Positions 1-64,000 of a stretch of DNA of 64,000 bases are shown here, piece after piece. Numbering within the stretch: position 1 is the stretch's first letter; every line of letters begins with the position of its first letter. Under the pieces are notes generated by a model. That model did not search any database. It had not been told where the DNA came from and saw nothing but the letters and a program-made list of their open reading frames with translations. The DNA is from Raja brachyura (lineage: Eukaryota): the NCBI GenBank assembly GCA_963514005.1, contig OY740804.1:4898001-4962000 (forward strand). The letters run 5' to 3'. The position numbers were made by a program, and so were the translations under genes.

Positions 1-75
1 CGCACCCCTGATCATTCCGAATGTTCACCCGATTCTTCCTGTTCATTTTCTCAAGATGTTTCCTCTCAGTTTCAG

Positions 76-390
76 GTGCGGTGTGGGGGAAGAAATATGT
101 AGGAGGAGTTGTGGGAAGAGCGGTCACAATCGATTGTCACTATGAAGCAGAGTACCGCTCACACACAAAATACTGGTGTCACGGGTGGACTAGCCAGTGT
201 AGAGTTTTAATGGAAACAAATGGGCAACACGGACGGAGAGGAAGAGCATCAATCACAGATAACCCGGCACGAGGAATATTTACTGTGACTGTGGAGGATC
301 TTCGCTCTGGAGATACAGGGTGGTACAGCTGTGGAATTGCTACACCTGACTTGGATCCATTGTTTAACGTTCATCTCCAAGTATCTGACG
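76..390 (+). CDS. Gene A IgV exon, CD300/pIgR-like (MDIR-like) receptor
   Basis: Acceptor tttcag|GT, donor GACG|gtacgt, 315 nt, phase 1-1. VTIDC...KYWC-x6-C...DTGWYSC shows the extra C-C' Cys pair typical of CD300/pIgR/TREM V domains. The leader lies outside the window. Confidence 0.92.
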
Positions 391-1344
391 GTACGTTTAT
401 CAGCGATTGACGACGTCTCCACGACGCATGATCCATGTTTTTTCTCCTAGGAAGGGTCAGGGCAGCACCGATATCCCGAGGCTCCGCAGCAGTGTAGAGA
501 CCTGCGGGAAGCGGGCGGGGGTCGGGAAACCCCACTCATGTTGCTCTCACCCAGTGCGGGCTCGGTCCCACTGAGCGGCCACCCACTTCAAGTGGGACGC
601 TCGGCACATTTTCCTGCCTCTGAACTGTGTTAAATGTCACCCTGTCAGAGGTTTGCATTCCGACTCAAACTAATAATCCGTTGGGAACAGATCACTGAGA
701 AACGAGTGTTACCCGCGGTCTGAATACCCGGAGAATGTTAAACAGGGAATCAGACCCGTGAGTTCAACACACTGCGTTCAATCCTCCCGGGGCAGACCAG
801 CCCGCTCCCCGCTCCCACCTGAGGGGCCAGTCACTCCCTCCCCACCCAGTGGTCTCTCTCTGTGTCTCCCTCTGTCCCGCCAATGCGCCCCCACCCCCAG
901 CAGCCACTCACCACTGCCCACCCACTGCCCGGCAGCCAGCCAGCATCTCCACCTGGCCCAATCTCGGAGGAAATTTGGGTAAAGCTTTCCTAATCAGACC
1001 TTTCAGGAAATTCCGGGCGACCTCCACCTTCCCCGAGTTTCTGGGCTTCTCAGACTGACAATATCTCTCGTTGTCTCCACCCCGATATCAGCACCAATGG
1101 GTTCCCTTCCTGTTGCAGGCCACTTCATCCCAGCACAACTATAGCCTCTCCCTATAGCCACCGAACATTGGACAGGTGTATGACAGGTGAACAAAACCAT
1201 AAGTGCTGGAAGAACATAGCGGGTCAGGTAGCATCTGTGGAGGGAATGGACAAAACCAACTCGAGTCGTGACCCTCTTTCAGACAGATGGAGTGAGGGAG
1301 GAGAAAGCTGGAATTGAGAGATGGGAACGATATCGAGCCTGGTG

Positions 1345-1346
1345 AG

Positions 1347-1381
<35 letters not shown>

Positions 1382-1383
1382 GA
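1345..1383 (+). repeat. (GATA)n microsatellite
   Basis: Pure GATA array. The mirror locus at about 22690-22732 is interrupted. Confidence 0.9.
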
Positions 1384-1961
1384 TGAGGGGATTGATCAAC
1401 AGGCGGGTGGAGTGATATAAGTGAGGAGGAGACCAGATAAGGAGAGAAGAGGAACAGTGAAATGTGAAGCCGGATTGGGGGATCGAGGGGTGGAGGGGAA
1501 CGGGGCGGTATAAAAAGGAGACGGGGGACTCAGAGATGGGAGATGTGACGAGTTTATGGATGTACAAAAGCGGGGATGGTGGAAGGGTGGCTGGGATGGG
1601 GGGGAGCGGTTGGCGATAGTGAGGTATTATTTGAAATCCGTGAATACAATGTTCATACCGTTGCGTTGTCCGATTGTCGAGGGGAATACGAGCCGCTGTT
1701 TCTCTTTCAACATAGTTTTGGCAATGGATGAACCCAAGGACATAAAGGGTGGGATGGGAATGGGAAGGAGACTGAAATGATTAGCAACCAGGATGTCCAG
1801 GCTCGCTTGTGTAAAGGCCGAGGTCATATTGCCAGCACCGAAGGCAGGGGACGAGGTTCGCGTGTACCTCTTCAAAAGTCGAGGTACAAGGGTGCCAGAA
1901 TGGGAGAGTCTTTTATTTTCAGACGTTGACTTTGTATCCATTGTTTGCTCCTTTCCCACAG

Positions 1962-2270
1962 AACCCGTGACTGTTCCTGTGCTTGGATTTTTGTCACCAG
2001 CCAATGTCTCCGGTGTCGGAGGCACAGTGACAGTGTCGTGTAAGTCTGAGCGGGGATCACTTCCCATTAGCTACACCTGGTATGAAAATACCTTAAAGAT
2101 CTCAAATAGCAATAACCTGGATCTACGTTGTCAATCCTTCAAACAACAAAGCCATCAATATTACTGCAAAGCCTCAAATAATCGTGGGACAAGGACCAGT
2201 GAAATGGTCAACGTGGCAGTGCCCAACGTCGGAGCGAATTGCAGTTATGCGGTGCATTTCGGTAACAGTG
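1962..2270 (+). CDS. Gene A IgC2 exon (FcR-like/FCRL-type domain)
   Basis: Acceptor cccacag|, donor G|gtaagt, 309 nt, phase 1-1. EPVTVPVL...VTVSCKSERGSLPISYTWY...YYCKASN. Confidence 0.9.
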
Positions 2271-2907
2271 GTAAGTGCAGGAGGGAATGACTGAATCGCC
2301 AGTTTGATTCCTGGGATATTTTAGTGTTACGGAAAAGATGGATTGGGATGATTCTGAAGACCCCACAAGATTCTGACAGGAAATACATGACTTGATGTTG
2401 AGAGGAATGCTCACAGTAGTTGGGAGTTTGTGGTTAGTGTCACAATAATAAGGATCCATAACTTGGGTCACAGAAGACAAATTTTTTTGTAAACTTTCAG
2501 ACAAATGTTCACCAAATAACCCCGTTAGCTGAAAATTCAAGCTGCTAAAATTCTACCTCCAGCCACGCAAGTTTACTTTGGAGATACAGCATACAGGCCC
2601 GTACGAAGCTTTTCAAAAACGGGGATGGTATGACATGATTACAAAAATATTAATGTGAAATAAGCCTTCATCCGCCTTCCCAGCTGCTGTGACGCTCCAC
2701 CAAGGAACTCTAGATGCTGGTTTATACCAAAGAAGGACAAAATGGTGGAATAACTTAGCAGGTCAGACAGTATCCCTGGATGACATGGATAGGTGACATT
2801 TTGGGTTGAAACCCTTGGGTTCTGACCCGAAACGTCACCTGTTCATTTTCTCCAGGGATGCCACCTGACCTAGCATAACTCCACCATTTTGTATCCTTCT
2901 GCTGATA

Positions 2908-3129
2908 AAAAATAGACAATAGACACTATGTGCAGGAGTAGGCCGTTCAGCCCTTCGAGGCAGCCATTCAATGTGATCATGGCTGATCATCCACAATCAG
3001 TACCCCGTTCCTGCCTTCTCCCCATATCCCCTGACTACTCTATTTTTAAGAGCCCTATCTAGCTCTCTCTTGAAAGTATCCAGAGAATCGGCTTCCACTG
3101 CCCTTTGAGGCAAATAATTCCACACTCCC
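2908..3129 (-). mobile_element. CR1 3' fragment present only in the left arm, flanked by a ~31-bp duplication
   Basis: AACTCCACCATTTTGyATCyTTyTGCTGATA at 2877-2907 and 3130-3160. Confidence 0.75.
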
Positions 3130-3627
3130 AACTCCACCATTTTGCATCTTTTTGCTGATATTTTCTTGTTCCCTGTTGCTCCTCAGCTCCAAATCATAAC
3201 TATTATCCAGCATGTTCAGTCCCTTTCTAACTACTGCATTCATAAGATCCACCCGTAATAACATTGCCCCATCCCTCCAGTAGGTATCTGATCCACTGGA
3301 CTAGATCTCCCTGTACTGGCAAGGCCAGCTATCTGGTCAGAACATCCCCTTGCATTTGTCAGGGCTAAACAGGCTTTGCATTCCCACCAACCCAAGCCCT
3401 TTAAGTGTCCCAGCAGCATCTCAACATCTCTAGAGCTCAAATATGGGACGGAAAGAGAAATTATCAATAAATGTGATCAACAGTTAAGTGTTGGCAGCAG
3501 CAGGAACTTTTTTACACAAAGGGTGGTGGGTGTATGGAACACGCTGCCAGAGGAGGTGGTTGAGGCAGGTACTATTGTAATATTTAAGGAACATTTAGAC
3601 AGGTACATTGATAGGATAGGTTTAGAG

Positions 3628-6135
3628 GTCCAACAAGGCGAATTTAGGGAGCTAGGAGATAAACTTAAAAGTAGGACCTCAAAGGTAATAATCTCTGGAT
3701 TACTGCCAGTGCCACGTGCTAGTCAGAGTAGAAATAGGAGGATATGGCAGATGAATACGTGGCTTGAAAAATGATGCAAGGCGGAGGGATTCAAATTTCT
3801 CGGGCATTGGAACCAGTTCTGGAGGAGGTGGGACCAGCATAAACGGGATGGTCTGCACCTGGGATGGAATGGAATCAATGTCCTTGGGGGAGTGTTTGCT
3901 AGTGCTGTCAGGGAGGATTTAAACTAATGTGGCGGGGGATGGGAGCATGAGCAGAGAGACAGAGGGATGTAAGATGAGGGTAGAAGCAATAGGTAGCAAG
4001 GTGAAAAGTAAACGTAGCAGGCAGAAAAATCCAGGGCAAAAATCAAAAAGGGCCACTTTTCAACATAATTGTATAAGGGGTAAGAGCGTTGTAAAAACAA
4101 GCCTGAAGGCTTTGTGTCTCAATGCAAGGAGCATTCGTAATAAGGTGGATGAGTTGAATGTGCAGATAGTTATTAATGAATATGATATAGTTGGGATCAC
4201 GGAGACATGGCTCCAGGGTGACCAAGGCTGGGAGCTGAACATCCAGGGATATTCAATATTTAGGAGGGATAGACAGAAAGGAAAAGGAGGTGGAGTAGCA
4301 TTGCTGGTTAGAGAGGTGATTAACGCAATAGAAATGAAGGACATTAGCATGGAGGATGTGGAATCGATATGGGTAGAGCTGTGAAACACTAAGGGGCAGA
4401 AAACTCTGGTGGGTGTTGTGTACAGGTTACCTAACAGTAGTAGTGGAGCTGAGGATGGCATCAAACATGAAATTAGAAATGCATGCAACAAAGGTAAAAC
4501 AATTATAATGGGTGACTTCAATCTACATATAGATTGGGTGAATCAAATTGGCAGGGGTGCTGAGGAAGAGGATTTCTTGGAATGTATGCGGGATAGTTTT
4601 CTAAACCAACAAAAAGAACCAACGAGAGAGCAGGCTATTCTAGACTGGGTATTAAGTAATGAGGAAGGGTTAGTTAGCAGTCTTGTTGTGTGTGGCCCCT
4701 TGGGCAAGAGTGACCATTATATGGTTGAGTTCTTCATTAGGATGGAGAGTGACATTGTTAATTCAGAAACAAGGGTTCTGAACTTAAAGAAAGGTAACTT
4801 TGAGGGTATGAGACGTGAATTGGCTAAGATAGACTGGCAAGTGATTCTTAAAGGGTTGACGGTGGATATGCAATGGAAGGCATTTAAAGACTGCATGGAT
4901 GAGCTACAACAATTGTTCATCCCAGTTTGGCAAAATAATAAATCAGGGAAGGTAGTGCATCTGTGGATAACAAGGGAAATCAGGGATAGTATAAAAACAA
5001 AAGATGTGGCATACAAATTAGCCAGAAAAAGCAGCCTACCAGAGGACTGGGAGAAATTCAGAATCCAGCAAAGAGTAGGAGTAAACTGGTCATTTTCAGA
5101 ATGGCAGGCAGTGATTAGTGGGGTACAGCAAGGCTCAGTGCTGGGACACCGGCTATTTACAATATATATTGATCTGGATGAGGGAATTGAATGCAAAATC
5201 TCCAAGTTTGCGGATGACACAAAGCTGGTTGGCAGTGTTAGCTGTGAGGAGGATGCTAGGAGGCTGCAAGGTGACTAGGATAGGTTGGGTGAGTGGGAAA
5301 ATGCATGGCAGATGCAGTATAATGTGGATAAATGTGAGGTTATCCACTTGGGTGGCAAAACCAGGAAAGTAGACTATTATCTGAATAGTGGCCGATTAGG
5401 AAAAGGGAAAATGCAAAGCGACCTGGGTGTCATGGTACACCAGTCGTTGAAAGTAGGCATGCAGGTGCAGCAGGCAGTGAAGAAAGCGAATGGTATGTTG
5501 GCATTCATAGCAAAAGGATTTGAGTACAAGAGCAGGGAGGTTCTACTGCAGTTGGACAGGGTCTTGGTGAGGCCACACCTGGAGTATTGCGTACAGTTTT
5601 GGTCTCCTAATCTGAGGAAAGACATTCTTGCCACAGAGGGAGTACAGAGAAGGTTCACCAGACTGTTACGTGGGATGGCAAGACTTCCATATGAAGAAAG
5701 ACTGGATAGACTCGGCTTGTAGTCGCTGGAATTTAGAAGATTGAGGGGGGATCTTATAGAGACTTACAAAGTTCTTAAGGGGTTTGACAGGCTAGATGCA
5801 GGAAGATTGTTCCTGATGTTGGGGAAGTCCAGAACAAGGGGTTACGGTTTAAGGATAAGGGGGAAGTCTTTTAGGACCGAGATTAGAAAATCATTTTTCA
5901 CACTGAGTGGTGAATCTGTGGAATTCTCTGTCACAGAAGGTAATTGAGGTCAGCTCATTGGCTATATTTAAGAGGGGGTTCAATGTGGCCCTTGTGGTTA
6001 AAGGGATCAGGGGGTATGGAGAGAAGGCAGGTACAGGATACTGAGTTGGATGATCAGCCATGATCATATTGAATGGCGGTGCAGGCTCGAAGGACCGAAT
6101 GGCCTACTCATGCACCTATTTTCTATGTTTCTATG
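3628..6135 (+). mobile_element. CR1 LINE, degenerate and internally deleted, in a gene A intron
   Basis: ORF1 esterase end (DGLHL), APE endonuclease (NARSIRNK, ITETWL, MGDFN, SDH), jump to the RT C-terminus (FADDTK), TTCTATGT tail. Stops and frameshifts present. Confidence 0.92.
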
Positions 6136-6754
6136 GTGAGCCCGATATCTGAGGAAGGATGTGCTGGTTCTGGAGAGGGTCCAGAGGAGGTTTACAAGAA
6201 TGATCCCAGGAATGAGTGGGTTAACATATGATGAGTGTTTGACAGCACTGGGCCTGTACTCGCTGGAGTTTAGAAGGATGAGGGAGGCCCTCATTGAACT
6301 TTACTGAATATGGAAAGGCCTGGATAGAGTTGATGTGGAGAAGATGTTTCCACTAGTGGGGTAATCTAGGGCCAGAGGTCATAGCCTCCGAATTAAAGAG
6401 CGTTTCTTTAGGAAGGAATTCTTAAGTAAGAGGGTAGTAAATCTGAGGAATTTATTGCCACAGAAGGTTGTGGAGGCCAAGTCAATGGATATTTTAAGGC
6501 GGAGATAGTACGGGAGTCAGGGGTTATGAGCAGAAGGCAGGAGAATAGGGTTAGGAGGGAGAGATAGATCAGCCGTGATTGAATGACGGAGTAGACTTGA
6601 TGGGCCGAATGGCCTAATTCTAATCCTATCACTTATGAACATGAACTGATGAAGTCGATGTGCCAAATGGCCTAATTCTGCTCCTATGACTTCTGCACTT
6701 ATGATTGCAAGTGAAAAGCAGGTGATGTTGAATTGTATTTCCTTGACCCAACAG

Positions 6755-6875
6755 AACCTGAAAAGACTGGTAGCACTTCTAAGCATGAACCAATGATGAC
6801 TACACCGTTTGCAAGTACAGAAAAAAAATCCAATGATAATCAAAATGACACCACCCGATCCACTTGCACGGAATG
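6755..6875 (+). CDS. Gene A Ser/Thr-rich stalk exon
   Basis: Acceptor ccaacag|, weak donor TG|gtacaa, phase 1-2, which fits both neighbours. EPEKTGSTSKHEPMMTTPFASTEKKSNDNQNDTTRSTCTE. Confidence 0.72.
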
Positions 6876-7997
6876 GTACAATAATGTTATTACTGCTGTT
6901 GTGATTGGCTCTGCTTCCTTCTGAGAATAAATTGGAAGAGAATTTCCTCTTTCATTGGCTAGTTAAGTGCCTCAGAGTATTGACTTCAATCTATTCAAAT
7001 GTTGAGATCGGAGTGCGCACAAGAATTGAAAGGAATGATCTAAGATCCAGCATGCACTCAATGGGCCAAATGGACTCTAGCTTTTTTTTGGTTTTTAGTT
7101 TTAGAGAAACAGCACGGACACAGGCCCTTCCACCCTACAAGTCCATGACAGCCTTAGATCAGTCTGAAGAAGTGTCTCAACACGAAAAACGTCATCTGGT
7201 CCTTCTCTCCAGAGGTGCTGTGTGACCCGCTGAGTTACTCCAGCTTTTTGTGTCGATCTTCGATCCCCCCGTTAACACTAGTTCTATGTTGTACCACTTT
7301 ATTGTTCAATCCCTACACATTCAGGATTGAACCCAGGTCTCTGGCGCCTTAAGAGAGCTGCTCTATCAAATGTGCCAATGTAATGAAAAGAAGATGAGAA
7401 AGTAATTGTTGATTCATCTCTTGATTTTGTACACCTCCATAAGATCACCCCTCGTCCTCCTGCTCTCCAAGGAATAATGACCTAGCTTGCTCAACCTTTC
7501 CCTATAGCTCAGGCCCTCGAGTCCCAGCACCATCTTCGTAAATCTTCTCTGCACCCTTTCCAGCTTGACAAAATCTTTCCTATAACATGGTGACCAGAAA
7601 TGCACACAATACCCTAAATGTGATGAGGTTCCAGGATTATGCAGAATTACATCTGGTCACATAGGATTGAAGGCACAGAAAAGATCAACTAGGCTGGTCC
7701 ATGCTGGTGTTTACAGACCACTCGTCACTTCTCCCATCTTTTCCTATCTAACTTTATCAACGCTAGACACAAAATGCTGGAGTAACTCAGCGAGTCAGGC
7801 AGCATCTCTGAAGAACATGGATAGGTGAGGTTTTGGGTCGAGATCCTGGACGGTGGAATTTCCCAGCTGAACTCGCTGGGCTCTGTTGCTGTACCCTGCT
7901 CCATGTAGAGATTTCACAGCAATCAGGATATGAATGTTTCCAACACAAACTAGTCTGTTTTCTCCCACTGATTCTGTATCTTTCCCCCTTTGCTCAG

Positions 7998-8088
7998 TTC
8001 CATGACATGGAAGGTGGGACGCTGGCTGTACTTTGCTCTGCTTGGGATCTGCAGTATCTCAGTCTCATTGTTCACAAGTATAAGGAAG
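7998..8088 (+). CDS. Gene A transmembrane exon with TM arginine
   Basis: Polypyrimidine tract plus gctcag|, donor AAG|gtatgt, phase 2-0. SMTWKVGRWLYFALLGICSISVSLFTSIRK. Confidence 0.85.
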
Positions 8089-8848
8089 GTATGTTTTGCA
8101 GAGATCATCAGAATCGCTGACTGCTTCCAAATGATGTCCATTAATACTTTCAAACATGCTGATAAAATAAAACAAACGGAAAGTGTTTAGATAAAGTATT
8201 TCACAAATTCGGGCCAAACCAATGCTCTACGAAAAAGATATCAATAGGCCTTGACAAGATGTTTGTGTGCTTGATGTAGATGTTGTACAGTCATTGAAGC
8301 AGAGAGAAATACAGCATGGAAACAGGCCCTTTGGCCCACTGTAACCATGCAGGCCATCTTATCTGACCCCCAGTTTCCTCCCCTCTATTTTCAGTTTGAA
8401 GAAGGGTCCCGACCTGAAATGTCACCCATCCTTTTTCCCCAAAGATCTTGCCTGACTCGCTGAGTTACTCCAGCACTTTGTGTCTATCAGGCCATTGATC
8501 ACCCGTACGCATTAGTTCTGTGTTATCCCATTCTCACGTCCCAAATCCCAACACACTCGGGGAAATTCACATTGGCCAAGTAACCTGTAAACCCGCAAGT
8601 CTTTGGGATGTGGGAGGAAACCAGAGCTCGCGGAGAAAACCCACATGGCCACAGCGAGAACATGCAAACTCCACACAGATAGCACCAAAGTCAAAATCCA
8701 AGCAAATTCTTGGAAGCTGTGAGGCAGCAGCTCTATCAGTTGCATCACTGTGCCAATTGGAAGCAGAATTCTGTTGTGAGTGGCCTTGTGAAATAAAGTA
8801 CAATTCCCTGAGTTAATGAATCTGATGACTTCAACATTTTTTTTACAG

Positions 8849-8884
8849 GGACCCAATGAACCGAAACCTCACAGCTTGCCGTAG
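8849..8884 (+). CDS. Gene A terminal exon, short cytoplasmic tail
   Basis: Acceptor ttttttttacag|, phase 0, GPNEPKPHSLP-TAG. No tyrosine motif. Confidence 0.75.
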   Translation, partial: GPNEPKPHSLP

Positions 8885-11608
8885 AAGGCAGAATGAAGAT
8901 CCACTGGTGATAGTGACTGAGAAACTACTCTCCAATGATCGTTATTATTTTGAATGAATTAATAGAAACATAGAAAATAGCCAGCACCGCCATTCAACAT
9001 GATCATGGCTGATCATCCAACTCAGTATCTTGTTCCTGCCTTCTCTCCATACCCCCTGATCCTTTTAGCCACAAGGCCCACATCTAACTCCCTTTTAAAT
9101 ATAGCCAATTAAGTGGCTTCAATTACCTTCTTTGGCAGAGAATTCCACAGATTCACCACTCTCTGTGTGAAAAAAAAAATTCTCATCTCAGTCCTAAAAG
9201 ACTTCCCCCTTATCCTTAAACTGTGATCCCTTGTTCTGGACTTCCCCAACATCGGGAACAATCTAGCCTGTCCAACCCCTTAAGAATTTTGCAAGTTTCT
9301 ACAAGATCCCCCTCAATCTTCTAAATTCTAGCGAGCACAAGCAATGAATGAATGAATACTTTATTGTCACATTTGACAAATCACAGTGAAATTCTTTGCT
9401 TGCCAACCCAATGTATGCAAATAGTCACCCATAAAGGGTGCTGACAAAGTGTTTTTCATTTTGCTTTCATAATAGACTGCACAGAATTAATGTTTCTTCT
9501 GCTAAAACAATTAACTTAGTTCACACATTATTCAATAGACAATAGGTGCAGGGGTAGGCCCTTCGAGCCAGCACCGTCATTCAATGTGGTCATGGCTGAT
9601 CATCCCCAATCAGTTCCCCGTTCCTGCCTTCATAACTTTTTCCTCGTCCTCCAGGTTCAAGAACAGCTTCTCAGCAGCAACAATTAGGCTTTTGAACACT
9701 GCACACTAACCTCAACTATCAAGTATGGACAGTGTTTGGTTGCACTGAAGACATCAGTTTGTTTTTGTCCTTATTGGACATTAACTAATTCATTTTTGTA
9801 CATTATACATTAACTGTGTGCATTGTGTTTACAAGCACAATGAGGGGAATAGATAGGGTATGTGTTGGAAGGAACTGCAGATGCGTGTTCAAACCGAAGA
9901 TAGACACAAAAACCTAGAGTTACTCATCGGGTCAGGCAGCACCTCTGGAGCAAAGGGATAGGTGATGTTTTGAGCCGAGACCTTTCTTCGGACAGAGGTA
10001 GGGGAAAGGGAAACAAGGGAAACAAGTCTCTTACCCAGAGTATTGGAATCAAGACTCAGGGGGCAAGGCTTCAGGTGAAAGCGAAAAGTTTTAATAGGAT
10101 CCTGAGGGGCATCATTTTTTTACACAGTGAGTTGTGGGAGTATGGAATGAGCTAACTGATGAGGTAGTTGAGGCAGGTGCTACAAAAACACTTTAAAGGC
10201 ATTTGGACAGTTACATGAATAGGACTGGTTTAGAAGGAGATGGACCAAACGCTGGCAGGAGGAACTAGAGTAGATGGGGCATCTTGGTCGACGTTGGCAA
10301 GTTGGGCTGAAGGGTCTGTTTCCATGCTGTATAACTCCATAAATCTCCAGATTCGTTGTGCTACTCAAACAAAGCATTATATTGCCCCCCTGTCGGTACA
10401 TATGACAATCAAGCACTCTTGACGCAGGCGTTTAACAAACCAAAATCAACCAAATGTCCTCGACATGGATTCAGTTCCAGTGCATAAAAAAAGTTATGAG
10501 AAGAATATACCTTGCACTATATCTGTTTTGAGTACTGTTGATATCAATCTTGTAATTGGAGATAGTGTGATTGTCATTGGTTCTTTATAAAAAGATATGT
10601 TATTGTTAATGTTTAATGTTTTAGGTGTCATTCCTAATGTCACTGTATGTCACATTGCACTTGTGGGCGGAGCACCAAGGCAAATTCCTTGTATGTGAAT
10701 ACTTGGCCAATAAACCTATTCATTCATAAACCCATTCATTCATCATTCATTCATAAGATTAGTCAAGTTATATTGAGGCAAGGAAATAAAATTAAGTCTC
10801 AACTGTTTTCACATGCAGTGAATAAAGATAACAAGATTGTCAGATGGAACCCATTGCTTTGAGTAAATGCCAATTAGCTTGAGAGATATGGTGACTATTA
10901 TTCAGTGGAATTGGACGTCTTAGTTGAGTTTAGTTTAGAGACACAGCATGAAACAGGACCTTTGGCCCACCTAGTTCACGCCAATCAGCGATCCCACCCG
11001 CACACCAGCACTATCCTGCACACACTAGGGTCAAATTACAGTTTACCAAAGCCAATTAACCTACAAACCTGCACGTCTTTGGAGTGTGGGAAGAAACCAA
11101 AGATCTCAGAGAAAACCCACTTGGTCATGGGGAGAACATACAAACTCCGTACAGACAGCACCCGTAGTCAGGATCGAACCCGTGTCTCTGGCGCTGAAAT
11201 GAAGGCAGCAACTCCAGCACTGTACACTCGTACACCCTATGTATCATTTATATTTTTGTGTATCTACGTGTATGTGCCTGTGATGTTGCCACAAGCGTGA
11301 TTTTCATTGTACCTGCACCTCACCATACGTGCATATAAGAATAAGCCAGACTTGACTTGAAAACTGCTCAGCAAAGTATATTACAATGATGTTCTCATGA
11401 GAAAAAGTACTTCCAGAACAATTGATCTGATGGGATGTCATAACTTATAGTTTCCCTCTTCTAAATATTCTTCACAGTTAAAACAATGAGGCATTTCCAG
11501 GATTGAATACAATTTATTCCTCATGACTGCAATGTCATGCTACACAACACAAAATAATAAGTCATTGCTATGAATGCTAGCAACATTGATTAAATGGCAC
11601 CTCTACTG

Positions 11609-12127
11609 AGTGAATAGATTCTTGCTATTGAGGGAGTGCAGCTTAGGTTTACAAGGTTAATTCCCGGGATGGTGGGATTGTCATATGCTGAGAGAATGGA
11701 GCAGCTGGGCTTGTACACTCTGGAGTTCAGAAGGATGAGAGGGAATCTCATTAAAACATATAAGATTGTTAAGGGCTTGGACACACTAGAGGCAGAAAAC
11801 ATGTTCCCGATGTTGGGGAACCAGGGGCCACAGTTTAAGAATAAGGAGTAAGCCATTTAGAATGGAGACGAGGAAACACTTTTTCTCACAGAGAGTGGTG
11901 AGTCTGGAATTCTCTGCCTCAGAGGGCGGTGGTGGCAGGTTCTGTGGATGCTGATTCTGTGGATTCTGTGGAAGAGAGAGCTAGATAGGGCTCTTAAAAA
12001 TAATGGAGTCAGGGGATATGGGGAGAAGGCAGGAACGGGGTACTGATTGGGGATGATCAGCCATGATCACATTGAATGGCGGTGCTGGCTTGAAGGGCCT
12101 ACCTCTGCACCTATTGTCTATTGTCTG
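11609..12127 (+). mobile_element. CR1 3' fragment spanning the spacer/right-arm boundary
   Basis: ORF2 C-terminal peptide RFTRLIPGM...LGLYTLEFRRMRG and ATTGTCT tail. Confidence 0.85.
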
Positions 12128-12778
12128 TTGAATAATGAGTGAACTAAGTTAATTGTTTTAGCAGAAGAAACATTAATTCTGCGCAGTCTATTATGAAAGC
12201 AAAATGAAAAACACTTTGTCAGCACCCTTTATGGGTGACTATTTGCATACATTGGGTTGGCAAGCAAAGAATTTCACTGTGACTTGTCAAATGTGACAAT
12301 AAAGTATTCATTCATTCATTGCTTGTGCTTGCTAGAATTTAGAAGACTGAGGGGGGATCTTGTAGAAACTTGCAAAATTCTTAAGGGGTTGGACAGGCTA
12401 GATTGTTCCCGATGTTGGGGAAGTCCAGAACAAGGGGTCACAGTTTAAGGATAAGGGGGAAGTCTTTTAGGACCGAGATGAGAATTTTTTTTTTCACACA
12501 GAGAGTGGTGAATCTGTGGAATTCTCTGCCAAAGAAGGTAGTTGAAGCCACTTCATTGGCTATACTTCAAGGGAGTTAGATGCGGCCTTTGTGGCTAAAC
12601 GGATCAGGGGGTATGGAGAGAAGGCAGGAACAAGATACTGAGTTGGATGATCAGCCATGATCATGTTGAATGGCGGTGCAGGCTATTTTCTATGTTTCTA
12701 TTAATTCATTCAAAATAATAACGATCATTGGAGAGTAGTTTCTCAGTCACTATCACCAGTGGATCTTCATTCTGCCTT

Positions 12779-12814
12779 CTACGGCGAGCTGTGAGGTTTC
12801 GGTTCATTGGGTCC
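12779..12814 (-). CDS. Gene B terminal exon, short cytoplasmic tail
   Basis: Mirror of 8849-8884. GPNEPKPHSSP-TAG. Confidence 0.72.
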   Translation of the reverse strand, partial: GPNEPKPHSSP

Positions 12815-13574
12815 CTGTAAAAAAAATGTTGAAGTCATCAGATTCATTAACTCAGGGAATTGTACTTTATTTCACAAGGCCACTCACAACAGAATTCTGC
12901 TTCCAATTGGCACAGTGATGCAACTGATAGAGCTGCTGCCTCACAGTGTCCAAGAATTTGCTTGGATTTTGACTTTGGTGCTATCTGTGTGGAGTTTGCA
13001 TGTTCTCGCTGTGGCCATGTGGGTTTCCTCCGCGAGCTCCGGTTTCCTCCCACATCCCAAAGACTTGCGGGTTTACAGGTTACTTGGCCAATGTGAATTT
13101 CCCCGAGTGTGTTGGGATTTGGGACGAGAGAATGGGACAACACAGAACTAATGCGTACAGGTGATCAATGGCCTGATAGACACAAAGTGCTGGAGTAACT
13201 CAGCGAGTCAGGCAAGATCTTTGGGGAAAAAGGATGGGTGACATTTCAGGTCGGGACCCTTCTTCAAACTGAAAATAGAGGGGAGGAAACTGGAGGTCAG
13301 ATAAGATGGCCTGCAGGGTCGCAGTGGGCCAAAGGGCCTGTTTTCATGCTGTATTTCTCTCTGCTTCAATGACTGTACAACATCTACATCAAGCACACAA
13401 ACATCTTGTCAAGACCTATTGATATCTTTTTCGTAGAGCATTGGTTTGGCCCGAATTTGTGAAATACATTATCTAAACACTTTCCGTTTGTTTTATATTA
13501 TCAGCATGTTTGAAAGTATTAATGGACATCATTTGGAAGCAGTCAGCGATTCTGATAATCTCTGCAAAACATAC

Positions 13575-13665
13575 CTTCCTTGTACTTGTGAACAATGAGA
13601 CTGAGATACTGCAGATCCCAAGCAGAGCGAAGTACAGCCAGCATCCCACCTTCCATGTCATGGAA
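13575..13665 (-). CDS. Gene B transmembrane exon (Arg replaced by Cys)
   Basis: Mirror of 7998-8088 with intact splice sites. SMTWKVGCWLYFALLGICSISVSLFTSTRK. Confidence 0.82.
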
Positions 13666-14778
13666 CTGAGCAAAGGGGGAAAGATACAGAATCAGTGGGA
13701 GAAAACAGACTAGTTTGTGTTGGAAACATTCATATCCTGATTGCTGTGAAATCTCTGCATGGAGCAGGGTACAGCAACAGAGCCCAGGGAGTTCAACTGG
13801 GAAATTCCACCGTCCAGGATCTCGACCCAAAACTATCCATGTTCTTCAGAGATGCTGCCTGACTCGCTGAGTTACTCCAGCATTTTGTGTCTAGCGTTGA
13901 TAAAGTTAGATAGGAAAAGATGGGAGAAGTGACGAGTGGTCTGTAAACACCAGCATGGACCAGCTTAGTTGATCTTTTCTGTGCCTTCAATCCTATGTGA
14001 TCAGATGTAATTCTGCATAATCCTGGAACCTCATCACATTTAGGGTATTGTGTGCATTTCTGGTCACCATGTTATAGGAAAGATTTTGTCAAGCTGGAAA
14101 GGGTGCAGAGAAGATTTCCGAAGATTGCTGGGACTCGAGGGCCCGAGCTATAGGGAAAGGTTGAGCAAGCTAGGTCATTATTCCTTGGAGAGCAGGAGGA
14201 CGAGGGGTGATCTTATGGAGGTGTACAAAATCAAGAGATGAATCAACAATTACTTTCTCATCTTCTTTTCATTACATTGGCACATTTGATAGAGCTGCTC
14301 TCTTAAGGCGCCAGAGACCTGGGTTCGATCCTGAATGTGTAGGGATTGAACAATAAAGTGGTACAACATAGAACTAGTGTTAACGGGGGGATCGAAGATC
14401 GACACAAAAAGCTGGAGTAACTCAGCGGGTCACACAGCACCTCTGGAGAGAAGGACTAGATGACGTTTTTCGTGTTGAGACACTTCTTCAGACTGATCTA
14501 AGGCTGTCATGGACTTGTAGGGTGGAAGGGCCTGTTTCCGTGCTGTTTCTCTAAAACTAAAAACCAAAAAAAGCTAGAGACCATTTGGCCCATTGAGTGT
14601 ATGCTGGATCTTAGATCATTCCTTTCAATTCTTGTGCGCACTCCGATCGCAACATTTGAATCGATTGAAGTCAATACTCTGAGGCACTTAACTAGCCAAT
14701 GAAAAAGGAAATTCTCTTCCAATTTATTCTCATAAGGATGCAGAGCCATTCACAACAGCAGTAATAACATAATTGTAC

Positions 14779-14899
14779 CATTCCGTGCAAGTGGATCGGG
14801 TGGTGTCATTTTGATTATCATTGGATTTTTTTTCTGTACTTGCAAACGGTGTAGTCATCATTGGTTCATTCTTAGAAGTGCAACCAGTCTTTTCAGGTT
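14779..14899 (-). CDS. Gene B stalk exon
   Basis: Mirror of 6755-6875. EPEKTGCTSKNEPMMTTPFASTEKKSNDNQNDTTRSTCTE. Confidence 0.7.
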
Positions 14900-15517
14900 C
14901 TGTTGGGTCAAGGAAATACAATTCAACATCACCTGCTTTTCACTTGCAATCATAAGTTCAGAAGTCATAGGAGCAGAATTAGGCCATTTGGCACATCGAC
15001 TTCATCAGTTCATGTTCATAAGTGATAGGATCAGAATTAGGCCATTCGGCCCATCAAGTCTACTCCGTCATTCAATCATGGCTGATCTATCTCTCCCTCC
15101 TAACCTTATTCTCCTGCCTTCTGCTCATAACCCCTGACTCCCGTACTATCTCCGCCTTAAAATATCATTGACTTGGCCTCCACAACCTTCTGTGGCAATA
15201 AATTCCTCAGATTTACTACCCTCTTACTTAAGAATTCCTTCCTAAAGAAACGCTCTTTAATTCGGAGGCTATGACCTCTGGCCCTAGATTACCCCACTAG
15301 TGGAAACATCTTCTCCACATCCACTCTATCCAGGCCTTTCCATATTCAGTAAAGTTCAATGAGGGCCTCCCTCATCCTTCTAAACTCCAGCGAGTACAGG
15401 CCCAGTGCTGTCAAACACTCATCATATGTTAACCCACTAATTCCTGGGATCATTCTTGTAAACCTCCTCTGGACCCTCTCCAGAACCAGCACATCCTTCC
15501 TCAGATATCGGGCTCAC

Positions 15518-18030
15518 CATAGAAACATAGAAAATAGGTGCATGAGTAGGCCATTCGGTCCTTCGAGCCTGCACCGCCATTCAATATGATCATGGCTGAT
15601 CATCCAACTCAGTATCCTGTACCTGCCTTCTCTCCATACCCCCTGATCCCTTTAGCCACAAGGGCCATATTGAACTCCCTCTTAAATATAGCCAATGAAC
15701 TGGCCTCAACTACCTTCTGTGGCAGAGAATTCCACAGATTCACCACTCTGTGTGAAAAATGATTTTCTCATCTCGGTCCTAAAAGACTTCTCCCTTATCC
15801 TTAAACTGTAACCCCTTGTTCTGGACTTCCCCAACATTAGGAACAATCTTTCTGCATCTAGCCTGTCGAACCCCTTAAGAATTTTGTAAGTCTCTATAAG
15901 ATCCCCCCTCAATCTTCTAAATTCCAGCGAGTACAAGCCAAGTCTATCCAATCTTTCTTCATATGGAAGTCTTGCCATCCCAGGTATCAGTCTGGTGAAC
16001 CTTCTCTGTACTCTGTGGCAAGAACGTCTTTCCTCAGATTAGGAGACCAAAACTGTACGCAATCCTCCAGGTGTGGCCTCACCAAGACCCTGTCCATCTG
16101 CAGTAGAACCTCCCTGCTCTCTAGTACTCAAATCCTTTTGCTATGAATGCCAACATACCATTCGCTTTCTTCACTGCCTGCTGCACCTGCATGCCTACTT
16201 TCAACGATTGGTGTACCATGACACCCAGGTCGCCTTGCATTTCCCCTTTTCCTAATCGGCCGCCAATCAGATAATAGTCTACTTTCCTGTTTTTGCCACC
16301 CAAGTGGATAACCTCACATTCATCCACATTATACTGCATCTGCCATGCATTTGCCCACTCACCCAACCTATCCTAGTCACCTTGCAGCCTCCTAGCATCC
16401 TCCTCACAGCTAACACGGCCAACCAGCTTTGTGTCATCCGCAAACTTGGAGATTTTGCATTCAATTCCCTCATCTAGATCATTAATATATATTGTAAATA
16501 GCTGGGGCCCCAGCACAGAGCCTTGAGGTACCCCACTAATCACAGCCTGCCATTCTGAAAATGACCCGTTTACTCCTATTCTTTGCTGGATTCTGAATTT
16601 CTCCCAGTCCTCTGGTAGGCTGCTTTTTCTGGCTAATTTGTATGCTTCATCTTTTGTTTTGATACTATCCCTGATTTCCCTTGTTATCCACAGATGCACT
16701 ACCTTCCCTGATTTATTATTTTACCAAACTGGGATGAACAATTGTTGTAGCTCATCCATGCAGTCTTTAAATGCCTTCCATTGCATATCCACTGTCAACC
16801 CTTTAAGAATCACTTGCCAGTCTATCTTAGCCAATTCACGTCTCATACCCTCAAAGTTACCTTTCTTTAAGTTCAGAACCCTTGTTTCTGAATTAACAAT
16901 GTCACTCTCCATCCTAATGAAGAACTCAACCATATAATGGTCACTCTTGCCCAAGGGGCCACGCACAACAAGACTGCTAACTAACCCTTCCTCATTACTC
17001 AATACCCAGTCTAGAATAGCCTGCTCTATCGTTGGTTCCTCTAAATGTTGGTTTAGAAAACTATCCCGCATACATTCCAAGAAATCCTCTTCCTCAGCAC
17101 CCCTGCCAATTTGATTCACCCAATCTATATGTAGATTGAAGTCACCCATTATAATTGTTTTACCTTTGTTGCATGCATTTCTAATTTCATGTTTGATGCC
17201 ATCCCCAGCTCCACTACTACTGTTAGGTAGCCTGTACACAACTCCCACTAGCGTTTTCTGCCCCTTAGTGTTTCGCAGCTCTACCCATATCGATTCCACA
17301 TCCTCCATGCTAATGTCCTTCCTTTCTATTGCGTTAATCACCTCTCTAACCAGCAATGCTACTCCACCTCCTTTTCCTTTCTGTCTATCCCCCCTGAATA
17401 TTGAATATCCCTGGATGTGCAGTTCCCAGCCTTGGTCACCCTGGAGCCATGTCTCCGTGATCCCAACTATATCATATTCATTAATAACTATCTGCACATT
17501 CAACTCATCCACCTTATTACGAATGCTCCTTGCATTGAGACACAAAGCCTTCAGGCTTGTTTTTACAACACTCTTACCCCTTATACAATTATGTTGAAAA
17601 GTGGCCCTTTTTGATTTTTGCCCTGGATTTTTCTGCCTGCTATGTTTACTTTTCACCTTGCTACCTATTGCTTCTACCCTCATCTTACATCCCTCTGTCT
17701 CTCTGCTCATGCTCCCATCCCCCTGCCACATTAGTTTAAATCCTCCCTGACAGCACTAGCAAACACTCCCCCAAGGACATTGATTCCATTCCATCCCAGG
17801 TGCAGACCGTCCTGTTTGTGCTGGTCCCACCTCCTCCAGAACTGGTTCCAATGCCCGAGAAATTTGAATCCCTCCGCCTTGCATCATTTTTCAAGCCTCG
17901 TATTCATCTGCCATATCCTCCTATTTCTACTCTGACTAGCACGTGGCACTGGTAGTAATCCAGAGATGTTTACCTTTGAGGTCCTACTTTTAAGTTTATC
18001 TCCTAGCTCCCTAAATTCGCCTTGTTGGAC
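15518..18030 (-). mobile_element. CR1 LINE, mirror copy in a gene B intron
   Basis: Same internal deletion as 3628-6135. Endonuclease ORF 16721..17731 is open for 336 aa. Confidence 0.92.
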
Positions 18031-20996
18031 CTCTAAACCTATCCTATCAATGTACCTGTCTAAATGTTCCTTAAATATTACAATAGTACCTGCCTCAACT
18101 ACCTCCTCTGGTAGCGTGTTCCATACACCCACCACCCTTTGTGTAAAAAAGTTCCTGCTGCTGCCAACACTTAACTGTTGATCACATTTATTGATAATTT
18201 CTCTTTCTGTCCCATATTTGAGCTCTGGAGATGTTGAGATGCTGCTGGGACACTTAAAGGGCTTGGGTTGGTGGGAATGCAAAGCCTGTTTAGCCCTGAC
18301 AAATGCAAGGGGAAGTTCTGACCAGAGAGCTGGCCTTGCCAGGACAGGGAGATCTAGTCCAGTGGATCAGATACCTACTGGAGGGATGGGGCAATGTTAT
18401 TACAGGTGGATCTTATGAATGCAGTAGTTAGAAAGGAGCTTGCTGAGACTGAACATGCTGGATAATAGTTATGATTTGGAGCTGAGGAGCAACAGGGAAC
18501 AAGACGTTTCGGGTCAGAACCCAAGGTGACGTTTCGGGTCAGAACCCAAGGGGTTCAACCCAAAATGTCACCTTATCATGTCATCCAGGGATACTGTCTG
18601 ACCTGCTGAGTTATTCCACCATTTTGTCCTTCTTTGGTATAAACCAGCATCTAGAGTTCCTTGGTGGAGCGTCACAGCAGCTGGGAAGGCGGATGAAGGC
18701 TGCAGCAGAAAAGGATCTCCGGTCGTCTTGGACTCCATGACACTGGATCCCGACCCAGATCTGTCAAGGACCGTGGTGTGGCTGTCTGTGAACCAGTCTC
18801 CTTACGTTAAACAAAGTCACGCACAGTTGTCCTCCATATAAGGAATAACATACTGGCGACACCCATGGTCAGCCATAACTGAGGGGGTCTAAAAAGAAGA
18901 GTTCTTTATTATCAGATATCAGCAGAAGTTGTTGCTGGGTGTCCGAAAAGCTGTACTGAAATAGAGATTGGCTTTCTATTATTTGGGATGGTTGTAATTG
19001 AGATAATAAGTAGATTATTATGTACAATTAATATATAATAGCACACGAGTAGGTGACGTTTTGGATCTGGACCTTCTTCAGATATATAATGGGTGGTGGG
19101 GAGAGAAAGCTGGAAGAGAGGTACCTAGCAAATGATAGGTGGATACGACTGGGGGGGGGGGTGGGGGTATTTGATTGGAAAATTGTTGTGCAAAGACAGA
19201 GATGAAATGACAAAAGGCTGTGGGATAAAGAGTTAGGGAGAGAAGAGAAGTGAAATTTGAAGTCAGTAGAAGTGAATTAGGTGGCATAGAAACATAGAAA
19301 ATAGATGCAGGAGGACGCCATTCAGTTCTTGGAACCAGCACCGCCATTCAATATGATCATGTCTGATCAGTACCTCGTTCTGGCTTTTTCCCCATATCCC
19401 TTGATTCCCTTAGCCCAAAGAGCTAAATCAAACTCTCTCTTCAGTGAATTGGCCTCCACTGCCTTCAGTGGCAGAGAACTCCACGGATTCACAGCTCTCT
19501 GGCTGAAAATGTGTTTCCTTATCTCAGTCCAAAATGGACTACCCCTTATTTTTAAACTGTGACCCCTGGTTCTGGACTCCTCCAACATCGGGGACATTTT
19601 CCCTGCATCTACCCTGTCCAATACTCTAAGAATTTTATATGTTTCTGTAAGATCCCTTCTCATCCTTCTAAATTCCAGCGAATACAAGCCCTGTTGGCCC
19701 ATTCTTTCATCATATCTCAGTCCCGCAATCTCGGGAATTAACCTGGTTAATTTCTAAGCTGCACTCCCTCAATAGCAATAATGTCCTTCCTTAAATTGGA
19801 AGACCAAAATTGCACACCATTCTCTAGGTGCGGTCTCACCTGGGCCCTGTGGAACTCTGTGGACTCTGAATTTCTCCCAGACCTCTGATAGGCTGCTTTT
19901 TCTGGCTAATTTGTATGCTTCATCTTTTGTTTTGATACTATCCCTGATTTCCCTTTTTATCCACGGATGCACTACCTTCCCTGATTTATTATTTTGCCAA
20001 ACTGGGATGAACAATTGTTGTAGTTCATCCATGCAGTCTTTAAATGCCTTCCATTGCATGTCCACCGTCAACCCTTTAAGAATCACTTGCCAGTCTATCT
20101 TGGCCAATTCACGTCTCATACCCTCAAAGTTACCTTTCTTTAAGTTCAGAACCCTTGTTTCTGAATTAACAATGTCACTCTCCATCCTAATGAAGAACTC
20201 AACCATATTATGGCCACTCTTGCCCAAGGGGCCACGCACAACAAGAAACGTCACCTATTCATATTCCCCACAGATGCTGCCTGACCCGCTGAGTTACTCC
20301 CGCACTTTGTGTCTATTTTCCCTTAACCCATCTGCCCAAGCCCACTCTCCCCCCTCCTTTCCTATGTTCCTTTCCACCCATAAACCTCTCTCTGCCTTTA
20401 CATTTCACTCCTCTTTCAAATCTGCTCTACTTATCTACATGCATTTTTCTTCTTAACTTTTTAGTCATAGAATGATGCAGTGTGGAAACAGGCCCTTCAG
20501 CCCAACTTGCCCACACCGACCAACATGTCCCATCTATGTTGGTCGGTGTGGGCACTATCCATGTACGTGTCCAATGTCTCTTAAACATTAGGATAGTCCC
20601 AGCCTTAACTACCTCATCTGGCAGCTCGTTCCATACACCCACCACCCTTTGTGTGAAAAAGATTCCTATTAATTTCTGAAATATTAGTCATACATTTGGT
20701 GCAGAAATGCTGCAAAAAATAAGGGTCAGAATACATCAGACAGCATCTAAAACCCCTGAGCTTCCAAGGCCCTTAAGCAGGCCCTGGACCCCGTCATCGA
20801 GGGACTTCCCGCTTCATGCTCATGGTGTGCGCAGCGCGCACATTATTTCACATTAATATTTTTGCAATCCGGTCATACCACCCCCCTTTTTGAAAAGCTT
20901 CGTACGGGCCTGTATGCTGTATCTCTAAAGTAAACTTGTGTGGCTGGAGGTAAAATTTTAGCAGCTTGAATTTTCGGCTAACGGGGCTATTTGTGT

Positions 20997-21755
20997 ACAT
21001 CGAAACATAGAAATTAGGTGCAGGAGTAGGCCATTCGGCCCTTCGAGCCTGCACCGCCATTCAATATGATCATGGCTGATCATCCAACTCAGTATCCCGT
21101 CCCTGCCTTCTCTCCATACCCTCTGATCCCCTTAGCCACAAGGGCTACATCTAACTCCCTCTTAAATATAGCCAATGAACTGGCCTCAACTACCCTCTGT
21201 GGCAGAGAGTTCCAGAGACCCACCACTCTCTGTGTGAAAACATTCCTTCTCATCTCGGTCCTAAAGGATTTCCCCCTTATCCTTAAGCTGTGACCCCTTG
21301 TCCTGGACCTCCCCAACATCGGGAACAATCTTCCTGCATCCAGCCTGTCCAACCCCTTAAGAATTTTGTACGTTTCTATAAGATCCCCTCTCAATCTCCT
21401 AAATTCTAGAGAGTATAAACCAAGTCTATGCAGTCTTTGTTCATAAGACAGTCCTGACATCCCAGGAATCAGTCTGGTGAACCTTCTCTGCACTCCCTCT
21501 ATGGCAATAATGTCCTTCCTCAGATTTGGAGACCAGAACTGCATGCAATACTGTAGGTGTGGCCTCACCAAGACCCTATACAACTGAAGTAGAACCTCCC
21601 TGTTCCTATACTCAAATCCTTTTGCTATGAAAGCTAACATACCATTCGCTTTCTTCACTGCCTGCTGTACCTGCTTGCCTACTTTCAATGACTGGTGTAC
21701 CATGACACCCAGGTCGCGCTGCATCTCCCCTTTTCCTATTCGGCCTCCATTTATC
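20997..21755 (-). mobile_element. 5'-truncated CR1 insertion present only in the right arm
   Basis: ORF 21089..21724 is the CR1 ORF2 C-terminus plus tail. The left arm at about 2510 has the uninterrupted site. Confidence 0.88.
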
Positions 21756-21992
21756 TGAACATTTGTCTGAAAGTTTACAAAATAATTTGTCTTCTGTGAC
21801 CTAAGTTATGGATCCTTATTATTGTGACACTAACCACAAACTTCCAACTACTGTGAGCATTCCTCTCAACATCATGTATTTCCTGCCAGAATCTTGTGGG
21901 GTCTTCAGAATCATCCCAATCCATCTTTTCCCGTGACACTAAAATATCCCAGGAATCAAACTGGCAATTCAGTCATTCCCTCCAGCACTTAC

Positions 21993-22301
21993 CACTGTTA
22001 CCTAAATGCACCGCATAACTGCAAGTCGCTCCGGTGTTGGGCACTATCACGGTGACCATTTCACTGGTCTTTGTCCCACGATTATTTGAGGCTTTGCAGT
22101 AATATTGATGGCTTTGTTGTTTGAAGGATTGACAACGTAGATCCAGGTTATTGCTATTTGAGATCTTTAAGGTATTTTCATACCAGGTGTAGCTAATAGG
22201 AAGTGATCCCCGCTCAGACTTACACGACACTGTCACTTTGCCTCCGTCACAGGAGACATTGGCTGGTGACAAAAATCCAAGCACAGGAACAGACACGGGT
22301 T
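21993..22301 (-). CDS. Gene B IgC2 exon (FcR-like domain)
   Basis: 309 nt, AG/GT intact, open frame. EPVSVPVL...SCDGGKVTVSCKSERGSLPISYTWY...YYCKASN. Confidence 0.88.
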
Positions 22302-23686
22302 CTGTGGGAAAGGAGAAAACAATGGATACAAAGTCAACGTCTGAAAATAAAAGACTCTCCCATTCTGGCACCCTTGTACCTCGACTTTTGAAGAGGTACA
22401 CGCGAACCTCGTCCCCTGCCTTCGGTGTTCGCAATATGACCCCGGCCTTTACACAAGCGAGCCTGGACATCCTGGTTGCTAATCATTTCAGTCTCCTTCC
22501 CATTCTCATCCCACCCTTTATGTCCTTGGGTTCATCCATTGCCAAAACTATGTTGAAAGAGAAACAGCGTATCCCCCTCGACAATCGGACAATGCAACGG
22601 TATGAACATTGTATTCATGGATTTCATCTTCTCTCCTTATCTGGTCTCCTCCTCACTTATAACACTCCACCTGTCTGTTGATCAATCCCCTCATCTCTCT
22701 CTCTCTATCTCTCTATCTCTGTATCTATCTCTCGCCAGGCTCGATACCGTTCCCATCTCTCAATTCCAGCTTTCTCCTCCCTCACTCCGTCTGTCTGAAA
22801 GAGGGTCACGACTCGAGTTGGTTTTGTCCATTCCCTCCACAGATGCTACCTGACCCGCTATGTTCTTCCAGCACTTATGGTTTTGTTCACCTGTCATACA
22901 CCTGTCCAATGTTCGGTGGCTATAGAGAGAGGCTATAGTTGTGCTGGGATGAAGTGGCCTGCAACAGGAAGGGAACCCATTGGTGCTGATATCGGGGTGG
23001 AGACAACGAGAGATATTGTCAGTCTGAGAAGCCCAGAAACTCGGGGAAGGTGGAGGTCGCCTGGAATTTCCTGAAAGGTCTGATTAGGAAAGCTTTACTC
23101 AAATTTCCTCCGAGATTGGGCCAGGTGGAGATGCTGGCTGGCTGCCGGGCAGTGGGTGGGCAGTGGTGAGTGGCTGCTGGGGGTGGGGGCGCATTGACAG
23201 GACAGAGGGAGAGGGAGAGAGAGACCGCTGGGTGGGGAGGGAGTGATTGGCCCATGAGGTGGGAGCGGGGAGCGGGCTGGCCTGCCCCGGGAGGAATGAA
23301 CGCAGTCTGTTGAACTCACGGGTCTGATTCCCTGTTTAATATACTCCGGGTATTCAGACCGCGGGCAACACTTGTTTCTCAGTGATCTGTTCCCAACGGA
23401 TTATTAGTTTGAGTTGGAATGCAAACCTCTGACAGGGTAACATTTAACATAGTTCAGAGGCAGGGAATGTGCTGAGCATCCCACTTGAAGTGGTTGGCCG
23501 CTCAGTGGGACAGAGCCCGCACTGGGTGAGAGCAACATGAGTGGGGTTTCCCGACCCCCGCCCGCTCCCCGCAGGTCTCTACACTGCTGCGGAGCCTCGG
23601 GATATCGGTGCTGCCCTGACCCTTCCCGGAGAAACATGGATCAGGCTTTTTAGTGGAGACGTCAAGTCAATCGCTGATAAACGTAC

Positions 23687-24001
23687 CGTCAGATACTTGG
23701 AGATGTACGTTAAACAATGGATCCTTGCCAGGTGCAGCAATTCCACAACTGTACCACCCTGTATCTCCAGAGCGAAGATCCTCCACAGTCACAGTAAATA
23801 TTCCTCGTGTCCGGTTATCTGTGATTGACACTCTTCCACTCCGTCCATGTTCCCCATTTGTTTTCACTAAAACTCTACAATGTTCAGTCCACCCGTGACA
23901 CCAGTATTTTGGGCGTGAGCGGTACTCTGCTTCATAGTGACAATCGACTGTGACCGCTCTTCCCACAACTCCTCCTACACGGACCTTCCCCCACACCGCA
24001 T
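23687..24001 (-). CDS. Gene B IgV exon, CD300/pIgR-like
   Basis: 315 nt, AG/GT intact, open frame. KYWCHGWTEHC...DTGWYSC. No convincing leader exon was found upstream. Confidence 0.9.
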
Positions 24002-25029
24002 CTGAAACTGAGAGGAAACATCTTGTGAAAATGAACAGGAAGAATCAGGTGAACATTCGGAATGATCAGGGGTGCGCTGGACAACATTCATCCCCCCACC
24101 AACACTGGACCAGATCATCCATCACTGCATGGACTTGCCCTCGTTCCAATTAGAAGCGTCTCTGCCATCTCCAACCCAGTGGTAGGGAACAACATCTCAT
24201 ATTTCCCGTCGGCAGATTACACCCCAATGGTATGAATATTGATATCTCTAACTTCAAGTAAACCTTGCATCCCCTCTCTGTCCATCCCTCTCCCACCCAA
24301 GTTGAACCAGCTTCTTGTTGAATCTCATTGCCTGTAACTAGTTCTCACTTACTACACAGCTAGCAATGGCCTGTTTCCTTTATCATTGTTACTTTTTTTT
24401 ACATATCTTTAATTCATTTGTTCTATATCTCTCTACACAACCATCTATACATCTTCCATTTTCCCCGACTCTCAGTCTGTAGAAGGGCCTAGATCTCGAA
24501 ATGGCACCTATTCCTGAGCTCCATAGATGCTGCTGAGTTACTCCAGTATTTTGTGTCTATCTTCCAAACGGACATTGTCTCTTCTGTCCCCTCAGCATTG
24601 CCGGCGTTTCTGTTGCTTGTCACGCTGCTGGGAGCGGCATCTCCCGGTCCTTGTGTCGGCTGGTGGCTTCCCAGATCTAGCAGTTGTGAATGGAAGGAGA
24701 CCGCAGAGTACAATATTCGGTAAATTACCTCACTTCAGCTACCAACTAAATGGGTCGCTTTAATGACCGAGTGAAAAATACGTCCAGGAAAATATATGGG
24801 ATTCTGTATAGTGATCCCCTCTCACTCACAATCAGTATCACAACAGCTTCAGGATTAAGGTTGGGCCTTGCTGAATTAGACAAAAACACAACAGAAGGCA
24901 AAACAAAATGAAAAGTAAATGGTTACTTATTGCGAGAACGCTGTTGACCAACACTCTAGCCACGAGGATTAGAGAACTAAAAAAATAAACGGCTAAATTG
25001 TTGTCAATTTGAGAATTTTAAGCGTAACG

Positions 25030-26132
25030 AGACAAAGTTCAGGCCCGTTGGGTCTGTTCCCCCTACGTGCGGTTGCGGGGGGGAGGGGGGGCGGTATGCG
25101 GCGTCACGCACATTAACCACCCCCACACATACACTAACTCTCCCCCCCCCCCACACACACACTACCTACCTCCCCTTGTTAATATATTAATATTATTAAT
25201 TTGCTCCTTTTACCCCATAACCGCCCTATCCACTGACGCATAGCCCCCAACTCGCAGGCGTGTCTAGAGGGGGGGGGGGGTAGAGAGTGCGGACAGAGAG
25301 AGAAGGGGGGGGGGGACAGGGAGGAGGGGAGAGAGAGGGGGGGANNNNNNNNNNNNNNNNNNNNNNNNNNNNNNNNNNNNNNNNNNNNNNNNNNNNNNNN
25401 NNNNNNNNNNNNNNNNNNNNNNNNNNNNNNNNNNNNNNNNNNNNNNNNNNNNNNNNNNNNNNNNNNNNNNNNNNNNNNNNNNNNNNNNNNNNNNNNNNNN
25501 NNNNNNNNGAGAGGTGGGAGAGAGGGGGGCAAGATTTTTATCAAAGGACTTGCGAGCGGCGCGACTGGCAGTGCGTTGGGTTTGCAGTGGGAGGGAGGGA
25601 GGGGCGCGACTTGACTCGCTGCGCTGAGTTTCCTAGACGGAGTAATGGCCGGCAGGGCCGCCTTCTCATCGCGTGCCCTGCGCGACGATAACGGACGCCA
25701 TGTTCTACCATCGGGCGGGGGATACAGAAAGGATTCAGAAGCAAGCTGGTGACCGGCTATGACCTCACGATCTGCAGAACGCTCGTTCTTTCTGTGCGGG
25801 TGGGGGAGTCCAGCTGCGGGATGCGTGCCGCGTACTTGGGCTGGGCGCGGGCAGCGGGGGGGGCGGGGCCAGGAGGCAGGTGGGCCCTGATTGGTGGGCA
25901 TGTGAGCATTACGACGTCAATAGCTCAAGCGGCGATTTTATTTTTTTAAATCTGAGGAAATAATTGACCAAGGAGTGGATTTCTGAACTCCCCACCGAAA
26001 TTGTAAAAATCTCCGCGTTTTTGCTTCTGGTTTTCGAGGAGATACGTTTGAAAGGCAAAATGCCGTACACACACACACACAGAGTTTTTAAAGTATATGG
26101 ATAGATATATTTTAAACAAAACATATATATAT
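25030..26132 (+). mobile_element. Unclassified repeat, possibly Helentron/HINE-like
   Basis: GC-rich body with purine tracts, ending TTTTCGAGGAGAT...(AC)n...TATATGGATAGAT. Interrupted by a gap. Confidence 0.3.
25345..25508. other. Assembly gap
   Basis: Run of N. Confidence 0.99.
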
Positions 26133-26291
26133 NNNNNNNNNNNNNNNNNNNNNNNNNNNNNNNNNNNNNNNNNNNNNNNNNNNNNNNNNNNNNNNNNNNN
26201 NNNNNNNNNNNNNNNNNNNNNNNNNNNNNNNNNNNNNNNNNNNNNNNNNNNNNNNNNNNNNNNNNNNNNNNNNNNNNNNNNNNNNNNNNNN
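26133..26291. other. Assembly gap
   Basis: Run of N. Confidence 0.99.
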
Positions 26292-26924
26292 CAGTGAGAA
26301 CTGAAGTGCAGTAACTAGATCTATAACCAATTATAGGGGTGCGTTTGCGCTTTGATGTTACTTCAACTAGCGCGGGAGTGCGGCGACATTTCGGGTGATG
26401 GTCCAAGGAGGGACGACTAATTTAGGCAACTAAAGAACAGCGTTCGCTCCACCCACTCCCCCCTCCCCCCCCCCCATCTTCCCTGTGCCCCCACCCCACC
26501 ACCCTGCACTCCCAACTGGATACATAGAAACATAGGCGCAGGAGTAGGCCATTTGGCCCTTCGAGCCAGCACCGCCATTCAATATGATCATGGCAGATCA
26601 TCTAAAATCAGTATCCCCGTTCCAGCTTTTCCCCCCATATCCCTTGATTCCGTTAGCCTTTCGAGCTCTTGAAAACAACCACTGCCTTCTGTGACAGAGA
26701 ATTCCACAGATTCACAACTCTCTGGGTCAAAAAGTTTTTCCTGATCTCAGACCTAAACGGTCTAACGATGCATATCGGTTTCTCCCAGTAAGTACTTAAC
26801 ACAGTGTTTGCTGGCCCACCAACTCTTCCCCTAACCAACGATGGGCCGAATGGTCAAACCTGTGTCTGGTACCCTTGAGCTGTCATTGACACTCTTCCAC
26901 TCCGTCCATGTTGACCATTTGTTT

Positions 26925-27222
26925 GGGCAGTCACGATGGCGCAGCGGTAGAGTTGCTGAATTACAGCGAATGCAGCGCCAGAGACCCGGGTTTGATCCCG
27001 ATTACAGGTGCTGTCTGTACGGAGTTTGTACGTTCTCCCCGTGACCTGCGTGGGTTTTCTCACAGATCTTCGGTTTCCTCCCACATTCCAAAGACGTACA
27101 AGTTTGTAGGTTAATTGGCTTGGTAAATGTAAAAATTGTCCATAGTGGGTGTAGGATGGTGTTAATGTGCGGGGATCGCTGGTTGGCATGGACACAGTGG
27201 GCCGAAGGGCCTGTTTCGTGCT
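26925..27222 (+). mobile_element. tRNA-derived HE1/V-SINE-like SINE (representative). Further approximate copies at 8500-8750, 10915-11215, 12910-13160, 30620-30850, 42672-42950, 45090-45310, 46395-46657, 51364-51650, 53045-53245, 54420-54695, 58230-58475, 59430-59750
   Basis: A-box TGGCGCAGCGG, B-box-like GGTTyGATCC, conserved core GGTTTCCTCCCACA.TCCAAAGACGT, CR1-like tail GGGCCGAAGGGCCTGTTTC. Confidence 0.85.
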
Positions 27223-29750
27223 GGGTGGAAGAAAGCAAGCGGCGGAGACAGTGGGCTGTGGGAGAGTTGGGAAGGGGAGGGGAAAGAGGGAGATAGCGGG
27301 GACTACCTGATATTGGAGAAGTCAATGTTCATATTGCTGAGGTGTAAACCGCCCAAATGGAGGTGGGCTCCTCCAACCTTCGGAGATGTCATCATTCTTT
27401 TGGGAACGGGGGTTCCCCTATTCTACTATAGATGAGGCTCACGCCAGGGTCTCTTCTATATGTAACTCTGCCCTCACTCCCCATCCCCTCACTCATAACA
27501 AGGGCAGAGTCCCCCTTGTCCTCACCTTCCACCCGACCAGCCGTCACATACACCATATAATCCTCCGACATTTTCACCACCTCCAATGGGATCCCACCAC
27601 CGGCCACATCTTCCCATCTCCTCCCCTTTCGGTTTTCCACAGAGACCATTCCATCCATAACTCCCTGGTCAATTCGTCCCTTCCCAACCAAACCACCCCC
27701 TCCTTTGGTACTTTCCCTTGCAACTGCAGGAAATTCTACACTTGTCGCTTTATCTCCCCACTTGACTCCATCCAAGGACCTAAGCAGTCTTTCCAGATGC
27801 AGCAGAGGTTCACCTGCACTTCCTCCAATCTCATCCATTGCATCCGCTGCTCTCTGTGTCAGCTGCTCTACGTTGGCGAGACCAAGCGCAGGCTTGGCGA
27901 TCGCTTCACCCAACACCTCTGCTCGGTTCGCAATAACCAACCTGATCTCCCGGTGGATCAGCACTTCAACTCCCCCTCTCATTACGAATCTGATCTTTCT
28001 TTCCGGGGCCTCCTCCATGGCCAGAGTGAGGCCCACCGTAAATTGGAGAAGCAGCACCTCATATTTTGCTTGGGTGGTTTACACCCCAGCGGTATGAACA
28101 TTGACCTCCAATTTCATGTAGTCCCTGCTTTCTCCCTCCTTCCCCTCCCCTCCCAGCTCTCCCACAGTCCACTGTCTCCTCCTCTACCTTTCATGTTCCC
28201 GTCCCCCCGCCCCCACATCAGTGTGAAGCAAAGATTATAGAGGAGCAAGATGCGCCACTCAGTGGAAATCCAATGGACTGGTGTGTAGTACGTAACGGAA
28301 CGTCACAGCCGCCATTTTGGCAGACTGCCTCCCCCTGTGTAATTCGCTCCAAAGCTACAGAGCAGTTGCAAACAAAGATTATAGAGGAGCAAGATGCATT
28401 AGAAAGTTATTAGATTTATTTGTAATAGATCTTTACTTACCTCTCGATCCCTCTCTCCCCTCTCTTCTCGCTATCCCTCTCTCTCCCCTCTCTTCTCTCG
28501 ATCCCTCCCTCGCCCTCTCTTCTCTCGATCTTTCTTTCCCTCTCTCGATCTCTCTCTCCCTTTCTTCCCTCTCTCCCCTCTCTTCTCTCGATCTCTCTCT
28601 CCCCTCTCTATCTTTCTCTCCCTCTCTTTTCTCGATCTCCCTCTCCCCTCTCTTTTCTCTCTCTCTCTCTCTCTTCTCTCTCCCTCTCTCCCCCCTCTCT
28701 TCTCTCGATCCCTCTCTCCTCTCAATCCCTCTCTCCCCTCTCGATCCCTCTCTCTCCCCTCTCGATCCCTCTCTCTCCCCTCTTCTCTCGATCTCTCTCT
28801 CCCCTATCTTCTCTCGATCTCTCTCCCCTCTCGATCTCCCTCCCTCCCCTCTTCCCCTCCCTCCTTCCCTCTCTCTCCCTCCCTTCCCTCTCCCCCTCCC
28901 TTTTCCCCCTGTTCCCCCATTTCCCTCGCATCTTTCCTCCCCAGCCCCCACCTTTGCGTAGTTTTCCTTGCATTGTATTGTGCAGCTTCCCTTGTATTGC
29001 TTTAACACACACTGTGCACAAAATTACAGGCACACACAAACACACATTAATATAAATATATGGTGGGACAGATAGAAGAGATTATTAACATCTTCTTACA
29101 AAGACCATTATGTAATTTATTTCTATCCTCTTTTGGGCCTAAGGCATAGCAGGGCTGTCAACTCTCACACAGAGGGAAGGGAGGGAGAGAGGGAAATCGA
29201 GAAGAGAGGGGAGAGAGATAGATCGAGAGGGGAGAGAGAGCGATCAAGAGGGGAGAGAGAGCGATAGAGAGAAGAGAGGGTGATTGAGAGAAGAGAGGGA
29301 GATAGCGAGAAGAGAGGGAGATAGCGAGAAGAGAGGGGATAGAGAGGGATCGAGAGGTAAGTAAAGATCTATTACAAATAAATCTAATAACTTTCTAATG
29401 CATCTTGCTCCTCTATAATCTTTGCTTGCAACTGCTCTGTAGCTTTGGAGCGGATTACACAGTGGGAGATCGAGGGACAAAGATTATAGAGAAGCCTAGT
29501 TTCCCAATGATGTAGATGCCATAGTCGACGCGATGTCTGGTCCGCTAATATGGCGTCGACAATCACACATGTGATACTACGCCTTTTCCACTGAGTGGCG
29601 CATCTTGCTCCTCTATAATCTTTGGTGTGAAGAAGGGTCTCGACCCGAAACATCGCCTATTTCCTTCAATCCATGGATGCTGCCTCACCCGCTGAGTTTC
29701 TCCAGCATTTTTGTGTACCTTTGATTTTCCAGCATCTGTAGTTCCTTCTT
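27223..29750 (+). mobile_element. Penelope-like element 3' half (GIY-YIG endonuclease) with an inverted upstream repeat
   Basis: ORF 27386..28240: VPLVLTFHP...FTCTSSNLIHCIRC...YVGETKRRLGDRF...HFN. 27223-27380 is an inverted copy of its 3' region. The pseudo-LTR resumes at 29625. Confidence 0.9.
28229..29624. mobile_element. Non-autonomous foldback DNA transposon (P-element/Galileo-like or hAT)
   Basis: Perfect 40-bp TIRs CAAAGATTATAGAGGAGCAAGATGCGCCACTCAGTGGAAA (28229-28268 and 29585-29624). 8-bp TSD GTGTGAAG (28221-28228 and 29625-29632). Internal inverted arms with CT/GA tandem repeats. Confidence 0.88.
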
Positions 29751-31734
29751 AAACTAAAACTGTACACTGGTGACTCCTCCTAGTACACCAGTATTTTGTG
29801 TGTGAGCGCTACTCATCTCCAAAATGACAATCGATTGTGATCGCTCTTCCCATAAATCCTATAGCGTATTGCTTTGCTTACAGTGCACCTGAATCTGAGA
29901 GGAAAATGTAGAGGACAAATCTACTTATCACAGTGTTTGCTGGCCCACCCTGTCTTGCCCAAACCAACGATGGGCCGAATGATCCAACCTGTGACTGGAC
30001 ATTCACTTACCCTTGAGCCAAACACAAAGGCCCGGTGTAACTCAGCGACTTTGGAGGCCTTGCGTGAACGCTGGTCGCCGCGGGAGGTCGAATGTAATAC
30101 TGATGAAGATGACGTTATTTTAAAATTGATGGCTGTTATTTTGTAAAATGCCACAAGGGCAGTTTTAATCGTGTTACTTTTTTTTGTAGTTTTGTTTTGT
30201 TTCTGAAGTATTTGTATTTTTTAAAAAAAAGTGTAACTCAGCAGATCAGGCAGCGTCTGTGGAGGGAATGGGCAGGTGACATTTTGGGTCAAGAACTTTA
30301 TCCAGGGAAACTTTAGTAGGAAGGGGAAAGCTGGCAGAGAGGGGTGGTGGTGGGGTGGTGAGGGGGGGGGGGGCGTGGGGGAGGGGAAGCCTCCTTGGTC
30401 ATCCACCAATTTGATCTCCCTCTCCATACATGGCCCTTTTCAGCCCTCGTTCCGCAATGATTTTAGTCTGAAGTGCAGTCATTGCCATTGTTGGACCAGT
30501 CATGTCTGTACTCTCCCCACCCAGGTGAGTAAATTCTAGGGTTACTTTCCACTCCAGAGATCTAGGATGAATCCGTGGGTCACCCTCCACTGCTTTGAAG
30601 AACTGACTTTACACTTCACTTTCAAGATACAGCGTGGAAACAGGATCTTCTGTCCACCAAGTCCACACTAACTAGTGATCTCCGTACACTAGCACTATCC
30701 CACTACACATACTAAGGCCAATGTACATTTTTAGCAAAGTCAATTAACCTACAAACCTGCACGTCTTTGGAGTGTGGGAGGAAATCGGAGCACGCGGGGA
30801 ACATGGTCACAGGGAGAACGTACGAACTCCGTTCAGACAGCACCTGTAGTCTTGGATAGAGACTACAGTGCATTGAGACAGCATATGTAAGAAAGGCCTA
30901 TGACAGTGTCAAAAATATTATACACCTTGCAGGGCTCTCACTTCATGTTTTTTCTCTATAGTCTTGGCAGCTTTTACGTTGCCAAATTACAGTTCAGGTG
31001 GTCGTTTAAGACGGCTTCTCCAGCATTTTTGTCAACCCATTCACACAACTTCTGTTATCCCACTTGCCTCACCCACTCCCTACACATTCAGGGCAATTTT
31101 ACAGAGACAAGTTATAATCTTTGGGATGTGGGAGGAAACCCACACGCTTGCAGGGAGAATGTGCAAATTCAACACAGGCATTGCCCGAGGACAGGATCAA
31201 ACACAGATCTCTGGCGTGTGAGGCAGCAAGTCTACCAGCTGTGCCACTATCTTTTGTTTTCCAACACACAAAAAATTATACGTTGATAACTTTTGTTACT
31301 AAAAAAAAGAAAATATCAATTTTCAGTTTTAAATCTCCAAGTGACGCTCTGTCCCCCTTTACAGCTACTGTATGTTTTAATTAAGTTCAAGACTATGGGG
31401 CAGTACATTGGCCATTAAGTTGCTGCCTAAAAGTGCCAGAGACCGGAATTGATCCTGAATATGGGTGCTGTCGGCATGGAGTTTGCTCCTTTTCCTGTTT
31501 GATCACATGGTTTTCTCCGGGTGCTCTTGCTTCCTTCCACATTCCAGAGGTGTGCAGGAACCTATTTCAGACTAAACCCAAAACGTAATATTTTCCGTTT
31601 GTCAAGAGATTCTGTCTGACCTATTGAGTTACTCCAGCTTTTTGTGTCTATCTTCAGTTTAAACCAGCATCTGCAGTTCCTTCCTACACACACGATGCTA
31701 TACGACAGAACTTTATTAATCCCAGTACGGAAAT

Positions 31735-31775
<41 letters not shown>

Positions 31776-32507
31776 CACACACACACATACACACACACAT
31801 ATAGTTATATATTCATATATAAATATACACCGTTCTGTTTTCTCGTTTATAACATTGTTTACAGAGTACTATGTTTACATATTCTGTTGTGCTGCTGCAA
31901 GTAAGGATTTCATTGGTCTAACTGGGACATAAGAGAATAAAACACTCTCGACTCTTGACTCACTCCGCTAATGTGTGGGATAGAACTAGTGTACGGGTGA
32001 TCGGTGGTCGGCGTGGACTCGGTGGGCCGAAGGGCCTGTTTCCACGCTGTATCGTTAAATTAAACTAAAAACACTAAAACCAGAGGGCGTCTAAAGAAGG
32101 GTCTCTACCCGAAACGTCACCCAATGTCTTCTATCCAGAGTTGCTGGCTGCTCCATGGAGTTCCCCCACACACAATTAAAGCATGGAATAGTCTTCACCC
32201 TACCATAGTTACCCAACCAGACGCAACTAAATATAAGGTACCTCTTTTATCCCCAGAACTCTTTTTTGCTTAAGTCCAAGTCAAGAATCAAGAGAGTTTT
32301 ATTGTCATGTGTCCCAGATAGGACAATGACATTCTTGCTTGCTGCAGCACAACAGAATATGTAAACATAATACAGAACAGGAGATAAAAGTTCAGTGTGT
32401 TTATATACCATAGACCATGTATATACAAAATAAATAAACTGATAAAATACAATAGGCTGGTATTGTTCAGCCCTCCACCATCTCCAGTTTAAATTCCATT
32501 TAGAATA

Positions 32508-35500
32508 TGTAAATAAGCAATTTACAAACTCTAAAAGTGTTCAACACATTTTAATGATAGCTCAAGGTATTACATACATCCTCAAATACTGGCTACATTC
32601 TTCTAGTGAACCGTATCCAGGAAGGGGAAGGCGTTATGATTGATGTTAACTAGGCGGGGTTAATGGTACTGAGGTAACTATGTTATTGGTTGCATGCAAA
32701 ACCATCTACATCCTTCCCCTTAGAAAATTTAAAAGAAACAGACCGTTGTCACTACAACAGAATTAAACAGAATTAAACAGAATCGCCATAACGAACAGGT
32801 GGCTTGCTGATCCGGCCCGAGCGCGTACGGATGCCTCCCCCTTCCCCCGGAGGAGCAGAAAAAACAGGGGGACCCGAGGCAGCAGGGGAACCAGGGAAGG
32901 GCGGTGGGGTTGGAGGAACAGGAGAGGGAGAACCGCGACCGCCAACAGGTGACCCGCGCAGAGGGGAACCGGGCGCTCGATATGGGGACCGAGGCATGCA
33001 GGGAACGCTGGCTGGGACAGGAGCCGGCTGCTGGTATGAGAGCGGCGGGGCATAGGGGCCCGGGGCCTGCGGCTTCGGCTCATTAACCGCAAGCAGGTGT
33101 TGTCGGCTTCTACGGTAGATGGTTCCCTCATAGTCGACCAGATACGAACGAGGTGAGTCGGCCACCCCAACCACAGTAGCCAGACGGGAGTGACCACTGG
33201 CGGTTTGCAATCGAACAACCTGTCCAGGCAACAGAGGATCGAGCGGTCTGCACGACCGATCGTGGGAACGCCGCTGGCTGTCATGTTTCTCTTGAATGCG
33301 CCTCTGCACAGAGGCAGGCTCCAGCACCCGAGGTTTCAGCTGGCGCTGGGCAATCGGGATGGTAGATCTGGTTGTTCTGGACATCAGACGCTGAGCAGGG
33401 GACCCCATGGCCGGATCTCTGGAAACATTCCTGAGGTTCAGGAGATCCAAATACAAATCAGAGTTAGACAGTCTCGCTTGTTCCATCAGAAGCTTGGCGC
33501 TGCGGACGGCCCGTTCAGCAAGGCCGTTGCTCTGTGGGTACTCCGGGCTGCTGGTGAAATGCACAAAATTCCATTTGTCAGCAAAACTTTTGAACTCACG
33601 GCTGGTAAACTGCCTGCCATTGTCAGTCTGCAGCCTGACAGGGGACCCAAACGTGGAGAAATGTTTCCGCAGCTTCCGGATCACCATCTCCGACGTGAGG
33701 GATGTCAGCAAATCCACCTCGAACCAGTTTGAGTACGAGTCGACCAGGACAAGGTAGTGGTTACCACGCCACTCGAAGATGTCGGCAGCCAGCGAGGACC
33801 AGGCCAAGGCAGGAGCGGGCTGTTGCAGCAGGGGCTGTCGCTGCTGATGTGGAGCAAGACTGTTGCACGTGGAGCAGGCAGAAACACGGTCTCGAATATA
33901 TTTGGCCATTCCAGGCCAGTAGAATTGGCACTGAGCGTGGGCGAGTGTTGCATCGACCCCGGGGTGTCCGCTGTGGGCTGCGCAGTAGTAAGAATCGAAC
34001 AGGGAGGACGGGACCACCACTTTATGTCCCTTAACGATAACGCCATTCTGGAGCACCAGTTCGTCACGGACCAGGAAGAAGGGCTGTGTTTCAGGCGGTG
34101 CAGGGGAGCGCTTTGTTGGCCACCCTGATTTAATCACAGACGCAAGCCGTTGCAAAACTGGATCGGCAGTGGTGTGCTCGGCCAAAAGCTGCAGCTGCTT
34201 GGTGGGAATAAAATTGACGCCCAGTACGAGCAAGTCCTCTGTTTCGTAGGGGTGGCGAGCACAGGAGGCCCGCGGGGCGCGCGATAACGTGTCCACGATG
34301 TGCATCTCGGTGCCTTTCTTGTAGACGATGTCGAAATCAAAGCGCTGGAGCTGCAGCATCATACGCTGCAGCCTGGCAGGGGCAGCATGAATCGGCTTGT
34401 TCAGGATTGTCACCAGTGGCTGGTGGTCGGTTTCGACTGTAAATCTGCTGCCAAACAGGAAGTCTCTGAACTTGGAGCAGGCAAACACCACCGCAAGCAG
34501 CTCCTTCTCGATCTGAGCGTACCGCTGCTCGGTGTCCGTCATGGTGCGGGAGGCATAGGAGACAGGATGTAACGATCCATCGACAGATTGGAGGCATGCC
34601 GCGCCCAGGCCGAACTTAGAAGCGTCACATGTGACGGTGATGGGGCGACTTGCATCAAAAAATCGCAACGTCGGAGTGTTAATCAGTTTCGACTTGAGAC
34701 AGTAAAACGCCTGCTGGTGCTGTGGGAGCCAGACCCAGGCGATATCCTTTTTTGTCAGCTGCCGCAGGGGAGCACTCAGCTCACTGAGATGTGGTACAAA
34801 CTTCCCAAGGTAGTTCACCATGCCCAAGAAACGTTGTAGACCTGGCACGTCGGTGGGGGCTGCCATCTCAGAGATGGCTGCTGCCTTCAAAGGGTAGGGT
34901 TTTAGTCCGTTAGAGGTGAAAACGTGTCCAACATACGTGACTTCTGAGACACGAAACCGGCACTTCTTTGGGTTCAGCTTCAGGTTGGCCTTTCGCGCCC
35001 GATCCAGGACGCGGCGGAGGTTCCGGTCATGTTCGGCAATGTCCTTTCCATAGACTAAGATGTCATCCACGATGATGGCACATGGCAGGCCCGAGAATAT
35101 CTGCTCCATCGTTCGCTGGAACACCTCACTAGCGGAATTGATGCCGAATGGCATTCGCAGGAATTTGAATCTGCCGAATGGTGTGGCGAAGGTTGTCAGG
35201 TCGGAAGATGCTTTGTCCAACGGGATCTGCCAGAACGAGTTCTTAGCGTCTAGGACCGAAAAGACGGTGGCTTGCCCGACCTGAGCCGCCACATCCTCAA
35301 CAGACCGCATGGGGTAGTGTGGTCGCCTGATGGCAAGGTTTAAGTCCTTGGGGTTGATACACACACGTATTTCATTCTTGTCTTTCTTTATCGTGGCAAC
35401 CATGGTGGAGACCCAATCGGTGGGCTCGCTGACCGCTTCTAGCACCCCCTTGTCGACCATGTTGTTAAGCATCGCCTCGACCCTGTCTTTCATGGCGTGG

Positions 35501-46980: not shown

Positions 46981-47527
46981 ATCACCATAACCGACTTCAT
47001 CAAATCCGGCTCCATACCCCCCCGAGCCTCCAACCTCATCATTTCCCAGCCCCGCACGGCCCGATTTTACCTTCTCCCCAAAATCCACAAACCCAACTGC
47101 CCCGGCAGACTCATTGTCTCTGCCTGTTCGTGCCCCACCGAACACATTTCCACATACCTTGACTCCTATCCCCCTTTGTTAAATCCCTCCTCTCCTATGT
47201 TCAAGACACCTCAAACACTCTCCGTTGGCTCCACGCATTCCAATCCCCAGGCCCCCATCCTCTCATCTTCACCATGGACGTCCAGTCACTATACACCTCC
47301 ATCCCCCACCAGGATGGTCTCAAAGCCCTCCGGTACTTCCTCGACCAGAGGAGCAACCCATACCCATCCAATGACACCCTCCTCCGCCTAGCGGAGTTGG
47401 TCCTTTAAAAAAAATTTTTTTTCAAAAAGCAGTCTGAAGAAGGGTCTCGACCCGAAAAGTCGCCTATCTCCTTCGCTCCTTAGATGCTGCTGCACCCGCT
47501 GAGTTTCTCCAGCTTTTTGTGTAACCC
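46981..47527 (+). mobile_element. Penelope RT fragment plus pseudo-LTR inserted into a CR1
   Basis: [24 protein letters not shown] (Penelope RT). 12-bp TSD TAAGGTTATTAA at 46969-46980 and 47528-47539. Confidence 0.82.
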
Positions 47528-48211
47528 TAAGGTTATTAAGGGTTTGGACATCCTAGAGGCAGGAAACATGTTGCTGACATTGGGGGAATCCAGAACCAGG
47601 GGTCACAGTTTAAGAATAAGGGGTAAGCCATTTAGAACAGAGATGAGGAAACACTTTTTCACACAGAGAGTTGTGAGTCTGTGGAATTCTCTGCCTCAGA
47701 GGGCGGTGGAGGCCGGTTTTCTGGATACTTTCAAGAAAGAGCTAGATAGGGCTCTTAAAGATAGTGGAGTCAGAGGATATGGGGAGAAGGCAGGAACGGG
47801 GTACTGATTGGGGATGATCAGCCATGATAACATTAAATGGCGGTGCTGGCTTGAAGGGCCGAATGGCCTACCCCTGCACCTAATTGTCTATTGTCTATTG
47901 ACCCAAAATGTCAAGTATTCAATTTCTTCCGAGAAGCTGCCAATCCCGCTGAGTTACTCCAGCATTTTGTGTCTATCTTCGGTGTAAACCAGCATCCTTC
48001 CTGCACACCTTTGTAAGTTAAACTCGCTTAACAATCGGTAGACACAAGGAACTGCAGATGCTGGAATCTGCGTAGAACGTGCAGCAGTAACTCAGCGGGT
48101 CAGGCAGCACCTCTCCATAACAATTAGTAAGCTCATTATGGCACAGCAGTCCAAGTGTATATTATCAGTGAAGCATATTACCAGTCTTAAAATCTTCAGG
48201 AAATCTCTTAC

Positions 48212-48523
48212 CTGTGAAAACATCTAGCATGACAATATCTGAAACAAGGATTCCATTTGTCTGAATTTTTCCACACCAGTATGTTCCTGTATCATTCTTC
48301 TGAAGTTGACTTGTTACAAAAACAGACCCATTGAGGCTTCTCATTGATATCCTTCCACTACGGTCCTCGTCTTGCTCAGTGTTGACTATTACTTGACACT
48401 TCCCTCGAGAATTGACTTTGCACCAGCTGACATGTCCTGTTTTCTGAGCGTTTGGACATTCTATAGTCACTTTTTCTCCCTCGCCAGCTCTTATCACCAT
48501 CAAGTGAAGCTTTGCTAAGGAAC
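48212..48523 (-). CDS. Gene D IgV exon 1 (CD300/pIgR-like)
   Basis: Acceptor ccaacag|, donor G|gtaaga, 312 nt, phase 1-1. GEKVTIEC...WC-x7-C...DTGTYWCG. Confidence 0.88.
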
Positions 48524-48618
48524 CTGTTGGGTGAAATATAATGCTGGTAATTTTACAGAATCACTTCAAAATATTCCCATAACCCCCCCCCCCCCCCCCC
48601 CCGGACATAATCTCATGT

Positions 48619-51078
48619 TCATAAGTTATCCATTCTGTAAATGGGCTGGATGGTTTGGAGATTGTTAAATATGTGCAGGATAGTTTTTTGCAGCAATACA
48701 TAGAGGTATCGACCAGAGAAGGGGCAGTGCTGGACCTCCTGGTAGGAAATGAGGCAGGTCAGGTGATGGAGGTATGCGTTGGTGAGCACTTCGGGACCAG
48801 TGATCACAATACCATTAGTTTCAATATAATTATGTTTCTATATAAGTCAGAACTGGACCTAGGGTTGAGATTTTTGATTGGAGAAAGGCTAACTTTGAGG
48901 GAGTGCGTAATGATTTAAAATGAGTGAATTGGGACATTTTGTTTTATGGGAAGGATGTGGAAGAGAAATGGAGGATATTTAAAGGGGAAATTGTAAGAGT
49001 ACAGAATCTTTATGTCTCTGTTCGGTTGAAAGGAAATAGTAAAAATCGGAAAGAGCCATGGTTTTCAAGGGAAATTGGACACGGTTCAAAAAAAGAGAGA
49101 TATCTACAATAAATATAAGAGGCATGGAGTAAATGAGGTGCTAGATGAGTATAAAGAATGTAAAAAGAATTTTAAGAAATAAATAAGAAAAGCTAAAAGA
49201 AGATATGAGGTTGCTTTGGCAAGAAAGGTGAAAGTAAATCCAAAGGGTTTCTGCAGCTATATTAATAGCAAAAGGATAACGAGGGATAAAATTGGACCAT
49301 TAGAGAGCCAGAATGGACAGTTATCTGCAGAGCCAAAAAAGATGGGGGAGATATTGAACAATTTCTTTTCTTCGGTATTCACCAAGGAGAAGGATATTGA
49401 ACTCTGTGAGGTAAGGGAAAAAAGTAGAGTAGCCATGGAAACTATGAGATTCAAAGAGGAGGAAGTACTGACACTTTTGAAAAATATAAAAGTGGATAAG
49501 TCTCCAGGTCCTGACAGGATATTCCCTAGGACATTGAGGGAAGTTAGTGTAGGAATAGCAGGGGCTATGACAGGAATATTTCAAATGTCATTAGAAACGG
49601 GAATAGTGCCGGAGGATTGGCGTACTGCGCATGTTGTTCCACTGTTTAAAAAGGGTTCAAAGAATAAACCTAGCAATTATAGACCTGTTAGTTTGACGTC
49701 AGTGGTGGGAAAATTAATGGAAAGGATACTTAGAGATAATATATATAAGCATCTGGATAAACAGGGTCTGACCAAGAACAGTCAACATGGATTTGTGCCT
49801 GGAAGGTCATGTTTGACAAACCTTCTTGAATTTTTTGAAGAGGTTACTAGGGAAATTGATGAGGGTAAAGCAGTAGATGTTGTCTATATGGATTTCAGTA
49901 AGGCCTTTGACAAGGTTCCCCATGGAAGGTTGGTTAAGAAGGTTCAATCTTTGGGTGTTAATGGCGGATTAGCAAGATTGATTCAACAGTGGCTGAATGG
50001 GAGATGCCAGAGATTAATGGTGGAGGGCTGTTTGTCAGGTTGGAAGCCGGTGACCAGTGGGGTGCCTCAGGGATCTGTGTTGGGTCCACTGTTGTTTGTC
50101 ATGAACATCAATGATCTAGATGATGGGGTGGAAAATTGGATAAGTAATTATGCAGATGATACTAAGATAGGTGGTGCTGTGGATAATGAAGTAGATTTTC
50201 AAAGTCCACAGAGAGATTTGGGCCATTTGGAAGAGTGGGCTGAAAGATGGCAGATGGAGTTTAATACTTATGAGTGTGAGGTGCTACATCTTGGCAGGAC
50301 AAATCAAAATAGGACGTACATGGTAAATGGTATGGAATTGAGGAATGCTGTGGAACAAAGGGATCTAGGAATAACTGTGCATAGTTCCCTGAAGGTGGAA
50401 TCGCATGTAGATAGGGTGGTAAAGAAAGCTTTTGGTGTGCTGGCCTTTATAAATCAGAGCATTGAATATAGGAGTAGGGAAGTAATGTTAAAATTGTACA
50501 AGGCATTGGTGAGACTAATTCTGGAGTATGGTGTACAATTTTGGTCGCCTAATTATAGGAAGGATGTCAACAAAATAGAGAGAGTACCGAGGAGATTTAC
50601 TAGAATGTTGCCTGGGTTCCAGCAACTAAGTTACAGAGAAAGTTTGAACAAGTTAGGTCTTTATTCTTTGGAGCGCAGAAGGTTAAGGGGGGACTTGATT
50701 GAGGTCTTTAAAATGATGAAAGGGATAGACAGAGTTGATGTGGATAAGCTTTTCCCATTGAGGGTAGGGAAGATTCAAACAAGAGGGCATGACATGAGAA
50801 TTAAGGGACAGACGTTTAGGGGTAACATGAGGGGGAACTTCTTTACTCAGAGAGTGGTGGCTGTGTGGAATGATCTTCCAGCGGAAGTGGTGGAGGCAGG
50901 ATCGATTTTAACATCTAAAAGTAAAGTGGATAGGTATATGGACGGGAAGGGAATGGACGGGTATGGTCTGAGTGCAGGTAGATGGGACTAGGGGAAAATA
51001 AATGTTCGGCACGGACTGGAAGGGCCGAGAGGGCCTGTTTCCGTGCTGTAATTGTTATATGGTTATTATATGGTTATA
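48619..51078 (+). mobile_element. CR1 LINE, 5'-truncated, RT domain open, antisense in gene D intron 1
   Basis: ORF 49216..50991 (591 aa) with [32 protein letters not shown]. Upstream endonuclease end is broken. TTATATGG tail. Confidence 0.93.
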
Positions 51079-52579
51079 GGAGAACATTTAGTCCATTCAG
51101 TTCATTGTCTGCCCCACCATTCAATCATGGCTAATCTATCTCTCCCTCTCAACCCAATTCTCCTGCCTTCTCCCCATAACCCCTGACACCCGTACTACTC
51201 ACCAAGAATCAGAGAATCTCCGCCTTAAAAATACCCAATGACTTGGACTCCACAGTCATCTGTGGCAATGAATTCCACAGATTTACTACCCTCTGACCAA
51301 AGAAATTCATCCACCACTCCTTTGTACAGGTATGTCCTTTGTAACAGGTACAGGAACCGGTGCAGGTCAGTAGCGCAGCGGTAGAGATGCTGCCTTACAG
51401 CGCCAGAGACCCGGGTACGTGTGCAGTCTGTACGGAGTTTGTACGTTCTCCCCATGACCTGCATTGTTTTTCTCCGGGTGCTACGGTTTCCTCTCACGCT
51501 ACAAAGATGTGCAGGTTTGTCGGTTAATTGGCTTAGGTAAAAACCATTCCCAGTGTTTAAGATAGAATTAATGTGCAGGGATCGCTGGTCAGCGTGGACT
51601 CGGACGGTCGAAGGGCCTGTTTCCACGCTGTGTCTCCAAACTAAACTAAACGTCCTGTTATTCTGAGGCTGTGCACTCTGGTCCTAGACTCTCCCACCAG
51701 TGGAAACATCCTCTCCAAATCCACTCTATCTCCAGGCCTTTCACTATTCATTACGTTTCAATGCCCCCCTCATCCTAAAATGGGAGGTGGGAGGAAACTC
51801 GAGCATCCGGAAGAAACCTATACGTTGACGGGGAGAAACTCCACAAAGACAGCATCCGAGGAAATAATTGTACCGTAAAAATCTTCTGTGCTGCATCTTC
51901 ACTAAAAGCATAGAACAGTACAGCACAGGAACAGGCCATTTGGCCCATAATCGCCATACTGAACATGATGCTACGACCAACCCCTATCTGCCTGCTCATC
52001 ATCCATATCTTTCCATTCCCTGCATTTCCATCTGCCCCTGCAGACTGATTGTGGTGGGGTATTCTTCTCACCCCTCTCGCCCCACCACAATCAGTCTGAA
52101 GAAGGGTCCTGGCCCAAGTTATCACCTATCCATGTTCTCTAGAGATGCTGCCTGACCCGCTGAGTTACTCCAGCACTTGGTGTCTTTTTTCTCTTACATG
52201 CATGTGCCAGTCCGAAAGTCTCTTAAATCCTCTGCTAAATCCCATGCACTTGTCACAGTTCGTTTTAACTCTTGCTGAAATGTAAAGTTAATTGGTTCCT
52301 TTCTAGGCTCCTGGTCCTTTGGCTGAACAGCAGTGTATCATCACTTATTTAAATAACAAGAGCTAATCTTCCCGTTAACATGTAACTGCGCTATGGTTCC
52401 ATGACCATAAGTTAATGGGGCAGAATTAGGCTGTTCGGCCCATCATGTCTTCTCCGCCATTCAATCATGGCTGATCTATCTCTCCCTCCTAACCCCATTC
52501 TCCTGCCTTCTCCCCATAACTCCTGGCACCCGTACTAATCATGAATCTGTCCATCTTAGCTTTAAGTGGAAAAACTTAC

Positions 52580-52616
52580 TTGAAGTCACAGTGAGAAACA
52601 GCAGAATGTAAAACAT
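52580..52616 (-). CDS. Gene D leader (signal peptide) exon
   Basis: ACCACG-ATG, MFYILLFLTVTS, donor A|gtaagt, phase 1, matching the V1 exon. Confidence 0.82.
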
Positions 52617-52699
52617 CGTGGTTGCAGTGAGTGAGAGGTCCTTGTTTGCCGATGAAGCGGTCTCCAATTCGCGCTGTTCAGGACTTACTCTTGTTTGAT

Positions 52700-52921
52700 T
52701 TAACCACTTGTTCCGTGTGCAAACTTCCTCACGAATGAACAAATGCTTTGCAATGTGACATAGAGTAAGGAACATTGACCCATATCCTGTTTTGCAACCT
52801 GTTGCGTGCACATTGTCAACGGTTCCACTTTGGGGGATTAACTGTGGTTGGCAGAGGTTTGAGGAGAAGACAAGCTGAACTGAAGCAGGTTTCCAGTGAG
52901 GGTATCCACACTTATGTGGTC
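52700..52921 (-). promoter_or_regulatory. Candidate leukocyte-type proximal promoter of gene D
   Basis: GAGGAAGT (PU.1/ETS) on the - strand at 52723-52730, TTGCAAT (C/EBP-like) at 52748-52754, TGTGGTT/TGTGGTC (RUNX) at 52843-52849 and 52915-52921, all within about 310 bp of the ATG. Motif match only. Confidence 0.4.
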
Positions 52922-55213
52922 ATATCCCAATCCTGACCTCCTTAAAGATCAGTGTTGGGAGATGCACTTTTTAAAATTAATACTTTGTAATCCAATGTAG
53001 AATAAGGAACATTGACAAACATCCTGTTTCACAACTTGCTGAACTTACAGCGCCAGAGACCTGGGTTCAATTGTGACTATGGGTGCTGTCTGTACGGGGT
53101 TTGTACGTTCTCCCCATGACCGCGTGATTTTCTCCGGGTGTTCCGGTTTCCTCGCACCATCCAAAGACGTGTGGATTTGAAGGTTATCTGGCTTCGCTAA
53201 GTTGTAGATTGTCCCCAGTGTGTCGGATAGTCCTAGCGTACGGGGTTGTCTCCAGAGATGCTGTCTGACCCGCTGAGTTACTCCGGCTTTTTGTGTCTAC
53301 CTTCCGTTTAAACCGGCATCTGCAGTTCCTTCCTAAACAGTTGAAATTCTTCCTTCATGGCTGGGAAGAGCGCGGAGAAGATTTATCAGGATTTTGTCAG
53401 GACTCGAAGGTCTGAGCTACAAGGAGGATGTGTCTCGCCCTGGCCACTCCCTCTTCTCCCCTCTCTCATCAGGCAAGAGGTACAGAAGTTTGAAACGACA
53501 CCTGCAGATTCACGGAGTTTCTTCCTTCCTTCATGTTATCATGAAACGGAACCTTCTTATTACTAACTAGAGACTGATCCTGACCTACCATCCACCTCAT
53601 TGGAGACCCTTGCACCATCTTTAATTGGACTTTACTGGACTTTATCTTGCACGGAACCTACAGTATTTCCCTTTATCCTGTCTCTGTACACTGTGGATGG
53701 CTTGATTGTAATCACGTATAGTCCTTTTGCTGACTGGATAGCATGCAAGAAAATGGTTTTCCGTTGTGCCTTGGACCATGTGATAAACTAAATGATAAAC
53801 TAAACTAAATTTGGATAATCTAGGACTTTATTCCTTGGAGCACAGGAGGCTGAGGGGTGATCTTATAGAGGTTTATACAATCATGAGGAGGAATTGATAG
53901 GGTGAGTTCACAGAGCCTTTTACCCAGAGTAAAAGGGGAATCAAAATCCAGAGGACAAGTTTAAATTGAGGGGGGAGGGATTTAATAGGAACCTGAGGGG
54001 CAAGCATTTCACTCAGAATGTGGTGGGTGTATGGAACGAGCTGTCAAAGGAGATAGCTAAAGGCACTTACTATAACAACAGTTAAAAGGCAATTGGACAG
54101 GTACATGGATAAGAATGGTTTAGAGGGATATGGATCAAATGCTGCCAAATGGGACTACATAGGTGGGGCATTTTGGTCAGCATGGATGGGTGAAGGGTCT
54201 ATTTCCGTGCTATATAACTATGAGTCTATGATTCTAATTCATTACCATGATAACCTCTCTGATGCTGCGGAGACATGCTGCCTCGATGGTCAAATCCTAC
54301 GACTAGGAAGATGAGAGTCAATGTGATCTTGACCTCCATGGATGGAGTAGACCAGGTATGAAGGTCTTCTTGTATCTCAATGTAGACAGACTTGGAATAT
54401 CATAAGGTATCATAATATCTAGGGGCGCAGCGGTAGAGTTGCTGCCTTACAGCACCAGAGACCCGGGTTCGATCCTAACTACGGGTGCTTGTCTGTATGG
54501 AGTTTGTACGTCCTCCCCGTAACCTGCGTGGGTTTTCTTCAGGATCTCCAGTTTCCTCCCACACTCCAACGACGTGCAGGTTTGTAGACTAATGGACTTG
54601 GTATAATTGTAAATTGTCCCTGATGTGTAGGATGGTGTTAGTGTGCAGGGATCGCTGGTCACCGCAGACTTGGTGGGCCGAAGGGCTTGTTTCACTAGAC
54701 AATAGACAATAGGTGCAGGAGTAGGCCATTCGGCCCTTCGCGCTAGCACCGCCATTCAATGTGATCATGGCTGATCATCCCCAATCAGTGCCCCGTTCCT
54801 GCCTTCTCCCCATATCCCCTGACTCCGCAATCTTTAAGAGCCCTATCTAGCTCTCTCTTGAAAGTATCCAGACAACCACTGTTCCTCAAAAGTAAACTAA
54901 ACTTAGAAATGCCAGTGTCAGCTGAGTGGCCTTTCAGTAATAAGGTGAGTACTGTGCCTTGAATTTCAATGGGACAGTTCTGCTTTTGTTTGCAGTTTTG
55001 AGCAATTTTTTATTGGTATGAGTAAAAATGGTGGTTGTGCAATGAATGCAATCATTTACTGCATGTAAAGTGTCACGCATAGTGTGCTGGGAAAGTGTCA
55101 CGCATAGTGTGACCAGGAACGTGAACTCCAATTGCAAAACTTTACATTGCGAAATTGTAAGCATGATTGACTCAGGATAAGAGAGTCAAAGGTTACGGGG
55201 ACCACTCGAGAAT

Positions 55214-56437
55214 GTGGAAACAAGGAATTATAGACCAGTTACTCTTACATTGGTAGTGGGGAAGATGCTGGAATCGATTATTAAGAGTGTTATAGCAGCG
55301 CATTTGGAACGCAGTGACAGGATCGGTCAAAGTCACCATGGATTTATGAAGGGGAAATCATGCTTGACTAATCTATTGGATTTTTTTGAGGATGTAACAA
55401 GTAGAATGGATAAGGGAGAGCCAGTGGATGTGGAGTTTCTGGACTTTCAAAATGCCTTTGACAAGGTCCCACACAAGAGATTAGTGTGCAAAATTAGAGC
55501 ACATGGTATTGGGGGTAGGGCATTGAAATGGATAAAGAACTGATTGGCAGACAGGAAGCAAAGGGTAGGAATTAACGGGTCCTTTTCAGAATGGCAGGCA
55601 GTGACTAGTGGGATGCCACGAGGTTCGGTGCTGGGACCCCGTTATTTACAATATATTATCGATTTAGACGAGGGAATTAAATGTAACATTACTAAGTTTG
55701 CAATTGACACAAAATTTGCTGGGTGGCAGTGTGATATGCAAGGAAGATGCTAAGAGGCTGCAGGGTGACTTGGACTGGTTGGGTGAGTGGGCAGAAGCAT
55801 GGCAGATGCAGTATAATGTGGATAAATGTGAGGTTATGCACTTTGGTGGCAAGAACAGGAAAGCAGATTATTATCTGAATGGTGTCAGATTAGGAGAAGG
55901 GGAGGAGCAACAAGACCTGGGTGTGCTTGTACATCAGTCACTGAAAGTAAGCATGCTGGTACAACAGACAGTGAAGAAAGCCAATGGCATGGTGGCCTTT
56001 ATTGTGAGAGGATTTGAGTTTAGGAGCAAGGAGGTCCTACTGCAGTTGTACAAGGCCCTGGTGTAACCACACCTGGAGTATTACGTGCAATTTTGGTCTC
56101 CTAATTTGAGGAAGGACATTATTGCTATTGAGGCAGTGCAGCGTACATTCATCAGGTTAATTCCCAGGATGACGGGACTGACATATGATGATAGAATGTG
56201 TCGACTGGGCTTTTATTCATTGGAATTTAGAAGGATGAGAGGGTATCTTATAGAAAAGTATAAAATTCTTAGAGGATTGGGCAGGTTAGATGCAGGAAAA
56301 ATGTTCTCGATGTTGGGTGAGTCCAGAACTGAGGGACATAGTTTAAAAATAAGTGGTAGGCCATTTAGGACTGAGATGAAGGAAAACCTTTTCACCCGGA
56401 GAGTTGTGAATCTGTAGAAGGCAGTGGAGGCCAATTC
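55214..56437 (+). mobile_element. CR1 LINE RT fragment, degenerate
   Basis: Frameshifted ORFs 55214..56417 with NYRPV, HGF, AFDKVPH. Confidence 0.88.
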
Positions 56438-59400
56438 ATGAAACTTAGTTTAGAAATACAAAATGTAAACAGGCCCTTCGGCCCAACGAGTCTACACTGA
56501 CCGTTGATCACCCGTTCATATTAGTTCTCCCGGAGACACAGTTTTCACCCGGAGAGTTGTGAATCTGTGGAATTCTCTGCCATCGAAGGCAGCGAACGCC
56601 AATTCACTGGATGTATTCAAGACAGAGTTAGATTGAGCTCTTAGGGTTAAGGAATCAGGGGATATGGGGAAATAGCTGGAACGGGGTACTGATGTCACTG
56701 AACCTGAATTGGTGCATGTGACAATAAATGTGAACTTGAACTTGATTGCGGATGATCAGCCTTGATCATATTGAATGGTGTTGCTGGCTCAAAGGGCCGA
56801 ATGGCCTCATCCTGCACCTATTGTCTATGTTTCGATGTTTGGAGTGGCAGCTGTGGCTCGCCTGCAGTCCGTCTGTTATTTCTTTTGTTGTTGTTTTCTT
56901 GTCCTGTTTTAGCATGTTAATTTGAGTTATTATGTTGTGTATGTGTGTGGGAGGGGTGGGAGAAACGTTTTTAGTCTCTTCCTTCGGGGGGACGCGACTT
57001 TTCTTGTCGTATCCCCCGTCTCCGTCTCCGTCTGCGCTGAGGCCTAATGGCGGAGCTGACAGCCTCCAACTGCGACCGACCTCGAGGCTCCGGAGGCTGA
57101 GCCAGTCAGGACTTACCAGCTCGAGGCTGGCCGACTTCGGGGCTATGGCGGGTTCAGGCATTCCGGCGTTCCGGCGGCCCGACTCGGAGCTGTGGCGGCT
57201 TTCCGTTGCCGGCGGCAGTGACTTCGGAGGCCCGGCCGCGGGCCCAGTGGACGACATCATCGGGAACTCGCAGGTCACAGGTTGGTGACCTGTTTTTCCG
57301 GTCCTCCCGTGGCAACAGCTGCGTCCGCTGGACTGGAGGGCGGTAGCTTCGGCAGCTTCGACCGCCCCAGGCCGCGGAGTTGAACCGGCCCGTTCGCAGA
57401 GCACGGTTCAGCCACGGGACTTACTTACATCACCCGGTGGGGTCACAATATCGGAGGCCTGGGTCGCCTCAGCGCAGAGGAAGAACAAGAAGGGAATAGA
57501 CAAAGACTTAAGATTTTGCCTTCCATCACAGTGAGGAGGTGAACTGTGCCGGATGTTAAATTTGTGTTTATTGTGTGTTTTGTTATTTTATTACATGTAT
57601 GACTGCAAGGCAACGAAATTTCGTTCAGACCGAAAGGTCTGAATGACAATAAAGTTTCCACGATTCCATGATATACTGGTCAGTACAAGTATCCCTATAC
57701 CTAAGCACTTGGATACATCTTAGATAAGCATCTCAGATACAGTGCAAGTGTATATATAGCACTGGTACACAGAGACAGTGTGCAGAGTTAGCTCCCATAC
57801 ATGCCTGGTAAACCATGGAAAACCATGAAAACATGCAAACATGAAAAACGATGAAATGCAACAAAATGTGTCTGTTCTCCTTCTGTTAGACGAACAAGAG
57901 CAATGAGAATTGCCAGCGGAAATGAGTTTTGCTTAAATATTTAAAGTTGTTTGGATGGTGAGTAATCAATAATTGCATTCAATCAACCTTCCCCCCCCCC
58001 CCCCCCCCCCACTCCTCACTCGCACATTTTGTGCCCCCCACTCAGAGGCTTTTTCACGGGGCAGCACGGTGGCGCAGCGGTAGAGTTGCTGCTTGAAGGA
58101 CATTGCAATTGTAACAACTTCTCTTTCCACATGCGTTGTGAAGCTCGATTGTAGACCGATGGTCTCCTGATGCAGCTGACGTCTTCAGCTATTGATTTAC
58201 CCCATTTCCCATCTAATATGTAATGCTTTAGTTGAGTTTAGTTTAGAAATACAGTGTGGAAACGGGTCCTTGGGCCCGCTGAGTCCACATCGACCAGCGA
58301 TCGCCCACACACTAGTTCTATCCTACACACTAGGGGCAATTTACAGAAGCCAATTAACCTGCACGTCTTTGGAATGCAGGAGGGGGCCAGAGAAAACCCA
58401 CACGATCACAGGGAAAACGTACAAACTCCACACAGACAGCATCCGTGGACTGGATCGTACCTGGGTCTCCTGCGCCATGTGGACTGTGGGAGATCTATCG
58501 CTGTGGCACTCTTTGCTTTAGACTTTAGAGATAGAGGCCCTTCGGCCCACTGAGGATTTTAGATAGTATGGTATGGTACTTTATTTGTCATGTAACGAGG
58601 TACAGTGAAATTCATTTTTGTGTACATTTCAGTACAAGTATAAGATAGGCACATAGATATGCAGGGGGTGGAGGGATAGTGGACTATATGCAGGCAGATG
58701 AGATCAGTTTAACTTTGCCTCATGTTTGGCATGGACAATGTGGGCCGAAGGGCCTGTTCCTGTGCTGTTCTGTGTTCTACGTCCATTCGCAAAACCACCT
58801 TCGACAAAGTCGGTAAAATCTTGGGCTCACCAGGTATTCAGAAGACAAGTGTACTTTATTGTATGCTTACAACATCTCCCATGTCATCTGTAGATGTTTC
58901 ACTACAAAACATTTGTACATATTTACACAATCTCTCACTTGCGGTTCCTGTTCCTCATACACATATTTGCAAGCCACTGCGCGTCACGTAAACATTCACA
59001 AAATACTGGGAAATTAAAGCAATTGTCTGGAAAGCACGTGGAAACCTTCCCAGGAGCAGTACAAGAATAGATCCACAACCCTGCAACTGACTTCTCAAAC
59101 AACTGTTGATCTAGTCTGGGATCTTGGGTGAAGTTGAGGGAACTTCTAGTTTCGAGATACAGCACAGAAACAGGCCCTTCGGCCCACCGGGTCCGTGCCG
59201 ACCAGCGATCCCCGCACACTAATCTGCACATATTAGACGCAAGTTAGACCCCGCCAATTATCTTGCAAAGCTGTAAGTCTGTGGACTGTGGGAGGAAACC
59301 TGAGCACCTGGAGAAAACCCCCGCAGGTCACGGGGAGAACACATGTTACCCTTGGTACACATGATAATAAAAAACCATCGGAGATGTTCTACAAAAATGG

Positions 59401-60009
59401 ACAGAAATATATTGCAGATGGTTTAGTTTCGTTTTTTAGTTTAGAGATGCAACGCTGAAACAGGCACTTTGGCTCTCCGACTCCATGCTGACCAGCGATC
59501 CCCGCACATTAACACTATCTATTCCTACACACTCTAGTGATAAGTTACATTTATACCCAGCCAATTAACCTAAAAACCTGTACATCTTTGGAGTGTTGAA
59601 GGAAACTGAAGGTCTCTGAGAAACCCACGCCGGTCACGGGGCGAACGTACAAACTCCGTACAGACGGCACCCGTTCTGGATCGAACCAGTGTCTCTGGTG
59701 TTGCAAGCGCTGTAAGGCAGCAACTCTACTGCTGTGCTAACGTGCTGCCCTCATGGTGCTTAATCCAAGCATGTGTGAGGTACCTGGAACATGCTGCCAG
59801 GGATGGTGATGGCGGCAAATGAGATAGTAACATTCTTTAGAGGCTTTTAGATTGGCACGTGGATATCCTGGAAAATGGGGGGGGGGGGGGGGGGGGGGGA
59901 GTTATGGATCAGGTGCAGGCAGATGAATTTAGTTCATCTTGACATAATGCTCAGCCCAAACATTGTGGGCCGAAGGGCCTGCTCCTGTGCTGTACCTTTC
60001 CTTTAAAAA

Positions 60010-62280
60010 AAAAAAATTTTATTAGAAGCGATGCATATTGCCAATGATATAACAGTTTTTTAAATACACATTTAACTTGTTTCAAAAGTTATACAAATAT
60101 TACGAAATGATTTATGTAAGCTTCTATTTAAATTTTTTTTAGAAAGTAAAGAAGTAAAAGAATAGGTGTATAATCAACAAAGATGGTGATTAAATAATAT
60201 TGATTATGATTATAAAATAAAAATAAAAAATTAAAAAATAAAAATAAAAATAAAAAACAATAAAAATAAAAAATAAATATAATACAAGCAAACAATTATT
60301 ATATAATAAAAAAAAGATTGAAGTATACATCTTAACAATGAATGGAACAATTTCACATAACAATATCTATAGAGACGTGTATATAGAAATCTCAAAATAG
60401 ATAATTTCATCTAATCCTACAACTGGGTATTTGTTGAGTTACAATGCTGAGCTCAGCTACCCCTTCAAATAGTCAGAGAATGGAGACCATATTTGTTCAA
60501 AAAGTTCATATTTGTCCATTAGGACAAACCTGATTCTCTCCAAATGCAACGTCTCCGACATTTCCACTGTCCACATTTTAATTGTGGGGGATAATGTTCC
60601 CTTCCAGAATTTTAATATTATTTTTTTTCCAATTATCAAACAAGGAAATTTCTTTGATTTACTGTTAATATTAGGTTTGAATCTGAAACTCCTAATATTA
60701 TTAGCTTTGGGTCGGGATCCAATTTGATTTTAAGAAGTACAGAAATGATTTTAAAAATATCGGTCCAATAATTATTAAGTTTTATACATGTTACAAAACT
60801 ATGCGTTAAATTAGCTTCTGAATTCTGACATTTATCCCAAATAGAGGAGATGATAGGAAAAATTCTATTTAATTTCGTTTTTGAATAATGTAATCTATGT
60901 AATACTTTGAATTTTTGTACTTCCCTTTGAGCAAAGAGGATCGAACTTATATCAAAAGGTAAACAGTCTTCCTTTTCCATCTTTAGCCAAGCTGGTTCCT
61001 GATCCATATTTACCAACCAAAAATTCATATTCTTAATCTGAACCGCCAAAAAATAATATAAAAAATTAGGTAGTGAAAATCCTCCATTTATCTTAGATTT
61101 ACATAAATGTTTTTTACTTATTCTATGACTTTTATAATCCCAAATAAAGCTATTAACAATAGAATCGATTAAAAAAAAAGTTTTAGAGAGGTATAAAGGG
61201 ATAGATTGAAATAAATATAATAATTGTGGTAGAAAAATCATTTTTATAGCATTTATTCTGCCGATCATTGATATTGGTAGTGTTTTCCAATATAGAATAT
61301 TCTTTTTTAGTTTATTCAATAATTATGGATAATTTGATTTGAATAAAGAATTATAAGATTTAGATACATGAATTCCTAGATATTAAATTTTGTCCGTAAC
61401 TATTTTCAATGGGAATTGTTGTAATATATGTGATTTTATTCCAGTTATAGGCATAATTTCACTTTTATTCCAATTAACTCTATATCCTGAAAATGTACCA
61501 AATTTAGTTAGAACATTAAATAGATTAGGAATACTAATCTCCAGTTTCATAATATATATTAAGACATCGTCTGCATATGAAGATATTTTATTCGTTGTGG
61601 TATTGGTCTTATATCCATATATTTCTGGGTCTGATCTAATCTTTCCGGCTAATGGTTCTATTGCAAGAGCAAATAATAAAGGTGATAACGGACATCCTTG
61701 TCTACAACCCCTAAAGAGATTAAATTTAGCTGATAACATTTGATTTGTCAATATTCTTGCTGTTGGGTTAGAATATAAAATTTTAACCCATTTACAAAAT
61801 CTATCCCCAGTTGAAATTTCTGCATTATCTTAAATAAGTAAGGCCATTCAACCTGATCGAATGCTTTTTCCGCATCAAGAGATATGACAGCTAATTCAAT
61901 ATCATTAACTCTTTTTGAATATATGATATTGAATAGACGTCTCAAGTTATAAGTGGAATAACGTTTGGGAATAAAGCCTGTTTGATCATGATGTATTAAT
62001 TTATTAATCACTAAACTTAATCTTTGAGATGAAATTTTAGTTAATATTTTTTGATCAGTATTTAGAAGAGCAATTGCTCTATATGATCCAGGATCTTCCA
62101 GACCCTTATCTACTTAAGGAATGAGAGTAATTGTGGACTCATTTAGAGCTTCTGGTAACTTTCCTTGTTCGTAAGCGTATTTATATATTGTTTGTAAACA
62201 TGGGGAAATCAAATCATGAAACTTCTTATAAAATTCAATACCTAGACCATCGGGTCCAGCAGCTTTTCCATTTTTCTTTC
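60010..62280 (-). mobile_element. L1-clade LINE ORF2 3' part, degenerate
   Basis: DQTGF, DAEKAFD, RGCRQGCPLSPLLFALAIEPLA, YADD, GRINAIKM. AT-rich 3' tail. Confidence 0.9.
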
Positions 62281-62284
62281 TTTT

Positions 62285-64000
62285 TTTTTTGTATATATTT
62301 TTATTAGAGGCCATACGTATTACAAATAATATAATAATTTTTTCAGATATGCATATTACATATTTCCAAAATTATATGAGTATTACAAAGCTATATATAT
62401 TAGCCTCAATTTTTTTAATAGTGAAGAGAAGAAAAAAAAGAGTAAAGAGAGAATAGATGTTTAATTTAAAAAGTGTGATTATANNNNNNNNNNNNNNNNN
62501 NNNNNNNNNNNNNNNNNNNNNNNNNNNNNNNNNNNNNNNNNNNNNNNNNNNNNNNNNNNNNNNNNNNNNNNNNNNNNNNNNNNNNNNNNNNNNNNNNNNN
62601 NNNNNNNNNNNNTTATTATACTTAAAGATAGAAAGACAGTATACATCTTAACAATGAATGGAACAATTTCTAATAATATATATATAGAGATAAGTATATA
62701 AATCTCAGATTAAACAATTTTGTTTGATCTTACCACCGGGTACTTGTTGAGTTTCAATGTTGAGCCCAGCTACCCCTTCATATAATCAGTGAATGGAGAC
62801 CATATTTGTTCAAAAAGCTCGTGTTTATCCATTAGGATAAACCTAATTCTCTCCAATTGCAACGTCTCCAACATTTCCACTGTCCACATTATGATATTGA
62901 ATAGACGACTCAAGTTATAAGTGGAATAACGTTTGGGAATAAAGCCTGTTTGATCATGATGTATTAATTCATTAATCACTAAACTTAATCTTTGAGATGA
63001 AATTTTAGTTAATATTTTTTGATCAGTATTTAGAAGAGCAATTGCTCTATATGATCCAGGATCTTCCAGATCCTTATCTACTTTAGGAATGAGTGTAATT
63101 GTGGACTCATTTAGAGTTTCTGGTAACTTTCCTTGTTCGTAAGCGTATTTATATATTGTTTGTAAACATGGGGAAATCAAATCATGAAACTTCTTATAAA
63201 ATTCAATACCTAGACCATCGGGTCCAGCAGCTTTTCCATTTTTCAACGATCTGATTGATTCCTCAATGTCTTTTACTGATATTTCAGCATCTAACAAGTC
63301 TCTTCCTTCCTGATCCAAGCCTTTAATATGACATTCATGTAGGAATGTTTCCATTCTGTCAGCTTGACCCGTCAATTTAGTTGAATAAAGTTTTTGATAG
63401 TAATGCAGAAATCTGTCATTAATATCTTTTGGTAAAGTTAGTATTTCTCCTTGTTCAGATCTGATTTTACATATCATTTTTTCTTCATCTAATTTTCTAA
63501 GTTGGCGTGACAAAAGTTTTTGTGGTTTATCCCCGAATTCAAAGTATACTTGTTTAGTCTGTTGAAAAAGTTTAATAACAAAATTTGAGTATATTTTATT
63601 TAGCTTATATTTTAATATTGCAATTTTATATATAATCACCCTAGATGGGGATATTGCATTTTCAATATCAAATTGCTTTATTTTGTTTTCCAACGTTTAT
63701 TGAGTCTTTCGGTTTTCCTTATTAAAGTGTGCTTGCGCGGATATTATAGCACCACGCATAAAGGCTTTCAATGTGTCCCAAAGAAGTGACGAAGAAATTC
63801 CAGGTTTGTCATTAGTCTCAAAAAATAATTTAATCTGTTTTACCAGATAATCATAACAAGCCTTATCATTTAAAATTTGAGGGTTGAGTCTCCATTGGGA
63901 GTATTTATTAGTTCTACCCTTTAATTTAATCTTAAATGTTAATGGGGCATGATCCGAAATAATAATATTATGATATTTTGAATCATACGTGAATGGAATT
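62285..64000 (-). mobile_element. Second L1 copy, internally deleted, running off the window end
   Basis: ORF 62770..63693 joins the RT N-terminus (LFNII) directly to the C-terminus (MWTVEM). Endonuclease end (SDHAP) near 63950. Confidence 0.85.
62484..62612. other. Assembly gap
   Basis: Run of N. Confidence 0.99.

Follow-up and report, generated by a model that had tools for sequence, protein, structure and literature searches.

The MDIRs (modular domain immune-type receptors) of skates form a multigene family of activating and inhibitory receptors related to CD300, TREM, FCAR and pIgR (PMC3031540). The mammalian CD300 (CMRF35-like) paired receptors follow the same logic, with similar ectodomains joined either to a charged transmembrane (TM) segment and a short tail in the activating forms or to an ITIM in the inhibitory ones. 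Each relative has its own architecture. CD300 has one V domain that leads straight to a mucin-like stalk without a C2 domain, while pIgR has two to five V-type domains in tandem and a long tail that serves transcytosis. In the clearnose skate, Rostroraja (Raja) eglanteria, MDIR2 (P0172, 416 aa) has a V domain followed by a C2 domain and is an inhibitory form, with an uncharged TM segment and a long tail carrying the ITIM-like motifs IMYAAV, DTYARV and PIYASV.

The stretch of Raja brachyura DNA analysed here (the window, 64,000 nt) contains two copies of a related gene, A and B, in opposite orientation. Judged by sequence similarity, both are unannotated members of the known MDIR family, predicted to be of the activating type. 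The most probable reading of the locus is a fairly young inverted segmental duplication in a batoid pIgR/CD300-like cluster, which would have produced a tail-to-tail pair of activating-type MDIR genes with A family-typical and B derived.

Family membership and gene architecture

Each arm of the duplication contains five open exons, which encode a pIgR/CD300-type V domain, an FCRL-type C2 domain, a stalk, a TM segment and an 11-residue tail. The exon model was transferred from the closest homologue, an Amblyraja radiata protein annotated as 'CXADR-like membrane protein' (XP_032898776.1; P0040, 305 aa), and the exons were compared singly, by reference to it, without a joined spliced protein. This protein shares the five-part architecture and the exon phases, and its identity to gene A ranges from 76 to 100% per exon (V about 76%, C2 82%, stalk 81%, TM 93%, tail 100%). 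It also shares the VGRW arginine and the GPNEPKPHSLP end, and has MDIR5 among its own matches. It comes from a different species or is a paralog, and since its 90%-identity cluster consists of one sequence, it is without a near-identical annotated twin.

The V exon of gene A (76–390, + strand, phase 1-1) and that of gene B (23687–24001, − strand) both match the Pfam V-set, at 3.9e-11 and 5.3e-11, respectively. The nearest solved proteins are pIgR D1, CD300f, CD300a, NKp44 and TREM2 (phmmer E 2.6e-20 to CD300f; domain E 1.5e-13 to pIgR D1). The domain has the four-cysteine pattern (C20, C34, C41 and C85), in which the extra C-C′ pair corresponds to the second disulfide common to mammalian CD300 and pIgR D1. 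The two V exons differ at 28 nt and 17 amino acids, and the split first codon adds a G/D difference; the different V surface noted in a preliminary description of this DNA is supported. The C2 exons (A, 1962–2270, +, phase 1-1; B, 21993–22301, −) differ at 13 nt and 10 amino acids and encode an FCRL-type Ig domain (Pfam Ig_2/Ig_3) together with a membrane-proximal segment. Among solved structures, the closest match is to domains of FCRL5 (6e-07 per domain). Against MDIR2, identity is 80% in V and 76% in C2.

The stalk exon (A, 6755–6875, +, phase 1 in and 2 out; B counterpart, 14779–14899, −) was located by tblastn with residues 235–265 of the Amblyraja protein and a frame check. A blind splice-site scan missed it because its donor, ATG/GTACAA, is weak. 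The TM exon lies at 7998–8088 (+) in A and 13575–13665 (−) in B. The last coding exon ends in a stop codon after GPNEPKPHSLP in A (8849–8884, +), identical to the C-terminus of the Amblyraja protein, and after GPNEPKPHSSP in B (12779–12814, −). All ten splice sites are conserved and identical between A and B, and 872 coding nt are open in each copy.

These models agree with the architecture first proposed for the genes (IgV, IgC2, stalk, TM and short tail), with its division into a pIgR/CD300-like V and an FcR-like C2 domain, and with membership in the MDIR family. The V-then-C2 order is that of MDIR2, although A and B are short-tailed. Neither gene has the V-to-stalk junction of the mammalian CD300 type, since in both the V exon is separated from the stalk exon by an FCRL-like C2 exon, and neither has the tandem V-type domains or long cytoplasmic tail of pIgR, each having one V exon and an 11-residue tail exon. 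A secreted form peculiar to B, suggested earlier, is not indicated: the two genes have identical splice sites and give the same read-through products.

The leader is the missing part of both models. No leader exon of gene A lies inside the window, and one of the family type (MWIPILL...) was not found convincingly for B anywhere in it. A leader running directly into the V exon, starting from the in-frame ATG at 21 in A and reading MFTRFFLFIFSRCFLSVSG up to AVW, was rejected on three grounds: B has TGA at codon 4 in that frame, a dead V copy in the window has the same pyrimidine tract without the ATG, and the family leader, MWIPILLICSLPVS, is quite unlike it. An in-phase leader at 40974–40876 (−) was also rejected as the leader of B, as it is a member of another subfamily.

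The window contains further V exons of the pIgR/CD300-like kind, which places A and B in a multigene cluster. The dead V exon lies upstream of gene B (26881–26934 and 29752–29931), and others occur at 46035–46280 and 48222–48479, with a TM exon at 43976–44095.

The inverted repeat and its spacer

Primate Y-chromosome ampliconic palindromes and the inverted blocks of LILR genes likewise have inverted arms, each with one copy of a gene, that are separated by a short stretch of unique sequence. In the Y palindromes, ongoing conversion holds the arms more than 99.9% identical. Here, arm A (1–9631, +) and arm B (12025–24076, −), delimited by self-BLAST and MAFFT, flank a unique spacer of 2,393 nt (9632–12024), with no N between them. 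The inverted duplication is confirmed in the sequence, as the preliminary description had it: at least 24 kb, with two genes facing each other across 2.4 kb. This size is a minimum because the window edge cuts the left end of arm A. Three segments of A (1–1454, 1632–2511 and 3164–9631) align to B (24076–22623, 22626–21756 and 18504–12025, respectively) at 94–97% identity.

The spacer is a mosaic of repeats and transposon debris, including a SINE-like element (10920–11222) with at least 10 copies in the window and a reverse-transcriptase fragment (11606–11942). A repeat that starts in the spacer crosses the boundary of arm B (11761–12131). The two halves of the spacer have no homology when compared with each other. 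At least four insertions or deletions of repeat sequence are specific to one arm. In B, a 2.1-kb LINE-derived insertion occupies the C2-stalk intron (18702–20842), and a 0.76-kb insertion contains a reverse-transcriptase fragment (20994–21755). In A, a segment of about 0.3 kb (2841–3163) is a repeat with another copy at 47668–47899. A LINE endonuclease/reverse-transcriptase remnant in the C2-stalk intron (3923–5719, +, Pfam Exo_endo_phos; 16124–17755, −, in B) is common to both arms and so predates the duplication. Differences between the arms have a transition to transversion ratio of 1.6, one third of the transitions are at CpG, and indels are few. This natural mutation spectrum, together with the arm-specific repeat indels, fits evolved copies and not sequencing error.

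The palindrome could instead be an artefact of assembly, in which a head-on join between two haplotypes, or two distant paralogs, of a single locus created a structure that the animal does not have. Immune gene clusters are difficult to assemble, and two N gaps (25345–25508 and 26133–26291) begin within 1.3 kb beyond arm B, placing them 1.3–2.2 kb upstream of gene B. We consider this explanation very unlikely, since one gap-free stretch holds both arms and the spacer, and the arms differ by 2.4–7% and by four transposon-sized indels, far beyond the usual allelic difference. Fold-back read artefacts, moreover, give near-identical arms without a spacer, whereas the spacer here is unique and 2.4 kb long, and the arm boundary lies inside a repeat copy, as a real rearrangement would give.

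Unlike the arms of Y-type palindromes, those of this locus are 2.4–7% apart and without long identical tracts, so the repeat is not of the conversion-maintained type. No identical run exceeds 215 nt, where chance predicts a longest run of 234 nt (p=0.6). The gene conversion between arms that had been proposed is therefore without support as a recent process, while the comparison of the arms upholds a young local duplication.

Divergence of the V exon

Divergence between A and B is a mosaic. It is about 7% at the V end (7.0% over A 1–880) and 2.4% elsewhere, and the step at A 880 is sharp (change-point permutation p<0.0005; p=0.001 with the exon left out). The high-divergence block, set by this change-point test, covers the V exon together with the 5′ half of the intron that follows it (76–880, +; 24001–23197 in B), the excess running about 490 nt into the intron. 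Because the block includes intron, it has a separate history and does not reflect selection on the protein only. Divergence in the intron adjoining the V exon matches that at silent sites. On these sequence comparisons, the greater part of the V difference is due to history and not to selection.

In the favoured reading, acquisition of this block of about 0.8 kb, whose divergence is three times that of the remaining arm, would be the first of two changes that made B the derived copy, even though B has kept every exon and splice site. The likeliest source would be gene conversion from another family member; alternatively, an older homogenisation between the arms may have left the block untouched. 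Because 75 nt separate the left limit of this block from the edge of the window, the data fit either conversion from a third paralog or an old duplication whose inner part was homogenised.

A more elaborate form of the second possibility would make the palindrome a working two-gene module, in which the non-V part of the arms was homogenised in the past, the V exons diversify outside it, and B serves as an adaptor-independent competitor or decoy. Past homogenisation of the non-V part would explain the sharp step from 7% to 2.4% at A 880; as a whole, this proposal is speculative and we give it little weight.

Polarity can be assigned at 15 V positions, and at about 11 of them B has the derived state; the dead V exon, used as a DNA outgroup, agrees. 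The V block would have altered about 11 residues of B, mostly in loops aligned with CDR1, CDR2, DE and CDR3 of pIgR D1. Of the 17 V replacements, 13 are in the BC, C-C′, C′-C″, DE and FG loop regions. This assignment combines the pIgR D1 alignment with the confident strands of an AlphaFold2 model, and it is approximate because the model is poor (pLDDT 60).

Such a distribution might indicate positive diversifying selection on both copies, which would then bind different ligands, with B acting through a charge-independent partner or as a surface competitor. Intact reading frames and splice sites are consistent with this view, as is a dN/dS between A and B of 1.5 in V and 3.7 in C2. However, neither ratio is significant. 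The replacement rate in V exceeds the local non-coding rate at 9.3% versus 5.7% (p=0.09), and in the other exons at 4.0% versus 2.4% (p=0.0497), the latter being the best of the selection tests; no selection test establishes significance. Together with the divergence of the intron beside the V exon and the approximate loop assignment, this makes diversifying selection unlikely. The suggestion that the pair is specialising is accordingly not sustained, since relaxed constraint fits the same ratios equally well.

Relaxed constraint could go further, so that B, or both genes, would be decaying, unexpressed relics of a real duplication, with neutral replacements and with the TM Arg-to-Cys change among the first disabling ones. 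The dN/dS ratios do not differ significantly from 1, B lacks an invariant TM residue and bears most of the derived changes, and no leader exon for it was found in the window. The dead V exon just upstream is itself an example of decay within the cluster. In addition, databases have no matching protein or transcript-derived sequence, and protein collections searched with the V open frame gave no same-genome protein matching A or B. Nevertheless, we regard decay as rather unlikely: at 2.4–9% divergence, both copies still have five open exons and the full set of ten splice sites, and the replacement rates, which equal or exceed the local non-coding rates, are slightly above those of drift.

The transmembrane arginine and the fate of the pair

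The second change in B is at the signalling end. The TM residue that is Arg in A (CGC, 8020–8022) is Cys in B (TGC, 13643–13641, −), and codon comparison confirms this contrast, which had been noticed earlier. All 18 relatives compared, which represent five batoid genera, have this arginine. Its loss in B is a single CpG transition, CGC to TGC.

Gene A combines the TM arginine with a 16-residue cytoplasmic end without motifs, which is the activating type of organisation. Fc alpha RI and CHIR-AB1 similarly have an Arg near the outer TM end and a short, motif-free tail, and their positively charged TM residue mediates interaction with FcR gamma or DAP12 (PMC4016189). The likeness is one of functional analogy and not an established homology of the TM segment. 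According to a 2014 survey, the FcR gamma chain, pIgR and FCRL arose with the bony fishes (PMC4016189); given that date for the FcR gamma chain, an adaptor partner for the skate receptor is putative. Gene B lacks both a charged residue in its TM segment and an ITIM.

In the favoured history, the ancestral gene would have had a separate leader exon, V, C2, a Ser/Thr-rich stalk, a TM segment and an 11-residue cytoplasmic end, and the inverted duplication would have placed two tail-to-tail copies within the receptor cluster. Copy A would have stayed family-typical, its V-C2 ectodomain being about 80% identical to the inhibitory, ITIM-bearing receptors of the MDIR2 type. The TM segment of A has the conserved arginine of W-x-V-G-R-W close to the outer leaflet, and the protein itself lacks any signalling motif. 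The prediction is therefore that A relies for signalling on an ITAM adaptor bound through the TM charge, and A would be the activating half of a paired-receptor system. In copy B, loss of the arginine should uncouple the receptor from the adaptor, which may have left a non-signalling or decoy receptor or may be a first step of decay.

This locus adds two unannotated genes to the MDIR/CD300-like family of cartilaginous fish. Should the two-gene module be real, B would represent a third paired-receptor state, neither activating nor inhibitory, reached in one mutational step. In the main, the pair is an early-caught case of the ordinary birth-and-death process by which an immune multigene family evolves. 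It offers a snapshot of the turnover of paired innate receptors, with a local inverted duplication, a probable exchange of a V-exon block and the loss of an adaptor-binding charge by CpG transition. If both are expressed, A and B would form a natural pair with which to probe the role of the TM arginine and its adaptor in an early-branching jawed vertebrate.

The inverted duplication and its surroundings

Self-comparison of the window reveals a large inverted duplication, with arm A on the forward strand (1-9631), arm B on the reverse strand (24076-12025) and a unique spacer of 2,393 nt between them (9632-12024). Position 1 of A pairs with position 24076 of B, so that the window edge truncates arm A and the duplication spans 24 kb or more; the preliminary description of a tail-to-tail inverted duplication of at least 24 kb is confirmed. 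The arms and the spacer are free of N, and the nearest N runs (25345-25508 and 26133-26291) lie upstream of gene B, the reverse-strand receptor gene of arm B. In a global alignment, the excess length of arm B is due to two B-specific LINE-derived blocks (18702-20842 and 20994-21755), while arm A has extra segments of its own at 1451-1631 and at about 2841-3163. Substitutions between the arms have a transition to transversion ratio of 1.6, with one-third of the transitions at CpG, and only 22 indels are present in 8.8 kb, 19 of which are no longer than 10 nt. Such a spectrum is expected of copies that have evolved rather than of sequencing error. In the spacer, repeats form a mosaic, and at the boundary of arm B the homology breaks off abruptly within a repeat copy. 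At 10920-11222 the spacer holds a SINE-like element of about 280 nt, of which 10 or more further copies, 72-84% identical, occur in the window.

A dead V exon from the family of gene B, interrupted by in-frame stops, lies 2.9-6 kb upstream of gene B and in the same orientation, in two pieces 2.8 kb apart (29752-29931 and 26881-26934, reverse strand). The window also contains a Ty3/gypsy-like LTR retrotransposon (32507-37221, reverse strand) with one open frame of 1,407 aa that encodes RT, RNase H and integrase. Its two LTRs (32507-32710 and 37018-37221) are 204 nt each and 100% identical, which suggests a very recent insertion. A further receptor gene (43976-48479, reverse strand) has two pIgR/CD300-like V exons (48222-48479 and 46035-46280) and a TM exon of the Arg-containing type (43976-44095), confirming that the window lies within a receptor cluster. 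The G+C content, about 0.45 elsewhere in the window, falls abruptly to 0.27 in 60001-64000, a segment with internal repeats (60299-60577/62613-62890 and 61922-62276/62890-63244) and an N run (62484-62612).

Exon structure and family membership

A HMMER search with the V open frame against 1.8 billion representative proteins gave 2,617 relatives. The most useful, XP_032898776.1 (P0040) from the thorny skate Amblyraja radiata, has 305 aa, bears the name 'CXADR-like membrane protein' and supplied the exon model. Six-frame reading with Pfam finds one V-set and one Ig C2 domain in each arm, and the residues of P0040 map onto the window in collinear order. The exons of gene A, all on the forward strand, are those for the V domain (76-390, also the Pfam V-set match), the C2 domain (1962-2270, also the Pfam Ig C2 match), the stalk (6755-6875), the TM segment (7998-8088) and the tail (8849-8884), the last encoding GPNEPKPHSLP, the C-terminal end as in P0040. 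The stalk exon was missed by a blind splice scan because its donor is weak. Exons were handled singly, by reference, rather than as a joined protein. All five are open in both genes, their phases are compatible (1-1, 1-1, 1-2, 2-0, 0), and A and B share the three split codons (GAA, GAA, TGT) as well as every one of the ten splice sites. The proposed in-frame, spliceable genes with IgV, IgC2, stalk, TM and short tail are thus borne out.

The leader exon of A must lie to the left of the window, and a leader of the family type (MWIPILL...) for B was not found anywhere in the window. In A, a signal-peptide-like open frame with an in-frame ATG at 21 precedes the V exon (21-75, forward strand; B counterpart 24056-24002, reverse strand). 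It is most likely intron, because codon 4 in B is a stop (CGA to TGA, a CpG change) and the dead V-exon paralog shares the pyrimidine tract of A but lacks an ATG; an unspliced A transcript could in principle be translated from this ATG. Upstream of gene B, an in-phase leader is first met at a distance of about 16.9 kb; it belongs to a different pIgR-like subfamily (40876-40974, reverse strand; MAVGQGEFTHQKRPRSRGTVALLVLVAVGLTP, phase-1 donor, 91% identical to P0097), and no V exon matching it occurs downstream of it within the window.

Comparison with solved structures gives pIgR domain 1 and CD300f/CD300a as the nearest relatives of the V domain, with NKp44 and TREM2 next, and the repeated FCRL5 domains as those of the C2 domain. 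Dozens of batoid proteins, which automatic annotation names pIgR-like, CMRF35-like or FCRL-like, were retrieved with P0040 as query, as were clearnose skate 'Modular domain immune-type receptor 2' and '5'. Gene A is 80% identical to MDIR2 in the V domain and 76% in the C2 domain, in agreement with the preliminary assignment of a pIgR/CD300-type V domain joined to an FcR-like domain, as in the MDIRs. These are multigenic activating and inhibitory receptors, kin to CD300, TREM, FCAR and pIgR (PMC3031540). In MDIR2 and its Leucoraja and Rhinoraja counterparts, the TM is uncharged and ITIM-like motifs occur in a long tail, whereas the stalk, TM and tail of A and B are of the P0040 type. Such ends on MDIR-like ectodomains mark A and B, as judged from their sequences, as members of a known family, probably of the activating type; B has neither a charged TM residue nor an ITIM. 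The highest identities place the sequence in a skate-like batoid. In the collections searched, identity to P0040 above 67% was not found among proteins of 168-534 aa, nor identity to the V frame above 69% among those of 73-231 aa, so that A and B are unannotated there; one Logan-derived partial protein of 191 aa is 80% identical to P0040 over 40% of it.

The predicted difference at the membrane stands: the TM codon at 8020-8022 is CGC (Arg) in A and its counterpart in B is TGC (Cys). W-x-V-G-R-W is invariant among the 18 relatives that have a TM of this type (from Amblyraja, Rhinoraja, Hypanus, Hemitrygon and Mobula), so B has lost the arginine secondarily, by a CpG transition to cysteine. Reading on past each donor gives the same products for both genes, leaving no basis for the suggested secreted form limited to B. 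Cysteines also differ elsewhere. The cysteine at C2 position 17, present in 23 of 29 relatives, is lost in gene A (NVSC to NVSG), which retains the likely partner in NCSY; gene B retains both and has gained one cysteine in the stalk (S to C) and another in the TM. Any cysteines left unpaired might influence dimerisation.

Divergence between the copies

Divergence between the arms is mosaic, with a single step after A 880 in a change-point test. Left of the step the arms differ by 7.0%, right of it by 2.4%, a contrast reached by none of 2,000 permutations, and the left-side rate is still 5.9% without the V exon (p=0.001). Since the diverged block takes in the V exon and reaches about 490 nt into the following intron, selection on the protein alone cannot explain it. 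In the other 8 kb, rate heterogeneity is borderline (p=0.054) and no identical tract is longer than expected by chance (the longest is 215 nt, p=0.6), so the idea of recent arm-to-arm conversion finds no support.

By the Nei-Gojobori method, dN and dS are 0.100 and 0.067 in the V exon and 0.053 and 0.014 in the C2 exon, while stalk, TM and tail together have five replacements and one silent change. No comparison of replacement with silent sites is significant, and that with flanking non-coding sites is borderline (p 0.05-0.09). When the 17 V replacements were polarised against 84 related V domains, about 11 derived states fell to B and about four to A. The dead V exon (29752-29931), used as a DNA outgroup, gives the same polarity and places a five-base cluster, AAATA (A 93-97) to GTCCG, in B, which suggests a templated event. 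Alignment with pIgR D1, together with those strands that were confident in a low-quality AlphaFold2 model, assigns most of the replacements approximately to the BC, C-C', C'-C'', DE and FG loops. In the proposal of a young pair that is specialising, the differences in V surface and TM residue hold, and the sequence alone fits specialisation and decay alike.

Proposed roles of the two receptors

By analogy, A would be a working activating receptor in which the C2 domain, as a spacer, and a glycosylated stalk carry the ligand-binding V domain. Its TM arginine, near the outer leaflet, would recruit an ITAM adaptor, A itself being without a signalling motif. Fc alpha RI and CHIR-AB1 couple to FcR gamma/DAP12 in an Arg-dependent manner (PMC4016189), and A is predicted to do likewise. 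Because one survey placed the appearance of the FcR gamma chain at the bony fish (PMC4016189) and the adaptor is putative, we infer this coupling from analogy.

B combines a changed V surface with an uncharged TM. Two outcomes are predicted for it: a competitor or decoy that stands in the membrane but does not signal, or a gene beginning to decay. A leader that was not found in the window and the loss of an invariant TM residue point to decay; intact frames and splice sites, and replacement rates between the copies that equal or exceed the local neutral rate, favour a functional B. A and B are a new, unannotated pair within the known MDIR/CD300-like family, and their palindromic arrangement is a nice, though not unprecedented, route by which receptor families grow.

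What the first reader, a model, noticed from the sequence alone, without database searches (positions are those of the whole stretch)
76..390. IgV exons of A and B: 18 amino-acid-changing versus 3 silent codon differences
Seen (hand count against 23687-24001): 28 of 315 nt differ; 18 codons change residue, several by 2-3 nt (AAA/GTC, AGC/GAA, TTG/AAG), and only 3 are silent. A sample of about 125 nt of 3' sequence near the palindrome centre differs at one base. Changes cluster at the N-terminus and in predicted loops (HT/RP, SQ/EH, ME/VK, TPDL/APGK). Inference: diversifying selection on a ligand- or pathogen-binding face. An alternative is conversion from a third paralog, since the flank just downstream of the V exon is also more diverged.
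Basis: partly seen in the sequence, partly recalled or inferred. Interest (0 to 1): 0.75.

Follow-up and report, generated by a model that had tools for sequence, protein, structure and literature searches.

The report
Skate immune receptors diversify ligand pocket
These two exons belong to a cluster of CD300-like (MDIR) immune receptor genes, likely of a skate, whose copies show statistical signs of positive selection around the predicted ligand pocket; this is a familiar immune-gene pattern, and the 18-to-3 count on its own is not significant.

Summary
The counts are right: 28/315 nt differ, giving 18 residue changes and 3 silent codons. A and B are V exons of MDIR2-like (CD300/pIgR-type) receptors in a ~1 Mb batoid cluster with 44 close V exons. 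The pair alone does not show selection (dN/dS 1.6-2.0, p 0.15-0.30). The family does: M2a vs M1a LRT 74, about 16% of sites at omega ~3. The signal survives multi-hit, synonymous-rate and recombination controls, and the C2 exons lack it by the same test (LRT 3.5). Selected sites match the CD300lf lipid/metal pocket (5 of 8 positions, p=2e-4). A/B differences fall on sites found selected without A-D (5 of 6, p=4e-4). The exon (8.9%) is more diverged than noncoding arm DNA (2.7%), mostly through B-lineage changes. Conversion is also likely: the inhibitory paralog D shares A's exons (3.5%) but not its introns (~10%), as in paired receptors. A and B lack the family leader; an intact leader from another receptor class lies upstream of each. 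Expression and ligand are untested. Verdict: a real, known kind of evolution in a little-studied family.

The parts
76..390 (+). Gene A IgV exon (phase 1-1, 104 codons; CD300/pIgR-type with the extra C34-C41 cysteine pair)
   Evidence: 80% identical to skate MDIR2 (P0078); model matches mouse CD300lf, TMq 0.89
1962..2270 (+). Gene A second Ig (C2-like) exon
   Evidence: matches MDIR2 and P0082
6755..6875 (+). Gene A stalk exon (phase 1-2)
   Evidence: matches P0082
7998..8088 (+). Gene A transmembrane exon with the K-V-G-R-W basic motif of short-tailed MDIRs
8849..8884 (+). Gene A short tyrosine-free cytoplasmic exon, with stop
   Evidence: same tail as P0082 and P0098
12779..12814 (-). Gene B short cytoplasmic exon, with stop
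13575..13665 (-). Gene B transmembrane exon; the conserved Arg is replaced by Cys
   Evidence: 16 of 17 such TM exons that cover the position keep Arg
14779..14899 (-). Gene B stalk exon
21993..22301 (-). Gene B C2-like exon
23687..24001 (-). Gene B IgV exon
29743..29880 (-). Dead V' exon fragment (stop codons, cut off by a repeat-like insertion) between B's leader and V; copies lie upstream of A and C
40878..40974 (-). Intact 97-nt phase-1 leader exon of another receptor class, the likely first coding exon of B. A's copy is at C24:4886423, 11.6 kb upstream of the window.
   Evidence: same peptide begins P0109 and P0111; no MDIR-type leader upstream of A or B
1..24076 (.). Inverted segmental duplication: arm A 1-9631, arm B 12025-24076, continuing outside these limits

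Best explanation
A and B are two recent duplicates in a large cluster of CD300-like MDIR receptor genes, predicted to encode short-tailed activating receptors, and their V exons differ mainly at positions that positive selection likely diversifies across the whole family, around the predicted ligand pocket. Shown: gene anatomy, family membership by sequence, a codon class with omega ~3 in V that the same test does not find in C2, and A/B differences concentrated on those codons. Inferred: the pocket between the CC' and FG (CDR3) loops, with the adjoining G and A' strands, binds a lipid head group or a pathogen mimic of it, as in CD300lf, and pathogens drive the turnover. Inferred: exon-limited gene conversion copies the ectodomain between the inhibitory MDIR2 orthologue D and activating copies A and C, as in paired receptors, while B escaped part of this and gathered private changes. 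The A/B gap is therefore selection plus unequal conversion. Inferred: A and B use a promoter and leader captured from a neighbouring receptor class.
For: Family: M2a vs M1a LRT 74.2 (16% of sites, omega 2.95), M8 vs M7 79.3, M8 vs M8a 69.2, on 42 V exons. The signal holds with double/triple-hit rates (LRT 37-58) and F1x4 frequencies (68), with separate trees for 3 or 4 segments (47, 41), with synonymous-rate variation (LRT 35; largest of 158 null simulations 11.4) and against mosaic-tree nulls (real 76; largest of 21 nulls 20). C2 control: M2a vs M1a 3.5, p=0.18, on 25 exons. Leave-out test: with A-D removed, LRT is 51.6; 5 of 6 sites at posterior >0.9 differ between A and B (p=0.0004), 7 of 17 at >0.5 (p=0.007), and only 1 of 39 constrained sites differs. 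Pocket: the FG loop aligns without gaps to mouse CD300lf; 5 of 8 non-cysteine positions matching the CD300lf phosphocholine/metal contacts named in PMC6166816 have M8 posterior >=0.9, against 11 of 104 overall (p=0.00024). B lineage: 14 of 17 in-frame B-only nucleotides are derived; codons 6, 30, 39 and 40 of B occur in none of the other 41 exons. Conversion: A vs D differ by 3.5% in V and 3.6% in C2 but 9-16% in the intron stretches from -599 to -25 and 391-1300; 4 synonymous differences are seen where 15.5 are expected (p=0.0006); PHI p=0.005 and <0.001 at windows of 60 and 100 nt. D carries an MDIR2-type leader, TM and ITIM-like tail.
Against: The pair, and the A-D quartet, are not significant by themselves (quartet omega 2.0, p=0.08). 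Whole-exon omega is 0.93. In the CC' loop the synonymous rate is raised as much as the nonsynonymous one (alpha 1.94, beta 2.04); only the FG loop is clearly separated (1.12 vs 2.56). Mosaic nulls exceeded the nominal 5% threshold in 7 of 21 runs, so nominal p-values are too small. C2 is not free of signal: M8 vs M8a gives 4.6, and A/B C2 has 12 nonsynonymous vs 1 synonymous difference. PHI at window 30 is not significant (p=0.86). A-D divergence is low in some introns too (4.0% at -950 to -600; 0.9-5.9% around C2). The CD300lf metal-binding Asp position is Asp in only 16 of 42 exons, so lipid binding may not be general. B has lost the TM Arg, C's leader donor is mutated and D's V has a 1-nt deletion in this assembly, so some of these copies may be decaying.
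Confidence: 0.72

Rival explanations
1. Conversion and time only: A's and C's V exons were overwritten by the inhibitory paralog D, and B kept an older V. The 8.9% A/B gap then reflects the older D-versus-ABC split (~9-10%) and needs no acceleration on B.
For: B vs D is 8.6% in V, like the D-vs-ABC introns. A, C and D share derived Met45. A and D are near-identical over 108-257. The A/B synonymous count (4-5) fits both ages: 2.2 are expected at background, p=0.07-0.18.
Against: Only 1 of 17 B-only nucleotides is ancestral in B, 14 are derived and 2 ambiguous; an old split should load both lineages. It does not explain the family-wide omega ~3 class or why the differences sit on independently inferred selected codons.
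Confidence: 0.15
2. B (and perhaps A) is a decaying pseudogene: relaxed constraint (omega ~1) plus short conversion tracts from other paralogs gives the pattern.
For: Pairwise omega is not distinguishable from 1. There is no family leader, a dead V' exon lies in the first intron, and the TM Arg is lost in B. Codons 45, 54 and 57 of B match the family consensus, a possible short tract.
Against: All six predicted exons of B are open and in compatible phase, with an intact alternative leader and donor. Only 1 of 39 constrained codons differs. Neutral decay would not triple the exon's divergence relative to noncoding DNA. No tract survives multiple testing.
Confidence: 0.08
3. The family signal is an artefact of recombination, multi-nucleotide mutation or local mutation hot spots in the loops.
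For: Recombination is detected. Multi-hit models fit better and shrink the LRT from 74 to 37-58. The CC' loop has a raised synonymous rate. The models are my own implementation, and some fits stopped unconverged.
Against: Each control was run separately and left LRT >= 35. The C2 exons in the same cluster lack the signal by M2a/M1a. The sites match an externally defined pocket.
Confidence: 0.05

Closest known systems
Modular domain immune-type receptors (MDIR2, MDIR3, MDIR5) of the clearnose skate Rostroraja eglanteria
   Same: A's V is 80% identical to MDIR2 and 69% to MDIR3 and MDIR5. V + C2 ectodomain as in MDIR2; TM of the MDIR5 type. A multigene family with activating and inhibitory forms (PMC3031540, passages).
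   Different: A and B combine an MDIR2-type ectodomain with a short-tailed TM, and have a leader from another receptor class instead of the MDIR leader. None of the 111 relatives fetched joins that leader to an MDIR V. I found no paper on selection in MDIRs.
Mammalian CD300 family (CD300lf/CLM-1, CD300a/c)
   Same: Best single-domain sequence and fold matches (TMq 0.89, 40% identity). Extra CC' cysteine pair, and an ungapped FG loop ending L-D-P in A. Conversion between an inhibitory and an activating ectodomain is reported for CD300A/C (PMC12447643, passages).
   Different: CD300 ectodomains are single V domains (recalled); here there is a C2 exon and about 44 V exons. Orthology was not tested, and the metal-binding Asp is variable.
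Paired receptors under pathogen pressure (Xenopus and human CEACAM; SIRP, Siglec, LILR and Ly49 recalled)
   Same: Ligand domains homogenised by conversion between opposite-signalling partners, with diversifying selection on the ligand domain (PMC5112662, abstract).
   Different: No pathogen ligand is known here, and the signalling of these proteins is untested.
Polymeric Ig receptor domain 1
   Same: Same V subtype; most relatives are auto-named 'pIgR-like'.
   Different: Lower per-domain score than CD300lf (54 vs 76 bits); no five-V architecture in A or B; immunoglobulin binding untested.

Membership tests
MDIR (skate modular domain immune-type receptors) | V domain of CD300/pIgR type closely related to named MDIRs | tested here: met
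   80% to MDIR2, 69% to MDIR3 and MDIR5
MDIR (skate modular domain immune-type receptors) | Modular V and C2 exons followed by stalk and TM | tested here: met
   comparison with P0078, P0025, P0054
MDIR (skate modular domain immune-type receptors) | Multigene cluster with activating- and inhibitory-type members | tested here: met
   44 close V exons, 18 short-tail-type TM exons and 9 tyrosine-motif tails in the stretches fetched
MDIR (skate modular domain immune-type receptors) | MDIR-type leader exon (typical of members; not known to me to be defining) | tested here: not met
   A profile finds 29 such leaders in the cluster (21 were its training set) but none upstream of A, B or C; a different leader is present
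MDIR (skate modular domain immune-type receptors) | Expression in leukocytes as spliced transcripts | not testable with these tools
   needs RNA reads
CD300 family (works-like comparison) | IgV fold with a second disulfide pair in the CC' loop | tested here: met
   C34 and C41 invariant in 42 of 42 exons; fold match; the bond itself is inferred
CD300 family (works-like comparison) | Metal-binding Asp in the CDR3/FG loop | tested here: inconclusive
   Asp93 is present in A and B and aligns with CD300lf Asp98, but only 16 of 42 exons have Asp (8 more Glu)
CD300 family (works-like comparison) | Calcium-dependent phospholipid binding | not testable with these tools
   needs a binding assay
CD300 family (works-like comparison) | Orthology or synteny with mammalian CD300 | not tested
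   no cross-vertebrate tree or synteny analysis was run; A and B are not filed as CD300
Paired activating/inhibitory receptors | Near-identical ectodomains on opposite-type TM/tail modules | tested here: met
   A (basic TM, short tail) vs D (ITIM-like tail): 96.5% in V and 96.4% in C2
Paired activating/inhibitory receptors | Ectodomain homogenised by conversion (exon closer than introns, silent sites included) | tested here: met
   4 synonymous differences vs 15.5 expected, p=0.0006; tract ends were not mapped with significance
Paired activating/inhibitory receptors | Opposite signalling and a shared ligand | not testable with these tools
   needs cell assays

The most novel reading that the evidence does not exclude
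A and B are young counter-receptors assembled by exon shuffling from three parents: promoter and leader from a different CD300-like class, a V-C2 ectodomain kept matched by conversion to the inhibitory MDIR2, and an activating TM/tail from a third gene. They are expressed in a new cell type, and their lipid pocket is re-tuned in an arms race with a pathogen that mimics the host ligand of MDIR2. This would be a paired-receptor decoy system caught at birth in a cartilaginous fish.
Probability: 0.25. Interest if true: 0.62.

Novelty: new member of a known kind. Interest (0 to 1): 0.36.

Why it matters
Diversifying selection and conversion in paired Ig-superfamily receptors are well known, so a specialist would not be surprised. 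The value is in the setting. MDIRs are barely studied: one paper in the held library uses the name, and I found no selection analysis of them. The selected codons line up with the cleft that mouse CD300lf uses for phosphocholine and that a virus mimics. That gives a testable short list of residues and suggests the CD300-type pocket has been a pathogen contact site in cartilaginous fish as well. The captured leader is a concrete example of how these modular receptors may be built.

Tried and rejected
1) The pairwise dN/dS as evidence: rejected, not significant; the quartet test is also short of significance. 2) One conversion patch covering B's exon and its downstream flank: rejected; the two excesses lie on different lineages, and the best matches to either flank are still A, B and C. 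3) A single donor for B: none after correction for 120 triplets. 4) Y-type palindrome homogenisation between the arms: not needed, as C elsewhere is as close to A as B is. 5) A, B and C as leaderless pseudogenes (my reading): dropped when the other-class leader was found; it still holds for C, whose donor is mutated. 6) B as a fusion with the truncated two-V gene upstream: possible but less direct; that gene's last exon ends in phase 2 and a nearer leader exists. 7) A putative small exon at about 1119-1186: no frame compatible with V and C2 that I could find; left out. 8) Sequencing runs: no RNA holder listed; laying four runs on 1-2400 gave only contig fragments of mixed paralogs and no usable allele data. 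9) No Pfam scan of my own was obtained; the V-set assignment rests. 10) Three look-ups of earlier scan findings returned nothing. 11) The original MDIR papers were not in the search results and were not read; no supplements were read. No complex was predicted, as no partner is known.

Full report
Observation. The window is G000:C24:4898001-4962000 of a 2.7-Gb genome. Exon A (76-390, +) and exon B (23687-24001, -) are both 315 nt, flanked by AG and GT, phase 1-1. They differ at 28 nt: 17 in-exon residue changes, a changed split codon and 3 silent codons. They lie in an inverted duplication whose arms are 94-97% identical, with large indels. Over 12,698 aligned noncoding bases the arms differ at 2.65%, and none of 38 noncoding 315-nt windows exceeds 18 differences, so the exon is more diverged than its surroundings (p=7e-8). 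The 18:3 ratio is not significant, because about three quarters of sites are nonsynonymous: dN 0.10, dS 0.054-0.063, p 0.15-0.30.

What it is. The V domain is 80% identical to clearnose-skate MDIR2. The named relatives are all cartilaginous fishes, the closest being skates and other batoids, so the organism is probably a skate (inference). The best single-domain solved relative is mouse CD300lf, by sequence and by fold (AlphaFold model, mean pLDDT 75; TMq 0.89). The genome search gave 70 matches, 44 of them full-length close V exons within C24:4.90-5.90 Mb; 42 are open and 2 frameshifted. I fetched 4.778-5.242, 5.37-5.94 and 6.08-6.11 Mb; 5.242-5.37 and 5.94-6.08 Mb were not read. These stretches hold 18 short-tail-type TM exons and 9 tyrosine-motif tails. 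A and B each have V, C2, stalk, TM and a short tyrosine-free tail, all open and in phase, like Amblyraja P0082. B alone has Cys for the TM Arg that 16 of 17 such exons keep.

First exon. A profile of MDIR leader exons finds 29 in the cluster but none upstream of A, B or the third copy C. Each of the three instead has, 12-19 kb upstream on the right strand, a 96-98% copy of the promoter region and 97-nt phase-1 leader of a different receptor class. The same peptide starts five annotated proteins of other skates. It is intact in A and B (window 40878-40974 for B); C's donor is mutated. A dead V' fragment lies between leader and V. That A and B are spliced from this leader is an inference; none of the 111 proteins fetched has this combination.

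Selection across paralogs. I wrote a codon-model likelihood (GY94-type, F3x4, IQ-TREE topology, branch lengths re-optimised, naive empirical Bayes; not PAML). The set was 42 sequences: the 42 open exons minus one identical copy, plus D with its broken codon as a gap; the other frameshifted exon was left out. M0 gives omega 0.93; M2a vs M1a 74.2 (16% of sites at 2.95); M8 vs M7 79.3; M8 vs M8a 69.2. Sites at M8 posterior >=0.9 are 6, 7, 38, 39, 40, 88, 89, 91, 92, 95 and 97. The controls were run one at a time. Multi-hit rates gave LRT 58, 44 and 37 (two null fits unconverged) and F1x4 gave 68. Separate trees per segment gave 47 and 41 (some fits unconverged). An alpha-beta grid gave 35, against a maximum of 11.4 in 158 null simulations. 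Mosaic-tree nulls reached at most 20 in 21 runs against 76 for the data, though 7 of 21 passed the nominal threshold. The C2 control used 25 of 35 exons (9 broken or with donors my rule missed, 1 identical; A-D clipped 9 nt short) and gave M2a vs M1a 3.5 (p=0.18) and M8 vs M8a 4.6. The FG loop is the most robust region; in the CC' loop synonymous rates are also high.

Do the A/B differences reflect this? With A-D removed, the other 38 exons still give LRT 51.6. A and B differ at 5 of the 6 sites with posterior >0.9 (p=0.0004) and at only 1 of 39 constrained sites. This is the test the raw count could not give. Most of the gap is B's: 18 B-only vs 3 A-only sites among A-D, and 14 of the 17 in-frame ones are derived.

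Structure. The model places 35-42 in the CC' loop and 88-94 in the FG loop. In PMC6166816 (passages read), phosphocholine and the murine norovirus capsid bind the same cleft between CDR3 and CC' of CD300lf, formed by Tyr34, Cys36-Cys44, Gln41, Arg42, Trp89 and Met100, with metal held by Lys94, Gly96 and Asp98. The FG region aligns without gaps at offset +5, giving 84, 89, 91, 93 and 95. The CC' positions 32, 38 and 39 were placed from the cysteines and may be off by one. Five of these 8 positions are in the 11-site set (p=0.00024). Codons 6, 7 and 97 lie outside this list; standard V-set topology puts the A' and G strands on the same sheet (established knowledge, not measured on the model).

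Conversion. PHI detects recombination at two of three window sizes. The clearest case is D (C24:5634853, minus), the MDIR2 orthologue with ITIM-like motifs. It differs from A by 3.5% in V and 3.6% in C2 but by 9-16% in the introns flanking V beyond the conserved acceptor region; introns near C2 and at -950 to -600 are closer. Silent differences are depleted too (4 vs 15.5 expected, p=0.0006). This is the paired-receptor pattern reported for CD300A/C (PMC12447643, passages) and Xenopus CEACAMs (PMC5112662, abstract). No donor for B survives correction. The raised flank at 391-900 is mainly A-lineage, and B vs C is at background there (15/507), so it is not an extension of B's exon changes. D's V carries a 1-nt deletion in a G run in this assembly; D-like contigs in 3 of 4 laid runs have an extra base at or beside that place, so it may be an assembly error or a private allele.

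How it most likely works. The cluster evolves by duplication, exon shuffling and loss. Activating copies are kept similar to an inhibitory partner by exon-limited conversion, while selection turns over the residues lining the ligand cleft, probably because microbes engage that cleft (inferred by analogy to CD300lf; no ligand is known). A tracks D; B has moved away at the same codons that vary in the rest of the family. I give this 0.72, conversion-and-time alone 0.15, decay 0.08 and artefact 0.05.

Novelty. MDIRs are described (PMC3031540, passages; the primary papers were not available to me). Searches (listings seen) showed no selection or conversion analysis of them; the library lacks most subscription papers, so this is weak evidence of absence. 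The process is of a well-known kind. Verdict: real; new members of a known family under a known mode of evolution; interest 0.36. The bolder reading, a three-parent counter-receptor with a captured promoter, has probability about 0.25 and would merit about 0.6.

Noticed in passing
window 45386-52640 (minus strand): A two-V receptor gene of another class (orthologue of P0103/P0104) keeps leader, both V exons and a short stalk exon but has lost its TM and tyrosine-motif exons at a breakpoint near 45223. Complete copies are at C24:4838987-4850120 and 5175384-5160543, and another copy without a TM match is at 5203533-5199094. It could give a secreted form or splice onto B's exons.
   Followed up: partly
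window 40878-40974 (minus); C24:4886423, ~5054468, 5192385, 5220308: Five copies of the leader and promoter region of the receptor class at C24:4815883 and 5232205 lie apart from that class's V exons; three stand upstream of A, B and C.
   Followed up: partly
window 13575-13665 (minus): B's transmembrane Arg is replaced by Cys, unique among 17 such exons; this may alter adaptor binding.
   Followed up: partly
G000:C24:5634540-5634853 (L074): The inhibitory MDIR2 orthologue D has a 1-nt deletion in a G run of its V exon; D-like contigs of 3 of 4 other runs have an extra base there.
   Followed up: partly
window 1962-2270 vs 21993-22301: The C2 exons of A and B differ by 12 nonsynonymous and 1 synonymous change, a more skewed ratio than in V, although C2 shows little family-wide signal.
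   Followed up: partly
G000:C24:5074468-5094666: Three tandem ~6.7-kb copies at 99% identity stretch the V-C2 intron of paralog C to about 22 kb; a recent expansion or an assembly artefact.
   Followed up: no
G000:C24:5033367 (L006/L042): Paralog E lacks the first canonical Ig cysteine (Tyr at position 20), and the 3' third of its V exon resembles A/C/D more than its sister G (p~0.005-0.008 uncorrected).
   Followed up: no
window 901-1300: Intronic stretch with only 4 differences in 400 nt between A and B, containing an AG...GT-bounded segment with no compatible reading frame found.
   Followed up: partly
G000:C24:5806000-5890000: Three tandem ~32-35 kb units of a multi-V gene with near-identical or identical V exons (e.g. 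5842722 = 5877710).
   Followed up: no

Follow-up and report, generated by a model that had tools for sequence, protein, structure and literature searches.

MDIRs form a multigene family with activating and inhibitory members and are kin of CD300, TREM and pIgR, according to an excerpt of PMC3031540. Rules for receptors that associate with FcR-gamma are set out in sections of two other papers: an Arg in the N-terminal transmembrane (TM) segment (PMC1440944) and, for the Arg-type receptors, an NxxR signature (PMC2413239). The same section of PMC1440944 ascribes a strict Arg preference to Fc-gamma partners and states that in mammals an Arg-to-Lys change alone strongly reduces FcalphaRI assembly with Fc-gamma; it also describes the basic residue as dispensable for Fc-gamma pairing in some receptors. 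FcR-gamma itself was reported absent from shark genomes in a 2014 survey (PMC4016189, in the part available), and no later statement on FcR-gamma in sharks was found in the literature searched. Likewise, we found no demonstrated MDIR adaptor in the literature retrieved, where MDIRs themselves are scarcely discussed.

The window analysed here, namely the whole stretch of 64,000 nucleotides from Raja brachyura contig OY740804.1, carries a young inverted duplicate pair of genes, A (forward strand) and B (reverse strand), with 94-97% identity. Both encode a skate MDIR-type (CD300/pIgR-like) receptor made of V, C2, stalk, TM and a short Tyr-free tail. The V domain is 80% identical to MDIR2 and 69% identical to MDIR3 and MDIR5, and its best PDB matches are pIgR domain 1 and CLM-1/CD300f. 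The duplication is made up of the following paired segments:

3164-9631, paired with 18504-12025: duplication core, 97.0% identity, with a 2.4 kb spacer in the middle
1-1454, paired with 24076-22623: outer duplication block, 94.2% identity
1632-2511, paired with 22626-21756: outer duplication block, 95.6% identity

The features of gene A are:

70..390, forward strand: V-set Ig exon of MDIR/CD300/pIgR type (Pfam V-set, E 1.8e-11; splice ends)
1962..2270, forward strand: C2-type Ig exon (Pfam Ig_3/Ig_2; 82% identity to P0082; AG/GT ends)
6755..6875, forward strand: stalk exon ending in phase 2, with membrane-proximal Cys (tblastn to P0082 and P0111; splice ends)
7998..8088, forward strand: TM exon, beginning WKVGRW
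8020..8022, forward strand: Arg codon CGC, at the outer end of the TM helix
8849..8884, forward strand: tail exon, 11 codons and a stop, without Tyr

The features of gene B are:

23687..24007, reverse strand: V-set Ig exon (Pfam), with 18 amino-acid differences from A
21993..22301, reverse strand: C2-type Ig exon (Pfam)
14779..14899, reverse strand: stalk exon, with one Cys more than A
13575..13665, reverse strand: TM exon, beginning WKVGCW, also with a derived Ile-to-Thr change
13641..13643, reverse strand: Cys codon TGC in place of the conserved Arg, a CpG-type transition
12779..12814, reverse strand: tail exon without Tyr, with a derived Leu-to-Ser change

Both five-exon models are open, with zero internal stops. 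Their Ig exons are in phase 1 and match Pfam V-set and Ig_2/Ig_3, which indicates a modular V plus C2 arrangement followed by the TM; the TM exons have AG/GT ends and follow a stalk exon ending in phase 2. The leader exon of A is expected to the left of the window, beyond its edge. An in-frame ATG followed by a hydrophobic stretch lies in the intron 5' of A's V exon; as none of the 114 relatives begins in this way (0/114), we discarded it as a pyrimidine-tract by-product, and a stop closes its counterpart in B.

The codon difference on which the original prediction was built, CGC in A (within TGG AAG GTG GGA CGC TGG, read as WKVGRW) and TGC in B (GCA on the forward strand, within WKVGCW), was confirmed by the sequence of both strands, the reading frame and the splice ends, and the exon models bear out the claim that both tails are short and Tyr-free. 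In A, the Arg sits on the margin of the hydrophobic stretch, where it opens the best hydrophobic segment of 21-23 residues and is flanked by conserved Trp. Gene A thus conforms to the N-terminal TM Arg rule and has the two marks of an activating-type MDIR (a basic TM residue and a short tail without ITIM), so that the activating type predicted for it is consistent with its anatomy and with the existence of ITIM-type relatives in the family. Gene B has lost its sole charged TM residue, as had been claimed: no other charged residue is present in its hydrophobic stretch, and it departs from the rule.

That Arg was probably ancestral had been argued from gene D, a further gene of the window:

43983..44090, reverse strand: gene D TM exon, with WGVLRW and Arg codon CGC at 44050-44048

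The W-x3-R-W of D is real, but D is only a distant relative, and we set it aside in favour of closer ones. Among 102 proteins compared, all 35 that bear the motif have Arg. In addition, Arg occupies the column in 52/52 profile-aligned homologous TM segments, which come from 51 of the 117 proteins and include P0082 and P0111, the two closest named relatives; it is never substituted there, even by Lys, while adjacent columns vary, and none of these segments is Arg-less like that of B. This census covers cartilaginous fishes and leaves out 6 of the 20 matches of one search (two repetitive, four weak). When A and B are kept out of the profile, the TM exon of B still scores 50.8 bits and that of A 56.5 bits, and the profile step would therefore catch Arg-less relatives. 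The stalk-TM-tail region of P0082, used as a query, recovered just two proteins among three candidates and added nothing. Judging from these sequences, Arg is the ancestral state. The motif goes with short tails, and is absent from 29 other family proteins, which have ITIM-type tails.

The prediction of a CpG-type transition also holds. At non-coding CpG sites, 39 of 169 differ between the copies as CG versus TG/CA, and 24 of these were lost in B, the same type of change as CGC to TGC, while non-CpG sites differ by 1.8-3.2%. The Arg-to-Cys mutation itself is thus ordinary and requires no more than chance; what is unusual is that it was tolerated in an otherwise invariant column. In the TM and tail, B has the derived state at all three amino-acid differences. 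Over the 33 differences in total, the derived state is in B for 16 and in A for 7, and 10 are unpolarised, a bias toward B which is not significant (p 0.093). The rate of replacement in the stalk, TM and tail is close to that of non-coding DNA (roughly 5 in 180 sites versus 145/6205, p 0.62), and the C2 exon shows no significant excess (p 0.087).

Leader exons upstream of B were searched for with a 43-sequence profile, half profiles from 9 longer leaders and a leave-one-out profile. No MDIR-type leader was found in the sequenced bases upstream of B, where two N gaps remain (25345-25508 and 26133-26291): the best score was 11.9, versus 18.8-43.5 for 34 real leaders in the leave-one-out test. 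The best match in the window (score 16, at 25178) lies on the forward strand, the wrong one for B, and has no donor. A generic scan for ATG, hydrophobic stretch and GT gave three candidates, at 52616, 40974 and 26124, the last of which was discarded for its weak donor next to an N gap. Three features lie upstream of B:

40878..40974, reverse strand: orphan leader exon in phase 1, from another type of CD300-like receptor, with donor CAG/GTAAAT
32508..37221, reverse strand: intact Gypsy-type LTR retrotransposon, with identical 204-bp LTRs and a 5-bp target duplication
26881..29894, reverse strand: broken MDIR V exon, with a 5' piece carrying stop codons (29894-29750), a middle piece (26934-26881) and repeats in between

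The orphan leader is identical to the start of P0112 at 33/33 residues and is not followed by a V, stalk or TM exon of that receptor type. It lies 17 kb upstream of B's V exon and in frame with it. The Gypsy element is recent, on the same strand as B, and stands between B and this only strong leader candidate. Gene B may not be expressed, as far as these upstream sequences indicate, a point that the original prediction had overlooked.

Our preferred reading, which we regard as somewhat probable from the sequence evidence, is that constraint was relaxed on B, a copy dead for signalling and possibly in decay, which lost its Arg at the CpG of CGC. The young inverted duplication would have copied a skate activating-type MDIR receptor, in which the N-terminal TM Arg, as in A, would engage the acidic pair in an ITAM dimer of the FcR-gamma/CD3-zeta type; A would pair with an ITAM adaptor in this way. 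CpG deamination in the CGC codon would then have produced Cys in B. Without adaptor docking, and with a Tyr-free tail, B would have no signalling route: it very probably cannot recruit the adaptor. The loss of Arg would have been tolerated because constraint on the signalling end of B was relaxed, B being redundant with A, perhaps with low or nil expression, and possibly becoming a pseudogene. The reported absence of FcR-gamma in the shark survey (PMC4016189, in part) counts against the adaptor step. The original prediction had left B three fates, adaptor-uncoupled decoy, disulfide-linked variant or incipient pseudogene. The last, extended to relaxed constraint, is favoured by the missing own leader, the broken upstream V exon, the fresh Gypsy insertion and the B-derived TM and tail changes, although all five exons of B are open, with AG/GT ends and without stops, frameshifts or damaged splice sites, and none of its Ig-domain cysteines is missing. 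Other observations also run against decay: the two N gaps may conceal a leader exon, the orphan leader fits B's frame, and the per-nucleotide excess of changes in the V exon described below is expected for selection on a working receptor.

The main rival is that B is expressed and serves as a decoy or ligand sink uncoupled from the adaptor, the loss of Arg having been selected; its diverged V would bind ligand and B would reach the surface without adaptor, to dampen A or capture a pathogen ligand. This is possible, although clearly less probable. The open frame of B is in line with it, as is the V exon, where 28/321 bases differ between A and B versus 48/1128 in the flanks (p 0.003 per nucleotide), but the excess is gone when clustered changes are counted once (15 versus 38 events, p 0.31). 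At differing V positions, B has 7 family-rare residues and A has 2, and several of those of B fall in stretches aligned to segments of pIgR domain 1 that we take to be loops; such residues are equally compatible with drift. Some Arg-type receptors can surface without FcR-gamma, as reported for FcalphaR, OSCAR and XFL1.7 in a section of PMC2413239, and no passage on adaptor-free FcalphaRI was found in the portions of the reviews examined. No leader of its own was found for B in the sequenced upstream bases. None of the 52 segments is Arg-less like B, so that the family does not use this design repeatedly. A more elaborate version, in which B is an expressed chimera with the leader borrowed from 17 kb upstream, a V reshaped by selection and an adaptor-free decoy role, is unlikely.

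We consider it rather unlikely that the Arg serves as an anchor at the membrane interface, or that pairing is Arg-independent, so that B would signal like A. The position of the Arg at the hydrophobic edge between conserved Trp residues fits an anchor, and NxxR is absent from A and B (Lys at R-3, Asn being found there in only 2/35 relatives); pairing without a basic residue in some receptors (PMC1440944) and the 2014 shark survey (PMC4016189), both from excerpts, point the same way. Against this, the column admits no Lys in 52 segments, as expected from the strict Arg preference of Fc-gamma partners (PMC1440944, in part), and the motif is tied to short tails. It is improbable that the T is a sequencing or assembly error, or that A and B are not fixed paralogues but a pair of haplotypes or a private allele: the T is a single base in a draft assembly with three N gaps, but none of these lies between the copies, which are 2.3-4.3% apart at non-coding sites with a strong CpG signature, contain different insertions and are inverted around a unique spacer, and the change is of the commonest true mutation type. 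Finally, the new Cys might create a disulfide-linked or acylated version of B that has a separate function, the weakest of the predicted fates and a very improbable one. B has 14 Cys and A has 11, the extra ones being at model positions 124, 216 and 258, with Cys258 at the outer membrane boundary. However, Cys is the plain outcome of C-to-T in CGC, Cys124 is frequent among relatives (present in 37% of C2 segments), and B would not be the first to form disulfide links, since A already has stalk Cys 247 and 250 (as well as TM Cys 268) and P0111 has three stalk Cys.

If B is decaying, as in the relaxed-constraint reading, it exemplifies routine turnover of activating receptors in ordinary birth-and-death evolution and is of little importance. 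If it is expressed from a borrowed leader, leader swapping and decoy formation would be in progress in a modular receptor cluster, and a true chimera would make B a third, non-signalling MDIR class, just born beside its activating twin A. The two genes form a natural matched pair, with three TM/tail differences, one of them an Arg kept in 52/52 relatives, and may be used for asking which ITAM adaptor serves cartilaginous-fish CD300-like receptors, FcR-gamma having once been reported absent.

Compared with known systems, A and B have the layout of P0082 from Amblyraja radiata (81% and 78% identity, respectively): a single V, a single C2 and a stalk with Cys. MDIR5 of the clearnose skate (P0054) has the same WKVGRW TM start and short Tyr-free tail as A, and MDIR2 of that species (P0078), the source of the 80% V domain match, shares the V and C2 modules; B lacks the TM Arg, unlike every other relative compared. 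The Arg-type receptors FcalphaRI, GPVI, OSCAR, LILRA2, NKp46 and Xenopus XFL TM1, which partner with FcR-gamma or CD3-zeta, differ from A and B in Ig family, the V of the skate genes being of CD300/pIgR type, and A has W-x3-R-W instead of NxxR. The tail is on its own exon in A and B, whereas in XFL a single exon holds both TM1 and tail in the part of the source available. The chicken CHIR cluster, as covered by excerpts, offers a likeness in its block duplication, variable ectodomains and truncated or decaying copies, 41 of 103 loci being pseudogenes, some via incomplete duplication (PMC1458963). An Arg-to-Cys precedent was looked for in the CHIR literature passages and none was found; the activating TMs of CHIR carry Arg, Lys or His, unlike the Cys of B.

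The CGC (Arg) versus TGC (Cys) difference of the original prediction is present at both sites: CGC lies at 8020-8022 (+) in copy A of the inverted duplicate, within WKVGRW, and TGC at 13641-13643 (-) in copy B, within WKVGCW. Both codons fall inside the inverted duplication, and the stretch between the copies is free of N.

Inverted duplication blocks and N gaps
3164-9631, paired with 18504-12025, 97.0% identity
1632-2511, paired with 22626-21756, 95.6% identity
1-1454, paired with 24076-22623, 94.2% identity
25345-25508, N gap
26133-26291, N gap
62484-62612, N gap

A and B are members of the MDIR family (described in the available text of PMC3031540). With the A V exon as query, we recovered 102 relatives among 145 candidates, the named ones all from sharks, rays and skates; identity to clearnose-skate MDIRs is 80% for MDIR2 and 69% for MDIR3 and MDIR5. 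Pfam assigns V-set and C2-type Ig domains to both copies, and the best solved structures for their V type are pIgR domain 1 and CLM-1/CD300f. The defining paper of the family is reportedly Cannon 2006. Exon models guided by the Amblyraja radiata protein P0082 (81% identical to A, 78% to B) comprise V, C2, stalk, transmembrane (TM) and tail exons in each copy, all with AG/GT ends; both frames are open (291 residues each, excluding the leader), and the tails are short and tyrosine-free, as the original prediction had it. The identity to P0082 makes a skate the most likely source.

The W-x4-W TM motif occurs in 35 of the 102 proteins, with Arg at this place in all 35 (27 distinct segments). A TM profile brought in more relatives: 45 of 8000 candidates scored in one search, and another gave 20 hits. 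The final census, which excludes six unnamed, repetitive or weak hits and rests on word-seeded searches that relatives may still escape, has Arg in 52/52 TM segments from 51 of 117 proteins (39 distinct cores). The profile was made mostly from Arg-bearing rows; when A and B were dropped and the profile was made anew, B scored 50.8 bits versus 56.5 for A, so the Arg count is no artefact of this step. Judging from these homologous segments, the TM Arg is ancestral, as had been thought probable, and the W-x3-R-W reported in gene D, though D is a distant relative, is indeed kept (WGVLRW). ITIM-type tails without the W-x4-W Arg motif occur in 29 more of the 117 proteins; such relatives beside Arg-motif ones are the usual paired-receptor pattern.

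The change was attributed to a CpG-type transition, in keeping with the aligned non-coding DNA of the copies, where CG faces TG/CA at 39 of 169 CpG sites (24 losses in B, 15 in A) and the non-CpG difference is 1.8-3.2%. At this CpG loss rate, a neutral CGC codon in B would be expected to lose Arg, through one or the other CpG transition, about one time in seven. As a mutation, Arg-to-Cys is not surprising; the informative point is the tolerated loss at a column invariant across sharks, rays and skates.

In mammals, according to the available text of PMC1440944, Fc-gamma partners pairing by a basic residue have Arg in the N-terminal TM segment, a central TM Lys marks DAP12 partners, and FcalphaRI assembly is sharply lower even with Arg-to-Lys. 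D11 of the gamma chain is the partner of FcalphaRI R209 (PMC7801909), and NKp46 and NKp30 engage CD3-zeta or FcR-gamma through Arg (PMC6514059). Since the TM helix of A carries its Arg at the outer edge, an FcR-gamma/CD3-zeta-type adaptor would be the best candidate partner for A, and B should lack such a partner. One caution is that the NxxR signature of LRC and XFL receptors (PMC2413239) is absent from A. Sharks have CD3-zeta. As a further caution, a 2014 survey of shark genomes did not find FcR-gamma (PMC4016189); neither a later statement on it nor a paper on MDIR TM variants was found in the literature searched, outside which most subscription papers lie.

We lean towards B being a young, signalling-dead duplicate under relaxed constraint. 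Of the 33 amino-acid differences, comparison with P0082 assigns 16 to B as derived and 7 to A (a bias that is not significant, p 0.093) and leaves 10 unpolarised. B is the derived copy for each of the three TM and tail differences, with the relative P0111 in agreement on the two TM ones, and the replacement rate in stalk, TM and tail is close to that of non-coding DNA (p 0.62; small numbers). That B is instead a selected decoy is possible but doubtful. Surface display without an adaptor is known for some Arg-type receptors (PMC2413239), so an expressed B could act in this way. In the V exon, 28 of 321 bases differ versus 48 of 1128 in the flanks (p 0.003), or 15 versus 38 events with clustered changes counted once (p 0.31), and family-rare residues at differing positions number 7 in B and 2 in A (5 and 4 in C2), a pattern that fits either selection on the ligand face of B or drift with a few multi-base events. 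Clustered differences at 93-97 (5/5 bases) and 192-197 (4/6 bases), both (+), suggest micro-conversion or complex mutation.

It is unlikely that the invariant Arg is dispensable for pairing, and slightly less likely still that the B codon is an error or an allele. The original interpretation is partly supported: Arg is lost in B and dead signalling is likely, but the disulfide-linked variant is weak: a new disulfide function is very improbable, since Cys at model positions 247, 250 and 268 is present in A too and P0111 has three stalk Cys.

Whether B can be expressed is the point missing from the original prediction. No MDIR-type leader was found on the - strand of 24008-64000, where the best score was 11.9 (34 distinct real leaders, leave-one-out, score 18.8-43.5); two N gaps of about 160 nt, each bordered on one or both sides by sequence of low complexity, could conceal one.

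Features upstream of B
29894-29750 and 26934-26881 (-), pieces of a broken V exon with stop codons
32508-37221 (-), intact Gypsy-type LTR retrotransposon, same strand as B
40974-40878 (-), orphan leader exon, beyond the Gypsy element as seen from B

Around the broken MDIR V exon (26800-29990, -), sequence after the second piece resembles by eye that before the first, a hint of local duplication and deletion. In the Gypsy element, a single open frame of 1419 codons covers RT, RNase H and integrase; the element's insertion is very recent, given its identical LTRs and 5-bp target duplication (GAATA). The orphan leader matches the start of P0112, a different CD300-like (CMRF35-like) receptor, at 33/33 residues and has a strong phase 1 donor; no V, stalk or TM of P0112 type lies downstream in the window. 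It is in frame with the B V exon 16.9 kb away, and splicing, if it occurs, would give an open 324-residue predicted protein. In the intron before the A V exon, an in-frame ATG (21-90, +) opens a Phe-rich hydrophobic stretch, closed in B (23987-24056, -) by a CGA-to-TGA difference; no relative starting like it was found.

Gene D and other elements
52616-52580 (-), gene D leader
48523-48212 and 46306-45992 (-), gene D V exons
49183-50988, RT frame of 602 codons
43234-43485, transposase-like helix-turn-helix fragment
60000-64000, AT-rich element (27% GC)

Gene D spans 42538-52616 (-), all model exons being open, and continues after its V exons with a stalk of 40 bases, a TM exon and a tail exon. 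It shares 88-95% identity in the TM with the database proteins P0112-P0114, and P0112 and P0113 also match its tail, but identity to these proteins is only about 30% in its V domains, which suggests that modules were swapped. The closest PDB chains to its second V are pIgR, and in the atlas this domain falls in general V-set clusters only. Many LINE fragments with reverse-transcriptase-like frames are scattered over 3900-5700, 16000-17800, 49183-50988 and 60600-64000.

No Arg-to-Cys precedent in chicken CHIR was found in the available text of CHIR literature such as PMC1458963. Receptor clusters of this type evolve through the duplication of blocks, with many copies in decay; in chicken CHIR, according to the same source, pseudogenes make up 41 of 103 loci.
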